From: Candidatus Saccharimonadales bacterium
GTDB lineage: Bacteria > Patescibacteriota > Saccharimonadia > Saccharimonadales > UBA10212
Assembly: GCA_035758565.1 (NCBI GenBank)
Contig: DASTXL010000002.1
Coordinates: forward strand, 275,118 to 339,117
Direction of reading: 5' to 3'
Length of the DNA stretch: 64,000 bases
In this document: positions 1 through 64,000 of the stretch, one piece after another
Layout of the letters: every line of letters starts with the position of its first letter
How positions within the stretch are numbered: the first letter of the stretch is position 1
Position numbers and translations under genes: made by a program
The notes under the pieces: model-generated
What the model saw: the letters and a program-made list of their open reading frames with translations, nothing else
The model's database searches: none
What the model was told of the DNA's origin: nothing

Positions 1-181
1 TTTGTTTTTCGGTCATTACTTTAATTATAGCTCTATTGAAGCTTAATGCTAACGGTAATAAAATAAGAGCAATGACAAAAGCTAAAAACCAAAACGGTTT
101 CTTTACACTGATCATTCTCGCAGCCCTGGTTATAGTCGCCGTAGTTTGGCTCAGCTACAAACATGTTTCCAGTGTTCAAAA

Positions 182-748
182 ATGAAAGTTCTCTTAATCA
201 ACAACCACACCGATTACCTCCACAATGTCGTTAATGCTCTTGCCGGCCATGAAGTTGAAGTTCAAAAATACGAACCTGGCTTAGATTTTCATTGGCAAGG
301 CAAAGACCTGATAGTTTTATCGGGGGGCGGCGGCGAAGGCTACGAACTTAAAGATAAGCGCGGTAACAAGTACTGGTACGAAGACGAGATGAACTTTGTG
401 CTTACTTGCAACAAACCACTGGTTGGCATTTGTATGGGTTTTGAAGTTATCAGCGCCGCTTTTGGTTCCAGGGTTACCGATCTTGGCAGCCGGGTAACCG
501 GATTTCACACTCACAGAGTGTCGCCGGTAGGCAAAAAACACCTTATTCACCCTAAGCTAAAACAGTACGAACATCACCAATTCGCCATTCCGGCGGTTTC
601 CGAAAAGCATTTCGAGGTTATGGCTTATTCTGACACGGGCATAGAGATGATCAAGCACAAGCAGCGAAAGCTAATCGCCAGCCAGTTTCATCCAGAAGTA
701 AAGGACGGTACCATAGGTTTAGATCATCTGATTGCGCGGGTGATCTAG
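182..748 (+). CDS. class I glutamine amidotransferase-like protein
   Basis: ORF 146..748; ATG at 182 (MKVLLINN). Nucleophile-elbow-like GICMGFE and QFHPE motifs typical of GATase1. Confidence 0.55.
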   Translation: MKVLLINNHTDYLHNVVNALAGHEVEVQKYEPGLDFHWQGKDLIVLSGGGGEGYELKDKRGNKYWYEDEMNFVLTCNKPLVGICMGFEVISAAFGSRVTDLGSRVTGFHTHRVSPVGKKHLIHPKLKQYEHHQFAIPAVSEKHFEVMAYSDTGIEMIKHKQRKLIASQFHPEVKDGTIGLDHLIARVI

Positions 749-789
749 ATATTGATTTTTTATCAAAAAAGTGTTATAGTCTGCGGGTT

Positions 790-1212
790 ATGGATAGCAA
801 AATCATAGGTGCTTTTGAGAAAGTTAGCTTCCCGGATTTCGGGCTGGTTGATCTTGTGGCCAAAATCGATACAGGCGCGCTCAGCGGCGCTTTGCACGCT
901 ACTGGTATTACCGAGGTAGATTTACCTACGGGCCAGAAAGCCGTTAGTTTTTTGCCATACGGCCGTGAGCCACGCGTTGAGGTAGCCGATTTTGAGAAAA
1001 AACTAGTCAAAAGCTCTAATGGCAAATCCGAAGAACGCTATGTTATCGCAACCACAGTTGTTATTCGGGGTGTGCAGTATCCCATTCACATCAGCCTGTC
1101 TGATCGCAGTAACATGATGAAAGGCGTGCTCGTTGGCCGCCGCTTTTTGAGACAGCATGGTTTTCTGGTTGACGCGAGTGGCGGAGCTGAGTATCGTTAC
1201 GAGGTAAAGTAA
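790..1212 (+). CDS. RimK-associated ATP-dependent zinc protease-like protein (DUF785/retropepsin-like)
   Basis: 140 aa with a KIDTGA motif, directly upstream of rimK as in many bacteria. Confidence 0.6.
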   Translation: MDSKIIGAFEKVSFPDFGLVDLVAKIDTGALSGALHATGITEVDLPTGQKAVSFLPYGREPRVEVADFEKKLVKSSNGKSEERYVIATTVVIRGVQYPIHISLSDRSNMMKGVLVGRRFLRQHGFLVDASGGAEYRYEVK

Positions 1213-1217
1213 AGCTT

Positions 1218-2129
1218 ATGAAAATCGCGATTTTATCTAAGGGTCCTGGAAATTATTCGACTAAGCGCTTAAAAGAAGAAGCCATCAAGCGCGGCCACGA
1301 GGTTGATGTTATTAACTATGTCCAATGTGAGGCCCAAATCGAAAAGAACAATCCGGTCGTCATGTATAACGGCGAAGAGTTAAGAGGCTACGATGCCATC
1401 ATTCCTCGCATTGCTTCCAGCTACACGCGTTACGGCTCGGCGATTGTGCGCCAGTTTGAGATGCAGGGCGTCTTTACTACGGCGAGCTCCATCGCTATTG
1501 TGCGTTCGCGCGATAAACTGCGCTCAATTCAGTTACTAGCCCGCGCCGGTATCGGTATTCCTAAAACTATCTTTTCTCGTGGTTTAGCCGACTCGGACAG
1601 CATTGTCGAAGAGATTGGCGGCCCGCCCGTAATTATCAAATTGGCTCGTGGCACGCATGGTCGCGGTGTAGTTTTGGCCGAGACCAAAAAGGCCGCCCGC
1701 TCAGTATTACAAGGCTTTTCTTTAATGGACGACGACGGTACAAACATTCTTTTGCAAGAATATATTGAAGAATCGGCTGGCACGGACATCCGCGCTTTTG
1801 TGGTTGGCGGCCAAGTAGTCGCTAGTATGAAGCGCCAAAGCCTAACAGATGATTTCCGCTCGAACTTGCACCAAGGCGGTGAAGGCACAATTGTTAAACT
1901 GACCGACGAAGAGAAAAAGGTTGCCGTAAAAGCCGCTCGCGCCATGGGCCTTTCGATCTGCGGTGTTGACATGATGCGCTCTAACCGTGGCCCGCTTGTA
2001 CTCGAAGTTAATTCTAGTCCTGGTTTTGGTATCGAAAAGTACACTAAGCGCAATGTTGCCGAAAAGATTATTGATTATGTTGAGCGCAACGCCAAAGGCC
2101 GGCACAAAAAAGACAGAGTAGGGGCCTAA
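1218..2129 (+). CDS. rimK: ribosomal protein S6 glutamate ligase RimK (ATP-grasp)
   Basis: 303 aa with ATP-grasp motifs (IIKLARGTHGRGV, LLQEYIEES, LEVNSSPG). Confidence 0.85.
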   Translation: MKIAILSKGPGNYSTKRLKEEAIKRGHEVDVINYVQCEAQIEKNNPVVMYNGEELRGYDAIIPRIASSYTRYGSAIVRQFEMQGVFTTASSIAIVRSRDKLRSIQLLARAGIGIPKTIFSRGLADSDSIVEEIGGPPVIIKLARGTHGRGVVLAETKKAARSVLQGFSLMDDDGTNILLQEYIEESAGTDIRAFVVGGQVVASMKRQSLTDDFRSNLHQGGEGTIVKLTDEEKKVAVKAARAMGLSICGVDMMRSNRGPLVLEVNSSPGFGIEKYTKRNVAEKIIDYVERNAKGRHKKDRVGA

Positions 2130-2134
2130 AAGCC

Positions 2135-2617
2135 ATGGAAGGGGCTCGCCGGTTGCCCATGAAAAACACGGTATTGATGGGTCTGATTTTTGTGCTCGTT
2201 GCCGGTTTGATAGTTGGGCTCTCGGTAAGCTTGGCTTCGCTAAATTGCAATCAGGGCTTTCGTACTGACGAGACTATCTCAATCAACGACCAAACCATGA
2301 ATCTTCAAATAGCCGATACCACTAAGGAGCAAGCCAAAGGTCTGGGTGGTCGCAGTTGTATTGGCGAAAATCAAGCTATGCTTTTTGAGTTTGGCAAGCC
2401 GGCAGACTATCGTTTTTGGATGAAGGGCATGAAGTTTCCAATTGATATCGTTTGGATGGATGCCGACCACCGGGTGGTACAGATTAACGCTAACGTTACT
2501 CCGGGTACCTACCCGGAAACTTTTAGTGCCGACGAGCCGGTGCAATATGTTCTAGAAATGAAGGTCGGCCGCGCCGTCCAGCTGGGTCTTCAAGACGGAC
2601 AGACAATCAATTTCTAA
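2135..2617 (+). CDS. DUF192 domain protein
   Basis: N-terminal TM segment, then MLFEF...FWMKGMKFPIDIVWMD typical of DUF192. Confidence 0.6.
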   Translation: MEGARRLPMKNTVLMGLIFVLVAGLIVGLSVSLASLNCNQGFRTDETISINDQTMNLQIADTTKEQAKGLGGRSCIGENQAMLFEFGKPADYRFWMKGMKFPIDIVWMDADHRVVQINANVTPGTYPETFSADEPVQYVLEMKVGRAVQLGLQDGQTINF

Positions 2618-2640
2618 AAAGCTCATGCTAAAATGGCGGT

Positions 2641-3105
2641 ATGCCGGATATTGCCTTGGCCGTCCTGATATTAGTTCCGGCGGCCATCACATTCTTTCTT
2701 AAAAGCAACGCTGCGCTAAGTTATCTGGCGTTGTGCGCCGGCTTTGTTTTGAGTACGTCTGTTATTGGCGACCTAAAACATCTTTTAAGCGAAACGAACT
2801 TGAGTGTCACCAGTGATACACTGGCGCTGGTGCTTTTAATTGCTCCGTATTTGTTGACGCTTTTAGTTACCCGTAAGGTTCACGAAAAAGGGCTATTTTT
2901 GTATTTAAATTTGATAATCGCCTTACTGGGCGGCGGACTACTGGCCCTAAGCGCCGGACCGCTTTTCGGTTCGTCTTCCAACTTTGATATTGTTGATTCA
3001 AAATTTTGGACACAACTTTCTAATTACCAAGCTGCTATTATCGGCGCCGGCGCCGGACTTAGCCTACTTATGATTTGGTCAGGCCGTCATCACAAAAAAC
3101 ATTAA
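2641..3105 (+). CDS. hypothetical multi-pass membrane protein
   Basis: 154 aa, several hydrophobic segments, no recognisable domain. Confidence 0.4.
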   Translation: MPDIALAVLILVPAAITFFLKSNAALSYLALCAGFVLSTSVIGDLKHLLSETNLSVTSDTLALVLLIAPYLLTLLVTRKVHEKGLFLYLNLIIALLGGGLLALSAGPLFGSSSNFDIVDSKFWTQLSNYQAAIIGAGAGLSLLMIWSGRHHKKH

Positions 3106-3296
3106 TTATCTAGAGTTTTTATGAGGGTGGGCGGCAGGAATTGCCGGGCGGAAACTAAAATAACAGGAATGCTTAGAATTCCTGTTAGGTACTGAGCGAC
3201 AGTTATGTTTTCTCCTGCTTTAAAGATGTCATGAAAGAATAAGAAATCTACTGCTAAAAATCCTAGTATGAGTGCAATTGCTAATGTCTTTTTCAT
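3102..3296 (-). CDS. small hypothetical membrane protein
   Basis: 64 aa with two hydrophobic segments. Confidence 0.3.
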   Translation of the reverse strand: MKKTLAIALILGFLAVDFLFFHDIFKAGENITVAQYLTGILSIPVILVSARQFLPPTLIKTLDN

Positions 3297-3362
3297 ATCA
3301 ATATTTTACCACTATGTTTATCTAATAAAAAACAGCCCACCTCTATAGGTGAGCGTATTTAT

Positions 3363-3439
3363 TGGAGGGCCCAGTGGGATTCGAACCCACGACACGTGGC
3401 TTAAAAGGCCACTGCTCTAACCAACTGAGCTATGGGCCC
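3363..3439 (-). tRNA. tRNA-Lys(UUU)
   Basis: Manual cloverleaf: GGGCCCA/TGGGCCC acceptor, anticodon loop CTTTTAA, TTCGAAT T-loop, encoded CCA; 77 nt. Confidence 0.9.
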
Positions 3440-3549
3440 TCGTCGAAGCTTGCGCCACTACCTCGTTTTGCCCGTGGGCAAAAGCTTCGGTTTATGGCTA
3501 CGCTTCTCCTCTCAAGATTTTAAACAGCTACACTTGGTTTAAAATCTTG
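3440..3549 (-). repeat. structured tRNA 5' leader element, copy 1 (abuts tRNA-Lys UUU)
   Basis: Hairpin, then AGAGGAG, GCC, CGAAGC-hairpin(TTTTGCC/GGCAAAA)-CGAGG, GGCGCAAGCTTCGACGA, then tRNA +1. Confidence 0.75.
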
Positions 3550-3655
3550 GGTTAGCTGCAGAGCCTGCAAAATAACACCTTACATTATCTGTTTTTTGGG
3601 CAAAAAGTCAACCGTCCGGCTTTTCAAAACGCTTAAGCCAACTTATGATTTATTC

Positions 3656-3895
3656 ATGCGCCTGAATAAATTTTTTCTTGCCTTACTACTTTCCGTACTG
3701 GCGGCTAGCAGTTCTTTTGCCTTACTTCGCCAGGATCACGCCGAAAGGTTCGGAAGCTGGGCAGAAGTTACTTCGATAGACAGAGTTTATATTGTTATCT
3801 GGTGGGTAGCCTTAGTCAATATGGTAGTTTGGCTTACGTTAAGCTGCATAAGTCTGGGTCATTTAATTAACAAAACCATTAACAAAGATAGCTAA
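3656..3895 (+). CDS. hypothetical membrane protein
   Basis: ORF 3596..3895; ATG at 3656 starts a hydrophobic segment. Confidence 0.3.
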   Translation: MRLNKFFLALLLSVLAASSSFALLRQDHAERFGSWAEVTSIDRVYIVIWWVALVNMVVWLTLSCISLGHLINKTINKDS

Positions 3896-4560
3896 AAAAT
3901 TGGCTCTTCTAGCTCGCTGTAACTTCGTTTTTTAAATTTATGCAAGCGGGCAGGGCGATGGCGCAAGCCTGTTAACTGCTGGGCGGTCGGCTCAATTATA
4001 TCCAAGGATAGAATTTTCTTTCTGAAGTTACGCTTGTCAACCGGGTGCCCTAAAATCACCTCGTAAACTTCTTGCAATTGGCTTAGTGTAAATAGTTTGG
4101 GTAAAAGCGAATAGGCCACATTGGAATAGCCAAGTTTGGCGCGCAACCTTTTGGTAGCGTAAGTCATAATAGAGTCGTGGTCAAAAGCAAGATCTTTGAC
4201 CCCTTTTTTTATACTCAGAATTTCAACTCCCGGCTGCAGGTGCTTTAACTTATCAATCGGAGCTAAAGCGAAATAGGCGACGCTTATAATATGTCCTCTT
4301 GGATCGCGCTTGGGATTGTCGAACGTGTATAGCTGTTCCATGAACAATCCACTAACACTGACCTTGTGTTTTAAAATTCGTTCTGCCGCTTCGGCGGTAG
4401 TTTCTTTTTGCCACAAAAAACCACCAGGCAAAGAAAGTTTGTCTTTGCCAGGAGACTGATCGCGTTTAACCAGCACAACTTTTAAGTTGCTGTCGTCGAT
4501 AGTAAAAACAGCCACATCGACAGTTATTTCTGGATTCGCTTTTGGCGGTCGTTGATCCAT
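3892..4560 (-). CDS. nrtR: Nudix-related transcriptional regulator (NrtR-like: Nudix domain plus C-terminal winged helix)
   Basis: Nudix-like fold (LPGGFLWQKETTAEAAERILKHKV), C-terminal wHTH-like region, divergent from pnuC-nadR. Start taken at MDQRPP. Confidence 0.65.
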   Translation of the reverse strand: MDQRPPKANPEITVDVAVFTIDDSNLKVVLVKRDQSPGKDKLSLPGGFLWQKETTAEAAERILKHKVSVSGLFMEQLYTFDNPKRDPRGHIISVAYFALAPIDKLKHLQPGVEILSIKKGVKDLAFDHDSIMTYATKRLRAKLGYSNVAYSLLPKLFTLSQLQEVYEVILGHPVDKRNFRKKILSLDIIEPTAQQLTGLRHRPARLHKFKKRSYSELEEPIF

Positions 4561-4690
4561 ATTAATTATCTTAACAAAAATGTACTTAATGTAAAATATA
4601 CAAAAACTAATTGACACTTAGTGTTATATACACAATAATGCATGTAGAGTTAGTGTAAAAAATATACTAACTAAGAAAAGGAGACATAAG

Positions 4691-5389
4691 ATGAAAACGT
4701 CAAAAAGGATAGAAGAATTTACCCACAATAGGGCCTTGCATATTTCCACTCTGGCAACCTTCGTTGCGGGGAATATTCTGGGATATTTATATCTCGGTGG
4801 CCTTAATTTTGTGCAAAGTTGGGGAGGGTCGTTCGCGGCGGTGATCGCCACCGCTTTCTTGGTTACCAAATCGCAGGGTTACTGGTTTTGGATGATTGTG
4901 AATGCCGGCCTTTGGATGACATTATTCTTGCACCAGGGTCTTCCAATGTTGGCCTGGCTGCAGCTAAGCATTCTATTACTGTCTATTTATGGCATGGCCC
5001 GCTGGGCGCTAGTTTCGCGTAAAATAATCGGCTACCTGGGAACCAACTTAGATAAATGGGGAGTTTTGTTTGCGACGGTTGTCTTTGTAGCTTCGATTGC
5101 GGCTTATTGGAATATGCCGGGTTATCGACTGACAAGTTGGTGGTGGGTGGAGTTTGGCAGCGTAGCTACCTCGATAGCCGCAATAGCTATGGACTCGTAT
5201 CGTTACAAACTTAACTGGTTAGCCTGGACGATTTCTAATGCTTTCTCTGCGCCGCTATTCCTGCATGGCAAAATGTGGGGACCGTTCGTAACATTGTTCA
5301 TGTATCAGGCAATAAACGTCTTGGGTTGGTTTGTCTGGCTCAACGAAGAAAAGAATATTTTGGCCGAGGAGGTAGCTGAAAATGCGTAG
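4691..5389 (+). CDS. pnuC: nicotinamide riboside transporter PnuC
   Basis: 232 aa multi-TM, W-rich PnuC-like sequence, followed by an overlapping nadR. Confidence 0.7.
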   Translation: MKTSKRIEEFTHNRALHISTLATFVAGNILGYLYLGGLNFVQSWGGSFAAVIATAFLVTKSQGYWFWMIVNAGLWMTLFLHQGLPMLAWLQLSILLLSIYGMARWALVSRKIIGYLGTNLDKWGVLFATVVFVASIAAYWNMPGYRLTSWWWVEFGSVATSIAAIAMDSYRYKLNWLAWTISNAFSAPLFLHGKMWGPFVTLFMYQAINVLGWFVWLNEEKNILAEEVAENA

Positions 5390-6353
5390 GGGATTAGTAT
5401 TCGGCAAGTTTATGCCGCTGCACCGCGGGCACGAACTATTAATCAATGCAGCGCTGTCTCAAGCAGACGATGTAACAATTGTGGTTTACGATTCTAAGCC
5501 TAAAGGCGACTATCCACCGATGCCAGTATCAAAGAGGTTGAAATGGCTGGGCGAACTCTATCCAGAAGCTAGCGCAATTGTTGCCGTGTATGATCCGCAT
5601 GGTGGCCAGCCGGACGCCGACGACGAAAAGTACGCTCAAGAATATGCCAACGGTCTGGCGTTCTTGGGTAAATTCGATCTGGTTTTTACCAGCGAACCCG
5701 GCTATGAAAAATTCGCTCAGGCGCTAGGCGCGCGGCATGTAATTGTTGATGCCGCGCGCGAGCTGGTGCCAATATCCGGTACAAAAATCCGCGAAGACGT
5801 TTATATGCACCGCGGCTGGATGGATCCTAGAGTATACGGCACTCTAATTCAAAAGGTTGTGTTCGTGGGCACCGAGTCAACAGGCAAATCAACGCTGGCC
5901 AAAAGAATGGCCGAAGAACTCGATACGGTCTGGACACACGAATACGGGCGCGAGCTCTGGACGGCGCAGGGAGGTGGAACTTTTCATGATCATTTGCCTA
6001 TGGCTCATCGCCAGTATGCCCGCGAACAGGCAGCTATGCATCAGGCCCACGGCTTTGTGTTTTGTGACACCAACGCCTGGACTACGCTGCAGTGGTCGCT
6101 GATGGCCTACAACGCGGCCGACGGCCGGCTAATAGATCTGGTAGAAAAAACCAAAGATGAATACGTTTGGATTCTTTGCGCGCCCGACTTTGGCTGGGTT
6201 GATGACGGCATCCGCGAACTGCATGGCAGAAAGGCCCTCGATTTTCACGAAGAACAAATAAAGGATCTCGATAAGCGAGGAATTAAATATTATCAAGTAT
6301 CTGGCTCGGTAGAAGAGCGGGTAGAGCAAGTTAAAAAAATCATCAAAGCTTAA
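5382..6353 (+). CDS. nadR: NadR-type NMN adenylyltransferase / ribosylnicotinamide kinase
   Basis: GKFMPLHRGHELLI (HxGH nucleotidyltransferase) plus a second domain with Walker A GTESTGKST. Confidence 0.8.
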   Translation: MRRGLVFGKFMPLHRGHELLINAALSQADDVTIVVYDSKPKGDYPPMPVSKRLKWLGELYPEASAIVAVYDPHGGQPDADDEKYAQEYANGLAFLGKFDLVFTSEPGYEKFAQALGARHVIVDAARELVPISGTKIREDVYMHRGWMDPRVYGTLIQKVVFVGTESTGKSTLAKRMAEELDTVWTHEYGRELWTAQGGGTFHDHLPMAHRQYAREQAAMHQAHGFVFCDTNAWTTLQWSLMAYNAADGRLIDLVEKTKDEYVWILCAPDFGWVDDGIRELHGRKALDFHEEQIKDLDKRGIKYYQVSGSVEERVEQVKKIIKA

Positions 6354-6396
6354 GCAGTTAATTTATAGTCCGCTTCGTGCCATGATTTAAAGCAAG

Positions 6397-7827
6397 ATGA
6401 GGCGGTACAAAAGAACCACCTTGATAACAGTTGGCTGCCTGGCGGCGCTAGCCGGGCTGGGTCTGGCGCGCAAGCTGCAATTCTTTCCGCCGGAGTGGAT
6501 TTTTATTTTTTGGCCGGCGCTACTCATTCTTCGGCGCCGTACAGCTCTCGGCCTGATTTTGGTAGTAATTTTAGGTTTAGGATTAGGACTCTGGCGCGGC
6601 GCGGCATATAGCCATAAGCTGGCCGAGCTAAAATCGCTAGCTACCCATCCGGTGACAATTGAAGCCACTGCGCTCACAGACTCTGTTTATGGCAACAATT
6701 CGCAGATACAATTTACCGCTAATCAAATTCAGCTAGTCGAACCCTATCAAAAACCACTGGCTGGCACATTTAAAATCAGCGGCTTTGGTGTGCATATGAT
6801 TTATCGAGGCGATCGCGTCGAAGTTTCTGGCAAACTATATCCAACTCGTGGCTCTAATCAAGCGACCATTGCTTATGCTCAGCTGGCCGAAATTTCTACC
6901 GGGCATAGTTTCTTTGCCGATATTTCTAGAAAGTTCACAACTGGCATGCAGAACGCTTTGCCGGAACCTTTAGCTAGTTTTGGGCTTGGTCTTTTGGTGG
7001 GATTGCGAACAATAATGCCGCAGGACATTCTGAATCAATTAACTGCTGTTAGTTTAGTTCACATAGTGGCGGTTAGCGGTTACAACCTAACGATTATTGT
7101 TCGTGGTATTGCCAGGTTAAAAATCCGCTCCAAATACCAAAGAACAATGTTGTCACTGGCTTTAATCGGCCTATTTGTGATGGTGACCGGTTTCAGCGCT
7201 TCAATTATTAGGGCAGCTTTGGTAAGTGCTCTAAGCTTGTGGGCGGCCTACTATGGGCGTCGGGTTAAACCGATGGTGCTTATCAGCTTTGCGGCCGCTC
7301 TGACCGGGCTTATGAACCCATTTTATGTATGGGGCGATTTGAGCTGGTACCTGTCTTTCTTAGCCTTCTTTGGAATTTTAATAATCGCGCCAACTATTCA
7401 GGCGCGGTTGTTTAGCCGGCAGCCAAAATTAATAACAGCTGTGTTGCTAGAAACATTGAGTGCCGAGCTCATGACTCTGCCGTTAATAATGATGAGCTTT
7501 AGTCAGTTGTCGATAATATCTCTGCTCGCTAATCTGTTAGTTGTGCCGCTTGTGCCACTGGCGATGTTACTCGCGGCGACGGCTGCCTTTGTGGGCGCGT
7601 TACTACCTCAACTAGCTGGTTGGTTTGCCTGGCCGGCCGTGGTGTTGCTAACTTATATGCTCGACGTGGTGCATATTCTTGCCAATATTCCATCGGTGCT
7701 ACTACATACATCTATCAGTGTGAATTTAATGCTGACATTCTACGTAATTCTTTTGCTTAGCGTATTGACTATGAGGCGTCGAGCCCGCATGAAATTATCC
7801 GAGATTGAAACTGTGCTAATAAGGTAG
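6397..7827 (+). CDS. comEC: ComEC/Rec2 family DNA uptake channel (no beta-lactamase domain)
   Basis: 476 aa polytopic membrane protein with an N-terminal DUF4131-like region and a competence domain (LVHIVAVSGYNLTI). Confidence 0.75.
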   Translation: MRRYKRTTLITVGCLAALAGLGLARKLQFFPPEWIFIFWPALLILRRRTALGLILVVILGLGLGLWRGAAYSHKLAELKSLATHPVTIEATALTDSVYGNNSQIQFTANQIQLVEPYQKPLAGTFKISGFGVHMIYRGDRVEVSGKLYPTRGSNQATIAYAQLAEISTGHSFFADISRKFTTGMQNALPEPLASFGLGLLVGLRTIMPQDILNQLTAVSLVHIVAVSGYNLTIIVRGIARLKIRSKYQRTMLSLALIGLFVMVTGFSASIIRAALVSALSLWAAYYGRRVKPMVLISFAAALTGLMNPFYVWGDLSWYLSFLAFFGILIIAPTIQARLFSRQPKLITAVLLETLSAELMTLPLIMMSFSQLSIISLLANLLVVPLVPLAMLLAATAAFVGALLPQLAGWFAWPAVVLLTYMLDVVHILANIPSVLLHTSISVNLMLTFYVILLLSVLTMRRRARMKLSEIETVLIR

Positions 7828-7861
7828 CCATAACACCTTAAAATATGTTAAAATAAGTGTA

Positions 7862-8593
7862 ATGTCTGGTCACAGCAAATGGTCTACAATCAAGCGCCAA
7901 AAAGAAGCCAACGACGCTAAACGCGGCGCTATGTTCACTAAGCTCGGCAATCAAATTGCCGTGGCTGCTCGCAGTGGCACAGATCCAGCCACGAATTCGG
8001 CTTTGGCGATGATTATTGATAAAGCTCGCAAATCCGGCATGCCAAATAGCAACATCGAACGTTCCATCCAGCGTGCCGGCGATAAATCAGCTGCCGCAGT
8101 CGAAGAAATTATGTACGAAGGTTACGGCCCGGGCGGCGTAGCCATCATGGTGGAGTGTGCTACTGATAATAAAAACCGCACCTACCCGGAAGTCCGCTTG
8201 GCGTTTAGCAAAAACGGCGGCAACATGGCCGAACCCGGCAGCGTGGCTTTTCAATTTAGCCGCAAGGGCGTGATTCGCGTAAAGGGAGTCGGCGATGATG
8301 TCGAACTAGCAGCTATTGAAGCCGGCGCCGACGATGTTTTCGCGGAAGAAGAAACCGGCGAGACGGTTGTTCAGACCGCTCCGACCGATCTTGCGAAAGT
8401 TCGTGACCAGCTGAAAGCAGACGGCCTGGAAGTAACCGATGCCGAACTAACTTTTGTACCGAACAACACTATCGAAGTTTCAGATAAGGAAGTTGCCCGT
8501 AAAGTCATGAATCTCATGAACGCTCTCGAGGATCTTGACGACGTGTCTAATACTCACACCAACTTCGACATCGCCGAAACAGTAGAGGTGTAA
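7862..8593 (+). CDS. yebC: YebC/PmpR family DNA-binding regulator
   Basis: MSGHSKWSTIKRQKEANDAKRG N-terminus is diagnostic. Confidence 0.9.
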   Translation: MSGHSKWSTIKRQKEANDAKRGAMFTKLGNQIAVAARSGTDPATNSALAMIIDKARKSGMPNSNIERSIQRAGDKSAAAVEEIMYEGYGPGGVAIMVECATDNKNRTYPEVRLAFSKNGGNMAEPGSVAFQFSRKGVIRVKGVGDDVELAAIEAGADDVFAEEETGETVVQTAPTDLAKVRDQLKADGLEVTDAELTFVPNNTIEVSDKEVARKVMNLMNALEDLDDVSNTHTNFDIAETVEV

Positions 8594-8595
8594 AT

Positions 8596-9069
8596 ATGAG
8601 AGTGCTTGGCATCGACCCCGGAACGGGAATCCTGGGTTTTGGCGTGATCGACTGCCAGAAAGGCAAGAATATTTTAGTTGACGCTGGCGTAATCCGTACG
8701 CCAGTCAAAGAAGACGATGCCGTGCGTCTGCAAACAATCTTCGAAGAACTAAACGATATTATTGCTGCCACTAAGCCAGACCAAATGTCGATAGAGAAGT
8801 TATATTTTTCTCAAAACGTGACTACGGCTATGACAGTCGCGCAGGCTCGCGGCGTCGCAATTCTCGCCGGCAAATTAGCAGGTCTAGAAATTGCTGAGTA
8901 TACGCCGCTGCAAATCAAGCAAGCGATAACCGGCTACGGCAAAGCCGACAAAAAACAAATGCAAGAAATGGTACGCGTCCAGCTTGGCTTAAAAGAGGTG
9001 CCCAAGCCGGATGACTGTGCCGACGCCCTGGCCGCCGCCATAACCCACGCCTCGTGTAGAATTAAATAA
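8596..9069 (+). CDS. ruvC: crossover junction endodeoxyribonuclease RuvC
   Basis: MRVLGIDPGT...; yebC-ruvC-ruvA order. Confidence 0.9.
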   Translation: MRVLGIDPGTGILGFGVIDCQKGKNILVDAGVIRTPVKEDDAVRLQTIFEELNDIIAATKPDQMSIEKLYFSQNVTTAMTVAQARGVAILAGKLAGLEIAEYTPLQIKQAITGYGKADKKQMQEMVRVQLGLKEVPKPDDCADALAAAITHASCRIK

Positions 9070-9070
9070 G

Positions 9071-9643
9071 ATGATTGCAGTATTAGACGGGAAAGTATCA
9101 GAAAAGCTCGGCGACCTAGTTATCGTGACTTGCGGTGGGGTAGGTTACGGCGCATTTGTGTCGTTCGAAGACTTCGGGTCTTTAAATGTTGGCGAGCCGG
9201 CCAAACTCTACATTTACGAGCACATCCGTGAAAATACCCATGACCTATTCGGTTTCCGCTCGCTAGAGACCAAGCAGTTGTTCGAGCAACTGCTGAGCGT
9301 GAATGGAGTTGGGCCAAAAATGGCGCTGGCGATCTTATCGATCGCCTCCAGCGCGCATGTCCGCACCGCCATCGCCGGTGGCGACACCAAGTTTATTAGC
9401 CAAGCTCCAGGCGTAGGCAAGCGAGTCGCCGAACGAGTAGTAGTTGATTTAAAAGATAAAGTCGGCCTAGCTGCTAGCGAGGGCGCCACAGAATTTTTGA
9501 CCACTAGCGCAAACCCTAACGATGAAGCTTTGCAGGGTTTGGTAGCCTTGGGCTACAGCGTTCAAGACGCTGCTGAAGCTCTAAAAAAAGTAGACAGTAA
9601 ATTGCCTCCAGAACAAAGGATCAAAGAAGCGTTGAAAGGATAA
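9071..9643 (+). CDS. ruvA: Holliday junction DNA helicase subunit RuvA
   Basis: HhH motifs (LLSVNGVGPKMALAIL, FISQAPGVGKRVAERV). Confidence 0.9.
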   Translation: MIAVLDGKVSEKLGDLVIVTCGGVGYGAFVSFEDFGSLNVGEPAKLYIYEHIRENTHDLFGFRSLETKQLFEQLLSVNGVGPKMALAILSIASSAHVRTAIAGGDTKFISQAPGVGKRVAERVVVDLKDKVGLAASEGATEFLTTSANPNDEALQGLVALGYSVQDAAEALKKVDSKLPPEQRIKEALKG

Positions 9644-9644
9644 T

Positions 9645-10022
9645 ATGGGAAGCCCTGAAACATCTGGCAGCGAACAATCGCCGGCACCACCCACAGAAGA
9701 AGAACTAGAGGCTATTCAAAGAGTCGTAGACCTAGGCCACTTTAACAGAGTGCAGGCCGAAATTGATGTGCTGGGTGCAGCCAGAGCGGCCGCCTGGCGC
9801 CTTGGTGTACCAGCAGATGAAGCGCCAAGCGAAACCACCACTGAACCTAGTCGTTCGTTAAGCTCGCGCCAAGAACAAAAAGAGTTCAACATGCGCGTAG
9901 CCAAACTGGCTAACGAAGCAATGCAATCAGAGCAGGGCACAGAAGAGTACTTGCGTGGCCTGCCGCCAAGCTCAGAACGCGACAAGTTACTGGAGGCTTT
10001 CGAAGACCCTAAAGCTGCCTAA
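9645..10022 (+). CDS. hypothetical acidic protein
   Basis: 125 aa, compositionally biased, translationally coupled to ruvA. Confidence 0.35.
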   Translation: MGSPETSGSEQSPAPPTEEELEAIQRVVDLGHFNRVQAEIDVLGAARAAAWRLGVPADEAPSETTTEPSRSLSSRQEQKEFNMRVAKLANEAMQSEQGTEEYLRGLPPSSERDKLLEAFEDPKAA

Positions 10023-10027
10023 AATCT

Positions 10028-10879
10028 ATGAACTTAACCAAACCATTTTTTATATTGGCGCCGATGGATGATGTCACCGACACGGTTTTTCGCCAGATCG
10101 TGGCTGATTGTGCCAAGCCGGATTTATTTTTTACAGAATTTGTTAATGTTGATGGTTTGCAAAGCCCCGGCCGTCCGCATTTACTGCCAAAGCTTTTATT
10201 AACAGACAAAGAAAAACCAGTTATCGCTCAGGTTTGGGGTTTGAAGCCGGATAACTACTATAAGACCACCCAAGAGTTAAAGAATATGGGTTTTGCCGGG
10301 GTAGACATCAACATGGGTTGTCCGGCAAAAACAGTCGTAAAGAATGGCGCGTGCAGCGCTTTGATTAATAACAAGCCATTAGCCGGTGAGATTATTGACG
10401 CGGTCAGGGAAGCTGCCGGCAGCGACTTCCCTGTCTCGGTTAAAACGCGTGTAGGTTTTACATCAGTAGACATGAGTTGGCCAGAATTTTTATTATCAAA
10501 AAAACTTAACATGTTAAGTATTCACGGCCGCACCCGGGCTGAAATGTCTAAAGTTCCAGCCAACTGGGAGCTAATTGGCGAGATCGTAAAAATGCGTGAT
10601 GCGCTCTGCCCTTCAACCTTAATTGTTGGTAACGGCGACGTGCGCAACCGCCAGCACGGTCTGGAATTAATAGAAAAATATAACTTAGACGGTGTAATGA
10701 TCGGTCGGGGAATATTTGACGACCCGTTTGTATTCGCCGAACGCAGTCCGTGGAGCGGGTGGACAAAAGACCAAAAGCTAAATCTTTTCAAAAAACATAT
10801 TGAGTTGCACGTAGAAACTTATAAAAACCGTGAGCGCCGATTTGAAACTCTGCGAAAATTCTGCAAAGTTTATAATTAA
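10028..10879 (+). CDS. dus: tRNA-dihydrouridine synthase
   Basis: LAPMDDVTDTVFR, GVDINMGCP and HGRT motifs. Confidence 0.8.
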   Translation: MNLTKPFFILAPMDDVTDTVFRQIVADCAKPDLFFTEFVNVDGLQSPGRPHLLPKLLLTDKEKPVIAQVWGLKPDNYYKTTQELKNMGFAGVDINMGCPAKTVVKNGACSALINNKPLAGEIIDAVREAAGSDFPVSVKTRVGFTSVDMSWPEFLLSKKLNMLSIHGRTRAEMSKVPANWELIGEIVKMRDALCPSTLIVGNGDVRNRQHGLELIEKYNLDGVMIGRGIFDDPFVFAERSPWSGWTKDQKLNLFKKHIELHVETYKNRERRFETLRKFCKVYN

Positions 10880-10882
10880 AAG

Positions 10883-12067
10883 ATGGGTGAATCAGATCAA
10901 AATCGGCGTCTCTATAGTATCGAGGGTGGCAAGCCCGATTCCATAAATGTGTCGAACACCTATGAAGAACTAGAAGACAGAAGCGTGCGCCTGGAATCGG
11001 TGGTGTTGGCGATCGAGCACCACCACGGCGAAGAGCAAATTGACAGGCTCGGGGTAACGACCAGGTTCTTACGGAACGGTTTTTTGATGATGCAAGAACT
11101 TGCTCATAGCGGCGGCCATAGATCCCTGTCTGATATATCGAATGAATTTGCGACTGCCTACGCCTTGGCAGCCCCGCAGCAAGATCAATCCGAGGCTTAT
11201 AACCGGCTAATGAAAAGCAACGCCGAAGCCTTGCACGAACTGCGAGAAGCGATGTTTGAACCTGAAGCCCAGTTTGTTGCTGACTATCCTCAAGGCGATT
11301 GGAGCGATCGAGAGCTAAAAGAAGCCGTGTTTGACGGCATCGGTCAGTCGGCGGCGATTTTAAGATTAATACTGCCCCAAAACGAAGGCGAAGAAACTTC
11401 GGCTTATTTAGCGCGCTGCAAAGATTTTATGCAGCGTTCGATTGATAGCATTCGCGAAGAGAGCGGCAAGGCAGACGAGGCGATATCGCTAATAAAAAAC
11501 GCCGATGAAATCATAGATGCGCTCGAGAGATTGGAGGTTAGGCCAGAAACTCGGTATGATCGAGGCTTAACTCTTTTAAGAATGGCAGTGTCAATGGTTG
11601 TTGGACTAGCCCGCGAGCCTAAGCAGAATCCTCTTACCTTTGCGCAGGCACAGATTCAGCAATTCGACAAACTTCCGGGCGAGCAGGGACGGCGAGCGGA
11701 GTCTATGCGCTTATTTGACTCTTTAGAATTCCTAGAAGAAACATACGATGAACTTGCCAGGTCAAACGACCCAGAAGCTGATGCTGTCCGCCACCGGGCA
11801 TTTTTAGAAAAGGAATTTTCAAGCGAAACTTTTGCTAACCCTGAAACCGAGAAAGACTTGCGTAAAATTCTCCACCATTCTTACGAAATACTAAAAATCT
11901 TAGCTGGCCCAGAAGCAGCAAATCACGACGACTTAATAGAGGTGATTAACAGGCTAAAGATAATTTTTTTACATCAAGGAGCAAGAATTACCAACCCTGA
12001 CGGGGTGGAAGCAGGCCACTTAAGATACTTGGCTTGGCAAGATTTTCCCGAGCCCGAATCTAAATAA
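10883..12067 (+). CDS. hypothetical protein (394 aa, acidic, helical)
   Basis: Long ORF in an operon-like position; no domain recognised. Confidence 0.4.
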   Translation: MGESDQNRRLYSIEGGKPDSINVSNTYEELEDRSVRLESVVLAIEHHHGEEQIDRLGVTTRFLRNGFLMMQELAHSGGHRSLSDISNEFATAYALAAPQQDQSEAYNRLMKSNAEALHELREAMFEPEAQFVADYPQGDWSDRELKEAVFDGIGQSAAILRLILPQNEGEETSAYLARCKDFMQRSIDSIREESGKADEAISLIKNADEIIDALERLEVRPETRYDRGLTLLRMAVSMVVGLAREPKQNPLTFAQAQIQQFDKLPGEQGRRAESMRLFDSLEFLEETYDELARSNDPEADAVRHRAFLEKEFSSETFANPETEKDLRKILHHSYEILKILAGPEAANHDDLIEVINRLKIIFLHQGARITNPDGVEAGHLRYLAWQDFPEPESK

Positions 12068-12092
12068 AAGAACTCCCAAAATAGAGTTCTTT

Positions 12093-12117
12093 TGGTGGGG
12101 CTGGTTGGATTTGAACC
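12093..12117 (-). repeat. duplicate of the 3' terminal 25 nt of tRNA-Ile2 (T-arm half, acceptor, CCA)
   Basis: tggtggggctggttggatttgaacc is identical at 12093-12117 and 12138-12162. Confidence 0.85.
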
Positions 12118-12137
12118 CGACTATGATAATGAAGTTT

Positions 12138-12213
12138 TGGTGGGGCTGGTTGGATTTGAACCAACGACCAATCAGTTATGAGCCGACTGCTCTAACCCCT
12201 GAGCTACAGCCCC
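12138..12213 (-). tRNA. tRNA with CAU anticodon, probably tRNA-Ile2 (lysidine)
   Basis: 76-nt cloverleaf, loop CTCATAA. Variable/T region TTGGTCGTTGGTTCAAATCC resembles E. coli ileX. tilS is present in the window. Confidence 0.7.
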
Positions 12214-12266
12214 TCGTCACAACGACAGAACTAGTATAACAGATAGCCTAAGGTATAATAATCCTT

Positions 12267-12716
12267 GTGCTTAGCAATTACACAAAATTTTTAAACAACC
12301 CCAAAATAAAGCAATTGGCGGATGTTAGGAATATCGCCCTTTACGTTTTTTGTTTAATTGTTCTAGCTATAACATGGAGCGGGGTTAAAACTCTTCAGAA
12401 TAATTACGAGCTGCAAAAGAAGATATCAACACTTAAGCAGCAAAATCAGGTTTTGCGCCTCCAGAATGAAAATACAGCACTGCAAAACCAATATTACCAA
12501 ACTAACGAATATTTAGATTTGGCGGCCAGGCAGGACCTGGGCTTAGCGGCTCCTGGCGAGAAGGTCTTATTAATTCCTAAGACTGTTGCCATGAAGTACG
12601 TTGATCAAACAGTCGCTGGTAGCACACAGTCAGCGAACCAAAGCGATCAGCAGTCGAAACATATTCAAAACCTGGAAGCCTGGCGGGATTTTTTACTGGG
12701 CCGCAAACCCCTATAA
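12267..12716 (+). CDS. FtsB/DivIC-like septum formation initiator
   Basis: N-terminal TM then a coiled coil (LQKKISTLKQQNQVLRLQNENTALQ); GTG start. Confidence 0.5.
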   Translation: MLSNYTKFLNNPKIKQLADVRNIALYVFCLIVLAITWSGVKTLQNNYELQKKISTLKQQNQVLRLQNENTALQNQYYQTNEYLDLAARQDLGLAAPGEKVLLIPKTVAMKYVDQTVAGSTQSANQSDQQSKHIQNLEAWRDFLLGRKPL

Positions 12717-12720
12717 CCAA

Positions 12721-12749
12721 TTGACAAAACCCCTCTAACAGATTAGAAT
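12721..12749 (+). promoter_or_regulatory. sigma70-like promoter upstream of the leader and tRNA-fMet
   Basis: TTGACA, 17 nt, TAGAAT. Confidence 0.5.
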
Positions 12750-12816
12750 TACTAATTGATTCTACTTTTAAGCAAGGGAAAGGTAGTAGCCACAATTTGC
12801 TAAAGCATTTTGGGGT

Positions 12817-12923
12817 CCCCACAAAATCAGCGAAGCGTATTTTGTGGGGTAGAGGAGCAGCCTAACCGTAAACCGAAGCTTTTGCTGAAAAGCAAAACGA
12901 GGTAACGGCGCAAGTTGCGACGA
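12817..12923 (+). repeat. structured tRNA 5' leader element, copy 2 (abuts tRNA-fMet)
   Basis: ccccacaaaat...attttgtgggg hairpin, AGAGGAGCA, CGAAGC-hairpin(GAAA loop)-CGAGG, GGCGCAAGTTGCGACGA. Confidence 0.75.
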
Positions 12924-12998
12924 CGCGGGGTGGAGCAGTGGCAGCTCGCGTGGCTCATAACCACGAGGTCGTAGGTTCGAATCCTACCCCCGCTACCA
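12924..12998 (+). tRNA. initiator tRNA-fMet(CAU)
   Basis: CGCGGGGTGGAGCAG... close to E. coli tRNA-fMet; 1:72 mismatch; encoded CCA. Confidence 0.9.
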
Positions 12999-13044
12999 AA
13001 TTTAGATAAATAAAAACTCTCGGGTACGGGAGTTATTTTTATAA

Positions 13045-13602
13045 ATGAGCAAGAACCAAGAGTCTAAGAACCCCTCTCGCGAGCGAGTCATACACGCCAT
13101 TGAAGCATCGGCCGCAGCCTACGGCTTGTATAAGGTTGCTAAGTATTGGGTGCGTCATCACCAAGATGCCGAAGACGTGGCTCAAAACGCCTATCTAAAA
13201 GCGCTTCGAGGCGCCGACCGGTTTCTTGGTGGCAGCGAGGTTGATACATGGCTTCATCGAATTGCTATCAATGCTTCTAAGGACGAGCTAGCCAAAAGAA
13301 AACACGATCCACTCACCGGACTTAATGAGGTAGACGAAGACTCTGTTTTATGTCTAGAAGACGAAGACGGCGCTCTGGACCCGGTATTTAGTTATTTACT
13401 CTCGGAGTCTAACGAGAGAGTTAAGGAACTGCTGGCAATTTTGCCGGAAGATCAAAAGAAAGCCGTTGGCCTGGAGCTGCTAGGCTTTAACGTCGAAGAA
13501 ACCTCAGATATGACCGGCATGCCGGCAGGAACAGTTAAGGCCTATAGACACCGTGGCCGCAAAACCATCGGGAAAAAACTCGAAGAAGAAAAAGGCCAAT
13601 AA
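13045..13602 (+). CDS. sigma-70 family (ECF-type) RNA polymerase sigma factor
   Basis: Region 2 (DVAQNAYLKALR...WLHRIAINASKD) and region 4 HTH (MTGMPAGTVKAYRHRGRK). Confidence 0.8.
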   Translation: MSKNQESKNPSRERVIHAIEASAAAYGLYKVAKYWVRHHQDAEDVAQNAYLKALRGADRFLGGSEVDTWLHRIAINASKDELAKRKHDPLTGLNEVDEDSVLCLEDEDGALDPVFSYLLSESNERVKELLAILPEDQKKAVGLELLGFNVEETSDMTGMPAGTVKAYRHRGRKTIGKKLEEEKGQ

Positions 13603-13651
13603 AAACTCCCGCGACAAAGAGTGGGAGTCTTTATTGGCTGGATTTAGACTC

Positions 13652-14338
<687 letters not shown>

Positions 14339-14587
14339 TTAACCTCCCGACCACATAGAAAAGACCTGTGCCGATAAAACGCATAGTTAAGATTTAACTA
14401 ATTTTCAGGAAATTTCGTTTGCAGTCTTAAAAATATTTTGTATCTTCCACCTCACAATTTGCGAAAGACACAATTTCCATCCTACAAAATCATAAAATTA
14501 TGTCAAACCCGTCCCTGTTGGCGCTGTTGTAAAGAATGAAAAACCCCGGACAAACCGGGGTTTTTCGTTTCGAAAATCGATTTAAAA

Positions 14588-14842
14588 TTAACGATTCTCT
14601 TTAGGGCGGGCCTGGTCGACAGAGATTGTGCGACCACCCAATTCGCTACCATTCATAGCGTCTTGGGCAGCTTTACCTTCGTCGTCGTTTTCGAATTCAA
14701 CGAAGCCAAAACCCTTGCTGCGGCCAGTTTCGCGGTCACGAACAACGGTAGCACTAGCTACGGTGCCGTGGGCAGCGAAAGCGTCGCGCAGTTCGTCGTC
14801 GGTAGTAGCAAAAGGCAAGCCACCTACAAACAATTTGTACAT
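14588..14842 (-). CDS. RRM-type RNA-binding protein
   Basis: RNP-2 LFVGGL and RNP-1 KGFGFVEF. Confidence 0.85.
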   Translation of the reverse strand: MYKLFVGGLPFATTDDELRDAFAAHGTVASATVVRDRETGRSKGFGFVEFENDDEGKAAQDAMNGSELGGRTISVDQARPKENR

Positions 14843-15007
14843 GTAGTTAAAACTTTCTAACTTATTTTTAGGAACGACCTCTTTTCAGTCTTTTTCGGTA
14901 AGGCCGCCCGTTAAGGACTGGAGCACTTCTCGAACAGAACAGATAAGATCCTGGCGTGATTTAAACATAAAAACAGACAATATACAATCATTTTATGACA
15001 GAAAATA

Positions 15008-15035
15008 TTGACTTTTTAAAATGTTTATGTATAAT
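15008..15035 (+). promoter_or_regulatory. near-consensus promoter for the small ORF unit
   Basis: TTGACT, 16 nt, TATAAT. Confidence 0.5.
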
Positions 15036-15089
15036 AAAAATCAGTTTTAGCCAAAAACAAAAAATTACAAAAATAAAAAGGGGAAGAAA

Positions 15090-15164
15090 ATGCCTGCACT
15101 GGCCTATGAGCTTTTGCCGTCAACAGACGAACGAATCGTAAAAATCGACAGTTTGTTGAACTAA
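15090..15164 (+). CDS. candidate 24-aa small protein (MPALAYELLPSTDERIVKIDSLLN)
   Basis: Purine-rich RBS (aaaaaggggaagaaa) ending at the ATG; intrinsic terminator at 15186-15212. Below the ORF-track cutoff. Confidence 0.3.
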   Translation: MPALAYELLPSTDERIVKIDSLLN

Positions 15165-15375
15165 AAGTTAAAGTTTTTGAGCACTAACCGGCTTTGCGAG
15201 AGCCGGTTTTTCTTTACTCGCCTAGTCTGCGAGCCTTGAGGTAGGGCGAGTGGGTAGAGTGATAAGCTTGAAAAGCCAAACAAAAAACGCGCCAACTTTA
15301 TTGCGCGATTTAATGCTCGGCTGAAAGGTAAACTTCTGCGCGCAGCTTTGAATATGAGTCCTCTTTTGTACTTTT

Positions 15376-15452
15376 TGGTAGCAGCGACTGGATTCGAACC
15401 AGTGACCGCAGGCTTATGAGTCCTGTGCTCTAACCAACTGAGCTACGCTGCC
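15376..15452 (-). tRNA. elongator tRNA-Met(CAU)
   Basis: 77-nt cloverleaf very similar to E. coli metT (GGC.. GTAGCTCAGTTGGTTAGAGCAC); encoded CCA. Confidence 0.85.
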
Positions 15453-15471
15453 ACAAAAAAGTACAAAACTT

Positions 15472-15497
15472 GTTCTAACCAACTGAGCTACCCTGGC
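15472..15497 (-). pseudogene. orphan tRNA 5' fragment (acceptor 5' strand plus D-arm) fused to leader copy 3
   Basis: GCCAGGGTAGCTCAGTTGGTTAGAAC follows the leader end GCGACGC and stops in the D-arm. Confidence 0.6.
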
Positions 15498-15610
15498 GCG
15501 TCGCAATTTACGCCTCTGCCTCGTTTTGCTATTCGCAAAAACTTCGGCTTGTGGCTAGATTGCTCCTTACAAATTTTACAAGCAAGACAATCACTTGTCT
15601 TGTAAAATTT
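15498..15610 (-). repeat. structured tRNA 5' leader element, copy 3
   Basis: Hairpin with agacaagtgattgtcttgct apex, AAGGAGCA, GCC, CGAAGT-hairpin-CGAGG, GGCGTAAATTGCGACGC. Confidence 0.7.
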
Positions 15611-15673
15611 AAAAATCAACAGGGGGAGTATAGCATTTTAAACTGTTAGTTGCCAGACTGCTAAAATAAGCTT

Positions 15674-16174
15674 ATGCAAACCACAGACCAGAAACAGGAT
15701 ATTGTCGATCGGGCTTTTAAAATCAGTCTGATTCTAAAAGGTCTGGACGGCTTGCTAGAAATTTTGAGCGGGCTTTTGCTTCTTGCCATAAGGCCGGAAC
15801 AAATTCAAAAGATCTCACACCACTTAACCGACTCGACGTTGGCGCGCAGTCCACACTCCTTCTGGGCCAGTCATGTTGCTACTTGGGCGTCTAACTTAGG
15901 TAAGGGGTCATTGATTTTCGGAGCAATTTATTTATTGAGTCACGGTATCGTAAAACTTTTTGTAGTCGTGCAGGTCTGGCGCAATAAATCCTGGGCCTAT
16001 CCGCTGCTATTGATTGTCATTGGGTTATTCGTTATATACCAGGTTTATTATTTGATTTTCAAAAAAGTCACGGCCGGCATGATTGCGCTAACTGTTTTCG
16101 ATCTAATAATTATTTATCTGACGTTTATCGAATATCGCCGGCACAAAGCTCGGCACAACTTTGCCGATAGCTAG
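15674..16174 (+). CDS. DUF2127-like membrane protein
   Basis: 166 aa, 4 TM. Confidence 0.45.
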   Translation: MQTTDQKQDIVDRAFKISLILKGLDGLLEILSGLLLLAIRPEQIQKISHHLTDSTLARSPHSFWASHVATWASNLGKGSLIFGAIYLLSHGIVKLFVVVQVWRNKSWAYPLLLIVIGLFVIYQVYYLIFKKVTAGMIALTVFDLIIIYLTFIEYRRHKARHNFADS

Positions 16175-16410
16175 TCACCTTTCCTGGGTGGAGAGTAGCC
16201 TAATATGCCGCGGTTGCCGGGGTCTTCGACTTCGTCGGCTCCAGAAATTCCTTCATCGTAATGCTCCATAGCATCAACATTTGTGTCGGCTTCCGGATGG
16301 GTGTCGTCGGTTGTGTCGTCGACGCCGTCCGGCGCCGAAAAAGGTGTTGAATAATCTTGAGGTAATTCCTCCTGGCGGTCTTCATCGTTGGTTACTCCTT
16401 GTGGTGGCAT
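16171..16410 (-). CDS. hypothetical acidic protein
   Basis: 79 aa, D/E-rich. Confidence 0.3.
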   Translation of the reverse strand: MPPQGVTNDEDRQEELPQDYSTPFSAPDGVDDTTDDTHPEADTNVDAMEHYDEGISGADEVEDPGNRGILGYSPPRKGD

Positions 16411-16534
16411 GGCAAATCCTCCCTTTTAGTATTTTTATTAAACTACCGCTTTAAAAATCCATAAGTTAAATAAGTTACAGCCCGTTGGTGCGACACGGAC
16501 TATCTTTAGTAAATAGTAACTTCAAGGAGGATTT

Positions 16535-17071
16535 ATGGCTGATTTATCTGGCAAAAAAGTGGCTGTTGTCGCAGCTGATTACTTTGAAGAAGCAGAACTA
16601 ACCGAGCCGGTCAAAGCCCTGCGCGAAGCCGGCGCAGAAGTTGAAGTAATTAGTGATAAAAAAGATAAGATTCAAGGTTTAAAGCACGTTGATCCCGGCC
16701 AAAAAGTTAAGGTCGACAAAAATCTCGATGAAGCTAATGCCGAAGACTACGATGCGCTAGTTCTTCCAGGCGGTGCGGTGAACGCCGATAACTTGCGCAT
16801 GAATCAGAAAGCTCGTGATTTTGTAACCAAGATTATGGATGAGGAAGGAAAACCTACAGCGGTGATATGCCATGCTCCGTGGATATTAGTTAGCGCGGGT
16901 TTGGCTCGCGGCAAGAAGCTGACAAGCTTTTTTACGATCCAAGACGATATGCGAAATGCCGGAGCCGAATGGGTTGATGAAGAAGTTGTGATTGACGACA
17001 ACTTAATTACTAGCCGCAACCCCGATGATTTGCCAGCATTTAACGATGCTCTAATTAACGCCCTGGCTTAG
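16535..17071 (+). CDS. DJ-1/PfpI family protein
   Basis: AVICHAPWIL nucleophile elbow, LPGG motif. Confidence 0.85.
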   Translation: MADLSGKKVAVVAADYFEEAELTEPVKALREAGAEVEVISDKKDKIQGLKHVDPGQKVKVDKNLDEANAEDYDALVLPGGAVNADNLRMNQKARDFVTKIMDEEGKPTAVICHAPWILVSAGLARGKKLTSFFTIQDDMRNAGAEWVDEEVVIDDNLITSRNPDDLPAFNDALINALA

Positions 17072-17331
17072 CTTGTTTTACGAGAAACCCAGCGCTTTTT
17101 AACGGCCGATACAGTTAGGGTCGAGACAAAGAAGCCGGCCACCGGCACCACGGCATTAACCCACGGATCGATATGGACGACAATTGAAAGGTAGCAGACA
17201 ACCGTAAGGTAGGTAAGAAGCATAATAATGAGCCGCCTGAGCCAGCTGGTTTCCCAGGCTTTATCAGCTTCAACCCGTTTGTTGCGGGCTTCCAACCTGT
17301 CGAGCCGTTTTAAGATTTCGGTATCTTTCAC
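17068..17331 (-). CDS. hypothetical 2-TM membrane protein
   Basis: 87 aa. Confidence 0.35.
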   Translation of the reverse strand: MKDTEILKRLDRLEARNKRVEADKAWETSWLRRLIIMLLTYLTVVCYLSIVVHIDPWVNAVVPVAGFFVSTLTVSAVKKRWVSRKTS

Positions 17332-17346
17332 TGCTAAGATAATAAA

Positions 17347-18237
17347 ATGGAATTGTCCGATTTGAAACCTGGTAAATACGTTGTGGCCGTAAGCGGGGGT
17401 GTGGACTCTATGGTTCTACTCGACATTTTGGCAAGCCAACTCGGCGCAAAGATTATCGTGGCGCACTTTAATCACGGAATTCGTTCGGATGCGCAGATCG
17501 ACGAAGAATTAGTTGTGCAGACTTCTAAAAAACATGGATTACCCATCGAGATTGGTAGGGCAAACTTAGGCCCCGAAGCCAGCGAAGCGGCTGCTCGCCA
17601 GGTTCGCTATAAATTTTTAGAAAACGTAAAAAAGAAATACGGCGCAAGTGCGATAATCACCGCTCATCATCAGGATGACTTGATTGAAACAGCCTTCATC
17701 AATATTTTGCGCGGCACAGGACCTAGAGGTCTAACGGCCATTAGCAATAACACTGGCGTACTCAGGCCGCTATTAAAAGTTGGTAAAAATGAAATTATCG
17801 AATATGCCAAGAAAAATAATATTAAATGGCACGAAGATTCCACCAACAGTGACGATAAATACTTGCGCAATTACTTACGTTTAAAAGTTATTCCGAATCT
17901 GAGCACTAGGCAGCGAGATAACCTGCTAGAAAACCTTAGCAATCTGGCCAGCAACACGCAGGTCAAAACCGAAGCGCTTCAAGACCTGAACGGCTACCTG
18001 GCAACCAAGGACGGGATCATCAGATCCAGGCTAAGCGTTCTTTCTAACGATGTTGCTTCGGAATTCATTGCGCACTGGCTAAGAATGTCCGGCTTTTTTG
18101 ACTACGATAAAAAATTAATTAACAGCTTGCTTGCTTTTGTCAAAACCGGCCAACCGTCGGCTCGGTTTAACCTGGGGAAAAATATAGACGTAGTTTTGTC
18201 TAAAACGACCGCCTTACTAGAGACTAATGACCGCTAA
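17347..18237 (+). CDS. tilS: tRNA(Ile)-lysidine synthetase
   Basis: PP-loop VAVSGGVDS and AHHQDD motifs. Confidence 0.85.
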   Translation: MELSDLKPGKYVVAVSGGVDSMVLLDILASQLGAKIIVAHFNHGIRSDAQIDEELVVQTSKKHGLPIEIGRANLGPEASEAAARQVRYKFLENVKKKYGASAIITAHHQDDLIETAFINILRGTGPRGLTAISNNTGVLRPLLKVGKNEIIEYAKKNNIKWHEDSTNSDDKYLRNYLRLKVIPNLSTRQRDNLLENLSNLASNTQVKTEALQDLNGYLATKDGIIRSRLSVLSNDVASEFIAHWLRMSGFFDYDKKLINSLLAFVKTGQPSARFNLGKNIDVVLSKTTALLETNDR

Positions 18238-18251
18238 AACTGATATAATGT

Positions 18252-20132
18252 ATGGATATGGACAGAAAGAAATTACGACTGAATAGTGGCCGAGGCGGCA
18301 AGAACAAGAACAACAATTTTAAAAATGTTGGTTTTATAGTGCTGGTTATTCTGTTTGGTTTGATTTTTTATGCGGCTTTCAAAACGCCCACTCAACTAAA
18401 AACAGTTCCTTTTTCTCAGGTTATTAGTCAGGCCAACGATGGTCAAATCAAGCAAATAACCGTCAACGGCGACGAGCTAGATATTATACCCAAAGGCAAA
18501 AGCGTAGTTACCGAAAAATCTTACAAAGAACCAGGTTCAAGCATTTACGAACAAGGTCTAAAGCAGGGCAAAGTTGAGCTGGTTAACAAGCCAACCAGCG
18601 ACAGCGGTACCAGCATTTGGGATCAACTGCTGGTTGGAGTTTTGCCGGTGGTGATAATCGCTTTGATTTTGATTTTCATGTTCAGGAGCGCGCAGGGTCA
18701 GGGCAATCAAGCACTAAGTTTCGGTAAAAGCCGCGCCCGTTTGTATGGTACCGAGAAAGACAAGATAAACTTTTCTAGTGTTGCCGGAAACGATGAGGCC
18801 AAACAGGATCTGCAAGAAGTGGTAGAGTTTTTGAAGTTTCCTAAAAAGTTTGAGGGCGTGGGCGCCAAAATTCCAAAAGGCGTTTTGCTGGTTGGTCCAC
18901 CCGGAACCGGTAAAACCATGCTGGCCCGGGCCGTAGCCGGCGAGGCCAACGCGCCATTCTTTTCAATCAGCGGTTCTGAATTCGTGGAGATGTTTGTGGG
19001 CGTTGGTGCTAGCCGAGTACGTGACTTATTTAATAAGGCCAAAAAGAATTCGCCGTGCATAATCTTTATCGACGAAATTGATGCTGTCGGTCGCCGTCGC
19101 GGATCCGGCATGGGTGGTGGGCACGATGAGCGCGAGCAAACTTTGAACCAGATTTTGGTAGAAATGGACGGCTTTGAACAAGGCCAGAACGTTATTGTTC
19201 TTGCCGCTACTAACCGCGCCGATGTACTCGATCCAGCGTTGCTTCGCCCAGGGCGCTTTGACCGCCGTGTCAACATTGACCTCCCGGACCGCCCAGCCCG
19301 CGAATCTATACTGAAGGTTCACTTTGCCGACAAGCCAGTCAGCAAAGATGTCGACCTCAACTCGTTGGCTGCCAAAACTGCCGGCAGCAGCGGTGCCGAC
19401 CTGGCCAATATTGCTAACGAAGCAGCAATTTTAGCCGCTCGCAATAATCGCAAAGTAATCGAGAACGAAGACGTAGTTAACGCTTTCGAAAAAGTCGCCA
19501 TTGGTCCGGAGCGCAAAAGCAAAGTAATGAGCGACAAAGAAAAAGAGCTCACCGCTTATCATGAGGCTGGCCATGCCGTGGTTGGCCATGTGCTGCCAGA
19601 CAGCGACATGGTTCACAAGGTTACCATCATCCCGCGTGGCCCAACCGGTGGCGTCACCTGGTTTATTCCACCGGAAGATAAGAGCTATCACAGCATCATT
19701 GAATATAAAGATGTACTAGCTCGAATGTTGGGTGGTCGTATCGCCGAGGAGCTCATCTACGGGTCGGAGCGTGTAACCACTGGCGCTGGCAACGATTTGC
19801 AAAAGGCCGCCGAACTAGCCCGCGAGATGGTAGTCAACCAGGGTATGGGCAAAAAATTGCGCGACCAAGTTTTTCATGTTGACGAAGGCGTGATGCTGGA
19901 TCGCCTGGTTCGCGAGCGCCAATATTCGGACGAAACTGCCAAGGTCATAGACGATGAAGTTGAGAACCTGATTACAGAGGCCGCCAACAGGGCCCGTACC
20001 GTTCTTAAATCTAATATGGATAAACTTGAGGTTCTTAAAAAAGCCCTAATAGAAAAAGAAACCGTCGAAGCCGACGATGTAATGAAATTGCTAAAAGGAT
20101 CGCACTTACCCAAAGCCGCCGCCTTGTACTAA
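18252..20132 (+). CDS. ftsH: ATP-dependent zinc metalloprotease FtsH
   Basis: Walker [18 protein letters not shown] zinc site. Confidence 0.95.
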
Positions 20133-20150
20133 TCAAATAGACCTTAAGAA

Positions 20151-20795
20151 ATGGAAGTTACCCTCACACACCGCCAGGAGACAAAATATGATTGTCCGCC
20201 GGGCTTTGTGGGACGATCAATTGTTCATTTCGATATGCATGACCCTAGGTGGGAGGAGGCTGAATACGCCTACGCCGATGGCGCTTTGCCGCCAGCAAAG
20301 TTAGGCGTGACCGGTTGCGTACCAACTACGCTAGCCGAGGTTGCTTCAACTTTTCATAATACTTTCATTTTTCCAAACCAAGTGGCCGAACTCTTGGAAT
20401 CGGCTCATACTAAAAATGGGACCGCGGTAGATAAAGCTCTCGATATTTTTTGTCGAGTCTATCAACTGCAAGTAGTGGATAAGATTCAAGTTTCGAGCTT
20501 GGTTGAAGTAGAAAAACTCAGAGATCATTTGGCGAACGGCCACATCGTAATTGCAAGTTTTAACAGTGAAAGTCCCTTCACTAACGCCGCTCACGTTATA
20601 GTTATCAGGGGTATTTCCGAAGATTTGCAGAGATTTATGGTTGTTGACAATAACGACACAGACCAATACCAAGAGGGAAAATTGCCGAACCGAAATCAAA
20701 CCGAGTTTAGTACCTTCGACCTGCCGCAGTGGCTGAAGAATGGCTGTTGGGTTATATCCAAACAACCCGAAGCTAGCAGTGAAATGCTAAACTAA
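20151..20795 (+). CDS. hypothetical protein, possibly a C39-like papain-fold peptidase
   Basis: [10 protein letters not shown] (Cys) and AHVIVIRG (His) spacing resembles the Peptidase_C39_2 family; weak. Confidence 0.35.
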
Positions 20796-20800
20796 AGGGT

Positions 20801-21832
20801 ATGGCTATCGAACGAATTGTGAACACTGCTGGTCCGACAGATGATCCAGCAGAGGAACAATTAGAAAACTCTTTGCGTCCACGTGATTTTGCTAATTATG
20901 TTGGCCAGGAACGCTTAAAGAAAAACTTAAAGCTAGCTATTGATGCTGCAAAGAAACGTGGCGAGGCAATCGACCATATTTTGCTCTATGGTCCGCCGGG
21001 TTTGGGCAAAACCACCATGGCAACTGTAATTGCCAACGAAATGGGCGCCCAAATTAGAATTACAAGCGGCCCGGCAATTGAACGGGCCGGTGATCTGGCT
21101 AGCTTGCTCACTAATTTGCAAGACGGCGATATTTTATTCATTGACGAAATTCACCGTCTGCACCGAACAGTCGAAGAAGTCCTGTACAGTGCCATGGAAG
21201 ATTTCAAGTTAGACATTATGCTTGGCAAAGGGCCAAGTGCTCGCAGCTTACGCTTGGACTTACCTAAGTTCACAATCATCGGCGCCACCACTCGCACCGG
21301 TTCGCTGGCCGCTCCTCTGCGAGACCGTTTTGGCTTAATTCATCGTCTAGAGTTTTATGCTCCGGATGAAATCGGTAGAATTATTAACCGCTCAGCCAAG
21401 ATTTTGAATGTTCCGGTTGATAAAAAGGCTGCTGGCCTACTAGCTGAACGCTCTCGTTTGACACCGCGCATAGCTAACCGTTTGCTAAAACGCGTGCGTG
21501 ACTATGCCGATATTAACGGTGACGGAATTATTGACGAAAAGGTCGCCGGGCAAGCTTTGAAGCTGCTCGAGATTGACGAGCTTGGCTTAGACCCATCAGA
21601 CCGCCAGCTTTTGACTGCGATAATCGAGCATTACGACGGCGGCCCGGTTGGTGTTGAGACCCTGGCAGCCTTAACTGCCGAAGAACGAACAACTATCGAA
21701 GACGTTAACGAACCATACCTGATGCAGATCGGCCTGTTAGAGCGTACGCCGCGGGGCCGCAAGGCAACATTGCGTGCTTGGAAACACTTAGGTAAAAATC
21801 CGAAAACCAAAGAGCAGGCTAGCTTGCTATAA
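20801..21832 (+). CDS. ruvB: Holliday junction DNA helicase RuvB
   Basis: [15 protein letters not shown]. Confidence 0.95.
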
Positions 21833-21843
21833 TCATAAGAAAT

Positions 21844-22440
21844 ATGGAACCAGACCAATCTAATCAGTCTTCGATTGAACCAGCCGCTAGCAAAATTGGT
21901 GCAATGGCAGTTAAAAACGCTGACTCTTCTTTGGTTGAGCCGGGCGAACAAGTTATGGACGTAATCCACCGTCATGCAGTGGGGATTATTGGAATCTACG
22001 CGCAAATGGTAATAGCTGTCGGCGCTATATTTGCGCTCGCTATTCTTGCCAACAACGATGTTTTCGGGCAGATACCATCCGGCTACAAGGGCCCAATCCT
22101 TGGTGGCGCCATCTTGCTTAGCGGCATCATCCTCGTACCGCTGCTTATCCAAAGGTTTGTCTATCGACAATGCCGAGTAATAGTCACAGATAAAAGTCTG
22201 GTTACTGTGGTTCAAAAATCGTTATTTAGCAAAAAGACCTCAAGGCTCAGTATGTCTAATGTCGAAGATGTAAGTGCCGAGCAAAACGGAATACTGCCCA
22301 GCATGTTTAATTACGGCACCCTAACCATTCAGACTGCCGGTGAAGAAGATAACTTTATTTTCCCGCTTTGCCCTAAGCCAAACGATATTGCTGATAAAAT
22401 TCTAGAAGCCCGACAGGCCTACGCTAGAGCTGTCAGATAA
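21844..22440 (+). CDS. membrane protein with a bacterial PH (YdbS/DUF304-like) domain
   Basis: Two TM segments followed by a bPH_2-like C-terminus. Confidence 0.5.
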   Translation: MEPDQSNQSSIEPAASKIGAMAVKNADSSLVEPGEQVMDVIHRHAVGIIGIYAQMVIAVGAIFALAILANNDVFGQIPSGYKGPILGGAILLSGIILVPLLIQRFVYRQCRVIVTDKSLVTVVQKSLFSKKTSRLSMSNVEDVSAEQNGILPSMFNYGTLTIQTAGEEDNFIFPLCPKPNDIADKILEARQAYARAVR

Positions 22441-22443
22441 TTT

Positions 22444-22932
22444 TTATTTTACAGAAGCTTTGATATAGCTTCCGCCGGTTTCTAAGTTGGCGGTTAGCAT
22501 GTAACTAGTACAGTCAGTGTGGTCGTTATCGCAGCCTGCTGGTGAAGGGTCGTAGCCATAGCAACCCTTGGATGGCGTAGCCGATGCTTGCAATTGGACC
22601 TGACCGCTAGAAGTGCAAGAGCTATTGCTAGACTTCCACAAAGGGTCAGTTAGACTGCTGACATCAAGTTCTTTCATATTTTGTGACCTAAAAGACGCAC
22701 TATCCATCTGCTTTACGCTTGGGTATTTATCGGTCTCGGCCTGATAGGTCTCTATTTGAGCCTCTAGCTTTACGATGTCGGATTTTCGTTCGGTGTCTCG
22801 GTTTCGCTCTTCGACGCCATTGTGGGTTACCAAAACTAACGAGCCCAAAATGACTATGAGAACGATGACGATCAAGAGTTCGATCGTTGTGAAGCCGGAT
22901 AACTTATCTTTTAGTTTTATGTGCATTCCCAC
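22444..22932 (-). CDS. type IV pilin-like protein (prepilin N-terminal methylation motif)
   Basis: G|FTTIELLIVIVLIVILGSL class III signal. Confidence 0.7.
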   Translation of the reverse strand: MGMHIKLKDKLSGFTTIELLIVIVLIVILGSLVLVTHNGVEERNRDTERKSDIVKLEAQIETYQAETDKYPSVKQMDSASFRSQNMKELDVSSLTDPLWKSSNSSCTSSGQVQLQASATPSKGCYGYDPSPAGCDNDHTDCTSYMLTANLETGGSYIKASVK

Positions 22933-23084
22933 AAAATTATTACCTCCAAATTATAGCATAAGCGTGTTATCAACTTCTCTACAAAAATAGCTAACGCTTA
23001 AATAGAAGTAAATGCAGCAACATTTTTCACGTACCGGCAAAAACCAGCTATACTATTTATACGTATTTGATGAGGAGGTATAAG

Positions 23085-24107
23085 GTGGCAGATAAGACAA
23101 AAGCACCAACGAGCGATAAGGCCGCTAGCGGCAAAGAGCAGGCGCTGAAATTAGCAGTTGACCAGATTGAAAAGCAATTCGGTAAGGGCAGCATTATGCG
23201 GTTGGGCGAAGCCCACGCGGCAAATGTCGAGACCATTCCAACCGGCAGCTTAAGTTTAGACTTGGCCCTGGGCGGCGGTATTCCAAAAGGCCGCATCATA
23301 GAAATTTATGGTCCGGAAAGTTCTGGTAAAACCACGGTTTGCCTGCACGCCGTGGCCGAAGTTCAAAAATCCGGTGGTACGGCTGCCTACGTTGATGCGG
23401 AGCACGCGCTCGATCCGGCTTACGCCAAGCGCTTGGGCGTTAATATTGATAATCTTTTGATAAGCCAGCCAGACAGCGGCGAGCAAGCACTAGAAGTTGT
23501 CGAGACTTTGGTGCGGTCTAACGCCGTTGACATTATTGTTGTCGACTCGGTAGCAGCACTTGTGCCACAAGCGGAAATCGAAGGCGATATGGGCGACGCC
23601 CACATGGGCTTGCAGGCCCGCTTGATGAGCCAAGCCTTGCGCAAACTAACCGGTATTATCAGTCGCACCAAGTGCACGGTTATATTCGTCAACCAGCTGC
23701 GCATGAAGATTGGTGTGATGTTTGGCAACCCAGAAACTACAACCGGTGGTAACGCGCTGAAATTTTATGCCAGCGTACGCATGGATATCCGCCGCATTAG
23801 CCAAATTAAGCAAGGCGATGCCGTAATCGGCAATCACTGCCGAGTAAAAGTAGTCAAAAACAAGATCGCTCCGCCGTTCCGCGAGGCCGAATTCGACATT
23901 ATGTACAATCAAGGTATTAGTCGCGAAGGTGACGTAATTGACCTGGCTGTAGCTCACAACGTAGTTGGTAAATCGGGTGCTTGGTTCGAATACGAAGGCC
24001 AAAAGATTGCCCAAGGCCGCGAAGCCGCCAAGAAGTATCTAGCCGACAATCCAAAAGTTTTCGAAAAAGTCGCCGAGCAAACCGTTGCCGCCGCCACCAA
24101 GGAATAA
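23085..24107 (+). CDS. recA: recombinase RecA
   Basis: GPESSGKTT and L1/L2 regions. GTG at 23085 sits 6 nt after the GAGGAGG RBS; the ORF track starts earlier at 23067. Confidence 0.95.
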
Positions 24108-24109
24108 CA

Positions 24110-24490
24110 ATGTCTGGTTTTGAAACCGAAGAAGAATGGCAGGCAGCTAGAGATAGAACCAGTGAGATTTTGGGAAGAATCCATGGTTCGATAGTTGGTA
24201 ACTTTGTAGTGAACAAAGCAACCTCAAACGGTGACCATCCTGAGGCGGTGAGTGCCTCTTGGCAGAGTGTTCTATTGCCTGTGAGAGAAAAATTCACTCC
24301 AACCGGTGAAGGCCCGATTAAAGTTGTGGCTATAGACGCATTTAATTCTCTGGTAGAGGTTAACACCGACGAGACAGTTCTGCAGTACTGGCTAGATATC
24401 CTGCAAAGAGGCGGTGGCAACGAATATACAACGTTTGGTTTTGACCGCCGAGACGGCGAGTATCTGCCGCTTTTGCCGCTTGGGGACTAA
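24110..24490 (+). CDS. hypothetical protein (126 aa)
   Basis: ATG 3 nt after the recA stop; the 23981 start in the ORF track overlaps recA. Confidence 0.4.
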   Translation: MSGFETEEEWQAARDRTSEILGRIHGSIVGNFVVNKATSNGDHPEAVSASWQSVLLPVREKFTPTGEGPIKVVAIDAFNSLVEVNTDETVLQYWLDILQRGGGNEYTTFGFDRRDGEYLPLLPLGD

Positions 24491-25101
24491 TGAAAATTAC
24501 GACCTTAAAACAGCAAGTCAAGAACCCGAAGCGGGTTAGTATTTTTGTTGATGGAAAGTACGAATTTTCATTGAGCCTTGACGAGGTTGTTAAGTACAAA
24601 ATTACCAACGGTCAAGAGTTAAACAAAGCAGACCTTAAAAAGTTTAAAAAAATATCAGAAGACGGCAAACTGCGAGCCAGGGCTCTGGAGTGGCTGTTGA
24701 ATCGCCCGCACAGCACCAAAGAGTTCAAAGATTATCTCTACCGCAAAAAAGCCGATCCGGAATTCGGCGAAACATTGAGGGAAGAATTTAGCGCCAAAGG
24801 CTATTTGGATGATATTAAGTTTGCTGCTTGGTTTATTGATCTTCAGACTCGCAAAAATAAAAGCCGCCGGGCTATTCGCATGGAGCTTATGAAGAAGGGG
24901 ATCAGTGGAGAGCAGTTGGATATTGTTATGGAAGGCCAAGAAATCAACGAAGAAGAAGCCATAAAGGCCATTATTGATAAAAAGAAAAATTTAACGCGCT
25001 ACAAAAACGACCCGGTAAAGCTTAAGCAGTATTTAGTGGTGCAGGGGTTTAGCTACGAATTAGTTGATAAAACTATAAAGAAAGTTTTGGGGACCCCATA
25101 A
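24490..25101 (+). CDS. recX: RecX family regulator
   Basis: Position after recA; three-repeat helical RecX-like sequence. Confidence 0.7.
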   Translation: MKITTLKQQVKNPKRVSIFVDGKYEFSLSLDEVVKYKITNGQELNKADLKKFKKISEDGKLRARALEWLLNRPHSTKEFKDYLYRKKADPEFGETLREEFSAKGYLDDIKFAAWFIDLQTRKNKSRRAIRMELMKKGISGEQLDIVMEGQEINEEEAIKAIIDKKKNLTRYKNDPVKLKQYLVVQGFSYELVDKTIKKVLGTP

Positions 25102-25192
25102 AATGCCAACGGAGTGCATTTTATGAGGCTTAGTACTTAACTAGTCAAGGAATTTCTAACGACAAGGTTCGGCAAGCGCTAAAAGAATCAGG

Positions 25193-25717
25193 CTAAGCGG
25201 TTACAGCCGCCGCCGAAACTTCTTCTGCCCCAGCCTTAATGTCGGTGTCCTGTACCAAAATGTAATTATCAGTGACTTCAATAATCTGAGTCCGGTCAAT
25301 TATGGCCGTAGCATTATTGGTCAAAACTTTCACCAGCGATTTGCCCACGTACAGTTTCTGCACAAACATTCCCTCGTTGTAGCTAAAATCTTCTACATGG
25401 CCAATCTTGGTGCGCTTGGTTCGGACCAGCTTGCCCATGAGTTTAAAATCAAGGTCTATAATTTCTCTGTGGCGAACTAAATCTTCTACCGATGACAAAG
25501 CCTCTTCGTTATTTACGGTTATAGCGTCAATTAATAAATCTCGGACATCGTCAGCTAGTAGAACTTGCAGTTCTTCCTCCCCGCCAACACGGCACCACCA
25601 GCCAATAATCTTTAGATTATGAGGGTTAATTATGGGCTCTGTGGCCGTAGCAATCTTGCCCCCTACACGTAGGCTGACTACTGGTTGATTAAATAAAGAT
25701 GCGCTTAATCGCAACAT
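25193..25717 (-). CDS. PRC-barrel domain protein
   Basis: Two PRC-barrel-like halves (NQPVVSL..G.KIATATEPIINPHNLKIIGW). Confidence 0.45.
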   Translation of the reverse strand: MLRLSASLFNQPVVSLRVGGKIATATEPIINPHNLKIIGWWCRVGGEEELQVLLADDVRDLLIDAITVNNEEALSSVEDLVRHREIIDLDFKLMGKLVRTKRTKIGHVEDFSYNEGMFVQKLYVGKSLVKVLTNNATAIIDRTQIIEVTDNYILVQDTDIKAGAEEVSAAAVTA

Positions 25718-25901
25718 GATTTAAGTATAGCGCTTTAAGAGGTTTTTGATAGTTAGCCAAACCGCTCATGCTATTGATATTTTAAGGTGATTATGTTAAA
25801 ATATAGTTGGTTTCAGGCAAGTGTTATTGTTTAAAGCAAGAGCAAGTCTGGGATAGAACCCTGATCACCTTAGCGGTGGTCGCGAATTCGAGGAGGAATC
25901 C

Positions 25902-26372
25902 GTGAGTTATTCGCACGAGCTGCTGACGGCCGTGTACCTGACCCTGTTGGTTGGGGCGGTTTGCAACACCTGTTACGTCGTCGAGAAGGTACGCGACACG
26001 CTGCTCAGCCACTGGAGCACGGGCCTGCAGAAGGCGGCCCGGCTGCTCGGCCAGCTGTCGTTCTGGTTCGTGCTCTCGCCCACCTGCGTGGCTGCCGGCC
26101 TGATGGCCGGCAAGGAGATCTCGCCGAACCAGTTCCCGAACACGACGTTCTGGAACAGCTACCCCACCTGGCACAGCCTGCGGGCCATGCTCGGTGGGTC
26201 GCTCCTGCTGGCCACGCTGGCGATGTGCATCGCGCTCATCTTGCGCGAGTACGTCAACTCGCCGCGCTACAACGCGCTCATGGCGGAGCGACGCCGGAAG
26301 CGCCAGCAGCGGGAGCGGTTCTCGTCCCGCGTCGAGCTGCCCGCCGACTTCATCCCCGGCTACCCGGCCTAG
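25902..26372 (+). CDS. hypothetical membrane protein encoded in a high-GC island
   Basis: GTG start 5 nt after AGGAGG. Nearly all codons end in G/C, 3-4 hydrophobic segments, GC-rich hairpin after the stop. Confidence 0.6.
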   Translation: MSYSHELLTAVYLTLLVGAVCNTCYVVEKVRDTLLSHWSTGLQKAARLLGQLSFWFVLSPTCVAAGLMAGKEISPNQFPNTTFWNSYPTWHSLRAMLGGSLLLATLAMCIALILREYVNSPRYNALMAERRRKRQQRERFSSRVELPADFIPGYPA

Positions 26373-26540
26373 GTCCTCCCCCGCACACGCCCAGCATGTC
26401 TCTGGCGAGACATGGTGCAGCGGCTCGTTCACTCGAGCCGTTCTGGGCCCTTCCCAAGGTTCATCAAGTTTTGGTGGCTCTTGGAAAGTAAACTGCTACT
26501 GCTTGCTCTTTATGGTTCGCTTAAATACAATCACTCACAA

Positions 26541-27866
26541 ATGAAGCGTCCGAGGATATTCTCTTGGGTGGTAGCGGTGGTTTTATTAAGTTCGGTGCTT
26601 ATACCTGGCAACGCATTTGCCACTGGATCGTCCCTATCAATACGAGAGATAAAGATAACCGACGATGAGTTTGTAATTATACAGAACACCGGTAACAACG
26701 ATATTGATCACCTAAGTGATTATTGGTTAGGGTACGTAGGCAGCGATACAAGCATGGCACCCCCTGTTCAGGATTTGCCGGACTACCGGCTACCATCAGG
26801 CGGGGTAGTTTTACTTAGCGGCGGCGGGACAGTTAATACCTGCGATGCCGACATAGTAAGCGACCTGTCGCCGTCACTCAGTGACAGCAAAGGCACACTC
26901 AACCTTTGGGAGCAAACGTCGAGCGGCTTTAGCCTACTATCGGGCAACCAAGCCCAAGTACGCTGGAATAAATCCACCTCCTCTGACGTTAACCTTAGTG
27001 AAGAGACCAGCCAATATGCTAACCCGGTGTGGTTTTACGATACTTCAAGCGGCTGGCTCTTGACTGATATGTCTGGTTGCACACTGACTACTTACAACGG
27101 CTCAACCAGTACGACTGCGGCAGTTTGGCCAGAGAACGATTCCAGCCCGCCGGCTATTATTGAAAGCGTTGCTGAAGGTCAGGGTTTGGTTGGCTTACCG
27201 GCTGCTGATATTGGCTTAAAAGCTCCGCAAATCAGTGAGCTTTTGCCCAACCCATCTGGCAGTGGCACAGATGATACGGATGAGTTTATAGAACTTTACA
27301 ATCCTAACGATACTGCCTTCGATCTTTCGGGTTTTGCCTTAGAGACTGGTTTGACCACCAAACATAAATATTCTTTTGAAGACAGCACGCTTTTGCCAGC
27401 TAAAAGCTTCACGGCGTTTTACTCAGCCGATACTGGGCTAACGTTGAGCAATACTTCAAGCCAGGCGATTTTGCTAGATCCTCTGGGCACTACGATTAGT
27501 CAATCCGACGCCTATAGCTCTGCTAAAGACGGCATGTCTTGGGCGCTGGCTAACGGCAAATGGTATTGGACTAACGCGCCAACGCCTGGTGCTACTAATG
27601 TAGTCAACCAAGCGTCGCCTGATTCATCTAAGGCTAACAAATCTTCGGCTCCAACTGTAAAAGGACTTTCCACGGGTAGTTCAAACTCAGCGCCTAATAG
27701 CTTTAGTAACACTACAATCGTGTCTACGCCCATACACGCTTGGACGCTTGCTGGGGTTGGTGCTGCCGCGTTACTATATGCTGGCTATGAGTACCGTAAT
27801 GACTTGGCAAACAACCTCTACCGCGTCCGACGATACATCGCGGCTCGGCGAGCTGCTAGGAAATAA
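26541..27866 (+). CDS. secreted, C-terminally membrane-anchored protein with a lamin-tail-domain (LTD) motif
   Basis: Signal peptide MKRPRIFSWVVAVVLLSSVLIPGNAFA; LTD motif ISELLPNPSGSGTDDTDEFIELYNPND; C-terminal TM plus basic tail. Confidence 0.6.
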   Translation: MKRPRIFSWVVAVVLLSSVLIPGNAFATGSSLSIREIKITDDEFVIIQNTGNNDIDHLSDYWLGYVGSDTSMAPPVQDLPDYRLPSGGVVLLSGGGTVNTCDADIVSDLSPSLSDSKGTLNLWEQTSSGFSLLSGNQAQVRWNKSTSSDVNLSEETSQYANPVWFYDTSSGWLLTDMSGCTLTTYNGSTSTTAAVWPENDSSPPAIIESVAEGQGLVGLPAADIGLKAPQISELLPNPSGSGTDDTDEFIELYNPNDTAFDLSGFALETGLTTKHKYSFEDSTLLPAKSFTAFYSADTGLTLSNTSSQAILLDPLGTTISQSDAYSSAKDGMSWALANGKWYWTNAPTPGATNVVNQASPDSSKANKSSAPTVKGLSTGSSNSAPNSFSNTTIVSTPIHAWTLAGVGAAALLYAGYEYRNDLANNLYRVRRYIAARRAARK

Positions 27867-28287
27867 ACTCGCCGGTGGCGAAGTTATCGAACTGGCGGCC
27901 GATCTTGGCGGCGGCAAGACTACATTTACCAAAGGTTTGGTTAAAGGTCTGGGTAGCCAGGACAATGCAACTAGCCCAACCTTTACGCTAAGCAAAATTT
28001 ATAAATGCCGCGGAGGGCTGGAGGTTCATCATTTTGACTTTTACCGCCTGGACGAGCCTGGCATTATCGCCGATCAATTAGCGGAATCAGTCAATGACGG
28101 CAAAGTGGTCACTGTTGTTGAATGGAGCGACATAGTAAATGATGTTTTGCCACAAAATCGCATTACTATTAGCTTCAGCTCGACGCCAAACGACCCGGAT
28201 GAGCGCCAGATAATTTTTTCCTATTCCGAAAATTTTGCTGGCTTGATCCGCGCTGTTGAAACCGAATGGGAAGAGGTAAAGCCGTGA
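27787..28287 (+). CDS. tsaE: tRNA t6A37 biosynthesis ATPase TsaE
   Basis: GDLGGGKTTFTKG P-loop, SPTFTL, HFDFYRL. Start uncertain; overlaps the upstream gene. Confidence 0.8.
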   Translation: MSTVMTWQTTSTASDDTSRLGELLGNKLAGGEVIELAADLGGGKTTFTKGLVKGLGSQDNATSPTFTLSKIYKCRGGLEVHHFDFYRLDEPGIIADQLAESVNDGKVVTVVEWSDIVNDVLPQNRITISFSSTPNDPDERQIIFSYSENFAGLIRAVETEWEEVKP

Positions 28288-28676
28288 TAATTTTGACAAT
28301 CAGAACAGACAAGCCAGAAGCCGAACTGGGTGTTTACGAAAACGAAAAGCAGTTGGCTTACGAAACATGGCATGCGCATAGGGAATTGGCGGAAACAATT
28401 CACCAGAAAATTGAAGAAATACTTAACAAGTCAAGCAAATCACCGCAAGATATCCAAGGAATAGTAGTGTTCAAGGGTCCGGGCAGTTTTACCGGCCTTA
28501 GGATTGGCTTGTCGGTCGCTAACGCTCTGGCTTATTCTTTATCGATCCCAATCACTGGCTCTGATTCCGGAGCTTGGATTGCTCAAGGTGTCTCCAGCCT
28601 AAAGGCAAACAACAATGACAAAATAGCTTTGCCCGAATACGGTGCGCCAGCTCACGTGACTGCGCCCAAGAAGTAG
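28284..28676 (+). CDS. tsaB: TsaB (YeaZ) N-terminal-domain protein
   Basis: GPGSFTGLRIGLSVANALA; GTGA start/stop overlap with tsaE. Confidence 0.7.
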   Translation: MIILTIRTDKPEAELGVYENEKQLAYETWHAHRELAETIHQKIEEILNKSSKSPQDIQGIVVFKGPGSFTGLRIGLSVANALAYSLSIPITGSDSGAWIAQGVSSLKANNNDKIALPEYGAPAHVTAPKK

Positions 28677-28756
28677 CTCCCCTTGACAAAAGCATAAGCT
28701 TCACCGCATATTTATAGGTGAAAGTTTATTAAAACTAAAACTTTAAAAAGTGGGTT

Positions 28757-29800
28757 ATGGACGGCACTAACATTTTTATGAACAATACCTCGATGGACGC
28801 TGATTTGCGTTCGCGCATGCGTGGTTTTGAGCGTCGCCCGATAGTCTACGAAAAACGTCCGCCTGCTATAAATCCTAAATCAATCTCAGACATTTCTTTG
28901 AGCTCGGCAAATAATCCTAAACCGGTTGAATCCGCCGACCGAGTGGATTTTGTCGCCTCGCTGGAAGCTCCACCCAACTCTCCGATAAACAGTTTTGAAG
29001 CTGACTCGTCAGCTTCCTACAAGTCACCACCTGTCGCTATAGAACCTGAGGTAATAGAAATAGCGCAGCAGCCTAATTTGATGATGCGAGCCGGCCAGAA
29101 TGTTAAGCTGGCTGGTGACTGGCTTTTAGATATCAAAGAAAGAGCGCTAGATTTCGCCGACAAATACTTAAGGTTTAGGCCTAGACCACGTACTTTAGTG
29201 ATAGTGGCTGTGATAACAGTAGCGGCGCTCGGTGCTTACAGATTTTATTTTTCGCATAGTAAAATTGCTAATCAGCCGAGTAATCTGCAAGTCGTTGAAG
29301 CAAATGCCGCCACCGCTCCGGTTAGTGCCCAGGCCGTCAAAGAATACTCTGTTGCCGCCGATCAGCCGAAAATAATCGACATAACTTACTTGGGCGTACA
29401 CGCCAGAGTTAAGGCCCTGGCCGAAAAGGCCGGCGTCGTGCAAACAGCCTTCAACGTGAATGATGTTGCATGGGATAGTTCATCTGAAAAACTTGGCGAA
29501 CCGGGAACTAGTGTTATGGCTGGTCAGATTTCAGACGGCAGTACAAAGGGCGCGTTCTACAATCTTGTTAATGTTCGTGTCGGCGATATCATTCAGATAA
29601 CACGGGGCGATAATCAAATCTTTAAGTACCAAGTTATGAAAACCGAAACATACAATTCGCAAAATGTCGATATGGCCATGGCGACCAAAGGTGTTGACCA
29701 GGCTCGCTCCTGCTTGAATTTAGTGGCTGTTGCTACAGAAAATTCCTCTGTGAATCCCGGTTTTAACCAAAGGGTAATTGTCTATACTGAGCAAATCTAA
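28757..29800 (+). CDS. membrane protein with a sortase-like C-terminal domain (catalytic His not evident)
   Basis: TM at ~150-170. C-terminus GTSVMAGQ...FYNLVNVRVGDIIQI...IFKYQV...SCLNLVAV resembles the sortase beta-barrel but has Q where AGH is expected. Confidence 0.4.
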   Translation: MDGTNIFMNNTSMDADLRSRMRGFERRPIVYEKRPPAINPKSISDISLSSANNPKPVESADRVDFVASLEAPPNSPINSFEADSSASYKSPPVAIEPEVIEIAQQPNLMMRAGQNVKLAGDWLLDIKERALDFADKYLRFRPRPRTLVIVAVITVAALGAYRFYFSHSKIANQPSNLQVVEANAATAPVSAQAVKEYSVAADQPKIIDITYLGVHARVKALAEKAGVVQTAFNVNDVAWDSSSEKLGEPGTSVMAGQISDGSTKGAFYNLVNVRVGDIIQITRGDNQIFKYQVMKTETYNSQNVDMAMATKGVDQARSCLNLVAVATENSSVNPGFNQRVIVYTEQI

Positions 29801-29982
29801 AGCAATCATTTTCATTGCTTAAGACCAAAAAAATACGTATAGTATTTTTAGGATTTCTATTTGTTTTGGGGATTTCCGAACTACACGATATTAATATTTG
29901 ATACCCGCGCCTTAAAGCTAACGAAGTGATAGTGATTGCTTATAAAGACTGCCGGGTTTCTGAAAAACAAGGAGACTAGACG

Positions 29983-31497
29983 ATGATTGTACTTGCTATT
30001 TTGCTAGGAATAGCTGGTCTTGCTATTGGTGGAGGTGGAGGCGTAGCCGTTACTCGCAGGCAACAAGGCAAAGCAGCCGAAGAGGCGGAAAAAGAACTTC
30101 GAAAAGCTAAAAAAGAGGCTGCTGAAACTATTCGCAAAGCCGAAGAAGATGCCGCTCGACGAGTGGAAGAGACTCGAAAAGACGAGCAAAGACGCCGCAA
30201 CGAACTAAAGGATATTGAGCAGCGTCTGCTCAACCGCGAAGAATCACTGGACAAAAAACTGGATGATCTTGATAAGCGTAGCGAGAACCTTCGTAAGGCG
30301 GAGTCTGAAGTCGAAGAACTCAAAAATGAGATTCGCGATATCCGCAGCAAGCAGCAGGATAAATTGGAGAAAATCGCTAAACTCACCAAGACGGAGGCTG
30401 CTGAAAAATTAATGACCATGACCGAACGCGATATTCGCGGTGATCTTTTGAATTTAGTTAATAAATTGCAAAACGAAGCTCGTGATAACGCCGAGGAATT
30501 ATCGGCCATGATTCTAGCGACCACTATGGAGCGTATGGCTAGCGAAGTAACAGCTGAGCGCACAGTTACATCTGTGAAGTTGGAAGACGAAGAAATGAAA
30601 GGCCGAATTATCGGTAAAGAAGGCCGCAATATTCAGGCTTTGCAGCGAGCAACCGGCGTCGACATTATGGTCGACGATACTCCTGGCTATATTGTGCTTT
30701 CTAGTTTTGACCCGGTTCGTCGTGAAGTTGCCCGCTTGAGTCTTGAGATGCTACTAAAGGACGGGCGAGTCCATCCGGGACGCATTGAGGAAGTAGTCGA
30801 AAAAGCTCAAAAGCAGGTCCAAAAAGAAGTAGTTCGCGCTGGCGAAGATGCTGCGCGCGAGGTGGGCTTGGTTGGTATTCCAAAAGAAGTTTTGCAGCTG
30901 GTTGGCGAACTTAAGTATCGTACCAGCTACGGCCAGAACGTACTCAAACACTCGGTTGAGATGGCCCAGCTGGCCGGCGTGTTGGCCGAAGAACTTGGCG
31001 CCAATGTTAAGGTGGCGAAGTATGCCGCGTTAACTCACGATATGGGCAAAGCCTTGAGTCACAAGGTAGAAGGCAAGCACCACCACATTACCGGCGAGAT
31101 GCTGCGTAAATATGGCGCTCCGGAAGAAGTTGCTTTGGCTGCCGAACAACACCACGACGACATGGAAGCAACCAGCGTAGAAGCATTGATTGTCCGGGTG
31201 GTTGACGCTATTAGCGGTGCTCGTCCGGGTGCGCGCAACGTCAGCGCCGAAAACTTCGCAGAGCGCATGAAAGACCTAGAAAACACCGCCCTCTCATTTG
31301 ACGGCATTGAAAAAGCCTACGCTATCAGCGCCGGTCGAGAAGTCCGCGTATTTGTTAGGCCGAAGCAAGTCGATGATCTGACAGCTATCAAGATGGCTCG
31401 TGACATAGCAAACAAGATTGAATCTACCATGCAATATCCTGGCACGATCAAGGTTAACGTTATTCGCGAAACGCGGGCAATCGAATTCGCTAAATAA
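29983..31497 (+). CDS. rny: ribonuclease Y
   Basis: N-terminal TM, coiled coil, KH (GRIIGKEGRNIQAL), HD domain (LTHDMGKA). Confidence 0.9.
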   Translation: MIVLAILLGIAGLAIGGGGGVAVTRRQQGKAAEEAEKELRKAKKEAAETIRKAEEDAARRVEETRKDEQRRRNELKDIEQRLLNREESLDKKLDDLDKRSENLRKAESEVEELKNEIRDIRSKQQDKLEKIAKLTKTEAAEKLMTMTERDIRGDLLNLVNKLQNEARDNAEELSAMILATTMERMASEVTAERTVTSVKLEDEEMKGRIIGKEGRNIQALQRATGVDIMVDDTPGYIVLSSFDPVRREVARLSLEMLLKDGRVHPGRIEEVVEKAQKQVQKEVVRAGEDAAREVGLVGIPKEVLQLVGELKYRTSYGQNVLKHSVEMAQLAGVLAEELGANVKVAKYAALTHDMGKALSHKVEGKHHHITGEMLRKYGAPEEVALAAEQHHDDMEATSVEALIVRVVDAISGARPGARNVSAENFAERMKDLENTALSFDGIEKAYAISAGREVRVFVRPKQVDDLTAIKMARDIANKIESTMQYPGTIKVNVIRETRAIEFAK

Positions 31498-31944
31498 ATG
31501 ATCAAAGCTATTCTGTTCGATAACGACGGGGTAATGTCTAAGTGGTTATTGCCCCGGTTTAGAATGCGGCGGCTGGCTAAGCAGCTTAGGCAAGATGGAA
31601 TCAAGGTTGGCATGCTGTCTAATGTCATCTGGGGGTTTGCGCAAGTTTATAAGTTAACGCGAGGCTATGACGGCTACGATTTAGTACTGCTGTCGTATAA
31701 AGAAAAAATGTCTAAACCCAATCCGGACTTTTATATGCTGGCGGTTAAAAAATTTGGCTTAAAACCTCACGAAATACTTTTTGTCGACAACCGAGAGGAT
31801 CTACTTGTTCCCGCTCAAAAGCTTGGTTTCAAAACCCTGCACTCCAAATCGGCCAGACAACTGCTTGTAGATATCAATCATTTGTTAAGCAAAGAAAATA
31901 AAAGACCGCCTAAAAGACACCCGCATCTAATTGGGCGAGGATAG
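31498..31944 (+). CDS. short HAD-superfamily hydrolase-like protein
   Basis: LFDNDGV motif I, SKPNPD, VDN. Confidence 0.5.
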   Translation: MIKAILFDNDGVMSKWLLPRFRMRRLAKQLRQDGIKVGMLSNVIWGFAQVYKLTRGYDGYDLVLLSYKEKMSKPNPDFYMLAVKKFGLKPHEILFVDNREDLLVPAQKLGFKTLHSKSARQLLVDINHLLSKENKRPPKRHPHLIGRG

Positions 31945-32066
31945 AGGACAACGCTTTCGCTTGCTCCACCGAACCTCCGACTATTGTCAGCTTCGCCGCC
32001 GAGTGGCAGACCGGGCCTTATCTCAAAGATAAAAATAAGCTCACCAAAAGGTGGGCGTATTTTTTA

Positions 32067-32143
32067 TGGTCGGGGATAGAGGACTCGAACCTCCGACCTC
32101 GCGGTCCCAAACCGCGCGCGCTAGCCAACTGCGCCAATCCCCG
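32067..32143 (-). tRNA. tRNA-Pro(UGG)
   Basis: 77-nt cloverleaf, loop TTTGGGA, encoded CCA. Confidence 0.9.
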
Positions 32144-32258
32144 TCGTCGGAATTTGCGGCTTTTCCTCGTTTTGCGGTTCCGCAAAAGCTTCGGTCTAAG
32201 CCTAGATTCCTCCTCTCAATTTAACAAAAATTGCTAAAGCGGATTTTTGTTAAATTGG
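32144..32258 (-). repeat. structured tRNA 5' leader element, copy 4
   Basis: Hairpin, AGAGGAGGA, GGC, CGAAGC-hairpin-CGAGG, GCCGCAAATTCCGACGA. Confidence 0.75.
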
Positions 32259-32300
32259 TTTAAGAACTTGGCAAATTATAGCAAAGAACAGAGGTAATAG

Positions 32301-33155
32301 CTAGTCTAGCAACTTGCCTTTTTTGCCGTCGTTAGTAATTACTCTCCAGTAAAGCGTGGCAGTGAATACAGCGCTTAAAACCTTGGTTACAATCAAGAAG
32401 CCTAAGAACACTACGATTGGCACCAGCCAGCTGGCAAGCCGGGCTCCACCGTTATTTTGAGAATGACTAAGAGCTTTGGGTAGTAAGCTGACGCCGGCTA
32501 AGATCAAAATCAAAAGATAGCTGCCAATTTTTAGAACTAATCCTTCACGCCACGCTTGACCCAACGTTGCTATAGTGTGGCGGACGGTTTCAAATAGATC
32601 CTCTTCGTCTTCGGAGAGAATTGCCGGCGCCAGCTGAGCCATGCTGAGTGAGTACGAACTGCCAACGACGGCCGCGGTGCTTTTAAAAATTTTGTGTTTT
32701 TGGGCCATAACGCCAACCGGTATAAAGACAAAAGGAATAGAAAATATCCCAAAGCGGCTGATCTTGCCTTTATTCTTATATATCAACTTTAGGCCTTGTA
32801 AAAATGGGGTTGGTTGGCCGTCGAGTTCGGCTAGCACAGCGGCGCTTATAAGGCAGGTGAAAAAGGAAATTATAAGTGCGGTGTAAAGAGCAGTAACCAA
32901 GACAGCAATATAGTAAAAGACACTTTTTGTGGCTTGCTCGTCAAATGAGAAGATTGAATGATGGGCTGCTCCGTTGAAGGCGGCTAAGATCAGTGCGTTA
33001 ATCGTCGGTACCGTAACCAGTACTACCAAAAAAACCATAACAGGATAGACGATTATGAAAATATCGCGGCGGAGCGATGACAGTCCCTGGCCACTTATCT
33101 CGCCGGCGTTGCGCACAACTCGAGTTACGTTGGTTCCATTTTTCTTTGAAAACAT
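32301..33155 (-). CDS. hypothetical polytopic membrane protein
   Basis: 284 aa, ~6 TM. Confidence 0.4.
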   Translation of the reverse strand: MFSKKNGTNVTRVVRNAGEISGQGLSSLRRDIFIIVYPVMVFLVVLVTVPTINALILAAFNGAAHHSIFSFDEQATKSVFYYIAVLVTALYTALIISFFTCLISAAVLAELDGQPTPFLQGLKLIYKNKGKISRFGIFSIPFVFIPVGVMAQKHKIFKSTAAVVGSSYSLSMAQLAPAILSEDEEDLFETVRHTIATLGQAWREGLVLKIGSYLLILILAGVSLLPKALSHSQNNGGARLASWLVPIVVFLGFLIVTKVLSAVFTATLYWRVITNDGKKGKLLD

Positions 33156-33213
33156 AGTGCTTAAGTTAGACTAATTCTACCAGCTTTTAGTAAGTTTAAA
33201 AAGAGAGTTCTGC

Positions 33214-33228
33214 TATAATTACCCCTGT
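33214..33228 (+). promoter_or_regulatory. stable-RNA promoter motif TATAATTACCCCTGT (tRNA-Pro CGG)
   Basis: 15-mer identical to 42147-42161; lies 44 nt upstream of the tRNA. Confidence 0.5.
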
Positions 33229-33271
33229 TAGGTCGCCGAAAGACAGCCTACGGTTTCTTTTAGGGCTATAG

Positions 33272-33348
33272 CGGGGTGTGGCGCAGTTGGCTAGCGCGCA
33301 GCGTTCGGGACGCTGAGGTCGGAGGTTCAAGTCCTCTCACCCCGACCA
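33272..33348 (+). tRNA. tRNA-Pro(CGG)
   Basis: 77-nt cloverleaf, loop TTCGGGA, encoded CCA. Confidence 0.9.
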
Positions 33349-33523
33349 ATAAAAGCTGACCAATAAAATTTGGTCAGTTTTTATTTATTGAGAGTACAAC
33401 TTAAACCGATAGGCATGAATAGCCAGTTGGCTGTTCATGTTTTCCTTGCTTGACCGCCTTGCGCAATTGCTTTAGCAATTTTGTCGCAGGCGCATGATAA
33501 CTCAAGTCCTCTCACCCCGACCA
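33349..33523 (+). repeat. tRNA-trailing module: terminator, ~150-nt insert, then 22-nt repeat of the tRNA-Pro(CGG) 3' end
   Basis: tcaagtcctctcaccccgacca at 33327-33348 and 33502-33523. Confidence 0.8.
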
Positions 33524-33569
33524 AATCGTATTCTATTTTTGTTTAGGCAATCGCGATACAATAACGTTA

Positions 33570-34208
33570 ATGCTAAACATTTTTCTTTGCCTTTTAATTC
33601 CTTTTTTAATCTTGGTTCTGGCAGAGTACTTGTGGCGCAAAAAGATCTTGCGTGGTGAACTGCAACGCAAACTAATTCACATAACGACCGGATGCTTTGT
33701 GGCTAGTTGGCCGTGGTTAATAAGTTGGCGCTCAATCTGGATTATTGGCTTGGCAATGGCTATTGTCGTGGCGTTGAACAGGGTGGTCACGGTGCTGCAC
33801 TTTTCAGATCGCATAAACAGAGATAGTTATGGCGATTTATTTTTCGCTTTGACTATTTTCTTCAGTGCTTTATTTATAACTAATAAAACTTATTTTGCGA
33901 TTGCTATTTTAATAATGTCGCTTTCGGACGGCTTAGCTGCCTTGGTGGGTAAAAAATATGGTAAGTCTAACAGCTACAAAATTTTTGATCAAACAAAGTC
34001 GATTGCTGGATCGGCTACCTTCTGGGCGGTGTCTTTAATTATCCTGGCAATTGGTTTATCTGGCCAACACTTAAAGCCGCATGAATATTGGTTGGTCGTG
34101 ATTTTGCTTCCACCGGCGCTAACATTAATAGAAAACACTGTAATACTGGGTCTTGATAATCTCGCAGTGCCGTTAATAGCTCTGCTGGCCTTAAGTTCTC
34201 TGAACTAA
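33570..34208 (+). CDS. polyprenol/dolichol kinase-like (CTP-transferase 1 family) membrane protein
   Basis: SLSDGLAALVGKKYGK motif, ~6 TM. Confidence 0.45.
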   Translation: MLNIFLCLLIPFLILVLAEYLWRKKILRGELQRKLIHITTGCFVASWPWLISWRSIWIIGLAMAIVVALNRVVTVLHFSDRINRDSYGDLFFALTIFFSALFITNKTYFAIAILIMSLSDGLAALVGKKYGKSNSYKIFDQTKSIAGSATFWAVSLIILAIGLSGQHLKPHEYWLVVILLPPALTLIENTVILGLDNLAVPLIALLALSSLN

Positions 34209-34684
34209 GAAGCGCCTATTAAAATGCCGGCTCCAAAGACAATAGCTCCGCCCAACATTACGATGGCAAGTGAACGCCAAAGCGGCGTTTCAAAAAACTT
34301 ATATCGAATGTAGCTAATTACCATCAGCTCTACACCCACGACAACGAAGGCCGTGATAATGGCGGCGTGGAAGTTGTGCAGTAAAAAGGGCAGAGTATGA
34401 AAAATACCTCCCAGGAAGGTCATCAAGCCAATAATAACTCCGCGTCTGAAAGGATGGCCGCGACCGGTTAAAGATCCGTCGTCGCTTAAAGCCTCGGCAA
34501 AAGCCATGCTTATTCCAGCGCCCACAGCAGCGGCTACACCGGTGACGAATGCATAGTGTGGTTTGTGGGTCGCAAAGGCCACGGCAAATATCGGCGCCAG
34601 CGTAGAAACGCTACCATCCATTAGACCGGCCAGGCCAGGCTGGACGGTTTGTAATACAAATTCGTCAGTATGTTTCTTGGCCAT
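34205..34684 (-). CDS. VIT1/CCC1 family iron/manganese transporter-like protein
   Basis: LMDGSVSTLAPIFAVA... Start at MAKKHT, because the longer ORF runs into tRNA-His. Confidence 0.6.
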   Translation of the reverse strand: MAKKHTDEFVLQTVQPGLAGLMDGSVSTLAPIFAVAFATHKPHYAFVTGVAAAVGAGISMAFAEALSDDGSLTGRGHPFRRGVIIGLMTFLGGIFHTLPFLLHNFHAAIITAFVVVGVELMVISYIRYKFFETPLWRSLAIVMLGGAIVFGAGILIGAS

Positions 34685-34695
34685 AATTATAAAAA

Positions 34696-34773
34696 TGGGG
34701 CGAAAGATGGGACTTGAACCCACGGCCTCCGGAGCCACAATCCAGCGCTCTAACCAACTGAGCTACTTCCGCC
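34696..34773 (-). tRNA. tRNA-His(GUG) with encoded G-1
   Basis: Loop TTGTGGC; extra 5' G opposite discriminator C; encoded CCA. Confidence 0.9.
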
Positions 34774-34890
34774 ACGTCCTCCCGTACGCCATTATCTCGT
34801 TTTGCCGCAGTAGCGTCAAAAACTTCGATTTATGGCTGCGGTCGTCCTCTCAATTTTGCAAAATCAGCGTAAGATGATTTTGCAAAATTG
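34774..34890 (-). repeat. structured tRNA 5' leader element, copy 5 (divergent 3' end)
   Basis: Hairpin, AGAGGACGA, GCC, CGAAGT-hairpin-CGAG, GGCGTACGGGAGGACGT. Confidence 0.7.
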
Positions 34891-34959
34891 TAAGAACAGC
34901 CGCTTCTTCTGGCTCCTGCAAAATTTATACCAGGATGATTATAACAGAGACGGGGGGAA

Positions 34960-35154
34960 TTATCGAGGGCGGTTTGAGTAGGCCACAAAATAATAAACAA
35001 TGGCGACGATTGGGTGAATGAACACCATGCCGATGCACCACAAAAACTTTTCGTTATAGGACAATCGAGGATTTCTAAACGCGTCAAAAAACATCCAAAC
35101 TTCAAAGGCGAGAATAAGGACCAGCGCAAAAATAATTAAGCCTAAAAATCTCAT
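34960..35154 (-). CDS. small membrane protein (PLD-nuclease N-terminal-domain-like)
   Basis: 64 aa, 2 TM, FDAF..P motif. Confidence 0.45.
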   Translation of the reverse strand: MRFLGLIIFALVLILAFEVWMFFDAFRNPRLSYNEKFLWCIGMVFIHPIVAIVYYFVAYSNRPR

Positions 35155-35176
35155 AAGCCGGCTATATCATAAGCTC

Positions 35177-35905
35177 TTAGGCTACGGGTACGACTTCGGC
35201 GACAAGCGCCAAGTGATCACTAATAGGAAGTCGGGGAGCTTCCACTCTCCGGAGCCGTAACCTATTTAGGGCAATGTGGTCAATCTGTCTGGTTGGAGCC
35301 CATGACGGATTTGTTGGCGGCCCCTCAATTACGTTAAGACCATGCTCGCTCATGCAGTCACGGGCTTCGGTGAGTTCAATATTGTAATCACCCATCAAAA
35401 TGTGAGGACCGCTACGCTGTAATAAAGCTGTTGCTGCGCGTCCAAGCATTTCGCGATTTTTTCTACCCCCAGTATGAGTTACGCCGACAGATAGCTCGCA
35501 GCCTCGAATTGCCGTCGTGGCCATAATCATATTTCGTGGCTCCGGCAAAAATTCGATGCATTGGCCCATAAGCTTGAATCTTTGCCAATCGCCTTTTAAT
35601 TTCAGTACCTCAACATTTCTAATATCGCCTCTTACCAATAGAGCATTGCCAACTCGACCTTTGCCGCGGTAGGTGCGCGTCTTAGCAAACACGTAGTTCA
35701 TTCCTGTGGCTTCTGCAGCAATTGCCGCCAGATCAATCTTTTTGGAGCGCGGTACGCCTACGTCTACTTCCTGCAGTCCAAGAATATCGGCGTCGAGCTC
35801 TTTACAGGCTGCGGCTACCAAGCCGGGATAACCGCGGCCGTAATCACCTTTTGCTCCATGCTGAATGTTAAAGGAAGCTACTCGGATTGAATCTGCCCCT
35901 GTCAT
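35177..35905 (-). CDS. endonuclease/exonuclease/phosphatase (EEP) family protein
   Basis: SFNIQHG, LGLQEV, SDHLAL motifs. Confidence 0.7.
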   Translation of the reverse strand: MTGADSIRVASFNIQHGAKGDYGRGYPGLVAAACKELDADILGLQEVDVGVPRSKKIDLAAIAAEATGMNYVFAKTRTYRGKGRVGNALLVRGDIRNVEVLKLKGDWQRFKLMGQCIEFLPEPRNMIMATTAIRGCELSVGVTHTGGRKNREMLGRAATALLQRSGPHILMGDYNIELTEARDCMSEHGLNVIEGPPTNPSWAPTRQIDHIALNRLRLRRVEAPRLPISDHLALVAEVVPVA

Positions 35906-35945
35906 GAGGCTATATTATCTAACTTATATGCAAATTAATCAACTG

Positions 35946-36122
35946 TGGTACCCCCCGGCAAGATAGCGCCACGCTTCTCCGCTCACAAATGCTCGGAATA
36001 AATTCCTGCGCGTTTGTTCGCTGCGCCGAACTTGCGACTTGCGTCAGCTGTCGCTGCCGCGTCGCAAAACCGAATCTGTCAGAAGACCATAAAAATAGCC
36101 CAGACAAGCTGGGATATTTTTA
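35946..36122 (-). repeat. tRNA-trailing module behind tRNA-Arg(UCU), ending in a repeat of its 3' end
   Basis: tggtaccccccggcaagat (35946-35964) versus tggtacccccggcaagat (36123-36140); internal gcaagttcg T-arm half at 36027-36035. Confidence 0.8.
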
Positions 36123-36199
36123 TGGTACCCCCGGCAAGATTCGAACTTGCGACCTTGAGCTTAGAAGTCTCCTGCTCTATCCAACTGAGCTACGGGGGC
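36123..36199 (-). tRNA. tRNA-Arg(UCU)
   Basis: 77-nt cloverleaf, loop CTTCTAA. The anticodon stem has only 3 Watson-Crick pairs (27:43 and 31:39 mismatched). Confidence 0.75.
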
Positions 36200-36313
36200 T
36201 CGTCGAAGCTTGCGGCCTTGTCTCGTTTTGCCTGCTCGGCAAAAGCTTCGACCTTGGCCTAGGCTTCTCCTCTAAAATTTGTGAGCAAGACAACTACTTG
36301 CCTCACAAATTTT
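36200..36313 (-). repeat. structured tRNA 5' leader element, copy 6
   Basis: Hairpin with aggcaagtagttgtcttgct apex, AGAGGAGAA, GGCC, CGAAGC-hairpin-CGAG, GGCCGCAAGCTTCGACGA. Confidence 0.75.
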
Positions 36314-36372
36314 GTTGCTACTGACTGGCCTAATGGCCACATCGTCTTCAGCTTATCGCTACTCCTCCTCTA

Positions 36373-36468
36373 CCCCACAAAATAAATTTTGCAGGGAAAC
36401 CCTAGCTCTATAGGAAAAAGAGCAGCGAGCTTGGTTTTGCTTAAGGCAAAACTCGGCTTTGCCGACGA
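36373..36468 (+). repeat. degenerate orphan copy of the leader element (no tRNA follows)
   Basis: ccccacaaaataaattttgcaggg hairpin ... AAGAGCA ... GGTTTTGcttaagGCAAAAC ... GCCGACGA. The opposite strand carries AGAGGAG next to the same hairpin. Confidence 0.4.
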
Positions 36469-36504
36469 GCGATGAGAAAAAACATAGGTTTTGTCTCATA
36501 TTGG

Positions 36505-36579
36505 TGGTGCGGGATGGGGTAGTCGAAACCCCGTCTCAAGTTTGGAAAACTTGCATATTAACCGTTATACGAATCCCGC
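36505..36579 (-). tRNA. tRNA-Gly(UCC)
   Basis: 75-nt cloverleaf, loop TTTCCAA, 4-nt variable loop, encoded CCA. Promoter TATAATCACCTCTGT lies upstream (36593-36607 on the + strand). Confidence 0.85.
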
Positions 36580-36668
36580 GCGTTAGGCGATAACAGAGGT
36601 GATTATAGCAGAATCCATCTGTCACTTAAACTTTTTAGGCGTACAATAAAACTAAAGGGGGATAAAAT

Positions 36669-37004
36669 ATGGATGAAATTTTGGTAGTCACAACAACTAC
36701 TAACGACGTGCCGGGCTATAAGGTAGTAGAGGTTTATGGTGAGGTTTTTGGTTTGATAGTTCGAAGCCGAAACATGTTCAGTAACATTGGTGCTAGCTTT
36801 AGAACAATTTTTGGGGGCGAGGTCAAAGGCTACACAACTTTATTGAGCGACAGCCGCGAGCAAGCCGTCGAGCGTATGCGCGCGAGCGCCGCCGAAAAGG
36901 GCGCTAACGCGGTTATTGGCATGAGCTTTGACACGGCCGATATAGGCGGTGTTATGAGCGAAGTCGCGGCTTACGGTACGGCCGTCAAAATCAAAAAGGT
37001 TTAG
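36669..37004 (+). CDS. YbjQ/UPF0145 family protein
   Basis: 111 aa, GANAVIGMSFD motif. Confidence 0.8.
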   Translation: MDEILVVTTTTNDVPGYKVVEVYGEVFGLIVRSRNMFSNIGASFRTIFGGEVKGYTTLLSDSREQAVERMRASAAEKGANAVIGMSFDTADIGGVMSEVAAYGTAVKIKKV

Positions 37005-38527
37005 GTTTCGTGAACGATGGTAATTTTAGCGCCTAGGCTGTTGAGTCGCTCGGCCAGATCTTCGTACCCTCTGTTTATCGTATAAATGTTGCGCAGCATT
37101 GAGGTACCGCTGGCGGCCATCATGCCAATCAGCACAATGACGGCCGGCCGCAAGCCGCTTGGGGCAACGATGTCTGCGGCGCGCCACCGGGTTGGTCCGT
37201 TGATAAAAATGCGATGCGGGTCGGCTAGTTCCATATCAACGCCAATCTTTTTCATCTCGGTGTACATTAGAGCTCGGTCTTCATAGACCCAGTCATGAAT
37301 CATGGTACGACCTTTAGCCACAGCTGCAATTGGCACAAAGTAAGGCAAGTTATCTATATTGATACCAACGCCGCCGGGCAGGGGATGTAGTTTTTCTTCT
37401 GGAGCGTGCAGTTCGCCATTGTGCTTATAAACTGTAATGTCGGCCAGGTCTGTTTGCCCGTTTTCGGCTTTATAAAATTTACTGACGTCGTACTTTAAGC
37501 CCATATGATGCAGCTTAAGAAGTTCGAGGTCTATGAATTCAATCGGCGCTCGCTTAATAGCTATTTGCGAATTTGTCGCAACCGCAGCTGAGATAAAGGT
37601 GATAGCTTCAACCGGATCCTCGCTCAAAGAATAAGTGACGTTCTTCTTGATGTTTTTAACACCGCGAATTTTCAAGGTAGGCGAACCTATGCCGTCTATT
37701 TTGACGCCCAACTTCTGCAGGTAAAAGCATAAGTCTTGAACCATATAATTGCCGCTGGCGTCTTTAATGATAGTTTCGCCTTCCATTCTAGCGGCCGCTA
37801 GAATAGCGTTCTCGGTTGCTACGTCACTCATTTCGTACATAACAACGGGATTGACAGGCTGTCTTCTATTCACTGTGATTTCGTAATGGCCACTATGAGC
37901 TTCAATGCGTGCGCCGAACTCTTCCAGAGCGTAAATGTGTGGGATTATTGTTCTGCGACCCAGTTCGCAGCCGCCGGCGTAAGGTATTTTAAACTCTTTA
38001 AAGTCATGCATCAGGGCGCCGGCCAGCATGATAACAATGCGTGTTTTGCGAGCGGCTTCTTTATTCATTTTGTCTAAGTTAAGACGCGCTGGTGGTTTTA
38101 TCTCGAGGTCGTTTCCAGGAAGCCATTTTATGTGGACGCCGATACTAGTTAAAACTTCTATAACGCGGTTAACTTCTTCAATCCTAGCCACGCGTTTTAG
38201 GCGAGTTGTGCCTTTGTTTAATAAGCTAGCGCACAATATAGCCACGGCCGCATTTTTTGAGGTTTTAACTTCTATTTCGCCGGAAAGCTCCTGGCCGCCC
38301 TCTATACGAAGGTTTACGGCTCCGCCACCCAAAGAGATTATTTGCTTGTTCAGAACATCGCTGATTCGGCCAACGGTCTCAATGCTCAAGTTTTGCTTGC
38401 CGTGCTCTATGCGGTTGACGGCCGATTGGCTGGTACCTAAACGCCGGGCAAATTCTGCTTGAGTCAGCCCGCGCTCTTGCCTTATTTGTGAAATTAATAA
38501 ACCAATTTGCTCGTTTGTCTGGTGCAT
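37001..38527 (-). CDS. murA: XRE-type HTH domain fused to a UDP-N-acetylglucosamine 1-carboxyvinyltransferase (MurA)-like enzyme
   Basis: N-terminal ~65 aa HTH (GLTQAEFARRLGTSQSAVNRIEHGK). MurA-like body with KTSKNAAV and catalytic-loop GGCELGRR. Confidence 0.8.
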   Translation of the reverse strand: MHQTNEQIGLLISQIRQERGLTQAEFARRLGTSQSAVNRIEHGKQNLSIETVGRISDVLNKQIISLGGGAVNLRIEGGQELSGEIEVKTSKNAAVAILCASLLNKGTTRLKRVARIEEVNRVIEVLTSIGVHIKWLPGNDLEIKPPARLNLDKMNKEAARKTRIVIMLAGALMHDFKEFKIPYAGGCELGRRTIIPHIYALEEFGARIEAHSGHYEITVNRRQPVNPVVMYEMSDVATENAILAAARMEGETIIKDASGNYMVQDLCFYLQKLGVKIDGIGSPTLKIRGVKNIKKNVTYSLSEDPVEAITFISAAVATNSQIAIKRAPIEFIDLELLKLHHMGLKYDVSKFYKAENGQTDLADITVYKHNGELHAPEEKLHPLPGGVGINIDNLPYFVPIAAVAKGRTMIHDWVYEDRALMYTEMKKIGVDMELADPHRIFINGPTRWRAADIVAPSGLRPAVIVLIGMMAASGTSMLRNIYTINRGYEDLAERLNSLGAKITIVHET

Positions 38528-38657
38528 TTCTATAAAATTATATCAAATATGATATCTATGGCAAAGTATTTTTTACTGCAATTTTTGATTTAAATAACTT
38601 GATACAATGGTGTCATGTTATAGCTTACTCTTAAACCCCGGCAAAGTAAAAGTAAGC

Positions 38658-39950
38658 ATGAGGATTTTAGAGATGGACGACAAGACGACCGCGCAGCTGA
38701 TTGCTGCCGAAGAAAACAGAGAGAGGGAAGGGCTAGAGTTAATACCTAGTGAAAACTATGTAAGCCGCGATGTTTTGACGGCTTTGGGCAGTGTTTTCAC
38801 AAACAAATACTCCGAGGGCTATCCGGGCAAACGTTATTACGGGGGGCAAGATTTTACCGACCCGCTAGAAACGCTAGCCATTGAGCGGGCTAAAAAATTG
38901 TTTAACGCCGATCATGCCAACGTTCAGCCACATTCTGGTGCCCCAGCTAACGTGGCTGTCTATTTTGCTTGGTTGGAACCTGGCGACACGGTTTTGGGCA
39001 TGAAGCTTGATCATGGCGGGCACCTAACCCATGGCCACCCGGTTACTACCATGGCCAAGCTTTACAACTTTGTGCGCTATGGAATCAAAGATGTTGAGAC
39101 GGGCGAAATAGACTATAACGAAATGCGCCAGGTTGCCCTGCGCGAAAAACCAAAGATTATCTTAGCCGGCTTCAGCGGCTACCCGCGCAACCTTGACTAT
39201 GCCAAGTTCGCCGAAATCGCCAATGAATGCGGCGCTATGCTCATGGCCGATATGGCCCATATTGCTGGGTTGATTGCTGGCAAAGTTCTACCGAACCCTT
39301 TTGATTACGGTTTCCATGTCATTACCACCACTACGCACAAAACTTTGCGCGGCCCGCGCGGGGGTATGATCTTAACTCGTGGCAAGGTTGGCAACCCGCT
39401 AAGAAAAGTCGAAAAAACTCTGGAGAACCTACCAACATTAATTGACCGCGAAGTCTTTCCTGGTTTTCAGGGGGGTCCGCATATGAACAATACTGCGGCT
39501 AAAGCCGTTGCTTTTGCCGAAGCGCTCAAACCGGAATTCCACAATTATGCCCAAGCCGTTTTAGATAATGCCAAAAAACTAGCCGACGAGATGATGAGCC
39601 GCGGATTCAAACTGGTTACCAACGGCACGGATAATCATTTGATTATGGCTGACGTTAACACCAGCTTTGGGGTCAATGGCCGTGAAGTGCAGGATATTTT
39701 GGACAAAGTTGGTCTAAGCGCTAATTGCAACTCTATTCCGGATGATCCATTGCCTCCATTTAGGCCTAGTGGTCTGCGTTTAGGTACGCCGGCCATGACC
39801 ACCCGCGGCCTTAAGCAAGAGCATATGGGCCAGGTGGCGGAGTGGATGAAGCAAGCAATTCTAAACCGCAGCGACGAAAAGAAACTATTGCAGCTAAAAA
39901 ACGAAGTTAAAGAGTTTAGTTTGCAATTTCCGCTGCCAAGCGACAACTAA
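38658..39950 (+). CDS. glyA: serine hydroxymethyltransferase
   Basis: LIPSENY, TTTTHKTLRGPRGG. Start uncertain (38607, 38658 or 38673). Confidence 0.9.
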   Translation: MRILEMDDKTTAQLIAAEENREREGLELIPSENYVSRDVLTALGSVFTNKYSEGYPGKRYYGGQDFTDPLETLAIERAKKLFNADHANVQPHSGAPANVAVYFAWLEPGDTVLGMKLDHGGHLTHGHPVTTMAKLYNFVRYGIKDVETGEIDYNEMRQVALREKPKIILAGFSGYPRNLDYAKFAEIANECGAMLMADMAHIAGLIAGKVLPNPFDYGFHVITTTTHKTLRGPRGGMILTRGKVGNPLRKVEKTLENLPTLIDREVFPGFQGGPHMNNTAAKAVAFAEALKPEFHNYAQAVLDNAKKLADEMMSRGFKLVTNGTDNHLIMADVNTSFGVNGREVQDILDKVGLSANCNSIPDDPLPPFRPSGLRLGTPAMTTRGLKQEHMGQVAEWMKQAILNRSDEKKLLQLKNEVKEFSLQFPLPSDN

Positions 39951-39953
39951 TTG

Positions 39954-40469
39954 TTAGCTGTCCGAAAATACAGATATATCAGGTTGCCTGAACAAGTAAG
40001 TTAGCCCTACTTTTCCTAAAACGTTATTGAAGTCTCTGGTGGATCCATTCTCGTAGCCTAAGTACAGAGCTTGGCCGATGGTTTGCCACTGTGCTGTGTC
40101 TAGCGAATCTACTACCGCTTCTAAATCTTCATCAAAGAGAGCGCGCTCCTTATTAAAACTAAGTACATCTTCAGCCAAAACGGAGTTGATAATATCTATT
40201 CTGGCTTTGATCTCTTCGGCATGAAAAACATCAAGCGTATCTGCTTTTGATGAGCCGGAAGCATCAAGCTCGCACACAAGCGAAATAAGATTAAAAAAAT
40301 CAATCGAAGATATCATTCTGGCAACGTCAAAACGCGCCAAATTAGCGGCCGATGGGTTTAGTACAAATTTTTCGACCTCAGCGGTCAGTCGATCGCGCGC
40401 TGAATCAAGAGTTTCGATTTGGCGGTCGATCATCGTTCCGCCCTGAAACTCGCCTTCGTTTATTGCCAT
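39954..40469 (-). CDS. hypothetical protein
   Basis: 171 aa, acidic, helical. Confidence 0.4.
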   Translation of the reverse strand: MAINEGEFQGGTMIDRQIETLDSARDRLTAEVEKFVLNPSAANLARFDVARMISSIDFFNLISLVCELDASGSSKADTLDVFHAEEIKARIDIINSVLAEDVLSFNKERALFDEDLEAVVDSLDTAQWQTIGQALYLGYENGSTRDFNNVLGKVGLTYLFRQPDISVFSDS

Positions 40470-40511
40470 TCAAAAAGAATAATTTTATAACAATGTTTTT
40501 GTCAAAGGTAA

Positions 40512-41540
40512 TTAAGGCAACAGTTCCGGCTCTTGCTCAAGAATAATGTCGAACATCTGCTCGACTTTATCAACAATTTTAGACTTAAATTTCAGCAGAT
40601 CAGCAGTTGATTTAGCGTGCTCATTTATTAGAACTAAAGCCTGTTTTTCGCTAGTAGCCATGCCCGTTTGCTCGTCGTGGTAACCACGGAAGCCAGCTCG
40701 TTCTACCAGCCAGCCAGCAGCTATTTTTACTCTGCCGTCGCTAGCTGGCCAGCCCTTAATTTCAGGATAATTTTCTTTGAGTCTTTCAAATTGATCAGCG
40801 CCAATTATGGGATTGGTGAAAAAAGAGCCGTTGTTGGCCACTATTGCCGGATCGGGCAACTTGGCTGAGCGAACGGCTATAACAGCATTGCGGATGATTT
40901 CTGGCGTGTAGTTTTGAACCCGATTTTGATCTAGGTAGGCTTGCAAGACTTCATAAAAGGGTGGGCGGGGGTTGGACTTTTTTAACTTCATGACTACGCT
41001 GGTAATAACAAAGCGACCGCGGTCGGTCGTCTTAAAACGACTTGTCCTGTAGCCAAAGCCGCAGTTCTTTCCAGAAATTGACCCAAAGCTACCTAATTTT
41101 TTATCGTACGCCGCCACCTCAACTAAAGTGTCTGCGATTTCGGCGCCGTAAGCACCAATGTTTTGTATCGGACCGGCACCAACACTGCCCGGAATTAAAG
41201 ACAAAAATTCAAGGCCCGACAGTTTTTGATCTACGGTCCAGGCGACTACTTCATCCCAGACCTCGCCGGCGCCCACGCGAACAGTTGCACTATTTTCATC
41301 CTCATGCAAAACTTCTTTACCCATGATTTTATTAACAATAATCAGCCCTGGGTAGCCTTCGTCACGCCAGACAATGTTGCTGCCGCCGCCAATCATAAGG
41401 CAGTCCAGACCTTGGGCCTGGGCCCAATTCACCATTTCGACCACTTCGCGCTGGGAAGCAGCCTCAGCCAAATAGCGTGCCTTGCCGCCAAGACGCATAG
41501 TGCTATAACTAGCCAAGCTTACGTTCTCAAGAATATTCAC
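40512..41540 (-). CDS. murB: UDP-N-acetylenolpyruvoylglucosamine reductase
   Basis: FAD-binding N-terminus (YSTMRLGG.A, GGGSN) and MurB C-terminus. Confidence 0.85.
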   Translation of the reverse strand: MNILENVSLASYSTMRLGGKARYLAEAASQREVVEMVNWAQAQGLDCLMIGGGSNIVWRDEGYPGLIIVNKIMGKEVLHEDENSATVRVGAGEVWDEVVAWTVDQKLSGLEFLSLIPGSVGAGPIQNIGAYGAEIADTLVEVAAYDKKLGSFGSISGKNCGFGYRTSRFKTTDRGRFVITSVVMKLKKSNPRPPFYEVLQAYLDQNRVQNYTPEIIRNAVIAVRSAKLPDPAIVANNGSFFTNPIIGADQFERLKENYPEIKGWPASDGRVKIAAGWLVERAGFRGYHDEQTGMATSEKQALVLINEHAKSTADLLKFKSKIVDKVEQMFDIILEQEPELLP

Positions 41541-41592
41541 TAATCTAATTATACTTCGCTATAGCAAATTGTGGGTGCTACAATGGTTCTAT

Positions 41593-42135
41593 ATGAGTAA
41601 TACCGACTCAAAGGGAGAATACAAGCTGTTAGGTCAGCAGCTAAAGGCCTTGCGTTCACGAGTTAACGAAAGCTTGGCCGAAGCCAGTGGCGCCGTAGAA
41701 ATTGACGCCCGAGAACTTGCCAGTTTTGAGCTGGGCGAGAAATGCCCGAGTGAAGATGTTTTGCTGCTTTTGATAAGTCACTTTGGCGCTCAAGATGACG
41801 AGGCTGTTAAGTTGTGGGAGATGGCCGGTTACGGATCAAGTAAGGTGCCTGTAGTCCAGATGCGAAACGAGCCCACTATCCAGCCGGTTCAAAACCAAGA
41901 AAACCGTGTATTATTTACCGATGTAGTTGATGTGGTAGTTAATAACTACGGCGTGGTTATGAATTTCCTGCAAGGCGGGAATCCTAATAGCGGACCGGTA
42001 ACTGTAGCTAGAGTTGGCATGAGTCGTGAACACGCCAAAAGTGTTTTAGAAGTGTTATCTGCGACTTTATCGCAAGTAGAGAAACAAAATCAGCTGCATA
42101 AAAAACAAATAACCGATCAGAATAAGACAGTTTAG
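41593..42135 (+). CDS. HTH (XRE-like) protein with a DUF3467-like C-terminus
   Basis: ATG at 41593. N-terminal HTH-like region; C-terminal VARVGMSREHAKSVLEVL. Confidence 0.5.
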   Translation: MSNTDSKGEYKLLGQQLKALRSRVNESLAEASGAVEIDARELASFELGEKCPSEDVLLLLISHFGAQDDEAVKLWEMAGYGSSKVPVVQMRNEPTIQPVQNQENRVLFTDVVDVVVNNYGVVMNFLQGGNPNSGPVTVARVGMSREHAKSVLEVLSATLSQVEKQNQLHKKQITDQNKTV

Positions 42136-42146
42136 CGTACACTTGG

Positions 42147-42161
42147 TATAATTACCCCTGT
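42147..42161 (+). promoter_or_regulatory. stable-RNA promoter motif TATAATTACCCCTGT (tRNA-Arg UCG)
   Basis: Identical to 33214-33228; lies 16 nt upstream of the tRNA. Confidence 0.5.
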
Positions 42162-42176
42162 CCCTGCCTGATTTCT

Positions 42177-42253
42177 GCCCGCGTAGCTCAGTGGATTAGA
42201 GCATCTGTCTTCGGAACAGAGGGTCGGCGGTTCGAATCCGTCCGCGGGTACCA
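42177..42253 (+). tRNA. tRNA-Arg(UCG)
   Basis: 77-nt cloverleaf, loop CTTCGGA, encoded CCA. Confidence 0.9.
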
Positions 42254-42432
42254 AAATAAAACCTCCAGCTTGTCTGGGTTTTTGTTTTGGTAATTCTGCC
42301 CGGCAGAATTGAACCGCCGAGGCGGTGCGGCGTAGTGAAAATCGCGCGCAAGAATTTATTCTGAGCACGATTGAACGAAGAAGTGCTTGCTCAGAGAGCA
42401 AGTGTGCGATATCCGTCCGCGGGTACCAAAAT
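42254..42432 (+). repeat. tRNA-trailing module behind tRNA-Arg(UCG), ending in a 22-nt repeat of its 3' end
   Basis: atccgtccgcgggtaccaaaat at 42236-42257 and 42411-42432; internal ggcggtgcg T-arm half at 42321-42329. Confidence 0.8.
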
Positions 42433-42437
42433 CACTT

Positions 42438-43004
42438 ATGAATATTGTAGACAGCGAAGATAAGATATCCCAACTTATTGAAGCCGACGATTGGATGATG
42501 AAGGTCTTAAACGCCGCATCCACACTTAATTTGCCGGACTGGTGGATTGGCGCGGGTTTTTTGCGGAACAAGATCTGGAATTTTATGGAAGGTAAAAGTC
42601 CAGAGCCATCGCGCGATGTAGACCTGGTTTATTTTGATAGCAAAAACAAAACAGAAGAGGCAGACTGGAATTATGATGCTAAAATGTCGCTTCTGTATCC
42701 CTTTGCGGAATGGGAGGTTCGCAACCAGGCCAGGATGCACTATGTGAATAATTTCGAGCCTTTTATGTCTACATCTGACGGAATTGCGCACTGGGTAGAA
42801 ACAGCGACTTGCATAGGGGTGCGTCTGACTGGTAAAAGACTTGAATACTTATTTTGCTATGGCACCGCCGATCTGTTCGGGCTAGTAGCCAGACCAACAC
42901 CTTACTTTAGTGCAGACAAAGAACTTCTCAAAAAATTCTTTTATCGCATAGACGAGAAAAATTGGAAAAACAAGTGGCCTCACCTGCGCATTGAGACTCA
43001 CTGA
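42438..43004 (+). CDS. nucleotidyltransferase family protein (PF06042-like)
   Basis: WWIGAGFLRNKIWN...RDVDLVYFD. ATG at 42438; the ORF-track start lies inside the repeat. Confidence 0.5.
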   Translation: MNIVDSEDKISQLIEADDWMMKVLNAASTLNLPDWWIGAGFLRNKIWNFMEGKSPEPSRDVDLVYFDSKNKTEEADWNYDAKMSLLYPFAEWEVRNQARMHYVNNFEPFMSTSDGIAHWVETATCIGVRLTGKRLEYLFCYGTADLFGLVARPTPYFSADKELLKKFFYRIDEKNWKNKWPHLRIETH

Positions 43005-43726
43005 GATTCGCCGCGAGCCTGTCCATCGCCTTTTAGCCAATCAAGACCAGAAAGCATTTTGCCGTAAATATCGTGCGTGAAGTCAAGGTTTAATAAAGAT
43101 AGTTCGTCAACCGATGGGTCATTGTCTACAAAATCAACAAATGGAATATCAGAAATTACGGCAATAGGAGTTTGTTCGGCGCCTTCTCCCATTACGACTA
43201 CCGCCGCAGCTGCCAACCCCTCAACCACACTAGCCCGTACATCGGTTTTGTTCTTTTTGGTGGCCAAAAAACCGCTATGGGCAATAGAAATTCCGCGCAC
43301 ACCGCGCATCAGCGGCGCGGTTGTGCTGTCGGTCAAAATAACTCCTATATTCTTGTGGCCACTTTTTTTACGGATAAATTCCCGGATTTCATTTGCTGTT
43401 TTTTGCGGATCCTTTGGCCACAAAATATAACTTTGGCTAAAGTCGGACTTATCGATACCGGCTTTTGGAATCAAAATGTTACGGGTGATTGTAAGTTTAT
43501 GGGCCGCAGTTTCAAAAGGCAGATAATAATCAGATTCTCTTTTGATCAATTCAGATAAAGAAGTATCTTTAAATGGCACGAGTCGGTTTTCGCAGATCGA
43601 TACTACCTTAGAAGTTATGGCGATTATCGAACGGTCGGTAACCTCCGGAAAAAATTTATCTAGAACCTCAAGAATGCTTAGGGTCTTAGGCCTGATGCGG
43701 TCGGTTTTGATAGCGGTAACTTTCAT
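42998..43726 (-). CDS. F420-0:gamma-glutamyl ligase (CofE)-like protein
   Basis: AITSKVVS, GIDKSD, ILTDS motifs. Confidence 0.55.
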   Translation of the reverse strand: MKVTAIKTDRIRPKTLSILEVLDKFFPEVTDRSIIAITSKVVSICENRLVPFKDTSLSELIKRESDYYLPFETAAHKLTITRNILIPKAGIDKSDFSQSYILWPKDPQKTANEIREFIRKKSGHKNIGVILTDSTTAPLMRGVRGISIAHSGFLATKKNKTDVRASVVEGLAAAAVVVMGEGAEQTPIAVISDIPFVDFVDNDPSVDELSLLNLDFTHDIYGKMLSGLDWLKGDGQARGESQ

Positions 43727-44202
43727 TTGCTACTCTCGGTTATTACTAGATCAAGCTTAATATCATGCGGCTCATTAGGAATTTTTGCAACTCTGCCGGC
43801 CTCGAAGGACAAGCCGACTTTTAGCGCCTCGTTCTGCTTTGCCAGAAACTGGTCGTAAAAGCCGCCGCCCCAACCTAGCCGAAAGCCACGGTTATCAAAA
43901 GCCAGTGTCGGTACGATTATTAGATCATATTGCCTCGAGTTTTGGTATGGTAATTTCCGAGACTTATTTTGAATAATCACGTCAACTTGAGGCCAACCTA
44001 TTTTTAAAAAATCAAGCAACGGCCGAGTGTCTACCTCGTTAAGGTGGTTGATTGGTTGATAGCAATGCAGGCTTTCAATATTGTTCCAATCGACCAGCTT
44101 AATTAATGAATCGATTATGATCTCGCTTTTCTTGAGCACTTCGGCCTCCGGCATCCGAAGGCGAATGCCGCGCATCCTCTGTCGCAAGCTTTCTTTATCC
44201 AC
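43723..44202 (-). CDS. 5-formyltetrahydrofolate cyclo-ligase
   Basis: GWGGGFYDQFL motif. Confidence 0.75.
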   Translation of the reverse strand: MDKESLRQRMRGIRLRMPEAEVLKKSEIIIDSLIKLVDWNNIESLHCYQPINHLNEVDTRPLLDFLKIGWPQVDVIIQNKSRKLPYQNSRQYDLIIVPTLAFDNRGFRLGWGGGFYDQFLAKQNEALKVGLSFEAGRVAKIPNEPHDIKLDLVITESSK

Positions 44203-44296
44203 TGTGAAATTATATGTTCTTTGCTCGTTAAATTCCTAACGGACAAAAATATTTAAGACGCAGATACTTAGCGAGGTAAGCCTTAAGGAGACGACA

Positions 44297-44665
44297 ATGC
44301 ACGATAGAGAAGAAGAGGCTCGCAGCTCGATTCAATCGATGGCGTTGGTAAACCTAGTGCTAGGAGTCTGGTTAGCTATTTCGCCTTGGATTCTAAATTA
44401 TTCAACAAGCGTTTGGAATCAGGTAATTTTTGGAATAGCGGTAGTAGTGCTTTCGCTAGTCCGACTGCTTGCTCCCGCTCGGCAGTGGTCTAGTTTCTTT
44501 AGTGGACTGTGCGGAGTTTGGTTGATAATTGCGCCATTTATTGTTGGCTATCACGAAGCGGCGGCTTACTGGAATGGAATTGTTGCCGGCATAATAGTGG
44601 CTTGGCTGGGTTTCATCAATAACACAATGTATGTCAGTCAAAGGCATCACCACGGTACAGCCTAA
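44297..44665 (+). CDS. SPW-repeat membrane protein
   Basis: AISPWILNY and IAPFIVGY repeats, 4 TM. Confidence 0.55.
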   Translation: MHDREEEARSSIQSMALVNLVLGVWLAISPWILNYSTSVWNQVIFGIAVVVLSLVRLLAPARQWSSFFSGLCGVWLIIAPFIVGYHEAAAYWNGIVAGIIVAWLGFINNTMYVSQRHHHGTA

Positions 44666-44706
44666 ATGCTGCAGCTAAATAAGGCTCATTAAAGAGCCTT
44701 ATTTTA

Positions 44707-44744
44707 TTTACAAAAACAGGGGTGCATGTTAATATTTCACCTGT
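44707..44744 (+). promoter_or_regulatory. promoter upstream of the leader and tRNA-Lys(CUU)
   Basis: TTTACA, 17 nt, TAATAT, then ttcaCCTGT. Confidence 0.5.
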
Positions 44745-44751
44745 CCTAAAT

Positions 44752-44866
44752 AAAAATTTGCGAGACAAGTAATTGTCTTGCTCGCAATTTTTAAGAGGAG
44801 CAACCTAGCCTAAAAACGAAGCTTTTGTCTATAGACAAAACGAGTTATAGGCGCAGGTTGCGACGA
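44752..44866 (+). repeat. structured tRNA 5' leader element, copy 7
   Basis: Hairpin with agacaagtaattgtcttgct apex, AGAGGAGCA, GCCT, CGAAGC-hairpin-CGAG, AGGCGCAGGTTGCGACGA. Confidence 0.75.
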
Positions 44867-44943
44867 GGGCCATTAGCTCAGTTGGTTAGAGCAGCGGCCT
44901 CTTAAGCCGCGTGTCCGGGGTTCGAGTCCCCGATGGCCCTCCA
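44867..44943 (+). tRNA. tRNA-Lys(CUU)
   Basis: 77-nt cloverleaf, loop CTCTTAA, encoded CCA. Confidence 0.9.
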
Positions 44944-45132
44944 AAAATAGAGCCGCACTTTAGGTGCGGTTTTGTTTTTGGAACGCTTAATCGAGCAAGC
45001 CAACTGCTTGGCTTGCGTGGGGCTCGAACAGGCGCAGCGATGTCGAACAATTCAGCGAGACCGCGAGCCGGGCCCGCGAGCGAAAAGCAAAGCTTTTCGA
45101 CTTGTGGGTCGAAGTCCCCGATGGCCCTCCAA
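44944..45132 (+). repeat. tRNA-trailing module behind tRNA-Lys(CUU), ending in a 20-nt repeat of its 3' end
   Basis: agtccccgatggccctccaa at 44925-44944 and 45113-45132; extra T-arm half GGGGCTCGAA at 45019-45028. Confidence 0.8.
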
Positions 45133-45280
45133 GCATAAGCGCTATAAAGGTGCTTAGAATTCCAGACCTTTCAAGTTAAGCCGAATACATTTGTTGCAAT
45201 AGCCTCCACTATGTCCCTCCAGCTTGGTTTATGCTGAAACTTCTCTACTGCGAGGAGTTTTTTATTGCTATTCTTTGACT

Positions 45281-45859
45281 ATGGAAACTTTTAAAGACTT
45301 ACCTGTTTTACATTTTGCTTCACAACAAGACTGGCGTGCGTGGCTTGAACACAACCACGGTCAACCGCAAGGCGTATGGCTCAAGCACGCTAAGAAATCA
45401 TCTGGCAAGGAATCTGTAAGCTACCAAGAAGCCCTTACTGAAGCGCTGTGCTACGGATGGATAGACAGTCAAAAGCAAGCGTACGATAAAGATTTCTTCT
45501 TGCAGAAATTTAGTCCCAGGAGACCAAAGAGTATATGGTCAAAGGTTAACGTAGCTAAAGCAAAAGAACTCATAAGTTCAGGCAGGATGCAGTCGGCTGG
45601 CTTGGCGGTGGTTGATGTTGCAAAACATGATGGCAGGTGGGACGGGGCCTATAATTCTCCTAGCGCGAGTTTGGTGCCGGAAGATTTTCAGGCTGCGTTA
45701 GACAAAAATCCTAAAGCCAAGCAATTTTTTGAAACGTTGAATAAAACGAATGTTTATGCATTCTGCTGGCGAGTCCAGACTGCCAAGAAGCCGGAAACCA
45801 GAATGGCAAGGATAGAAAAATTTATAGACATGCTGAATCGTGGCGAAAAACTTCACTAA
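45281..45859 (+). CDS. YdeI/OmpD-associated family protein
   Basis: ALCYGWIDS, RRPKSIWS motifs; start at METFKD. Confidence 0.7.
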   Translation: METFKDLPVLHFASQQDWRAWLEHNHGQPQGVWLKHAKKSSGKESVSYQEALTEALCYGWIDSQKQAYDKDFFLQKFSPRRPKSIWSKVNVAKAKELISSGRMQSAGLAVVDVAKHDGRWDGAYNSPSASLVPEDFQAALDKNPKAKQFFETLNKTNVYAFCWRVQTAKKPETRMARIEKFIDMLNRGEKLH

Positions 45860-45900
45860 CTAGCAAACGATAAGGTGCGATAAGGTGATAGTATAGAGGA

Positions 45901-46698
45901 GTGAAAATTCTAAATGGCTCCGAACTAGCCGGATTTATTAAAGAGCGACATGCTCACCAAGTCCGCTCTCTGCGGGCTAACAAAGTATTCCCAAAGCTAG
46001 CAATTGTTCAGGCCAAAGACGACCCGGTAATTAACACTTACGTTCGGCTAAAAAAACGCTACGGCGCCGATATCGGCATAGAGGTAGAAGACTTTAAGGT
46101 CGCCCAGGCCGAAGCGCCTGATCTGATCAGAAAACTGAATAACGATGAGAGCGTACACGGCATAATTGTTCAGTTGCCTTTAAGCGACCCCTCTCAAACC
46201 GATGAACTAGTCAACCTGGTAGCTCCCGGCAAGGACGTCGACGCTCTCGGCAAAAACTCGCATTTCGATCCAGCTACTCCCATGGCCATAATGTGGCTTT
46301 TGGCCGGATATAACATAGAACTTCGCGGCAAAAAGATTTTGCTCATTGGCCGCGGCAAACTAGTCGGTGCGCCACTTGAAGTCATGCTAAAGAAGTCCGG
46401 CTTTGATGTGAAAGTTATAGATCGAGAAGTCGCGAATCTCAAAGCCCGCACCACTGATGCCGATGTAATTATCACGGCCACCGGTAGTCCGGCCATTTTA
46501 TACCCCGACATGATTAAACACCGCGCTATAGTCGTTGATGCCGGCGTTGCCAGCGAAGACGGCAAAACGGTTGGCGATCTGGCACCCGAAGTTTATGAGA
46601 GGAATGATTTAACGGTGACGCCAACTAGGGGCGGCGTAGGTCCATTAACGGTTTGCGCGTTGTTTGAAAACGTTATCCGGGCTGCTTTAAAGAGGTAA
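45901..46698 (+). CDS. folD: bifunctional methylenetetrahydrofolate dehydrogenase/cyclohydrolase
   Basis: YVRLKKR, GIIVQLPL, TPTRGGVGPLT. Confidence 0.9.
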   Translation: MKILNGSELAGFIKERHAHQVRSLRANKVFPKLAIVQAKDDPVINTYVRLKKRYGADIGIEVEDFKVAQAEAPDLIRKLNNDESVHGIIVQLPLSDPSQTDELVNLVAPGKDVDALGKNSHFDPATPMAIMWLLAGYNIELRGKKILLIGRGKLVGAPLEVMLKKSGFDVKVIDREVANLKARTTDADVIITATGSPAILYPDMIKHRAIVVDAGVASEDGKTVGDLAPEVYERNDLTVTPTRGGVGPLTVCALFENVIRAALKR

Positions 46699-46700
46699 TC

Positions 46701-47345
46701 GTGAAAGTCGGAGTTTTTGATAGCGGAGCTGGCGGTCGCCACGTTGCCGATAGTATTAAAAAAGCCATGCCAGAGCTAGAGGTGGTATACAAGGAAGATC
46801 GCGACCACGTGCCCTACGGTGTCAGATCTATAGAAGAAATCCATGGCTTTGTAAAGCCTATCTTCCAAGAATTTGTCGGCGAAGGTTGCCGAGTGGTTGT
46901 AGTGGCCTGCAACACCGTTACCACCAACCTCATCCAAGAGCTAAGAGAAGAGTTCAAGGTGCCCCTGGTTGGCGTGGAACCGATGATTAAACCAGCTGCT
47001 ACCGCCACCAAAACAGGTGTTATTTGCGTTTGCGCTACGCCTCGCACGCTGCAAAGCGCGCGCTATCAGGAACTTAAGGTACTATACGCCCAAGGTATAG
47101 AAGTCCTGGAGCCTGATTGCGGCGACTGGGCTCTAATGGTCGAAACCAATCAGGTCGACAGAAACCACATTAAAACTATTATTGATGACGCTTGTGCTAA
47201 GGGAGCTGACCAGATAGTATTGGGTTGTACCCACTATCACTGGATAGAGGAGATGATTAATCAGCTGTCAGCCGGAAGGGCAGAGGTGATTCAGCCGGAA
47301 CCAGCGGTCATAAGGCAACTGGCGAGAGTTATTTCAACACTATGA
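46701..47345 (+). CDS. murI: glutamate racemase (short form)
   Basis: VFDSGAGG, VVACNT, LGCTHY. Confidence 0.8.
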   Translation: MKVGVFDSGAGGRHVADSIKKAMPELEVVYKEDRDHVPYGVRSIEEIHGFVKPIFQEFVGEGCRVVVVACNTVTTNLIQELREEFKVPLVGVEPMIKPAATATKTGVICVCATPRTLQSARYQELKVLYAQGIEVLEPDCGDWALMVETNQVDRNHIKTIIDDACAKGADQIVLGCTHYHWIEEMINQLSAGRAEVIQPEPAVIRQLARVISTL

Positions 47346-47489
47346 GAACCGATTTTAAATATAAAGACATAGGTCAGCATGGCCACTCCTATAAGCAAGA
47401 GGTAAGTGACACTAATTTTGCCCCAAAACTAAAGCTGCCCAAAACTAAACCAGCTAACAGATTCCATAAAAAACGTACTATAAAAAGCA

Positions 47490-48851
47490 CTACGCTGGTA
47501 AGGCCATAACGGCCTTTTTAAATTGATTACCTCGATCTTTATAATCTTTGAACAAGCCAAAACTCGAACAGCCAGTAGATAGCAGTACTATGTCACCGGC
47601 GTGAGCTCGGGCCTGGGCTTCGGCAACTATCTCAGGCATAGTGGTCAGTCCCTCGGTAATATTGGTGAAACCTCGATCGCGGAGGAGCTTGGCAATTTTT
47701 GGAGCTGTCATGCCGATAGCTATGACATGGCGGACGTTACTTTTAGTAACTGCTCGAGCCATTTCGTCGAACGAGGAGCCCTTATCATGGCCGCCCAAAA
47801 CCATGATTTTAGGTTCAGAAAAAGCCTGCATAGCCACAATAGCCGTATCTGGGGTGGTGCCAAAAGAATCATCATAATAGCGAACACCTTCGAGATCACG
47901 CACAAACTCTAGGCGGTGCTCTAAGCCAGTGAATGAAGCTAATATTCGCCGAACAGCATCTAGGTTATCGGTGACTTGCAAAACAGTGGTTACGGCCGCG
48001 CAAATATTCTGAAGATTGTGCGCACCCAATAACTTAACATCTTCTTTATTAATGATTTTGGTCTTGCCTCCGTCAGAAACAATATCGCTACCGCTATCTA
48101 CGAAAACGCCAGGCGGATGAAAATAAGGAATTTTATGCCCGGGCGAGTAGGCGGCAATCTTCGCGCTCAGCTTGTTATTGGGGAAGAATATAGCAATATC
48201 ATCGGATTTTTGATGACGGAAAATATTAGATTTGGCCTCTACGTAATCATCTATGTCGTGATGCCACTCCAGGTGCTCCGGTGTAATCATCAGGCATACG
48301 GCTATATGAGGGCTATAGGGGAATTTATACAGCTGGAAATTAGCCAGCTCCAGCACCACCCAGTCGTCTGATTTAACTTCTTTCACGAAGTCTAAAACAG
48401 GTCGGCCGACATTGCCGCCAAAATGAACCGATTTGCCGGCGGCTTCAAGCATTCGAGTAATTAAGGTAGAAGTCGTGCCTTTGCCCTTGGTGCCGGTAAC
48501 ACCTATAACATTTTTGGTGGCTACTGTTTCAAAGAAGATGTGCTGGTTGGTGGTGGCTTTTTGCCAAAACGAATGGTCATCTGGAAACAGCTTCTCTAAA
48601 TTCTTACGTGCTACAGGGGTGTATACGATTTTGTCGCAATTTTCTATATCATTTAAGTAACTTAAATCAGAGATATTGCCGGTGAGGCCCGGTGGCCTGC
48701 CCCCGCTCAGGTACTTAACCTTAATCTTGGCCGATTCTTCAGGAAAATCATCAAGAGGTGTCTCGTTAACAATCAAATACTCATGATTCGGGCCAAAATA
48801 ATTAAAGGCGCTTTTTCCCTCTAAGCCCCAACCGACAATACCGATCTTCAT
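47490..48851 (-). CDS. murD: UDP-N-acetylmuramoylalanine--D-glutamate ligase
   Basis: GVTGTKGKGTT P-loop, Mur ligase middle and C-terminal domains. Confidence 0.85.
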   Translation of the reverse strand: MKIGIVGWGLEGKSAFNYFGPNHEYLIVNETPLDDFPEESAKIKVKYLSGGRPPGLTGNISDLSYLNDIENCDKIVYTPVARKNLEKLFPDDHSFWQKATTNQHIFFETVATKNVIGVTGTKGKGTTSTLITRMLEAAGKSVHFGGNVGRPVLDFVKEVKSDDWVVLELANFQLYKFPYSPHIAVCLMITPEHLEWHHDIDDYVEAKSNIFRHQKSDDIAIFFPNNKLSAKIAAYSPGHKIPYFHPPGVFVDSGSDIVSDGGKTKIINKEDVKLLGAHNLQNICAAVTTVLQVTDNLDAVRRILASFTGLEHRLEFVRDLEGVRYYDDSFGTTPDTAIVAMQAFSEPKIMVLGGHDKGSSFDEMARAVTKSNVRHVIAIGMTAPKIAKLLRDRGFTNITEGLTTMPEIVAEAQARAHAGDIVLLSTGCSSFGLFKDYKDRGNQFKKAVMALPA

Positions 48852-48940
48852 ATGTATTCCAATGTTAACCCTAATATCTTAGCTTAGTCTAGTTAAGACT
48901 CTTATGCTTGCCAACAAATACTGGTTGCTATACTCTAATT

Positions 48941-49597
48941 CTTGGCAAAAAAGTCGTAGCTATGAAGCTCCTTAACGCCAGTTGAGCGCACGGAAACCCC
49001 GTTCGCAGCTCCTTAAGGAATCGGACTAAAAAATTCAGCGCGGGGGAGGTAGCTTTGCGGGCAGTTAAGAGCCGTGGAGCCTAACGTCGTAGACACCAAC
49101 CACACGCTGATGTAGCAGAGTAGGGCTCGCAACCCGGATCTCTGCTCCTCGGAGGGGCGACAGCTAACTTTCTGACTTTCTACGCCCGTCAGGGACAGGA
49201 GAATGATCAGTAGTGGGCTCGGTCGCCCCTCCAAAGGCTTAAAATTCCTTCCGGTAGGGGGTGAACTGACGGCATCAGTGACCCCCGAAAGACCCTGTCG
49301 GAGGGGATCTTCCTCGATGGGGCGGTTCTGTGGCGTTCCCTCCAGAGCTGCTGCTTGAAGGGACATCGAGGAAGCGCCGCGGTTCGTGGACGGGAGCTGA
49401 CGCCACTCTCGTCCGCGACCGCGGTCTATAATTCGAGCTAGAGCTCGAGCAAGACCGCAGGTCGGCTGTAGCGAAAGCGACAGGGGATCAGACCCCTCCA
49501 CCTGCTTCGTCAACGCTCGCCGGCCTGCGGCTCCAACCGTGAAACTAAAGTCCGATTCCTTTCTTCACACCACCCTATCAGGGTGGATCTTTGATTT
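48941..49597. ncRNA. candidate large structured noncoding RNA (or a long structured leader of murD); identity unknown
   Basis: GC-rich with no credible ORF and many local hairpins. 13-bp long-range helix (49015-49027 with 49549-49561). Extended -10 TGcTATACT at 48926-48934 and a + strand hairpin plus U-rich tract at 49570-49597. Confidence 0.35.
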
Positions 49598-49680
49598 ATA
49601 GACCGCTTAACGCTTGTGCTTCATACTTAAAAGTGGTGAAAACTATTGACATATTTTAGTGCTTGTGGTAAAGTATTGAC

Positions 49681-49866
49681 ATCCTCGCTTCTTAGGCGAT
49701 GAGGTGGAAATCTCTACGAGGCAATAAGGGCAACTTTAGAGCTTCGGAAGCCTTCGGCGGGTGAGGTGCAAGCTTAACAAATCGGATCATGAGAGTTCAG
49801 CTTGAACTCTGCCGCCAAGTTAATAAAAACGTTCAAGAGCTTATATATCGTAAGCTCCGTTTTTGT
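49681..49866 (+). ncRNA. candidate small RNA (promoter-to-terminator unit of ~185 nt)
   Basis: TTGACA-17-TAAAGT at 49646-49674; intrinsic terminator gagcttatatatcgtaagctc plus T-run at 49837-49865; no ORF. Confidence 0.3.
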
Positions 49867-50051
49867 ATTTGGCGGTTGTTTAGCTAGAGCTAACTTTTCG
49901 CATACATTTTAAGGGTCACCAAGTAGAGCTAGCGTTACAGACGATAAATAATTGTCGTTTGTAGCGCTAGCTCTCCACTCCGGAGCGCAAGCAAAAGAGT
50001 GCGGTGACCGGGCCCGGTCACCGCACTGTTCATTCGACCAGGAGGTGCACG

Positions 50052-51287
50052 ATGGGCCACAAGTTGCACAGCATCAAGAGGTCCGCGGCCATCACCCTGG
50101 CCGTCGCGATCCTCGCCGTTCTCGGAGCCGTCGTCGCCATCGAGGCGCCGACGTCGCACGCTGCGACGGCCTCGGCCGCCCCGGCGTCCGCTCAGCACGT
50201 GATGGACTCCACGTGTCCGGTGCAGTTCGCTGCGCCGATCTACACCTGCGAGATCCAGCCGGTCGGGGTCAAGACGAACAAGTCGTCGAGCTCGACCTCC
50301 CACGTGCACGTCACGACGAAGAAGAACACCACCGTGACTCTCACGATGGTGAAGCGGTACGAGAAGATCAAGCACGTCCGCGTCGCCATCAACGGCGGCG
50401 CTCCCGTCAAGACGGGCTGCGTCGACCCGACGAAGATCAAGTCGTGGAACTTCCACGACGGCGACTCCTTCTACAACGCCGACAAGTTCCACCGCGAGCT
50501 CCCGGACACCTGGGAGAGCGGCTGGGAGATCTGCGGCGCCCATCCCGTGCGCAACTGGCACGGGCACCCCGGCCTGTACGAGGTGGGCAAGAAGAAAAAC
50601 TGCCGCAACACGCCGATCGCCATTCCGATCCAGGAGCAGGAGATCGCCGTGCCGCAGAAGGTCGTCGAGATGACGAAGACGCAGTTCGTGTCGAACTTCG
50701 ACCGCGTCGTCAAGAAGTCATCGACCTCGACCAGCACGAAGGACGTCGAGTACTACTGCCGCACCGCCGGGTACAACCCCGGCGTGGTGAACGGTCGCGA
50801 GGTCTGCTACCACGTGGTGCAGATCCCGGTCGGCACCACGCCGACGACTCCGACGGGCACGATCGTGTGCAGCAACATCGGCAACAACAACGGTGGCAAC
50901 TGCAACACGAACACGACGACGACCGTGGTGACCACCACCACGACAACGCCGTCGCAGTCGCCGAGCTGCACGCTCAACCTGGCCGAGAGCAAGGGCAACC
51001 AGAACGCTCAGGCCTCGGTCAACACGACCGGCGGTTCGGCCACCTTCGTCCAGTTCACCTGGGGCGACGGGGCGACGGACCAGGGTTCGTTCGTGTCGGC
51101 GACGCACACCTACGCGACGCCGGCTCCGGCTCCCGCCGGGACGTACGTGACCTACACGATCACCGCTCGCGCGGTGATCGGCGGCAACTGGTTCGACTGC
51201 GGTCACCGCGACTACAAGGTCGCGGCACCGCCGACGAACCCGACGGGGACCAACCCCGACGGGCCTCCCGGTCTGCCGAACGGCTAG
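50052..51287 (+). CDS. secreted Cys-rich protein with a C-terminal PKD-like domain, encoded in a high-GC island
   Basis: AGGAGG RBS 6 nt upstream. Signal peptide ending SHA|AT; FTWGDGATD...HTYATP...GTYVTYTITAR PKD-like motif. About 9 in 10 codons end in G/C. Confidence 0.65.
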   Translation: MGHKLHSIKRSAAITLAVAILAVLGAVVAIEAPTSHAATASAAPASAQHVMDSTCPVQFAAPIYTCEIQPVGVKTNKSSSSTSHVHVTTKKNTTVTLTMVKRYEKIKHVRVAINGGAPVKTGCVDPTKIKSWNFHDGDSFYNADKFHRELPDTWESGWEICGAHPVRNWHGHPGLYEVGKKKNCRNTPIAIPIQEQEIAVPQKVVEMTKTQFVSNFDRVVKKSSTSTSTKDVEYYCRTAGYNPGVVNGREVCYHVVQIPVGTTPTTPTGTIVCSNIGNNNGGNCNTNTTTTVVTTTTTTPSQSPSCTLNLAESKGNQNAQASVNTTGGSATFVQFTWGDGATDQGSFVSATHTYATPAPAPAGTYVTYTITARAVIGGNWFDCGHRDYKVAAPPTNPTGTNPDGPPGLPNG

Positions 51288-51553
51288 TCAACCAGGCAAC
51301 GGCTGGGGCGGGCGTGAAGCCCGCCCCAGCTCGCGCCGATTGTGTGTGAAGGGTAATAAGCTCGCTGAACCAAAGCGAGTGGGGTGGAGCGCGGCTTTTT
51401 AAGTCCTGCGTTCACCCCTCTCTCAACCCAAAATGGATTCTCATGATCCGATTGTTTCTTAGGCTCGCCTCGGGCGAACATTAAAAATTTGAAGCGAACG
51501 GTTAGTCAAAAAATATTACAGATTTAATATGAAATTTAAGAAAGGATACAACT

Positions 51554-52603
51554 ATGCGCAAACTTAGTTTTAAGCGACTTGGTCTTTATGCCGCTATTCC
51601 TGCTGTTATTGTGGGTGTAGCTGCTATAGTTTCTGCCGCTGCTACGTTTGGCCCGAGCCGCCCAACTTTTACTTGGGCAGACCCAGCTAACTACATCACT
51701 TTCAACTCCATCACGGATAATCCGACATGGGGTGATGAACGTCAGCTTTTGAAAACTCGTGATTTAAACTCTAGCACCAGTGCATATTCGACCTCTACTC
51801 AGGTTACTGATGGTGAAGACGTTGTTTTGGCTGTTTACTTCCACAACAACGCCGCTACCTTTCTTGGCCTGAGCGCAACCAACACCCAAGTTAAAATAGT
51901 TCTTCCAAGCGGCTCTGCTTCCACCCAGACCGCCACGGCCTATATCTCTGCCGACAATGCTAATCCAGCTCAAGTTTGGGCCACAGCCGAGTTAACTAAC
52001 GCTCAGCCTTTCAGCCTTACCTATGAGCCTGGTACCGCCAAGCTTTACACTAACTACGTTAACGGCATCGCTTTGAGCGACAACGTTGTTAATGGTGGTA
52101 CTCTAGTGGGCAGCAACGGTCCCGACGGCAAGGTTCCTGGTTGTGCTCAGTTTAGTGGCTACGTAACTATTCGCGCTAAGGTCCATGTACAACCAGTGCA
52201 ACAAACCTTTAGCGCTACCGCCACCGCTAGCGCCACCGCCAGTGCTTCTGCCAAGGCTACTTGTCCGAACACCGGCGCAAGTGCCAGCGCTACAGCTAGC
52301 GCCTCAGCTTCTGCAACAGCCACAGCTACATCTAACGTATCTCAGGCCGACGCTCAGTCTAAGGCCCAGAACCAGGCCCAGCAACAGGCCAACGCCAACG
52401 CCCAGGCTAAAGCTAAAGCAGATGCCCAGGCCAAGGCCAACGCCTCTGTCAATTGTTCGACTCCGGTAACGACCACAACTTCTACACCTAAGCCAACGGC
52501 TTTGCCGAACACTGGTGCGGGTGACGTGGTTGGTCTGTTCAGCGGCATCAGCACTGTTGGCGCCGCCGGCCACTACATCGTTAATCGCCGTAACCGTCGC
52601 TAA
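51554..52603 (+). CDS. LPXTG-anchored surface protein
   Basis: Signal peptide, low-complexity Ala/Ser/Thr/Gln stalk, C-terminal LPNTG, hydrophobic stretch, then RRNRR. Confidence 0.75.
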   Translation: MRKLSFKRLGLYAAIPAVIVGVAAIVSAAATFGPSRPTFTWADPANYITFNSITDNPTWGDERQLLKTRDLNSSTSAYSTSTQVTDGEDVVLAVYFHNNAATFLGLSATNTQVKIVLPSGSASTQTATAYISADNANPAQVWATAELTNAQPFSLTYEPGTAKLYTNYVNGIALSDNVVNGGTLVGSNGPDGKVPGCAQFSGYVTIRAKVHVQPVQQTFSATATASATASASAKATCPNTGASASATASASASATATATSNVSQADAQSKAQNQAQQQANANAQAKAKADAQAKANASVNCSTPVTTTTSTPKPTALPNTGAGDVVGLFSGISTVGAAGHYIVNRRNRR

Positions 52604-52811
52604 GCCTTAAGTAGCTGATCTTGTGGATAAGCATTTGCGCTTTACGCAAGATTATGCTAGGGTGGGTTTAGTACGAAGAGTAATCGTGACTGACCGCTCT
52701 TAAAAACAAAATTTAGCCATTAATCCCTCGAACACGTGGTGAGGACGTGCCTCGGGGGATTTTTGGTGCCAGAGAGGAGTTAATGTGATAAAATCTCTCT
52801 GTTGTTTTAAT

Positions 52812-52918
52812 CAGAAACATAAGACAAGTAATTGTCTTGCTTGTGTTTCTGGAAGGAGCAATCTAGCGCTAGGCGAAATTTTATTTATAAAATAGAGCAA
52901 GCGTGTAAATTGCGACGT
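52812..52918 (+). repeat. structured tRNA 5' leader element, copy 8 (variant hairpin 2)
   Basis: Hairpin with agacaagtaattgtcttgct apex, GAAGGAGCA, GCGC, CGAAATTTTAT-tta-ATAAAAT, GCGTGTAAATTGCGACGT. Confidence 0.7.
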
Positions 52919-53133
52919 GGTCCCATCGTCTAGCGGTTAGGACACCGGGTACCTTCACCCCACAAAACAAGTTTTGCGGGGACCCCGATCATTCCGGCAA
53001 CAGGGTGAGAACTGCCATTTGGCAGTTCGCAAGGCCACAGGCGCGACGGCGCCGAGGAGGGCCCGACCGAATTTTCAGCAGAAAATTACGGGTGGGTCGA
53101 TTCCGAATCGAACGTATACAATTAGTCGACAAT
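52919..53133 (+). pseudogene. disrupted tRNA-Glu copy: intact 5' half, then degenerate pieces of the remainder separated by hairpin-containing inserts
   Basis: 52919-52950 is identical to 53134-53165. CATTCCGGCAACAGGGT and GGGTCGATTCC match later parts of tRNA-Glu. Confidence 0.55.
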
Positions 53134-53208
<75 letters not shown>

Positions 53209-53210
53209 CG

Positions 53211-53241
53211 AAAAAACCCGATTCTTGCAGTCGGGTTTTTT
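53211..53241. terminator. bidirectional intrinsic terminator
   Basis: aaaaaacccga-loop-tcgggtttttt between tRNA-Glu (+) and the KGG gene (-). Confidence 0.7.
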
Positions 53242-53258
53242 CGTTGGTCAAGCAGGAA

Positions 53259-53462
53259 TTATCTGGTGCGCCGGGATGCTTTGCCGCCTAGCCGCCCAGC
53301 ACGAGCGGCTTTTTCGCGATCGTTCTTGAAGTTGCCGCCGCTGGCCGAGCCGCCGCGGCTGGCAATTTCGCGCTGTTTCTTAGGGTCCATCGAAGCAAAG
53401 CCTCGATTACTCGTTCCGCTGCGCTGGCCAGCAGTGTCATCATCATCGTTGTTATTTGCCAT
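53259..53462 (-). CDS. KGG-repeat general stress protein
   Basis: GFASMDPKKQREIASRGG ... AGRLGGKAS. Confidence 0.65.
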   Translation of the reverse strand: MANNNDDDDTAGQRSGTSNRGFASMDPKKQREIASRGGSASGGNFKNDREKAARAGRLGGKASRRTR

Positions 53463-53617
53463 TTAGGTCCTCCTCTCTTAGTGAACTCTAATATAGTCCA
53501 AAGCCTTTTGGCCGACTATAAACTTTCTAACGGTACGTGCGTAATGTAGTTAACAGCTCGTATTTTGGTAGTGCTTAAGGTTTTGTATACTTATAGTTAA
53601 GAAATGGTGGGAAAAAC

Positions 53618-54922
53618 TTGAGTTTTAATAAAAAAACAATCCGTGATGTGGACTTAAAGGGCAAGCGGGTGTTGCTCAGAGCGGACTACAATGTTCCCTT
53701 AAAAGACGGGCTCATCCAGGATGATTACCGGTTGCGCCAGTCCTTGCCGACCATTAAATATATTCTTTCCAAAGAGCCGGCTGCCTTGATTATTATGTCC
53801 CACTTGGGGCGTCCAAAAGGCCAGCCGGATCTCAAATATAGCCTTCGACCAGTAGCCAGACGATTGGCCGTTTTACTTGGTCAGCATGTGGAATTTACCG
53901 GTGACTACCTGGGCCCGCCAGCATCAAACGGTCTCGCCAATCTAAAAAACGGCGGGGTGGCTTTGCTGGAAAACCTTCGCTTTCACCCAGAAGAGGAGGC
54001 AAATGATTCGGCGTTTGCTAAAGAAATTGTGGCTAGCACCGGCGCGGAAGTTTTCGTAGCCGATGGTTTTGGCGTAGTGCACAGAGCTCATGCCAGCACA
54101 GAGGCTATTACCAAGTTTTTGCCATCGGTGGCCGGTCTTTTGCTAGAAAAAGAAGTCGATACTATTACCGAAGTTATGGCTAATCCCAAACGGCCGTTAG
54201 TGGCCGTAGTTGGCGGCGCCAAAATCAGCGATAAAATCGATGTCCTCAACCGTTTAATAGAGATAGCCGACTGCGTAGCGGTTGGCGGCGCTTTGGCCAA
54301 TGACTTTCTGCGAGCCCAACGAATTGGTGTGGGTGCTAGTTTGTGCGATGACGCCTCGCTTGGAATCGCTAAAACCGTTCTACTGCAGGCAGCGCGCACC
54401 GAACGTAAACGTAACTTTAAATTCTTAGTTCCTGGTGATGCGGTTGTGGCCAAAAAGGCTGACGGCAGAGCAAAAACTCGTATAGTAGACCTATTTACGC
54501 ACAGCGTGGCCGACATAGAGAACTATCCTAAAACTCCCAATCAAAAGTCGCATACCATTCAAAAAGACGAAATGATTTTAGACGCCGGTCCGGTGAGTGC
54601 GGCGCGGATTGCCGGTGCTATAGACATGGCCCAAACCGTAATTTGGAGCGGAACGCTCGGAGTGACAGAAGTTAAGGGAATTGCCGGAGCTCGTGACCCG
54701 TTTGGCCACGGTACCCGAACTATAGTTGAAGCCATGATTGGCGATAGCAATACTCACGCCAACAAACCCTTTAGCGTGGTTGGCGGCGGCGACACGGTAG
54801 CTTACGTGGAGTCTCAGGGTTTGGTGAGCGACTTTAATCATGTTTCGACAGGCGGCAGTGCCAGCTTGGAGCTAATGGCTGGTCGCAAGCTGCCGGGCGT
54901 GGAAGCACTGGAGAATAAATAA
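53618..54922 (+). CDS. pgk: phosphoglycerate kinase
   Basis: RADYNVP, SHLGRPKG, GGGDT; TTG start. Confidence 0.9.
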   Translation: MSFNKKTIRDVDLKGKRVLLRADYNVPLKDGLIQDDYRLRQSLPTIKYILSKEPAALIIMSHLGRPKGQPDLKYSLRPVARRLAVLLGQHVEFTGDYLGPPASNGLANLKNGGVALLENLRFHPEEEANDSAFAKEIVASTGAEVFVADGFGVVHRAHASTEAITKFLPSVAGLLLEKEVDTITEVMANPKRPLVAVVGGAKISDKIDVLNRLIEIADCVAVGGALANDFLRAQRIGVGASLCDDASLGIAKTVLLQAARTERKRNFKFLVPGDAVVAKKADGRAKTRIVDLFTHSVADIENYPKTPNQKSHTIQKDEMILDAGPVSAARIAGAIDMAQTVIWSGTLGVTEVKGIAGARDPFGHGTRTIVEAMIGDSNTHANKPFSVVGGGDTVAYVESQGLVSDFNHVSTGGSASLELMAGRKLPGVEALENK

Positions 54923-55061
54923 CCATAATCGTGTACAATAGGCTTAAGAGCGCTTACGCTTATGAGACAAACCTATGGTTTTTCTCATCGCTCGTCGGCA
55001 AAGCCGACCCATACACGGGCAAGCTCGCCGCTCTTTTCCTTTTATTAAAAACGAGTGGGCA

Positions 55062-55844
55062 ATGAGGAAGATATTAATTGCTGGGAACTGGAAAATGCAC
55101 CTGAATACTCATCAGGCCAGTGTTTTGGTGCACCGGCTCACAGAGAATATTCCGGTTCATAAAAACGTGGAAGTGGTTTTGGCACCTAGCATGCTGAGTT
55201 TGCAGCCATTGAGCGTTCAACTAGACCGCCGGAAATTCCGCTTGGCTGCGCAGAACGCTTATTTTCGTGACGAGGGTGCGTTTACCGGCGAAGTTAGCTT
55301 CACGATGCTGCGAGATCTAGTCCACTACGTCATCGTTGGCCATAGCGAGCGGCGTCATATCTTTAACGAAGATTTGCCGATGATTCGCGACAAAGTCGCA
55401 GCTGCCGTACGCAATGAAATCACGCCTATTCTGTGTGTCGGCGAAACCAAACAAGAAAAAGACGACGGCGAAACCAAACAGGTGCTGCACGACCAACTCA
55501 TGACAGCTTTATCAAACCTGACAGCTGACGAAGTGGCGACCTCGGTTATTGCTTATGAGCCCGTTTGGGCTATCGGTACGGGCGATATTGCCAAAGCGGC
55601 CGAGATCCAACCAGTCGTTAACTATATCAGGGATTATGTTAAAGATATTTTTGGCGAACGGGCAGCTAGCGAGATACAAGTACTTTATGGCGGCAGCGTA
55701 GTGCCCGAAGTCATTCATGGATACTTAGACATAAAGGGAATAGATGGCTTTTTGGTAGGTGGTGCCAGCCTCAACTATCATGATTTTTCGAAGATTGTCG
55801 AAAATGCTTACCGATGGCAGAGAGACAAGGGCGGGGAGGATTAA
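55062..55844 (+). CDS. tpiA: triosephosphate isomerase
   Basis: AGNWKMH, GHSERR, AYEPVWAIGTG; ATG at 55062. Confidence 0.9.
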   Translation: MRKILIAGNWKMHLNTHQASVLVHRLTENIPVHKNVEVVLAPSMLSLQPLSVQLDRRKFRLAAQNAYFRDEGAFTGEVSFTMLRDLVHYVIVGHSERRHIFNEDLPMIRDKVAAAVRNEITPILCVGETKQEKDDGETKQVLHDQLMTALSNLTADEVATSVIAYEPVWAIGTGDIAKAAEIQPVVNYIRDYVKDIFGERAASEIQVLYGGSVVPEVIHGYLDIKGIDGFLVGGASLNYHDFSKIVENAYRWQRDKGGED

Positions 55845-57059
55845 ATGGACGAACCTAAAGTTTTTGATATCTCTAAACCAAAGCCAAGTGCTGGAACCAG
55901 GCCGGTAATTACACCGGTTCCGACTCCAGACCCAATGGTTAAAACGAAAACACCAGCCCCCGCAAAAGTAGTGTCTAATGACGAACCGGCCGGTGAAAGC
56001 ATAAAAGTTAACGTCACGCCGCCGGCGCCAGCTACTATACCTTCATCACCTGTTTCTGTTGATCCTGTACCCGAACCGGTGCCGCCAGCCGAGCCGATTG
56101 TTCCGACTACGCCTGAACCCGAGATAACCGATATTCCGGTGAGTCAGGCTCCAGCCCCAACGCCGGCTGCCCAAGCCAGCGTGCAACATATTGAGGCGCC
56201 GAGCACTGTTTCGCCGTCGCTGCCCGGAGTTAACGGAACTAGCTTTGATAACATTCCAAAGTTTGGTGAATTGCAGCCAAAAATTGATGCTCACCCGCTA
56301 TTTTCTGGCAGCAAAGACCACCGTGTTAAAGTTCGTAGAACACCTAGATTTGCCTGGCCGCTAGCCACTCTGCTAGTTTTGATTGTTGTTGGCTATTTAG
56401 CGGTTGATGCTGGTGTGGTTCGCGGCTACTCTCACTTGCCCTTCCATTTCTTTAAAGAAAAGCAGGTTGCCGATACCCCGGCTATTACGCCGCCGGCAAC
56501 AACGGCCTCGGCTTCGCAAACCCAAGCTTCTACCGATCCTTATGCTGACTGGTTGAGCTACCATTCAACAGCCTTTGGCTACAGCTTTAAGTTTCCTAAA
56601 GAGTTTGTATCATTTACTGCCCAAAAAACTGCCGATGCAAATATTACCAGCACCTTTGTGAGCACCAGTCCCTCCTCGGCTGTGGATGGTGCACAGGGCC
56701 CAATTACTCTTACTGATTACAAAACGGCTACAGTAGCCATCGCCACCTACAAAAATGGTCCTTCGATTGCTCTGCAAAACGGCAACTGGATAGTAACGAC
56801 CGCGAATTCTCTCGATCCAAATAAGTACAAAGTTGGCGATACTTTCAAAGATATCAGTAGCGTTACTAACAATCAGCAGGCTGTTTACACATTCCAAACC
56901 AAAGACGAGTCTTCTCTAAGCTATAACATAGTCTTTGTTGCTAAGAACTCGCTGCACGAAATAAGTTTGCCGGGCTTTGTTACTTCTTCGTCCACAGATC
57001 AAAGTACCTACGACGCAATGTACAGACAACTTCGCGACAGCCTTGAGCTCACGCCTTAG
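55845..57059 (+). CDS. hypothetical Pro-rich membrane protein
   Basis: 404 aa: Pro-rich N-terminus, one TM, globular C-terminus. Confidence 0.4.
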   Translation: MDEPKVFDISKPKPSAGTRPVITPVPTPDPMVKTKTPAPAKVVSNDEPAGESIKVNVTPPAPATIPSSPVSVDPVPEPVPPAEPIVPTTPEPEITDIPVSQAPAPTPAAQASVQHIEAPSTVSPSLPGVNGTSFDNIPKFGELQPKIDAHPLFSGSKDHRVKVRRTPRFAWPLATLLVLIVVGYLAVDAGVVRGYSHLPFHFFKEKQVADTPAITPPATTASASQTQASTDPYADWLSYHSTAFGYSFKFPKEFVSFTAQKTADANITSTFVSTSPSSAVDGAQGPITLTDYKTATVAIATYKNGPSIALQNGNWIVTTANSLDPNKYKVGDTFKDISSVTNNQQAVYTFQTKDESSLSYNIVFVAKNSLHEISLPGFVTSSSTDQSTYDAMYRQLRDSLELTP

Positions 57060-57077
57060 CTTGGTAGAATAAGTTAA

Positions 57078-59261
57078 GTGCAAGATTTACTAGCTGAGCT
57101 TAATGATGAGCAGCGGCGGGCGGTCGAGGTAACCGAGGGCCCGCTTTTAATTCTGGCTGGTGCGGGTAGCGGCAAAACCAAGACCCTGACCCACAGGATT
57201 GCTTACATATTGGAGCAGCATAAAGCTACGCCTTTTAATATTTTGGCCGTGACATTTACAAATAAGGCTGCCGGCGAAATGCGCGAGCGCATCTGGAAGC
57301 TTACACAAGGTGGTAATGCCGGCGATGACATTCCGCGCGGCTTCATGCCTTTTATGGGTACTTTCCACAGCATTTGCGTGCGGTTGCTGCGTCAGGACGG
57401 CGAGGCCTTTGGCGTTCCGCGTAACTTCGTAATTTGGGATGAGGCCGACCGCCAAGCGGCCGTTAAACAAGCCGCTCGGGCGCTAAGTCTTGATGAAAAG
57501 CAGTTTCCAGCGCGCATGTTGAGCTCGTTGATTTCCAGCGCCAAAAACGAAATGGTTAGCCCGGCCGAGTTTGCAGCAACCGCCGGTAATACCCCAGCCG
57601 CCCAAGCGGTTGCCAAGGTTTATCCGGCGTACGAACGACTGTTGCGCGAGGGCGCCGCATTAGACTTTGACGATTTAATTAGCCGTACAGTACAGATGCT
57701 GAAAGATCACAAACAAATCCGCGACAAATGGCAACAGCAATTCAAGTACGTAATGGTTGACGAGTATCAAGATACCAACGCCGCTCAGTACCGCCTGGTG
57801 AAACTTTTAACCGGACCGCATAAAAATATTGCCGTGGTTGGCGACGACTGGCAAAGTATTTATTCTTGGCGCGGCGCCGACTTTAGAAATATTCTTAATT
57901 TTGAAAAAGATTATCCAGGTTGTGTGGTTATCAAGCTTGAGCAAAACTACCGTAGTACCAAGAATATCTTGGAGGCCGCCCATAAAGTTATAAGTCAAAA
58001 CCGCCAGCGCAGTGATAAAAAACTGTGGACGGCCAGCGCCGCCGGATCTCCGGTACAGGTTTTGCCGGTTGCCAGTGAGCGGTCCGAGGCCGAAACTATT
58101 GCCCGCCGTATAAAAAACGCCGTTGATATGCGCGCTCGCAATTATCACGATTTTGCTGTTCTTTACCGCACCAACGCTCAGGGCCGCGCTATTGAAGAAG
58201 TTCTGCTCCACTACGGTTTGCCGTACAGAATTGTTGGCGGGGTGCGTTTTTACGACCGCAAAGAGATCAAAGATATTGTTGCCTATTTACGCTTAATTTA
58301 TCAGCCGGACGATACGGCGGCCTTTGAGCGAGTAGTAAACGTGCCGACTCGGGGCATTGGTCCACGCTCTATAGAAGTTTTTAACGAGTGGCGGCAAACT
58401 AATAACTATTCCTTAAGCCAAGGCTTAGCTATGGTTGAGCAATGCGCTGAACTGACACCCAAAGCTCGGCTTGGCCTAGTTCAACTTGCTGATATTGTTG
58501 CGAGTTTTCGTGAGCAGATGAGCGAACAAATCCCATCGGTCTTGATTGACAGTTTAGTCAAAAGGTTGAACTATCTTAATTATTTGCAAGACGGTTCGCC
58601 GCAAGGGGATGCCCGCGCCGAAAACGTCCGTGAGCTTTTGAGCGTGGCTGCCGAGTACCAAGACGTGGGTCTTGATGATTTTTTGGAAGAGGTTTCGCTA
58701 ATTACTGACCTAGAACGCGCTAACCAAGAACCCGACTCAATCGTATTAATGACTCTGCACTCTGCTAAGGGTTTGGAATTTCCGGTTGTTTTTATGACTG
58801 GCCTTGAGGAATCCATTATGCCTCACAGCCGAGCACTTTATGATGCCAACGAAATGGAAGAAGAGCGCCGGTTAATGTACGTAGGAATGACCCGCGCTCG
58901 GGAGGAACTATTTTTGAGCTACGCCACTGAGCGAACTTTGTTTGGTGGTCGCCAGCATAATCCGCCGAGCCGGTTTATTTCCGATGCTGGAATAACTTCG
59001 GTAGCCGAGCCGGTTTATGCACAGTCTGGCTTTGGACAAAGAAAGTTTGAATCATCTTCTGCTAATGATTACTCACCGCTTGCTCCTTCAAGTGATGAGC
59101 CGCGCTATGTGCCAGAACTTGAAGAAGGCGATGGCGTGCGTCACCAAATATTTGGCGTTGGCACGGTGTTGGAATTAGATGGCGATACGGCTACGATTTA
59201 CTTCAAGGGCAAGGGTAGCAAGCGCCTAAACATATCTTTTGCCCCGATTGAAAAGTTATGA
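57078..59261 (+). CDS. pcrA: ATP-dependent DNA helicase PcrA/UvrD
   Basis: AGAGSGKT, DEYQDTN, TLHSAKGLEF, VGMTRA. Confidence 0.9.
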   Translation: MQDLLAELNDEQRRAVEVTEGPLLILAGAGSGKTKTLTHRIAYILEQHKATPFNILAVTFTNKAAGEMRERIWKLTQGGNAGDDIPRGFMPFMGTFHSICVRLLRQDGEAFGVPRNFVIWDEADRQAAVKQAARALSLDEKQFPARMLSSLISSAKNEMVSPAEFAATAGNTPAAQAVAKVYPAYERLLREGAALDFDDLISRTVQMLKDHKQIRDKWQQQFKYVMVDEYQDTNAAQYRLVKLLTGPHKNIAVVGDDWQSIYSWRGADFRNILNFEKDYPGCVVIKLEQNYRSTKNILEAAHKVISQNRQRSDKKLWTASAAGSPVQVLPVASERSEAETIARRIKNAVDMRARNYHDFAVLYRTNAQGRAIEEVLLHYGLPYRIVGGVRFYDRKEIKDIVAYLRLIYQPDDTAAFERVVNVPTRGIGPRSIEVFNEWRQTNNYSLSQGLAMVEQCAELTPKARLGLVQLADIVASFREQMSEQIPSVLIDSLVKRLNYLNYLQDGSPQGDARAENVRELLSVAAEYQDVGLDDFLEEVSLITDLERANQEPDSIVLMTLHSAKGLEFPVVFMTGLEESIMPHSRALYDANEMEEERRLMYVGMTRAREELFLSYATERTLFGGRQHNPPSRFISDAGITSVAEPVYAQSGFGQRKFESSSANDYSPLAPSSDEPRYVPELEEGDGVRHQIFGVGTVLELDGDTATIYFKGKGSKRLNISFAPIEKL

Positions 59262-59707
59262 AATTCTTGGGAAGACTATCTTTTATTTTGTCGCTGCCGC
59301 TACTTAGGGCGTATTTGCGACGAAGCAGGCGGGCTTACGGTCTGATAGTTTGCGGCAACGAAGTTGTTTTGGTCAAAGGCTGGCTCGGTCGCCAAAAATG
59401 GCAATTTCCCGGTGGCGGTACGAGGCACGGCGAAACCTCACCAGAAACCATAGTTCGCGAAATCAAGGAGGAGGTCGGGCTAGACATTGATTCAAAGAGC
59501 CTAAAATACATCGGGAGTGGCCGCTGGCAGACCGATGGCCTCGGTCACGACTACGACCTTTATTTATGCAAGTTCCCCAGTAAGAAATCACTAAAAACCA
59601 GAAGACCCGAGCTAATAGGGGCCGCTTGGGTAAAAGTTTCGGACCTAGACGCTACAAATTGTTCATCAGAAATCATCGAAGCGTTGCATAAGGTTAATTT
59701 GTTATAA
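59258..59707 (+). CDS. NUDIX hydrolase
   Basis: Nudix box GGGTRHGETSPETIVREIKEEVG. Confidence 0.7.
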   Translation: MKFLGRLSFILSLPLLRAYLRRSRRAYGLIVCGNEVVLVKGWLGRQKWQFPGGGTRHGETSPETIVREIKEEVGLDIDSKSLKYIGSGRWQTDGLGHDYDLYLCKFPSKKSLKTRRPELIGAAWVKVSDLDATNCSSEIIEALHKVNLL

Positions 59708-59770
59708 TAGGACTGCTTTTAAGGTGTCTGTCATTGACCTTGCGGTGGGCGCCCAAAGAGTTATTAGCTC

Positions 59771-61033
59771 ATGAGATTTATTCCAAGCTTAATTTCTAAT
59801 CCGTTAAGTACGGCGCGCAAGTTTGGCCGCCATCATGTGCACCAACGGCCTTACATTGTGCCCATATTAGGTATTCTTTTGGGGATCGCTATCGTTGGCG
59901 GTGTAATTTTAAGTCGCCCGACGCAAAGCTTGCGTCCTAGTGATTCGCACGTAGTTTATTTGTCTGATAACGGCCAGCGTGAAACGCTTGATACCAAAGC
60001 CGCTACTGTTGGCGAGCTAGTGGGCAAGCTGCCTCTGCATCTTATGCCGCAAGATGTAGTGGAACCTTCGCTTGACACTAAAATTGTGCAGGATAATTTT
60101 AGGATTAATGTTTATCGCGCCCGCCCGGTAACGGTCGAGGATAATGGCGTAAAGACCGTGACGATTACCGCTCAAAAAAGTCCGCGAGTGGTTGCCGAAA
60201 ACGCTGGTTTAACGGTTTACCCAGAGGACAATGTAAGCTTTGCACCCGGCAGTATTCAAGAGAATATTATCGGCGAGAAAGTAGTGGTTGATCCCGCCAC
60301 GCCAGTACAGTTCAGTCTGTATGGCACCCCTCTAACAATACGTACCCATGCTAAAACAGTCGCCGCCTTGCTTGAGGAAAAAAATGTAAAGCTATCCAAA
60401 GGCGACACTGTTCAGCCGGCTGGCGATACGCCAGTTACGCCGGGTATGCAAATCTTTGTTAATCGCAACGGCACTACAACTATTACCGCCCAAGAGCAAA
60501 TCCCAGCTCCGGTTCAAACAGTTCCGGACCCGAACCTAACTCTCGGCGCGACAGCGGTCCGCCAAGCTGGAACTCCGGGCGTTAAGGCTGTGACTTATCA
60601 AATCACTACTATCAATGGAGTCCAGACTAGCAAATCCATCATTCAGCAGGTTATTGTCAGCCAGCCAGTGGCGGAAATTCTGGCCCAGGGCACAAATGTT
60701 GATGTGGCGGGCAACAAAACTTCTTTGATGGCCGCCGCTGGTATTGGTCCTAGTGATTACGGCTACGTGGATTATATTGTCAGCCACGAATCCGGCTGGT
60801 GCCCGACTAAAGCCCAGGGCGAGGGTTACTGTCCGATTACTCCAGACAATTCCATGACGCCGAACGGCTATGGTCTTTGTCAGTCAACCCCGGGCTACAA
60901 GATGCAGAGCGCCGGCGCCGACTGGGCCACTAACCCAATTACCCAGCTGAGATGGTGTGACGGCTATGCTGCTGGCCGCTACGGCAGTTGGTATAGCGCC
61001 TATTTGCATTGGGCCGCTTATCATAATTGGTAA
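59771..61033 (+). CDS. DUF348/G5-domain protein with a C-terminal lysozyme-like (transglycosylase) domain (RpfB/YabE-type architecture)
   Basis: N-terminal TM, DUF348-like repeats, G5-like region (VRQAGTPGVKAVTYQ), C-terminal HESGW...YGLCQ motif. Confidence 0.65.
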   Translation: MRFIPSLISNPLSTARKFGRHHVHQRPYIVPILGILLGIAIVGGVILSRPTQSLRPSDSHVVYLSDNGQRETLDTKAATVGELVGKLPLHLMPQDVVEPSLDTKIVQDNFRINVYRARPVTVEDNGVKTVTITAQKSPRVVAENAGLTVYPEDNVSFAPGSIQENIIGEKVVVDPATPVQFSLYGTPLTIRTHAKTVAALLEEKNVKLSKGDTVQPAGDTPVTPGMQIFVNRNGTTTITAQEQIPAPVQTVPDPNLTLGATAVRQAGTPGVKAVTYQITTINGVQTSKSIIQQVIVSQPVAEILAQGTNVDVAGNKTSLMAAAGIGPSDYGYVDYIVSHESGWCPTKAQGEGYCPITPDNSMTPNGYGLCQSTPGYKMQSAGADWATNPITQLRWCDGYAAGRYGSWYSAYLHWAAYHNW

Positions 61034-61140
61034 ACCTTGAATGACAACCATCCGGTTTTCCTTCAACGCCGCTTTCGGAATGAATCCGAATCCGGCAATT
61101 GCCGGATCGCGGCTACTACCTTTCCCTTATAATTAATATA

Positions 61141-61971
61141 ATGAACGATATTCCTAAGAAGTCTTTAGGGCAACACTGGCTGCGTGACCCTCAGGTTTTG
61201 GAAGCCATTGTGGATTTAGCCATGATAGAACCCGCCGACACAGTGCTAGAAATTGGACCCGGCCTCGGCACCCTTACTCATTATTTGGCTAGGCAGGCTC
61301 GACACGTCGTTGCCGTGGAGTTCGATGAGGTATTGGCAGCCAAACTTCCGCAAAGAGTTCAGGCAGCAAACTTAAGCGTGGTTCAGGAAGATATTTTAAA
61401 GTTTGACCTACTGAGTCTACCCGACCGTTATAAGGTAGTCGCCAATATTCCATATTACCTAACGAGCAACTTGTTGCGTGTTTTAAGCGAGTCATTGAAT
61501 CCACCAAGACTTATGGTGCTTTTGGTTCAGAAAGAAGTCGCCGAACGGATTTGCGCCAAGCCAGGCCAAATGAGTTTGCTGTCGGTAGCGGTGCAGCTAG
61601 ATTACAGCTGCGAGCTCGGACCGGTCGTGCCTGCCGACATGTTCGAACCGCCGCCCAAAGTCGATTCACAAGTGGTGGTTTTGCGGCAACATTTTCAGCC
61701 GTTATTCAAACAGCTTGATAGGCAATTATTTTTTAGAGTGGTTAAAGCCGGTTTTTCGGAAAGGCGCAAAAAAGTACGCAGCAGTCTAGCCGCCGGCCTG
61801 CATCTAGAAAAGGGGCAGGTAGACCAGATCCTTTTAAGCGCCGAAGTCAACGGCGATCTTAGGGCTCAGAACCTGAGCCTAGCGCAGTGGCACCGTATTT
61901 ATATTGAGGTCGCCGCGATGCAAAGCCTTAGAAATTTTGTTACCTCCCCTGCTCCCCGCAAAAAAGCTTGA
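61141..61971 (+). CDS. rsmA: 16S rRNA (adenine1518/1519-N6)-dimethyltransferase
   Basis: KSLGQHWL, LEIGPGLG, NIPYY. Confidence 0.9.
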   Translation: MNDIPKKSLGQHWLRDPQVLEAIVDLAMIEPADTVLEIGPGLGTLTHYLARQARHVVAVEFDEVLAAKLPQRVQAANLSVVQEDILKFDLLSLPDRYKVVANIPYYLTSNLLRVLSESLNPPRLMVLLVQKEVAERICAKPGQMSLLSVAVQLDYSCELGPVVPADMFEPPPKVDSQVVVLRQHFQPLFKQLDRQLFFRVVKAGFSERRKKVRSSLAAGLHLEKGQVDQILLSAEVNGDLRAQNLSLAQWHRIYIEVAAMQSLRNFVTSPAPRKKA

Positions 61972-62021
61972 CGTGTTAAGTAATTGTCCTTAAGATTAGT
62001 TCATAAATAAGGATAAACACT

Positions 62022-62411
62022 ATGGCCAAAAGTAAGTTTCCTCCCCTGCTCCACTTGACGTACGTTTTACAACAAGCATCTGAAGAACTCCTACTTCGCG
62101 AAGCAGGGGTATCCTTAAGCCATGCCAGAATAATGAGCGGGCTAAGTCCTTCTATTGCTAAATCACAGCGCCAATTGGCGGTCGAGCTAAGACAAACCGA
62201 GGCGAATATTAGCCGCCAGCTGCAAGCAATGAAAAAATTGGGGCTGGTTAGCATTACCAAAAATAAAAAAGATGGCCGCCAGCGTGACGTCAAGCTAACG
62301 GCCAAAGGTTCGGGCAAATATCAAAAGGCCGAGGAACTGCTGGTTAAAGAACAAAGTAATCTGGTTCGGCTAGTCGACTTTGACGCCCAAAAACTACTTA
62401 CGAATCTCTAA
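62022..62411 (+). CDS. MarR family transcriptional regulator
   Basis: wHTH with QRQLAVELRQTEANISRQLQAMKKLGLV. Confidence 0.7.
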   Translation: MAKSKFPPLLHLTYVLQQASEELLLREAGVSLSHARIMSGLSPSIAKSQRQLAVELRQTEANISRQLQAMKKLGLVSITKNKKDGRQRDVKLTAKGSGKYQKAEELLVKEQSNLVRLVDFDAQKLLTNL

Positions 62412-62499
62412 ACGTACAGTTGGAAATTATTGACCTTTTGTGCTATAATAACAGTAGTCGAGGTGGTTAATTCATCCACTCGATGGAACTTGAGTTTTC

Positions 62500-62620
62500 A
62501 AATTTTCTAAGCCAGCGAGCGGCTTTGCCGACTCGAGCGCTTAGGAAATTTAGAGGAAGAACAAAGTCGTAAGTTGAAGTCTTGATATTCAAAACGAAAC
62601 AACGGCGCAAGTTCTGACGA
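62500..62620 (+). repeat. structured leader element, copy 9, abutting the tmRNA 5' end
   Basis: Long hairpin, AGAGGAAGA, GTCG, TGAAGTCTTGAtatTCAAAACGA, CGGCGCAAGTTCTGACGA, then GGGGCTGA. Promoter TTGGAA-18-TATAAT at 62420-62449. Confidence 0.7.
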
Positions 62621-63011
62621 GGGGCTGATTTAAGCTCGACGATCGGACATTAACAAATTTAGATGGCAGGTCGGTAAAGCACTGAACGTTATCCGGTGCA
62701 AGCCAATAACTGGCAACAAACTTACAGCTGCTATCGACAGCGTTCTCGCTAGTCGCCAGCCAGCTTACGCAGCCTAATTTAGGTTGCCATCGGCTATTTT
62801 GACGCCAGATAGAAGTATCAGCCGGTGTCATATCATCTGGACGCTCTGAAGCTTTCGGTAATCCGCCGAAGCTTTAGCTAAGATTTCCTGGATTGCCACC
62901 AAGGTTTTTTGACCGTTTCAAGCCTTGGTTTAAGTATCCAAACGGCCTAAGCCTGTAGTCATCAAATTTGTTACCAATCGGACGCGGGGGCAGTACCCGC
63001 CAGCTCCACCA
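62621..63011 (+). ncRNA. ssrA: tmRNA (SsrA)
   Basis: 5' GGGGCTGATTT, 3' GGACGCGGG..CCCGCCAGCTCCACCA, G3:U70. Internal reading frame ends ...ASRQPAYAA-TAA (stop 62775-62777); terminator at 63016-63045. Confidence 0.85.
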
Positions 63012-63145
63012 AAAACGCATCAGCTAGTTCGCTGGTGCTTTTTTGTTTGGTCTTATTTTCTATCTAGTGTTGCCGGCTGTCGTAAATTTATTTACTGCTT
63101 TTTGCTCGTAACCGGAGAATTATTGAACATTGAAGGGGGAAGTGT

Positions 63146-63511
63146 ATGACATTTAGGGAGATGGTTAAAAAGGTCCAGCACTATTCCGGATTTTCAGATT
63201 CCGAGAGCAAAGACGCTCTAGAAATGATGGTAGAAAGTTTAGCTGTGCACCTAACGGAAGGTGAGCGCAAAGATTTTGCCAGCCAACTGCCGCAAGAACT
63301 TAAAGATATGGCGCTGAGCGTCGACGCTACAGAAGAAAATTCGCGCGAAGACATGGTTAGGCAGTTTATGGAAATTGAAGATATTGATGAAAGCCGCGCC
63401 AAAAAGCAAATACTATCCGCTTGGCGGGTGCTCAAAGATGCTTTGAGTGAAGGCGAAATTAACCATATCCGTGATCAACTGCCTAATGCAACGGTGGCTT
63501 TTTTGCACTAA
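63146..63511 (+). CDS. DUF2267 domain protein
   Basis: 121 aa; pattern resembles DUF2267. Confidence 0.5.
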   Translation: MTFREMVKKVQHYSGFSDSESKDALEMMVESLAVHLTEGERKDFASQLPQELKDMALSVDATEENSREDMVRQFMEIEDIDESRAKKQILSAWRVLKDALSEGEINHIRDQLPNATVAFLH

Positions 63512-63520
63512 AATAGGTTT

Positions 63521-63934
63521 ATGAGTAAATATAAAATTGTTAATGCTAATGATGTTAAAGATGTTTACCAGGGCAGCAGCGTTCCTGGAGAATTTAGGAG
63601 TTTAACTAAAGACCTTGACTCCGACCAGCTAGCGGTAACCCTAATCCGGATCCCGCCTCACAGTGACTTTGAGCAAAGCACCGGCCACTACCACGATGAC
63701 ACTGAAGAGATCTACATCATAACCCGCGGCTTACTTACTATGCGTTTTGATGATGATATTCATCAAGTTGGTGCCGGTTCGGTGGTCAGGGTGGCGCCTG
63801 GCACCAAAAGATCACATCGTAACGAACACGAAGAAACAGTAGAAATGTGGGCGGTTTCACGCAAGGGTGGTCATGACGCCCACAAAATTACCGACTTTTG
63901 GAAAGCTTCCGACAAGGCCAAGCAAACGCGCTAA
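63521..63934 (+). CDS. cupin domain protein
   Basis: GHYHDDTEEIYIITRG ... VRVAPGTKRSHRN. Confidence 0.6.
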   Translation: MSKYKIVNANDVKDVYQGSSVPGEFRSLTKDLDSDQLAVTLIRIPPHSDFEQSTGHYHDDTEEIYIITRGLLTMRFDDDIHQVGAGSVVRVAPGTKRSHRNEHEETVEMWAVSRKGGHDAHKITDFWKASDKAKQTR

Positions 63935-64000
63935 CGCTTTTAGCCAACGGCGTGGTGGTGCCGGTGAACTTCGGCGATCTCTATGCCATCCCAAGTGGCC

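What the first reader, a model, noticed from the sequence alone, without database searches (positions are those of the whole stretch)
3440..62620. Ten copies of a ~110-nt structured leader joined directly to the 5' end of tRNAs and tmRNA, with compensatory base changes
Copies are at 3440-3549(-), 12817-12923(+), 15498-15610(-), 32144-32258(-), 34774-34890(-), 36200-36313(-), 44752-44866(+), 52812-52918(+), 62500-62620(+), plus a degenerate orphan at 36373-36468. Common order: long A/U-rich hairpin; AGAGGAG(C)A; n-CTA-GCC; CGAAGC; short hairpin (TTTTGC-loop-GCAAAA); CGAGG; GGCGCAAG; nnn; (G)CGACGA; then nucleotide +1 of the mature RNA. The GCC...GGC pair covaries: GCC/GGC (Lys-UUU, Met, His), GGC/GCC (Pro-UGG), GGCC/GGCC (Arg-UCU), GCCU/AGGC (Lys-CUU), GCGC/GCGU (Glu), GUCG/CGGC (tmRNA). 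The short hairpin keeps pairing while changing sequence (AUUUUAU/AUAAAAU in Glu). CGAAGCUU can also pair with AAGCUUCG 3-4 nt before the tRNA: 8/8 in two copies, with a C-G to U-A change in Met and Glu. That would give pseudoknot topology. The fixed junction to +1 and the covariation argue for a functional pre-tRNA/pre-tmRNA RNA element, for example a processing or quality-control module or a cis-acting cleavage element. I do not recognise it as a known RNA family.
Basis: partly seen in the sequence, partly recalled or inferred. Interest (0 to 1): 0.88.

Follow-up and report, generated by a model that had tools for sequence, protein, structure and literature searches.

The report
New structured leader on Saccharibacteria tRNAs
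Nine tRNA-type genes in this stretch, including the tmRNA gene, are each preceded by the same folded RNA leader of about 110 bases that ends exactly where the mature RNA begins; the fold is kept by compensatory mutations in about 160 relatives from Saccharibacteria and matches no catalogued RNA family, so it looks like a new RNA class tied to tRNA maturation.

Summary
A covariance model finds exactly nine copies in the window (63-94 bits; next best 12). The tenth "orphan" belongs to a different conserved element.

Each copy has a hairpin P1, then a rod P2-P5. The rod is closed by a purine-rich non-canonical helix, AGAGGA against GACGA, that ends at nucleotide -1.

Seven copies abut +1 of a tRNA (G-1 for His) or the tmRNA. 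Two abut only a tRNA 5' fragment, with the intact tRNA 45 or 215 nt further on.

Pattern scans plus the model recovered 162 more copies, in Saccharibacteria MAGs and in metagenome contigs of unknown taxonomy. About 85% abut a tRNA (18 amino-acid types) or a tmRNA. Covariation is strong in P1-P4, and core nucleotide 2 covaries with nucleotide -1.

Promoters lie upstream of P1. No Rfam family matches, none of 2.9 million viral contigs matches, and I found no literature. One leader-bearing contig also encodes class-A RNase P RNA.

Best reading: an undescribed structured pre-tRNA/pre-tmRNA leader, removed whole by RNase P. Its role (gating or guiding maturation, or a stable released RNA) is inferred, not shown. 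The proposed pseudoknot is not supported.

The parts
3440..3549 (-). Leader copy 1: P1 hairpin 3513-3549, core 3440-3512 (AGAGGAG...CGACGA). It abuts tRNA-Lys(UUU) at 3363-3439.
   Evidence: R1 93.8 bits; fold z -5.2; tRNA
12817..12923 (+). Leader copy 2: P1 12817-12849, core 12851-12923. It abuts initiator-type tRNA-Met at 12924-12998 (C1xU72 mismatch read from the sequence).
   Evidence: R1 89.5 bits; fold z -4.5
15498..15610 (-). Leader copy 3: P1 15571-15610, core 15498-15569. It abuts only a tRNA 5' fragment (15472-15497). The intact tRNA-Met 15376-15452 lies 45 nt downstream.
   Evidence: R1 84.4 bits
32144..32258 (-). Leader copy 4: P1 about 32217-32258, core 32144-32216. It abuts tRNA-Pro(UGG) at 32067-32143. 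An extended -10 box TGCTATAAT lies at 32275-32283.
   Evidence: R1 91.3 bits
34774..34890 (-). Leader copy 5: P1 34851-34890, core 34774-34850 (AGAGGAC...GGACGU; the first P2 pair is flipped to C-G). It abuts the encoded G-1 (34773) of tRNA-His 34696-34772.
   Evidence: R1 71.7 bits
36200..36313 (-). Leader copy 6: P1 36274-36313, core 36200-36273. It abuts tRNA-Arg(UCU) at 36123-36199. It has no obvious promoter of its own and lies downstream of tRNA-Gly 36505-36579 on the same strand.
   Evidence: R1 86.8 bits
44752..44866 (+). Leader copy 7: P1 44752-44792, core 44794-44866. It abuts tRNA-Lys(CUU) at 44867-44943. A promoter-like site TTTACA-17-TGtTAATAT lies at 44707-44735.
   Evidence: R1 92.7 bits; fold z -6.0; promoter scan
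52812..52918 (+). Leader copy 8, the most divergent: P1 52812-52851, core 52852-52918. It abuts a 32-nt duplicate (52919-52950) of the 5' part of tRNA-Glu. The intact tRNA-Glu 53134-53208 lies 215 nt downstream, after an insert.
   Evidence: R1 63.2 bits
62500..62620 (+). Leader copy 9: long P1 62500-62551, core 62552-62620. It abuts the tmRNA at 62621-63011.
   Evidence: R1 69.9 bits; tmRNA RF00023 88.2 bits; fold z -4.2
36398..36502 (+). It is not a leader copy but a member of a second conserved structured element (motif 2), antisense to the flanking tRNA-Gly and tRNA-Arg genes.
   Evidence: R1 9.3 bits; R2 100.4 bits; homologues in other loci
54959..55055 (-). Second window copy of motif 2, in the pgk-tpiA spacer.
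   Evidence: blastn 81% identity; R2 92.2 bits; Pfam PGK and TIM on the flanking genes

Best explanation
This is an undescribed family of structured 5' leader RNA of Saccharibacteria pre-tRNAs and pre-tmRNA.

Shown:
- It lies between the tRNA-type promoter and +1, on the tRNA strand.
- It folds on its own into a variable A/U-rich hairpin (P1) plus an irregular rod (P2-P5) with invariant purine-rich internal loops.
- The rod is closed by AGAGGA lying opposite GACGA. In this closure the G4-C75 pair tolerates G-U, and core nucleotide 2 covaries with leader nucleotide -1. I infer tandem G.A pairs around them.
- The leader helix therefore ends exactly where the acceptor stem begins. For His, that point is the G-1:C73 pair.

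Inferred:
- The whole unit is transcribed with the tRNA or tmRNA. RNase P cuts at the junction of the two helices and releases the mature 5' end plus one intact leader of about 115-130 nt.
- The repeated tandem-G.A modules are docking sites for a protein or for RNase P.
- The leader acts mainly in cis, as a handling module for the precursor. It would protect the 5' end, fix or gate the RNase P cleavage site, and so set when these tRNAs and the tmRNA mature.
- The released leader may persist as a stable by-product.
For: - Family is real. R1 finds 9 window copies and 162 more; 160 of the 171 sequences are distinct.
- Structure. 91.5-93% of cells pair, 14 of 23 pairs show double changes, and no shuffle of 500 reached the observed values. 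P1 covaries in 80 sequences, for example AU 35 against UA 35 at one pair.
- RNA strand. G-U 39 against A-C 6.
- Junction. 107 of 171 copies sit at distance 0 from an ARAGORN tRNA and 27 more within 5 nt. His copies sit at +1 because of G-1. Eleven abut tmRNA.
- Closing helix. Nucleotide 2 against nucleotide -1: G/A 128, A/C 13, G/U 9, A/U 8, U/A 4; Fisher p = 7e-14, spread across many tRNA types. C75 changes to U twice, keeping G-U.
- Transcription. An extended -10 box occurs in 61 of 162 upstream regions against 5.5% background. It peaks 50-80 nt before the core, which is upstream of P1.
- The same promoter type drives leaderless tRNAs with leaders of 19-52 nt.
- RNase P exists in these organisms. 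RF00010 scores 86.9 bits (E = 4e-26) on contig L072, 1.4 kb from a leader-tRNA. CPR genomes generally keep a diverged RNase P RNA (PMC8172020).
- All 107 leader-linked tRNAs at distance 0 encode CCA.
- Leader and tRNA fold independently in predicted precursors.
- Neighbouring protein genes are unrelated housekeeping genes, so there is no dedicated partner gene nearby.
Against: - There are no expression, 5'/3'-end or cleavage data.
- A helix reaching nucleotide -1 should hinder a bacterial RNase P holoenzyme, whose protein binds a single-stranded leader (established knowledge).
- The leader is dispensable for many tRNAs. Four of 13 tRNA-type genes in the window lack it entirely. In 156 related loci only 4 of 125 bystander tRNAs have one.
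- Copies uncoupled from their tRNA by an insertion still score 60-84 bits. That fits a role independent of the tRNA in cis.
- Copies within one MAG are nearly identical although they sit on different tRNAs (L016, L018, L041). Leaders share tRNA type with their nearest neighbour in only 25% of cases. Both fit intragenomic spread.
Confidence: 0.45

Rival explanations
1. The leader itself is the product. It would be an abundant small RNA of about 115-130 nt that uses the downstream tRNA or tmRNA only as an RNase P processing signal to make its 3' end, as MALAT1 uses mascRNA. It would then act in trans, for example as a scaffold or sponge for a protein that binds its tandem-G.A modules.
For: - The 3' end would be sealed in a helix and the 5' end carries hairpins, so the released RNA should be nuclease-resistant.
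- Copies uncoupled from an intact tRNA stay conserved.
- Copy number varies widely between genomes and copies within a genome are homogenised, as expected if dosage of a trans-acting RNA matters.
- The GGAG/CGAC module recurs inside P1 of many relatives.
Against: - No candidate partner protein or target was identified.
- The association is non-random. Single-copy tRNA-His (14 hits) and tmRNA (11) are hit far more often than single-copy Asp, Phe, Tyr or Trp (1-3 hits). That points to gene-specific cis roles.
- Uncoupled copies could not get their 3' end from RNase P.
Confidence: 0.25
2. It is a selfish or neutral structured repeat. It would spread among tRNA genes by recombination or gene conversion, using the shared promoter and the conserved tRNA D-arm as homology, and would be tolerated because RNase P removes it.
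For: - Copies are near-identical on Arg, Lys and Leu tRNAs of one MAG.
- Leader similarity is only weakly linked to tRNA type.
- Occupancy differs sharply: 9 of 13 in this window against 4 of 125 bystander tRNAs elsewhere.
- Chimeric junctions exist, such as a foreign tRNA 5' fragment after copy 3.
Against: - Invariant unpaired nucleotides and compensatory changes are kept across 160 distinct sequences. That implies selection on the RNA itself.
- Orientation and junction are always the same, with no inverted terminal repeats or target duplications.
- It is absent from 2.9 million viral contigs.
- tmRNA and tRNA-His carry it far more often than other single-copy genes.
Confidence: 0.12
3. It is a cis-acting self-cleaving ribozyme that cuts at its own 3' end. 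It would generate the tRNA 5' end without RNase P.
For: - There are highly conserved purine-rich loops and a junction of three helices at the scissile site.
- Tandem G.A pairs flank P2, as they flank stem II of hammerheads.
- The junction to +1 is exact.
Against: - No match to any Rfam ribozyme family.
- Known small ribozymes leave a 5'-OH rather than the 5'-phosphate of mature tRNA (established knowledge).
- The sequence downstream of the site varies freely.
- Leaderless tRNAs in the same genome still need RNase P, and RNase P RNA is encoded on a leader-bearing contig.
Confidence: 0.06
4. It is a DNA-level element, such as a structured single-strand recombination site or an operator downstream of the promoter, rather than a functional RNA.
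For: - P1 is A/T-rich and partly palindromic.
- tRNA loci in this lineage show many rearrangement scars.
Against: - G-U pairs are tolerated on one strand only.
- The position is fixed between promoter and +1, and the orientation is fixed.
- The closing pair involves the last transcribed leader nucleotide.
Confidence: 0.03

Closest known systems
Ordinary bacterial pre-tRNA and pre-tmRNA 5' leaders removed by RNase P
   Same: Both lie between the promoter and +1, are transcribed with the tRNA or tmRNA, and end at the RNase P site. RNase P RNA is present in a leader-bearing contig.
   Different: Ordinary leaders are short, unconserved and single-stranded near the site. Leaderless-type tRNAs in this window have 19-52 nt of this kind. 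This leader is about 110-125 nt, conserved in sequence and structure across about 160 distinct sequences, and base-paired up to nucleotide -1.
MALAT1/mascRNA and MEN-beta: the 3' end of a non-coding RNA made by RNase P cutting at a downstream tRNA-like structure (established knowledge)
   Same: An upstream structured RNA directly abuts a tRNA-shaped RNase P substrate, so one cut makes both the upstream 3' end and the downstream 5' end.
   Different: Those are eukaryotic, with one locus each, and the tRNA-like part is a by-product. Here the downstream RNAs are the genuine tRNAs and tmRNA, and the upstream part is multi-copy.
Spacer-derived small RNAs of tRNA operons, such as 3'ETS-leuZ in E. 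coli (established knowledge)
   Same: A by-product of tRNA precursor processing could be a functional stable RNA.
   Different: Those act by base-pairing as sponges, are single loci, and have no conserved multi-helix fold repeated on many tRNA genes.
Engineered RNase P riboswitch (PMC7897497)
   Same: Leader structure next to the cleavage site controls RNase P access. The natural element likewise sequesters nucleotides -1 to -5.
   Different: The riboswitch is synthetic and ligand-dependent by design. No ligand or switch is shown here. The alternative pairing has no covariation support.
GOLLD, ROOL and drum candidate RNAs (PMC5737381)
   Same: These are bacterial structured RNAs of unknown function. 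GOLLD and ROOL often lie near tRNAs and may be co-transcribed with them.
   Different: GOLLD and ROOL are far larger (ROOL is 581 nt), are often in prophages and are not fused at +1. Drum carries its own 3' terminator and associates with nearby protein genes. None of the three matches here.

Membership tests
Any Rfam 15 family (4227 models, including ribozymes, riboswitches, T-box, drum, RNase P) | A covariance-model match at the gathering score, or at least a low E-value, on the leader strand | tested here: not met
   The gathering scan of the window found only tRNAs and tmRNA. Permissive scans of two copies (E up to 10) and of the whole window (E up to 0.5) gave no hit on the leader strand except chance-level matches with E above 0.8.
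RNase P-processed 5' leader of a stable-RNA precursor | Lies between the promoter and +1 of a tRNA or tmRNA, on the same strand | tested here: met
   Junction statistics; promoters upstream of P1.
RNase P-processed 5' leader of a stable-RNA precursor | The organism encodes RNase P | tested here: inconclusive
   RF00010 scores 86.9 bits on related contig L072, next to a leader-tRNA. No rnpB or rnpA was found in the 64-kb window itself, which covers only part of a genome.
RNase P-processed 5' leader of a stable-RNA precursor | Cleaved at +1 by RNase P | not testable with these tools
   Needs in vitro processing or end mapping.
Hammerhead ribozyme | CUGANGA and GAAA core strands in a three-way junction, with cleavage 3' of position 17 on the third strand | tested here: not met
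   Only the GA/GA flank of one helix is shared. There is no CUGANGA, and the expected cut would lie on a different strand (alignments; Rfam).
Ribozymes that cleave at their own 5' end (HDV-like, hatchet, glmS) | The scissile bond lies at the 5' edge of the catalytic fold | tested here: not met
   The site that must be cut is at the 3' edge of the element. There is no Rfam match.
Kink-turn | A three-nucleotide bulge immediately 5' of tandem sheared G.A pairs, between a canonical and a non-canonical stem | tested here: not met
   G.A/A.G-capable dinucleotides are present at three places, but no adjacent 3-nt bulge is seen in the alignments. The pair geometry itself cannot be tested here.
T-box leader | Specifier loop, T-box sequence and terminator/antiterminator, upstream of aminoacyl-tRNA synthetase or amino-acid genes | tested here: not met
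   The downstream gene is always a tRNA or tmRNA. There is no terminator between the leader and +1, and no Rfam T-box hit.
Drum RNA motif | Its own Rho-independent terminator at the 3' end and association with particular nearby protein genes (PMC5737381) | tested here: not met
   The leader runs straight into the tRNA. The neighbouring proteins are unrelated. There is no Rfam hit.
MITE/REP-type repeat | Terminal inverted repeats, target-site duplication and insertion in either orientation | tested here: not met
   Every copy that abuts a tRNA or tmRNA does so on the same strand as that gene, at +1. The two ends are not inverted repeats of each other.

The most novel reading that the evidence does not exclude
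The leader is a natural gate on RNase P. It would be a structured domain that holds nucleotides -1 to -5 in a non-canonical helix and releases them only on a signal (a protein, a metabolite or Mg2+). This host-dependent bacterium could then store pre-tRNAs and pre-tmRNA and mature them on demand. The more extreme alternative is that it performs the 5' cut itself, as a new ribozyme class acting at its own 3' end.
Probability: 0.15. Interest if true: 0.95.

Novelty: categorically new. Interest (0 to 1): 0.8.

Why it matters
I know of no bacterial pre-tRNA leader that carries a conserved, covarying fold. Such leaders are treated as disposable single-stranded tags.

Here one domain of about 110 nt is fused at single-nucleotide precision to many different tRNAs and to tmRNA. 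This holds across a whole lineage of ultra-small, host-dependent bacteria.

If the domain controls or guides 5' maturation, it would be the first natural example of leader-encoded control of RNase P. It would also open a view on how reduced genomes regulate translation capacity. If instead it is a stable released RNA, it is probably one of the most abundant unknown RNAs in these cells.

Either way it is a clean, directly testable new RNA family. It also affects annotation: these stretches currently look like empty intergenic DNA or spurious ORFs.

Tried and rejected
- Rfam at gathering and permissive thresholds, on two copies and on the whole window: nothing.
- Literature searches for CPR or Saccharibacteria tRNA leaders, RNase P, ribozymes and small RNAs: no description found. 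A TM7x transcriptome preprint states that no small RNAs have been validated.
- My recollection that the drum motif sits upstream of tRNAs was wrong. The paper says it carries terminators and is linked to protein genes.
- The orphan as a degenerate copy: rejected.
- A Shine-Dalgarno or small-ORF reading of AGAGGAG: rejected. No start codon follows, and nucleotide 2 covaries with nucleotide -1.
- A pairing rule between nucleotide -1 and the discriminator base: none; only 32 of 107 are complementary.
- A dedicated neighbouring protein: none.
- rnpA or rpmH in the window or loci, by phmmer: none. This is uninformative for a partial genome.
- Phage origin: zero matches in the viral contigs for the leader, motif 2 and element E.
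- A group I intron as the explanation for the tRNA-Glu locus: no Rfam intron match, and the downstream tRNA is complete.

Full report
WHAT IS THERE

ARAGORN and Rfam find 12 tRNAs and one tmRNA in the window. Reading the nine claimed stretches shows a shared order of motifs, each ending in ...GACGA, GACGU or GACGC directly before a tRNA-like 5' end.

MAFFT plus RNAalifold gives one consensus fold:
- a long A/U-rich hairpin P1;
- the strand AGAGGA;
- a 5-bp helix P2, formed by the bases right after AGAGGA and the bases right before GACGA;
- a small loop (nUA opposite GYAR);
- P3 (GCC/GGC);
- a 2x1 loop;
- P4 (3 bp);
- a loop GAAGC opposite CGA;
- the hairpin P5 (UUUUGC/GCAAAA).

On the nine copies, 91.5% of cells pair and 14 of 23 pairs carry double changes. 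No shuffle of 500 reaches these values, and sliding the partners drops pairing to 33-41%.

Each copy adopts this fold as its minimum-free-energy structure, with z-scores of -4.2 to -6.3. In predicted full precursors the leader and the cloverleaf fold independently.

A covariance model of the core (R1) finds exactly these nine in the window (63-94 bits).

CORRECTIONS TO THE OBSERVATION

Seven copies abut +1 of Lys(UUU), initiator Met, Pro(UGG), His (at the encoded G-1), Arg(UCU), Lys(CUU) and the tmRNA.

Copy 3 abuts a 26-nt 5' fragment of some other tRNA. The intact tRNA-Met follows 45 nt later.

Copy 8 abuts a 32-nt exact duplicate of the 5' part of tRNA-Glu. The intact gene lies 215 nt downstream.

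The proposed CGAAGCUU/AAGCUUCG pairing shares its 3' strand with P2, so the two cannot coexist. In 39 relatives it is 84% pairable but shows no compensatory change. I treat it as an unproven alternative conformer or a coincidence.

BEYOND THIS GENOME

A 30-nt degenerate pattern from the 3' half hit 43 loci in the GTDB species genomes. R1 confirmed 39 copies in 38 of them. All but three of those loci are labelled Saccharibacteria, Saccharimonadales or Saccharimonadia. The three exceptions are labelled Parcubacteria or Verrucomicrobiia; I did not check these labels. The five loci without a model hit are unrelated phyla and are chance pattern matches.

R1 found 123 copies there, including the 3' half that the pattern did not specify.

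Of 171 copies in all, 160 are distinct. Covariation holds in this larger set: 93% paired, 124 cells with double changes against 39 expected, and no shuffle of 500 as high. P1 also covaries in 80 sequences. G-U pairs outnumber A-C by 39 to 6, so the selected molecule is the strand that carries the tRNA.

THE JUNCTION

- 107 copies end at distance 0 from an ARAGORN tRNA.
- 27 more end within 5 nt. His copies are at +1 because of G-1.
- 11 run into a tmRNA, of which four are confirmed by Rfam.
- 7 are cut by a contig end.
- About 9 abut a tRNA 5' fragment followed by an insert and an intact tRNA.
- A handful are unexplained.

Eighteen amino-acid types occur. Met (20), Ala (15), His (14), Lys (14), Arg (13) and Ser (13) are over-represented. 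Single-copy His and tmRNA are hit far more often than single-copy Asp, Phe, Tyr or Trp. All 107 linked tRNAs at distance 0 encode CCA.

A NEW STRUCTURAL POINT

Core nucleotide 2 (the first G of AGAGGA) covaries with the last leader nucleotide:

| nt 2 / nt -1 | count |
|---|---|
| G/A | 128 |
| A/C | 13 |
| G/U | 9 |
| A/U | 8 |
| A/A | 5 |
| U/A | 4 |

Fisher's test gives p = 7e-14, and the exceptions are spread over many tRNA types and contigs. C75 changes to U twice, keeping a G-U pair with G4.

This fits AGAGGA lying antiparallel to GACGA: G2.A77, A3.G76, G4-C75, G5.A74, A6.G73. That gives two tandem G.A steps around one G-C pair. The pair geometry is inferred; the nucleotide 2/-1 contact is supported.

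The same GGAG/CGAC module recurs inside P1 of many relatives. A third G.A-capable step sits between P4 and P5.

The leader rod therefore ends exactly on the first acceptor pair. For His, that pair is G-1:C73.

TRANSCRIPTION AND PROCESSING CONTEXT

In the window, extended -10 boxes (TGnTATAAT-like) sit 17-35 nt upstream of P1. They are often followed by a CCTGT motif. The same promoter type sits upstream of the four leaderless tRNAs, whose leaders are only 19-52 nt long. Each unit is followed by a terminator-like hairpin.

Across relatives, such boxes occur in 61 of 162 upstream regions against a 5.5% background. They peak 50-80 nt before the core, which is upstream of P1.

The Arg(UCU) leader has no promoter of its own and lies downstream of tRNA-Gly on the same strand.

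No RNase P RNA or protein lies in these 64 kb. However, contig L072 carries a leader-tRNA and, 1.4 kb away, the first 126 positions of a class-A RNase P RNA (86.9 bits, E = 4e-26, cut by the contig end). Others have found that CPR genomes retain diverged RNase P RNAs (PMC8172020).

Flanking proteins are unrelated housekeeping genes.

INTERPRETATION

Shown: this is a conserved, independently folding RNA domain. It is transcribed from tRNA-type promoters and fused at single-nucleotide precision to tRNA and tmRNA 5' ends. It is closed by a helix that includes nucleotide -1.

Inferred: RNase P cuts at the junction of the two helices and releases the leader whole. I favour a cis role in handling the precursor (confidence 0.45). 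That role would be protecting the 5' end and fixing or gating the RNase P site. The reasons are the preference for tmRNA and His, and the engagement of nucleotide -1.

The main rival (0.25) is that the released leader is itself the functional RNA. It is supported by conserved copies that are uncoupled from their tRNA, and by copy-number differences.

Selfish spread (0.12) is supported by near-identical copies on different tRNAs in one MAG, by the weak link between leader similarity and tRNA type, and by uneven occupancy. Nine of 13 genes carry it here, against 4 of 125 bystander tRNAs elsewhere. It is weakened by the strong constraint on unpaired bases.

Self-cleavage (0.06) and a DNA-level role (0.03) are unlikely, for the reasons given under the rival explanations.

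COMPARISON WITH WHAT IS KNOWN, AND NOVELTY

No Rfam 15 family matches. Eight literature searches and five papers read gave no description. None of 2.9 million viral contigs matches either leader pattern.

It works most like an ordinary RNase P-removed leader, but no ordinary leader has a conserved fold. It resembles the MALAT1/mascRNA arrangement in topology only. I therefore rate it as a new RNA class of unknown function.

SIDE FINDINGS

The 'orphan' defines a second conserved element of about 100 nt. There are two window copies. In relatives it lies just upstream of tRNAs, of a 23S rRNA 5' end, or of a type-1 leader.

A third element, starting TGAGAAnTGCC..GGCAnTTCGCAAGG, always abuts partial tRNA sequence. 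It explains the duplicated tRNA-Glu 5' segment.

Noticed in passing
window 36398-36502 (+) and 54959-55055 (-); L039 4592-4692, L015 5535-5640, L024 7811-7901, L069 3088-3177, L095 2592-2656, L023, L056, L125: A second conserved structured element of about 100 nt (motif 2). Its consensus runs AGGGAAAAGAGC-AGCGAGC ... CGGCUUUGCCGAC-GAGCGAUGAGAAAAACC..GGUUUGUCUCAU. In relatives it sits 5-8 nt upstream of tRNAs, upstream of a 23S rRNA 5' end, or directly upstream of a type-1 leader. In the window both copies are antisense to their neighbours. A GCGAG/CGAGC tandem-G.A step is replaced by Watson-Crick GACCAG/CUGGUC in L015. It is not in Rfam. Its reverse complement contains a boxA-like UGCUCUUU, which I did not test.
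   Followed up: partly
window 52919-53133; L082 5366-5535, L130 1701-1880, L163 886-1063, and 7 more sites: Element E starts TGAGAAnTGCC..GGCAnTTCGCAAGG and is about 130-150 nt with covarying hairpins. It always abuts a partial tRNA sequence, in either orientation. In four loci the order is leader, then a duplicated tRNA 5' segment (25-38 nt), then E, then an intact tRNA with a -10-like box 7-17 nt before +1. It looks like a small element that targets tRNA genes. It has no Rfam family and no viral-contig match.
   Followed up: partly
window 15364-15497 (-): tRNA-Met 15376-15452 is flanked by a perfect 13-bp inverted repeat (15456-15468 and 15364-15376). It is preceded by a 26-nt 5' fragment of a different tRNA (15472-15497) and followed by a piece resembling an anticodon arm (GAGGACTCATA). 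This looks like a nested or replaced tRNA gene.
   Followed up: partly
window 12093-12117 and 12138-12162 (-): The last 25 nt of tRNA-Met 12138-12213 are repeated exactly 20 nt downstream. This is the kind of scar that integration at a tRNA 3' end leaves.
   Followed up: no
window 33211-33228, 42144-42161, 15619-15635, 36602-36610, 12233-12241, 44727-44735, 32275-32283: tRNA genes share an extended -10 box (TGnTATAAT-like), usually followed within 3-5 nt by a CCTGT motif. This holds whether or not the structured leader is present.
   Followed up: partly
window 12817-12849, 36373-36396, 52958-52981; also 62520-62532, 36454-36466, 54994-55006: Short modules are shared between otherwise different elements. 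The hairpin CCCCACAAAA..UUUUGnGGGG occurs as P1 of the initiator-tRNA leader, next to motif 2, and inside the tRNA-Glu pseudo-copy. The 13-mer CGGCTTTGCCGAC occurs in both motif 2 copies and in P1 of the tmRNA leader.
   Followed up: no
L072 3858-3980 (+): A class-A RNase P RNA, truncated by the contig end, lies 1.4 kb from a leader-bearing tRNA. It has no leader of its own.
   Followed up: yes
window, whole: The window holds 13 tRNA/tmRNA genes in 64 kb. That is several times the density I would expect for a Saccharibacteria genome of roughly 1 Mb with about 45 tRNAs (my estimate). Nine of them carry the leader, against 4 of 125 bystander tRNAs in related loci.
   Followed up: partly

Follow-up and report, generated by a model that had tools for sequence, protein, structure and literature searches.

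In Nanoarchaeum, split tRNA genes encode the 5' half of a tRNA apart from its 3' half. In homology-facilitated illegitimate recombination, which is a process of naturally transformable bacteria, one homologous segment anchors the foreign DNA, the other end is joined without homology, and the recipient gene is left partly duplicated or truncated. The term homology-facilitated illegitimate recombination is in use in the literature (PMC8116780, PMC13344027). Displaced fragments of tRNA genes are also found at the ends of genomic islands, where they result from integration into tDNA (Islander database; PMC4383910). In bacterial pre-rRNA, the leader and trailer form a helix that is cut by RNase III (PMC10250234).

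The locus described here lies in a 64-kb stretch of a metagenome-assembled genome of Candidatus Saccharimonadales (Patescibacteria), which we refer to as the window and which contains 12 dispersed tRNA genes and one tmRNA gene. As at the ends of genomic islands, where such an arrangement marks a past insertion, an intact tRNA gene lies beside a partial copy in the same sense. Unlike the island-end fragments, however, the partial copy is a 5' end, derives from a different allele and is separated from the intact gene by 21 nt; old and new sequence are not combined in the intact gene, and there is neither an integrase nor an island. A truncated gene at a novel joint would fit homology-facilitated illegitimate recombination, the mechanism being deduced in the present case from the product only. 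As in pre-rRNA, the flanks of a mature stable RNA pair into a long enclosing helix (23 bp here, including the acceptor stem) that provides a candidate site for double-strand-specific cleavage, here predicted from the sequence; in contrast to the pre-rRNA helix, this one encloses just one tRNA, lacks conservation in the examined relatives, and would hinder RNase P unless removed first. The perfect 12-bp terminal inverted repeats around a block of ~105 nt inside another gene resemble those of MITE-like elements, but the block is single-copy, its arms occur separately in relatives, a convincing target duplication is lacking, and the cargo is an essential tRNA. Finally, a 5' half joined to leader-like sequence is reminiscent of the Nanoarchaeum split genes; the differences are that no matching 3' half, bulge-helix-bulge motif or splicing endonuclease context accompanies it, and that the organism is a bacterium in which a complete tRNA lies right beside the fragment. 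The phenomenon is a variant of known tRNA-gene scars and is modest on its own.

The tRNA-Met unit is encoded on the minus strand between the gene of an RRM protein (14588-14842, minus strand) and a divergent DUF2127 gene (15674-16174, plus strand). Genes for Dus, DivIC, a sigma factor, a LysM-transglycosylase, DJ-1, TilS and FtsH are found near the locus. A Pfam search detected Dus, DivIC, sigma-70, LysM/transglycosylase, RRM and DUF2127 within ~5 kb of tRNA-Met, and no recombinase, integrase, transposase or mobile-element gene within 5 kb. The order along the minus strand is a promoter-like site, a hairpin (H0), a structured leader, a fragment of one tRNA-Met allele (type A), 21 nt, an intact tRNA-Met of another allele (type B), the right arm of the inverted repeat, a copy of the anticodon arm, and a trailer. 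The promoter-like site (15627-15656, minus strand; CTGGCA, 18 nt, TG-n-TATACT, an extended −10) is the only one plausibly placed upstream of the whole unit, and its −10 region is kept in the related loci L002, L003, L004 and L014. Since no promoter-like site was found between the leader and the type-B tRNA-Met, the elements appear to form one transcription unit. H0 (15571-15610, minus strand) has a perfect stem of 12 bp, AAATTTTACAAG / CTTGTAAAATTT. The leader that follows was delimited with a covariance model (15498-15570, minus strand; 73 nt); it folds into nested helices P1-P4 and ends with GACGC at position −1 of the type-A fragment. On the downstream side, a variant (GCGCGCA...GAGCA) of a 'trailer' motif that is found downstream of other tRNAs in the clade occupies 15314-15343 on the minus strand, and a terminator-like hairpin (CGCGC...GCGCG followed by T6; 15282-15310, minus strand), which a simple scan missed, was read by eye.

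For comparison, RRM/DUF2127 syntenic loci of relatives were fetched via DUF2127 homologues, and the tRNA-Met alleles were sought by exact scans, one of a genome collection and one of a metagenome collection; 22 loci (designated by L numbers) were compared. The DUF2127 protein of the window has an identical copy on one other contig only, a search for closer strains with the neighbouring RRM protein returned no record, and the nearest other relatives share at most ~78% protein identity. An independent Logan assembly (SRR25158471, L001) is identical to the window in the leader, the fragment and the left repeat arm, and its contig ends inside the tRNA; the exact repetition indicates that the junction is present at the read level, in a run that may be the source data of the metagenome-assembled genome itself. 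The DUF2127 gene of L018 lies beside a glutamate dehydrogenase gene, with tRNA-Met ~1.3 kb off at the contig end, and that of L022 is likewise next to a glutamate dehydrogenase gene, with no tRNA in the 280 nt visible upstream; these two loci did not inform the comparison.

The leader is followed immediately by a relic of an elongator tRNA-Met of type A, nt 1-24 (GCCAGGGTAGCTCAGTTGGTTAGA; 15474-15497, minus strand), which comprises the 5' strand of the acceptor stem and most of the D arm. The relic was identified by its identity (24/24) to the type-A gene of L004, L005, L008, L009, L010, L012 and L014. Type A has the acceptor GCCAGGG/CCCTGGT and the T stem GCGAG and, as judged from those seven loci, is the common allele in Saccharimonadales; variants that differ in the T arm alone were found in two bins labelled as other phyla. 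A preliminary description of this DNA had recognized a leader-fused 5' fragment of another tRNA, delimited as GCCAGGGTAGCTCAGTTGGTTAGAAC (15472-15497), and an 18-mer common to the fragment and the intact tRNA. The fragment does lie directly after the leader and the 18-mer is exact; the 'AC' after nt 24, which had been taken for a mutated D stem, belongs to the junction, so that the part matching a tRNA amounts to 24 nt only. Whether relatives conserve the fragment had been named as a point on which the description depended, and the answer is divided: the type-A sequence is identical in relatives, but the truncated arrangement occurs in none of them, L002, L003, L004, L013 and L014 all being without it. 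Such variation among relatives is as expected of a scar.

L014 (GCA_964402725.1) carries at the same locus an intact type-A gene whose position +1 is fused to the same hairpin-plus-leader module, and L004 and L005 have type A at the same locus and in the same orientation without the leader core. The leader in front of the window's fragment matches the covariance model, keeps P1-P4 and ends at −1 of the downstream RNA; with 84 bits, the seventh of 12 copies, it is structurally intact. The undecayed state of the fragment together with the intact leader argues that the event was recent.

The intact gene is an elongator tRNA-Met (CAT) of type B with an encoded CCA (15376-15452, minus strand), called by ARAGORN and matched by the Rfam tRNA model with 68.9 bits. 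Type B has the acceptor GGCAGCG/CGCTGCT and the T stem ACTGG. It differs from type A at 10 positions, which make up five base pairs, all of them compensated and all Watson-Crick, and L006 has an intermediate allele in which one of the five pairs is changed, arguing that B is a functional allele of the same tRNA. Type B is thus predicted to be a functional elongator tRNA-Met. The window gene is identical to those of L002 and L013 and to the visible part of the gene in L015-17. The allele is rare: it was found in the window and in these loci, with a 5' half in L003, and was absent from a set of 185,579 species genomes. An exact scan of viral contigs gave no match to type B, and a phage origin was rejected for that reason. 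The surroundings of type B differ among genomes (at least four contexts), as does its orientation relative to DUF2127, which is reversed even within the sister pair L002 and L015. A flip between the repeat arms was considered as the cause of the opposite orientation in L015-17 and was rejected, the DNA beyond the arm being unrelated to that of the window or L002. The evidence from L003 is limited to a 5' half of type B, which is fused directly to the leader and lacks the left arm. The possibility that L003 contains a genuine leader-B gene whose acceptor is mismatched was rejected, and we regard this contig as an assembly chimera; its downstream sequence is GC-rich and non-syntenic, and another contig with the same protein keeps synteny.

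The tRNA is bracketed by an exact 12-bp inverted repeat, for which the coordinates given earlier and the distances of 4 and 0 nt from the tRNA ends hold: the left arm, TTTTGTACTTTT (15457-15468), lies 4 nt upstream of the tRNA, and the right arm, AAAAGTACAAAA (15364-15375, minus strand), is its exact reverse complement and follows the CCA without a gap. This repeat had been viewed as a mark or a result of the insertion, a view that the relatives do not support. The 21 nt upstream of the tRNA (15453-15473, minus strand; ACAAG-TTTTGTACTTTT-TTGT) are a native flank of type B according to the comparison with L013, in which type B resides elsewhere, downstream of a plain promoter in another context, and has the 5' flank GTTTCGCACTTTTTTGT; over the 17 nt nearest the tRNA, the window flank GTTTTGTACTTTTTTGT is identical to it at 15 positions. 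Similarly, L015-17 and L002 identify the right arm as a native 3' flank. The sequence of L015-17, ACCA-AAAAATACAAAA, follows directly after the CCA and matches the window at 11 of 12 positions, and that of L002, ACCA-CG-AAAAGTACAA, begins after the CCA plus 2 nt and matches at 10 of 10 with the 2-nt shift. L013 has the left arm only and L002 the right arm only, the left flank of L015-17 lies beyond the visible sequence, and no relative has both arms together, the 12-mer being found among the 22 loci only in the same-strain L001. Because each arm separately adjoins B in other genomes, both arms predate the event that brought B behind the type-A fragment. From these sequence comparisons, the repeat arms are the two native flanks of B.

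A single G separates the right arm from a 10-nt direct copy of the anticodon arm (AGGACTCATA; 15353-15362, minus strand), which agrees with the repeat of the Met anticodon arm noticed earlier. The chance of finding such a 10-mer within 100 nt is ~1% by a rough estimate. We compared the sequence after the copy with the 3' half of the tRNA and found it no better than shuffles (p = 0.39 for local and 0.72 for global alignment), and the possibility that the rest of the old tRNA lies downstream, beyond the 10-mer, was rejected on these values. The homologous place in L002, AGGTCGCTTG, matches the copy at 6 of 10 positions, suggesting that the copy may be older than the event. It may be either the remainder of a split A gene or an older feature held in common with L002.

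The preliminary description had also proposed that the precursor be folded and that the repeat be sought at other tRNAs, and had cautioned that the repeat might be an A/T coincidence widespread in the genome. When the acceptor stem and the flanking bases are included, the arms are 23 nt long and 91% complementary. The flanks are predicted to pair over 16 bp with one U-C mismatch (U-1:A73, G-2:C74 and U-4:A76 plus 12 bp), stacked on the 7-bp acceptor stem. Both the minimum-free-energy and the centroid structure of the precursor kept this helix, with the cloverleaf seated on a 13-bp extension, and none of 200 shuffled sequences folded as well (z = −4.7). Coincidence on a wide scale finds no support, since the exact 12-mer is present in the 64 kb at these two sites only and a sliding frame of 25 + 77 + 25 nt gave complementarity of at least 12 nt at 5 of 63,873 offsets, all at the type-B tRNA. 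The search at other tRNAs gave no second case: the flanks of the other 11 tRNAs in the window showed complementarity of 3-7 nt only, and the 12-mer is absent elsewhere in the window. No significant leader-trailer helix was detected in L002 (z = −0.2) or L013 (z = −0.5), where both flanks are visible.

We conclude, with a probability of roughly 0.65, that the locus is the scar of a tRNA-Met allele replacement by illegitimate recombination. That one tRNA displaced another behind a retained leader, as had been suggested, is borne out by L014, which still has the promoter, the hairpin, the 74-nt leader and type A fused at +1. The original locus would likewise have carried a leader-fused type-A tRNA-Met gene in divergent orientation to DUF2127. 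In one recombination event, DNA from a B-type lineage would then have been joined to this A-type DNA, as a block consisting of the complete type-B tRNA-Met and its native flanks (~21 nt on the 5' side and at least 12 nt on the 3' side). The joint that is observed, A24-B(−21), connects nt 24 of the old tRNA to nt −21 of the new flank and is novel, and on the side of the promoter and DUF2127 the window aligns with all relatives as homologous DNA. The crossover had previously been placed in the shared D arm; an exchange there would yield one chimeric tRNA, whereas the incoming gene is complete, is type B on both acceptor strands and comes with 21 nt of native 5' flank. The likeliest route would be uptake of DNA from a related member of the Saccharimonadales, followed by a homologous crossover in a conserved flank and an illegitimate joint, which would amount to homology-facilitated illegitimate recombination as deduced from its product alone. 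Saccharibacteria are naturally competent (PMC10633639), which makes this a reasonable route. The transfer could have taken place in either direction, with B entering an A locus or a promoter-leader-A(1-24) module entering a B locus.

After such a replacement, the retained promoter would yield one precursor of ~330-350 nt that contains the hairpin, the leader, the dead 24-nt fragment, the tRNA and the trailer. The fragment would be no substrate for RNase P because its 3' half is missing, and the leader and fragment would consequently serve only as a long 5' leader of type B. Pairing of the flanks would fold B as an independent unit but would bury nt −1 to −4 and the ACCA. With the RNase P site and the CCA buried in this way, removal of the trailer or an RNase III-type cut would probably be needed before RNase P could act; no RNase III signature was found within the 64-kb window.

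Some observations fit the replacement less readily. The 10-nt copy of the anticodon arm after the right arm demands an extra assumption. The conserved B block ends within 1-2 nt of the arm ends, which a mobile cassette would predict likewise. The arms are conserved beside B and the sequence beyond them is not, and this could mean that a leader-trailer helix, which is incidental under the replacement model, has been under selection.

The last observation leads to an alternative that we regard as unlikely, namely that the flanks of the type-B pre-tRNA have been selected as a leader-trailer stalk for processing. By analogy with the rRNA leader-trailer helix, RNase III would cut the 23-bp helix and free the tRNA from the upstream RNA, and with such a stalk B could function despite the dead fragment and long leader upstream of it. 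The helix is long, near-perfect and unique in the window, and each arm is found beside B elsewhere with unrelated sequence beyond it. In addition, the left arm of L013 ends with GG and the right arm of L015 with CC, which fits an ancestral pairing of 18 nt, and the burial of the RNase P site and the CCA makes a prior cleavage seem necessary, judging from known RNase P substrates. What such a stalk would not lead one to expect is the absence of a significant helix from L002 and L013, a leader-B fusion without the left arm in L003, the lack of any such stem at the other 11 tRNAs, and the fact that no covariation was observed between the arms. The processing stem envisaged in the preliminary description has accordingly survived as a long duplex formed by the flanks (91%, z = −4.7) and not as a conserved structure. 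An extension of this idea, which we consider quite doubtful, is that type B and its two complementary flanks represent a portable, self-contained tRNA unit that a double-strand RNase might excise from any transcript. If true, it would explain why close relatives carry B in either orientation and in at least four contexts, why the conserved block ends exactly at the arms, and how B can work here downstream of a dead fragment and of a leader whose usual place is directly next to the RNase P site. A wider version would be equally doubtful: the tRNA genes of the clade would be built from exchangeable modules (hairpin, 74-nt leader, tRNA and trailer motif) that recombination reshuffles, with tRNA sequence as its anchor.

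Partial tRNA copies beside intact genes are common in the Saccharimonadales clade. In four cases, a 5' fragment whose first base is exactly tRNA +1 precedes an insert and then an intact tRNA, with fragments of 32 nt (tRNA-Glu of the window), 24 nt (tRNA-Met of the window), 12 nt (tRNA-Met of L010) and 9 nt (tRNA-Glu of L019). In the tRNA-Glu locus of the window (52851-53208), the leader is fused to nt 1-32 of tRNA-Glu (32/32 identical), after which come a 39-nt hairpin that replaces the anticodon, nt 36-51 of the tRNA, ~130 nt with a leader-like remnant, and the intact tRNA-Glu; an undisturbed leader-Glu fusion is present in L021. In L019, the promoter is followed by 9 nt of Glu, then by a 32-nt insert containing a second TAAAAT box, and finally by the intact Glu; the corresponding order in L010 is a promoter, 12 nt of tRNA-Met, ~80 nt and the intact tRNA-Met. 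Furthermore, six of the 12 window tRNAs are followed, 20-180 nt downstream, by a same-sense copy of their own 3' end. The partial copies vary between relatives and one intact gene is always left, which argues that they are scars and not a conserved device. One of the tRNAs with such a copy (12138-12213; 25 nt of the 3' end, 20 nt after the gene) was called tRNA-Met by ARAGORN and is read here as tRNA-Ile2.

The tRNA-Glu locus resembles a tandem duplicate with reciprocal decay, in that the first of the copies is disrupted and the intact one is preceded by another, degenerate leader-like element, and the second TAAAAT box in the L019 insert can be viewed in the same way. One could therefore envisage that an ancestral tandem of leader-A and B decayed differentially at the tRNA-Met locus, the window having lost the 3' two-thirds of A, L004 and L014 having lost B, and L002 having lost A. 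We find this very unlikely, as A and B are both intact in no genome examined, and the two occupy the same locus in different lineages with L006 as an intermediate, which is the behavior of alleles rather than paralogues. The fragment, moreover, is preserved at 24 of 24 positions and its leader is intact.

A mobile origin is very improbable, too. Under this reading, the 12-bp terminal inverted repeats would bound a small cassette (MITE-like or invertible) whose insertion into the anticodon stem of a resident tRNA-Met gene duplicated AG as the target. Although the conserved B block stops where the arms stop, the contexts of B number at least four and its orientation to DUF2127 varies (even in L002 versus L015), and a piece of the anticodon arm lies just past the right arm, the pair of 12-mers is single-copy in the window and recurs among the 22 loci only in the same-strain L001. 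The arms also occur alone, the left in L013 and the right in L002, the type-B tRNA is absent from viral contigs, and no transposase or recombinase is encoded nearby. The AG shared by the borders is only 2 nt long and is indistinguishable from chance. Hence, of the cassette boundary that had been suggested, the terminal inverted repeats stand (12/12), but extra copies do not exist in the sequence compared and nothing beyond AG is shared at the borders.

A remnant of integrase-mediated insertion (a regenerated target with a displaced fragment) or a two-strain assembly chimera is hardly credible: displaced tRNA fragments beside regenerated tRNAs are a hallmark of tDNA-integrating islands (PMC4383910), the 25-nt 3' copy after the tRNA at 12138-12213 looks att-like, and metagenome contigs can be chimeric at tRNAs, as in L003, but integration is expected to produce a chimeric tRNA (island 5' and native 3') whereas the intact gene here is type B on both acceptor strands and in the T stem, and the displaced fragment, with C2 and G6, is type A. 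An integrase is lacking, the length of the 'island' would be only 21 nt, and the junction is unique sequence rather than a shared k-mer and is reproduced in L001.

If the locus is indeed a replacement scar, it records how an essential tRNA gene, probably present in one copy, was exchanged in a reduced Patescibacteria genome, and both alleles, old and new, can still be read. Considered with the tRNA-Glu case and the 3'-end copies, it points to conserved tRNA sequence as an anchor for recombination in these naturally competent bacteria. Fragments of this kind can mislead tRNA annotation and can break or mis-join metagenome assemblies; the L003 chimera is located at tRNA-Met itself, and several contigs end inside tRNA-Met. 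The locus also presents the conserved 74-nt leader of the clade uncoupled from an RNase P site, which offers a handle on the function of the leader.

The leader is an element of ~74 nt common to seven of the 12 window tRNAs, and it ends (GACGN) exactly at tRNA position −1. With the covariance model, ten copies were detected in the window, among them those upstream of Lys-UUU, initiator Met, Pro-UGG, His, Arg-UCU and Lys-CUU, one directly upstream of tmRNA (62551-62620) and one upstream of the 32-nt tRNA-Glu fragment (52851-52918), the last being the most degenerate (46.6 bits). Copies were also detected in L003, L014 and L021. In the family of 12 sequences, 94% of the cells are paired and 19 of 23 pairs have changes on both sides, whereas slid controls gave 33-41%; the leader is thus a real shared module, as had been supposed. 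The tRNAs and tmRNA, that is, all the complete RNAs behind leaders in the window, are RNase P substrates. Rfam 15 did not match the leader at the gathering threshold, and at permissive E-values it returned only tRNA and tmRNA for the Met, Glu and trailer regions. A literature search for a tRNA leader motif in Saccharibacteria or Patescibacteria found no relevant description. The leader family that precedes tRNAs and tmRNA is uncatalogued and is a more interesting by-product of this analysis than the scar; it merits a separate follow-up, as do the modular, recombination-prone tRNA loci of the clade. Hairpins like H0 are found upstream of the leader core at other tRNAs as well. On the other side of the genes, the exact trailer motif, GCGCA-N4-TTTA-N4-GAGCA, has four copies in the compared sequence, all downstream of tRNAs, and the hairpin of the motif covaries.

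A structured leader of about 74 nt, with four nested helices, precedes tRNAs and the tmRNA, and its 3' end (GACGN) falls exactly at position −1 of these genes. Copies in the window lie at 3440-3513, 15498-15570, 32144-32217, 34774-34851 and 36200-36274 on the minus strand and at 12850-12923, 44793-44866, 52851-52918 and 62551-62620 on the plus strand; among loci fetched from relatives, the leader was found in L003 (661-734), L014 (44-116) and L021 (1794-1870). Across 12 copies, 94% of the helix cells were paired, and 19 of the 23 pairs had changed on both sides. The family had no match in Rfam, and no published description of it was found in the literature. It was absent from loci L006 and L008-L013, and seems to be restricted to one subclade. 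A hairpin and GAGGAG usually come before the leader. At tRNA-His (junction at 34772-34778, minus strand) the leader ends in GACGT, followed by an encoded G-1, an arrangement that is compatible with RNase P cleavage at −2/−1 and fits a leader that stays in register with the cleavage site. A connection of the leader with RNase P substrates is likely.

The tRNA-Met locus breaks assemblies, given that the contigs of L001 (the same-strain assembly), L005, L014 and L015-17 all end within its tRNA-Met. On the minus strand of L003 (580-660), the leader and the 5' half of the type-B tRNA-Met, a rare elongator allele, continue into a 3' half whose acceptor (CGGGCCC) does not match, and into foreign DNA that is rich in GC; the contig appears to have been mis-joined within the conserved tRNA body during metagenome assembly. 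The type-B tRNA-Met beside the DUF2127 gene has opposite orientations in L002 (2775-2851) and L015 (1-70), which are sister genomes (88% identity in DJ-1 and 81% in DUF2127), indicating that the tRNA transcription unit was recently inverted or re-inserted.

The tRNA-Glu locus (52851-53208, plus strand) shows the same pattern as the tRNA-Met locus. Here the leader is fused to nt 1-32 of tRNA-Glu (32/32 identical), the anticodon is replaced by a 39-nt hairpin, and Glu nt 36-51 follow, separated from the intact tRNA-Glu by about 130 nt that include a degenerate leader-like element. Relatives have other arrangements: the leader-Glu fusion is intact in L021, and in L019 there is a 9-nt fragment with a 32-nt insert. 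Inverted within the broken Glu copy is a palindromic hairpin (GGGGTCCCCACAAAAT...ATTTTGTGGGG) that also lies upstream of some leaders. It was seen at 12817-12849, 36373-36396 and 52958-52981 in the window, around 2885-2910 in L004, and in L010 ahead of the minus-strand tRNA-Met at 7782-7858, where it sits within the insert between a 12-nt tRNA-Met fragment and the intact gene. This small palindrome may be repeated or mobile; the remaining leaders are preceded by a second hairpin type (ACAAGACAAGTnATTGTCTTGCT).

Downstream of six of the 12 window tRNAs (Ile2-like CAT, Pro-UGG, Pro-CGG, Arg-UCU, Arg-UCG and Lys-CUU), at a distance of 20-180 nt, is a same-sense copy of 18-25 nt from the 3' end of the tRNA itself, spanning the T loop to CCA. 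The copies are at 12093-12117, 31939-31981, 33502-33523, 35946-35964 and 36027-36038, 42411-42428, and 45113-45131, and some add the T-stem 5' strand and, within the T loop, an insert of 10-62 nt. These copies may be scars, either att-like or left by recombination, or may form a functional element. A 3'-end copy likewise follows tRNA-Glu in L021. Between terminator and 3'-end copy, and only downstream of tRNA genes, is the motif GCGCA-N4-TTTA-N4-GAGCA, which has no entry in Rfam (window 35990-36011, minus, and 42346-42367, plus; L019 1769-1790; L021 2033-2054; a variant at window 15314-15343, minus). Its hairpin covaries (AGAAT/ATTCT, GGAAT/ATTCC, AAAGT/ACTTT and GGTGT/ACACC).

Follow-up and report, generated by a model that had tools for sequence, protein, structure and literature searches.

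Hotspots of horizontal gene transfer, also described as genomic islets, are chromosomal sites between conserved core genes that carry no mobility genes. The locus that we describe here is like them in the constancy of its flanking core genes, in its differing content, in the lack of an integrase, and in signs of homologous recombination in the flanks. However, it holds one or two short genes, mostly placed behind a common resident promoter and leader when oriented forward. Furthermore, between the close relatives L001, L037, and L048 (three of the related loci) replacement is confined to the coding sequence (CDS), and the cargo (the genes found at the site) is uniformly rich in G or C at third codon positions (GC3), orphan, and terminated by TAG if it runs forward.

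Integron gene cassettes offer a second comparison. They share with the locus promoterless and mostly orphan open reading frames (ORFs), a resident promoter next to a divergent gene, a hairpin after each array, and a content that varies between strains. In the locus, however, the divergent gene encodes a PRC-barrel protein instead of a tyrosine recombinase, attC cores are lacking, two-gene cargos have no hairpin between their genes, and some cargos are inverted. Islands of orphan immunity genes of polymorphic toxin systems (CdiI and related genes, acquired interbacterial defence clusters) consist of small, extremely diverse, and often orphan genes. The likeness here lies in membrane, exported, or cytoplasmic products, in strain variation, in atypical composition, and in a weak CdiI_3 signal in L001, whereas the product of the island gene (isl1) has no recognised immunity domain and no toxin gene or recombinase is found nearby. 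Class I holins share with the isl1 protein a small size, approximately three hydrophobic helices, and a C-terminal tail that is basic and highly charged, but with 156 amino acids the isl1 protein is longer than is typical and has neither an endolysin, nor a phage context, nor a PHROGs match. Finally, islands and genes transferred one by one are known from the reduced genomes of Patescibacteria (CPR bacteria), often with donors that are not recovered, and a survey of the group places most transfers within Patescibacteria and describes them as not recent (PMC12455944). The present locus departs from these transfers in that the composition of its cargo is very far from that of the recipient and its insertion site is recurrent.

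Composition and organization of the island

The window, the complete stretch of 64,000 nucleotides that was analysed, has a GC content of 47.8%, versus 65% for the island at 25850-26450. The rise is abrupt, from approximately 0.40-0.45 outside to 0.64-0.70 between approximately 25850 and 26450. In a sliding-window check (500-bp windows; mean 0.478, standard deviation 0.045), the mean plus three standard deviations was exceeded only here and at 49900-51400. The ORF at 25902-26372 on the + strand has GC contents of 0.59, 0.47, and 0.94 at first, second, and third codon positions, compared with GC3 values of 0.42-0.57 in host ORFs, and its codons end in G or C throughout (ACG, TCG, CCG, CTG, GCC). 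This period-3 pattern singles out the + frame among the open frames. The composition of the island is what a gene would acquire in a genome with approximately 70% GC, and its strong deviation and sharp boundaries are those of acquired high-GC DNA. The high-GC island of the original prediction is real and looks foreign, but it does not stand alone: the slot in which it lies is recurrently filled in relatives (see below).

The gene at 25902-26372 (+) begins with GTG, ends with TAG, and encodes isl1, an ORFan that appears as a small integral membrane protein of 156 amino acids. It has a ribosome binding site of its own, as had been proposed, with GAGGAGG at 25890-25896, 5 nt before the GTG at 25902. 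The three to four hydrophobic segments that were originally read from the sequence are reduced to two by a strict hydropathy cut-off (residues 9-27 and 96-114), with a third recognised by eye (approximately 48-69). The expected basic tail is present after the hydrophobic segments and is probably cytoplasmic. An AF2 model of the protein is all-helical, at low confidence (pLDDT 60). The protein has no recognisable domain, as noted from the start, and no match in Pfam, NCBIfam, PADLOC, or PHROGs. An identical protein in NCBI, VFT49_04205, belongs to a metagenome-assembled genome (MAG) named 'Candidatus Saccharimonadales bacterium', which identifies the source and bears out the suspicion of a recipient of the Saccharibacteria type.

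The two neighbours of the island are, as described before, ordinary divergent genes. On the left, a conserved gene that we call p174 (25193-25717, -) diverges from the island and encodes a PRC-barrel protein; 8 of the 20 members of its family match PF05239 (PRC), with a best E-value of 6e-6. On the right, a gene at 26541-27866 (+) encodes a lamin-tail-domain (LTD) protein (PF00932, E = 8e-18) that is secreted and membrane-anchored. The gene order recA-recX-p174 / LTD-tsaE-tsaB is conserved across related loci.

A resident sigma-70-type promoter at 25774-25802 (+; TTGATA-17-TAAAAT, which agrees with the consensus at 10 of 12 positions and has an extended -10 TG) is located in AT-rich native DNA approximately 100 nt upstream of the island gene. 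It can be aligned to the promoters that precede cargo in L029, L001, L037, L048, L064, L065, and L068. The leader extends from 25803 to 25901 (+); its first 55 nt or so are low in GC and alignable to relatives (..TTC..AGTCTGGGATAG), and GC climbs from approximately 25850. An nhmmer model of the leader, of which the window is itself a part, matches this slot only and has no further copies within the window. A 7-bp hairpin is predicted at 25863-25881, in a fold no better than that of shuffled sequences (z = -0.95). A conserved leader hairpin acting as a structured RNA was considered and set aside: such hairpins are predicted in every module, and only those of L064 and of isl2 (the 411-residue product of a second island) beat shuffles. 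Rfam searches of the leader and untranslated regions gave sub-threshold matches only.

Downstream of the ORF, the hairpin catgtctc/tggc/gagacatg is present at 26395-26414 as predicted, and a further hairpin, of 9 bp, occupies 26419-26442. These two GC-rich hairpins (26395-26442, +) lie inside an outer stem (26372-26376 / 26445-26449), and the 3' untranslated fold is unusually stable (z = -3.3; equalled by 0 of 200 shuffles). A canonical terminator was not found after the island gene, the hairpins being without a T-run; they likely form the transcript end or a stabiliser. GC then falls in the 3' tail of the slot (26448-26488, +; CCCTTCCCAAGGTTCATCAAGTTTTGG...), which resembles post-hairpin tails in L041, L064, and L065 (nhmmer E = 8e-4, with the window as one of the five training sequences). 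Beyond the tail, we interpret GCTACTGCTTGC at 26495-26506 (+) as the -35 region of a promoter that belongs to the LTD gene. In many relatives that have no insert (e.g., L013, L040, L044, L054, L055, L066, and L099), this motif lies approximately 30 nt away from the start of p174.

The imperfect inverted repeat that was thought to bracket the island did not withstand comparison. Its exact 9-nt pair (25838-25846 / 26502-26510) has 26 others like it within 900 bp (27 pairs in all), which is the level of chance and does not support the repeat as the boundary of an element. The right arm overlaps GCTACTGCTTGC, a motif that many relatives without an insert also have. A 10-nt direct repeat, TAGCGGTGGT (25871 and 26572), is off the GC borders and is probably a chance occurrence as well, with approximately 0.4 such pairs expected by our estimate.

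A variable slot in related Saccharimonadales

In relatives, the gap between p174 and LTD usually measures 60-210 bp, versus 823 bp here, and the insert-free state of the site is the common one. The slot is occupied in approximately 10 of 71 distinct evaluable related loci. None of 99 syntenic related loci holds a homologue of isl1 or isl2, and related genomes, the sister lineage L029 included, lack the island gene at the orthologous site. Different cargo is present at the p174 / LTD (or tsaE) site in L001, L029, L037, L048, L041, L062, L064, L065, and L047, as well as in truncated L068. The same conserved flanking pair with different accessory genes is the pattern of a hotspot. These cargo genes are unrelated or only distantly related GC3-rich orphans, mostly encoding small membrane or secreted proteins, and most of them, the window's included, sit behind the common promoter and leader. 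Five of the cargo proteins are small, with approximately three hydrophobic segments and a charged tail when judged by eye (a strict cut-off yields three segments in three of them). A search among the small membrane cargo proteins did not establish distant homology (hhalign probability 0.6%; isl1 versus L064, E = 0.15). Across 598 kb of related loci, the genuine ORFs with GC3 at least 0.27 above the GC of their locus are all found in this slot; the few other ORFs flagged by the GC3 criterion are out-of-frame or antisense (GC2 > GC1).

Several comparisons reveal replacement by recombination in conserved flanks. The flanks of L001, L037, and L048 are near-identical up to the Shine-Dalgarno (SD) sequence and again from the stop codon, and the CDSs between them differ. 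L037 and L048 also share a conserved linker (TAGGACGACYTCGA..GGAGG) between two otherwise unalignable pairs of CDSs. In L038 and L048, contigs from the same metagenome, identity in the flanks amounts to 94% and 90%, and the sequences cease to align at the cargo. Sharp breakpoints between flank and cargo occur in A1. Furthermore, L104 and L001 show 0 differences over 1,509 nt and then 18.7% divergence from the LTD start, a sharp recombination breakpoint.

At least 11 contigs, which stem from several samples and sources, carry cargo of the L001 type, in each case in the order p174 / cargo / LTD, and at least four contigs carry cargo of the L041 type. Inverted cargo occurs too, in L062 and L047. 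L001 and L041, with CDSs of 28% identity, have leader hairpins that agree at 19 of 20 nt. Likewise, the 3' hairpin arms, 14 nt each, do not differ between the L001 clade and L064, though their cargo is unrelated. Homologous pairs of cargo (L001_164 and L041_184, 28% identity; L037_135 and L048_128, 31%) kept GC3 values of 0.75-0.84 in different species, which is awkward for a simple acquisition followed by amelioration. The original prediction had named a wide occurrence of the same composition in the recipient lineage as evidence against itself, and this is in part what we see, in the form of unrelated GC3-rich genes. Since these occupy the same site in approximately 10 of the 71 lineages, mostly with a common promoter and leader, and with TAG stops when they run forward, they point to recurrent cargo of a variable slot and not to an isolated acquisition.

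Origin of the cargo and competing explanations

On balance, we favor the view that recently imported high-GC DNA constitutes the exchangeable cargo of a strain-variable accessory-gene slot, a recombination hotspot. The slot has the PRC-barrel gene on one side and the gene of the LTD surface protein on the other, in a clade of Saccharimonadales from soil and rhizosphere. A resident AT-rich promoter and leader there precede a complete, foreign-looking unit made of SD, CDS, and GC-rich hairpins (approximately 25860-26447), and the downstream LTD gene retains the motif that is presumed to be its own promoter. The cargo DNA seems slightly more likely than not to have evolved in a genome with a GC content of approximately 65-72%. 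We give about even weight to entry by natural transformation and recombination, followed by strain-to-strain swaps of alleles through homologous recombination in the conserved flanks. Saccharibacteria have been shown to undergo natural transformation that depends on ComEC, and Actinobacteria are the growth hosts of cultivated Saccharibacteria (PMC10633639). An actinobacterial host, which the original prediction saw as the obvious donor, is a source that we would infer at most as possible.

Homology searches did not recover an actinobacterial or any other donor, and no homologue of isl1 came from Actinomycetota or any other taxon of high GC: the protein matched only itself, both in 5.8e9 protein clusters and in 1.84e9 representatives. 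JGI metagenome contigs, IMG/VR, and 72,556 plasmids gave no match to isl1, and a tblastn search of 50,697 phages was empty except for one match with E = 0.6. The isl2 protein had self matches only in the 5.8e9 clusters, in a search that scored 8,000 candidates and was probably swamped by a Thr-rich stretch, and nothing in phages, plasmids, and metagenome or viral contigs. Similarly, a profile of the L001/L041 cargo family found only itself in the 5.8e9 clusters, with an empty metagenome and viral search. The L029 cargo had no match in viral contigs, nor did a 1,880-residue concatenate of 12 other cargo proteins in phages and plasmids.

Stop codons bear on the nature of the donor. In all 12 of the forward-oriented cargo genes, the stop codon is TAG. 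The stop preferred by high-GC bacteria is TGA, and the frequency of TAG is independent of GC (PMC3549826). No ordinary high-GC donor accounts for TAG-only stops. Two accounts of the TAG stops were tried and rejected. Read-through of TAG as a sensor would produce extensions of 0-497 codons that follow no pattern. Reassignment of TGA in the recipient conflicts with approximately eight host genes in the window that use a TGA stop (nine TGA-stop ORFs are listed, one of them a wrong-frame ORF within the second island).

Among the alternatives, a single isolated transfer survives best, although we regard it as unlikely. In this view, the epibiont received one membrane-protein gene from its actinobacterial host, with the imperfect inverted repeat as the boundary. 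Its GC3 of 0.94 and G/C-ending codons, its own SD, GTG start, and hairpins without T-runs, and its absence from the sister lineage L029 and other relatives are all as an isolated transfer would have them, and Saccharibacteria in culture are naturally transformable and live on Actinobacteria (PMC10633639). However, a homologue is absent in any taxon, the inverted repeat is at chance level and lies over the LTD promoter motif, and TAG-only stops are untypical for high-GC bacteria. Other GC-rich cargo at the site in approximately 10 lineages and a second island in the window also speak against a single event.

That the slot is a native hypervariable locus, in which GC richness of long-resident genes was made or kept locally by mutational or conversion bias or by selection, we judge more improbable still. 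In its GC1, GC2, and amino-acid usage the cargo resembles a high-GC genome, GC richness extends to the untranslated hairpins, the GC boundaries are sharp, and the recombining flanks are AT-rich. We know of no mechanism that lifts GC3 locally from approximately 0.5 to 0.94, and biased gene conversion is weak in bacteria. Set against this are the restriction of high-GC3 ORFs to the slot in the 598 kb, the persistence of homologous high-GC3 cargo families across species, a near-identical leader hairpin in L001 and L041 despite 28%-identical CDSs, the universal TAG of forward cargo, the absence of a donor among approximately 15 billion proteins, and the evidence of intense recombination at the locus, all of which a native origin would accommodate.

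A small mobile cassette (integron-like, IS200/MITE-like, or otherwise site-specific) that carries a passenger gene to a fixed integration site is very unlikely, even if it would agree with the recurring insertion site, the promoterless CDS driven by a resident promoter, the hairpin after the stop, the common linker of L037 and L048, and the 3' hairpin arms that the L001 clade has in common with L064. The locus has no significant terminal repeats, target duplications, or transposase ORF, and there is no integrase or transposase among the neighbours recA, recX, PRC-barrel, LTD, tsaE, and tsaB. Direct reading of 26373-26470 found no attC core (GTTRRRY or RYYYAAC); GTTCACT and GTTCTGG misfit GTTRRRY, and an AAC-containing inverse core is absent. 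No IntI is adjacent, the divergent neighbour being the PRC-barrel protein and not a tyrosine recombinase. Furthermore, both cargo orientations occur (L062 and L047) and the window has no extra copies of the leader. A 3' motif, CTCAACC(C/A)AAA, was considered as an att-like site and is a weak candidate: it is unique in the window, yet occurs elsewhere in related loci.

Finally, an assembly chimera, with a high-GC fragment of another organism spliced into a Saccharimonadales contig, is conceivable for a MAG from a short-read metagenome assembly, and a lookup of the exact protein in the assembly index gave no match. It is nevertheless exceedingly unlikely, because many independent assemblies repeat the junctions seen in relatives (equivalent structures on at least 11 and at least four contigs of different samples and sources), and because the fragment lies within the contig, between stretches of syntenic native DNA, holds a complete gene in register behind a slot-type promoter and leader and ahead of the slot's 3' tail, and is one of two such islands in the window.

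Possible functions and the second island

Saccharibacteria are obligate epibionts with tiny genomes that have to survive on toxin-producing Actinobacteria. The slot varies between contigs that are 90-94% identical, which makes it a tangible candidate for a locus through which strains adapt to their hosts or competitors. It is also a small, defined system for the capture and expression of compositionally very foreign DNA in a naturally transformable CPR bacterium.

We suggest, quite tentatively and from sequence features, that isl1 may be a strain-specific envelope factor, most likely of the immunity or exclusion type directed against a membrane-acting toxin of hosts or competitors. The foreign segment starts just before the SD, is promoterless, and ends at terminator-like hairpins, as expected of the distal immunity gene of a toxin-immunity operon in the donor. 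A search for an immunity protein of the polymorphic-toxin kind found no Pfam, NCBIfam, or PADLOC match for isl1 and no toxin gene nearby; the L001 cargo has a sub-threshold match to CdiI_3 (E = 0.003; 17.9 bits versus a cut-off of 28). A holin or prophage origin was examined in the same manner, and no phage gene context (the flanks are core genes) and no PHROGs or IMG/VR match for isl1 were found. One cargo protein, L037_120, matched the 'minor tail protein' family phrog_1298 (E = 2.4e-5), an assignment that tblastn did not support and that we treat as unconfirmed.

It is less probable, and in our opinion doubtful, that the locus is a dedicated expression slot (a resident promoter, leader, SD context, and 3' hairpin with tail) that exchanges whole CDSs of a hidden pool of approximately 65-72% GC. 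If true, such a slot would represent an unrecognised mechanism of gene capture or cassette exchange, or a systematic flow of host genes (e.g., immunity genes) into the epibiont, and the TAG rule would indicate a donor pool or selective filter that is not yet understood.

The second island, at 49960-51420 (+), is of a similar kind. It comprises an SD (AGGAGG), a CDS at 50052-51287, and three 3' hairpins, with CTCAACCCAAA at 51422, and a perfect hairpin with a 13-bp stem is located at 49998-50027. Its 411-residue product, isl2, has an N-terminal signal or anchor segment and a Thr-rich linker. The gene stops with TAG and has a GC3 of 0.93; it is likewise an ORFan, with the same codon preferences as the gene of the first island.

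The insertion between the PRC-barrel and LTD genes

Mean GC in the window is 0.478 (sd 0.045, 500-nt windows), and only two places exceed it by more than three standard deviations: island 1, which lies between a PRC-barrel protein gene (p174; 25193-25717, minus strand) and a lamin-tail-domain protein gene (LTD; 26541-27866, plus strand), and a larger stretch at ~49900-51400. The compositional jump of the original prediction was recovered. GC in 200-nt windows is 0.64-0.70 at ~25850-26450 compared with 0.38-0.46 before it and falls back afterwards, and the ORF at 25902-26372 (+) has GC1/GC2/GC3 values of 0.59/0.47/0.94, against a GC3 of 0.42-0.57 in host ORFs of the window. This period-3 pattern identifies the plus frame as the coding frame among several open frames. 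The expression signals that had been predicted are also in place: a Shine-Dalgarno (SD) sequence GAGGAGG (25890-25896, +) 5 nt upstream of the GTG start at 25902, and a hairpin after the ORF (26395-26414), which is joined by another at 26419-26442. The 81-nt 3' region folds more stably than 200 of 200 shuffles (z = -3.3), and a search for a T-run terminator in this region gave no match.

The 156-aa product is identical to NCBI VFT49_04205 of a 'Candidatus Saccharimonadales bacterium' MAG, encoded on a contig of 355,811 bp, and, as anticipated, has no recognisable domain in Pfam, NCBIfam, PADLOC or PHROGs. AF2 models it, at low confidence (pLDDT 60), as helical. The basic tail stands, and the three to four hydrophobic segments once proposed reduce to two (~9-27 and ~96-114), with a third (~48-69) seen by eye. 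Beyond the TAG the frame remains open through 26373-26540 and joins that of the LTD ORF, the next stop coming after 497 codons. This continuity is probably a coincidence; the first cargo gene of locus L037 is likewise in frame with its second, and other cargo genes have no such extension.

Relatives were fetched with the 174-aa left-flank protein as probe: GTDB species representatives supplied 28 loci and JGI metagenomes 71. The probe belongs to the PRC-barrel family (PF05239 matched 8 of 20 members), its closest relative among these loci being 67% identical. Most of them keep the gene order recA-recX-PRC-barrel, then LTD-tsaE-tsaB, and neither the island 1 nor the island 2 protein has a relative encoded in any of them. 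The divergent intergenic region usually spans 60-210 bp in relatives and 823 bp in the window; consequently, compared with the usual arrangement, island 1 is an insertion. The inverted repeat thought to bracket it did not hold up: its arms form an exact match of 9 nt, which is one of 27 comparable pairs across 900 bp, and the right arm overlaps GCTACTGCTTGC (26495-26506), a motif found in many insert-free relatives that we read as a putative -35 element of the LTD promoter.

A recurrent slot with resident expression signals

Other lineages carry genes (cargo) at exactly the same site, here called the slot. L029, the sister of the window in the p174 tree, encodes a 179-aa exported/anchored protein (GC3 0.84, locus GC 0.46), and L001, L031 and L032 share a 164-aa soluble protein (GC3 0.79). 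Two membrane proteins occur in L037 and L038 (135 and 120 aa; GC3 0.80 and 0.88) and in L048 (128 and 102 aa; 0.84 and 0.83), and single ones in L064 (145 aa, with a basic tail; 0.84) and L065 (129 aa; 0.82). Cargo of L041 comprises 237 and 184 aa (0.69 and 0.75). It is inverted in L062 (GC3 0.78) and L047 (GC3 below 0.7; patch GC 0.56-0.61, locus 0.48), and truncated at the contig end in L068, where GC3 does not apply. About 10 of 71 distinct evaluable loci are occupied, scattered inside one sub-clade. Across 598 kb of related sequence, genuine ORFs with GC3 at least 0.27 above locus GC all sit in the slot, the few further flagged ORFs being apparently out-of-frame or antisense (GC2 > GC1).

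Cargo proteins are mostly unrelated to each other, with the exception of the 135-aa protein of L037 with the 128-aa protein of L048 (31% identity, E = 6e-10) and the 164-aa protein of L001 with the 184-aa protein of L041 (28%, E = 0.003). The 120-aa membrane protein at L037:2329-2688 (-) matched PHROGs phrog_1298 ('minor tail protein', E = 2.4e-5), and tblastn against 50,697 phages returned no supporting match. Two ordinary-GC genes (119 and 438 aa) occupy the same site in L019 (2523-4399), there between tsaE and the PRC-barrel gene without an LTD gene, so the slot accepts cargo that is not GC-rich.

A promoter and a leader of ~100 nt, ending in a CGAAC..AGGAG-type SD context, are common to most forward-oriented occupied loci. 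The window has TTGATA-17-TAAAAT as its promoter, which carries an extended -10 TG and agrees with the consensus at 10 of 12 positions; GC there begins to rise just past the conserved leader AGTCTGGGATAG. It falls at a low-GC tail (26448-26488), which is similar to tails in L041, L064 and L065 and is followed downstream by the LTD promoter motif. Matches to an nhmmer model of the leader are confined to the slot, including the region upstream of the L041 184-aa gene and, weakly, that upstream of the L062 cargo. The short hairpins of the slot (L001:5690-5800, L041:3004-3102, L064:570-650) are far better conserved than the adjoining genes. L064 and the L001 clade have identical 14-nt arms of the 3' hairpin and unrelated cargo; L001 and L041 have 19 of 20 nt of a leader hairpin in common and coding sequences 28% identical.

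The site is recurrent, promoter and leader are resident, and SD, coding sequence and hairpin form a complete, foreign-looking unit. Coding sequences are replaced between close relatives. L001, L037 and L048 are near-identical up to the SD and from the stop codon on and differ in between, so that among close relatives essentially only coding sequence varies; between L038 and L048, identity is 94% on one side and 90% on the other, the blastn alignment breaking at the cargo. By contig names, one metagenome yielded L037 and L048 and another L032, L038 and L064, and different alleles therefore occur within the same sample. Recombination breakpoints are also seen. From the PRC-barrel gene through leader and cargo to the 3' UTR, L104:1-1860 and L001:3701-6600 agree at all of 1,509 nt; from the LTD start onward 18.7% of positions differ, which marks a sharp recombination breakpoint. 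It thus appears that the LTD surface protein is itself exchanged in its N-terminal part, as a hypervariable allele.

Origin of the cargo and rival explanations

The GC3 of 0.94, the GC-rich UTR hairpins and the sharp borders argue that the island 1 cargo evolved in a genome of ~70% GC. Both islands prefer ACG, TCG, CCG, CTG and GCC, a shared preference that suggests a similar source and is not phylum-diagnostic. Composition supports the high-GC donor originally proposed; however, no donor homologue was found in the databases searched. The island 1 protein matched only itself in 5.8e9 clusters and 1.84e9 representatives, as did the island 2 protein in a less conclusive search restricted to 8,000 candidates; a profile of the related L001 and L041 proteins returned self matches only. 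Scans of JGI metagenome and IMG/VR contigs were empty for the cargo proteins searched, and so were tblastn searches of 50,697 phages and 72,556 plasmids with either island protein or with 12 other cargo proteins concatenated.

TAG is the stop codon of all 12 forward-oriented cargo genes, which represent about 10 independent families (window 26370-26372 and 51285-51287; L001, L029, L037, L048, L041, L064 and L065). Stops of host ORFs are TAA 41, TAG 13 and TGA 9 in the window, one TGA ORF being a wrong-frame ORF of island 2, and TAA 153, TAG 90 and TGA 36 in relatives. With a TAG frequency taken as ~0.3, ten independent TAGs have p ~6e-6. Typical high-GC bacteria use mainly TGA, and the frequency of TAG does not depend on GC (PMC3549826). 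Read-through of TAG was rejected as the reason, not being systematic among cargos, and so was loss of TGA as a stop, since the recipient uses it as one.

We propose that DNA from a high-GC source would have been taken up by a Saccharimonadales recipient and fixed in the slot, after which alleles would spread and replace one another, homologous recombination taking place in the conserved flanks and linkers. ComEC-dependent natural transformation has been demonstrated in Saccharibacteria (PMC10633639). The foreign segment starts just upstream of the SD, without a promoter, and is closed by terminator-like hairpins; it would resemble the promoter-distal gene of a donor operon. This feature, together with a repertoire of small membrane proteins, exported/anchored proteins and a soluble family with a sub-threshold CdiI_3 match, favours an immunity or exclusion-type envelope function, which we advance tentatively and with low confidence.

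A single host-to-epibiont transfer would account for the composition of island 1; set beside the many unrelated occupants of the slot, it is unlikely. A native hypervariable gene with locally maintained GC richness would fit the TAG stop common to the forward-oriented cargo; set beside the sharp GC borders and the GC-rich untranslated hairpins, it is quite improbable. A site-specific cassette is very improbable: as in integrons, a resident promoter lies by a divergent gene and promoterless orphan ORFs are followed by a hairpin, but the slot has neither IntI nor attC cores, the two defining features. An assembly chimera is highly improbable. The L001-type cargo protein recurs in ENA, JGI and Logan data, on at least 11 contigs of several samples and sources and always between PRC-barrel and LTD genes, and the L041-type is on at least 4; as far as can be told, island 1 is not an artefact. 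The exact island 1 protein had no entry in the assembly index. The slot behaves like chromosomal HGT hotspots without mobility genes, and we file it as an accessory-gene hotspot, unusual in its exchange limited to coding sequences between close relatives, its uniformly GC3-rich orphan cargo and its TAG-only stops. Identification as an IS or MITE, a prophage or holin, or a member of known immunity families failed.

The second island and its surroundings

Island 2 (49960-51420) has the same layout as island 1. A perfect palindromic hairpin with a 13-bp stem precedes the SD, and the coding sequence (50052-51287; GC3 0.93) starts at the ATG at 50052 after TTCGACCAGGAGG and ends in TAG. Three strong 3' hairpins (z = -5.2) follow, and then CTCAACCCAAA. 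The 411-aa product has an N-terminal signal/anchor segment and a Thr-rich linker, and is an ORFan with the same codon preferences as that of island 1.

About 450 nt upstream lies a GC-rich (0.57-0.63) region of ~550 nt (49012-49562), closed by a 13-bp helix, with an MFE z-score of about -7.5 on either strand. Neither coding-like GC periodicity nor an Rfam match was found there, and the region may represent a large structured RNA not yet described. At 49640-49870, where Rfam also gave no match, hairpin-rich non-coding sequence of ~200 nt with a T-run at its end lies behind a strong promoter-like site (TTGACA-17-TAAAGT, with TG); together they may form a small RNA gene.
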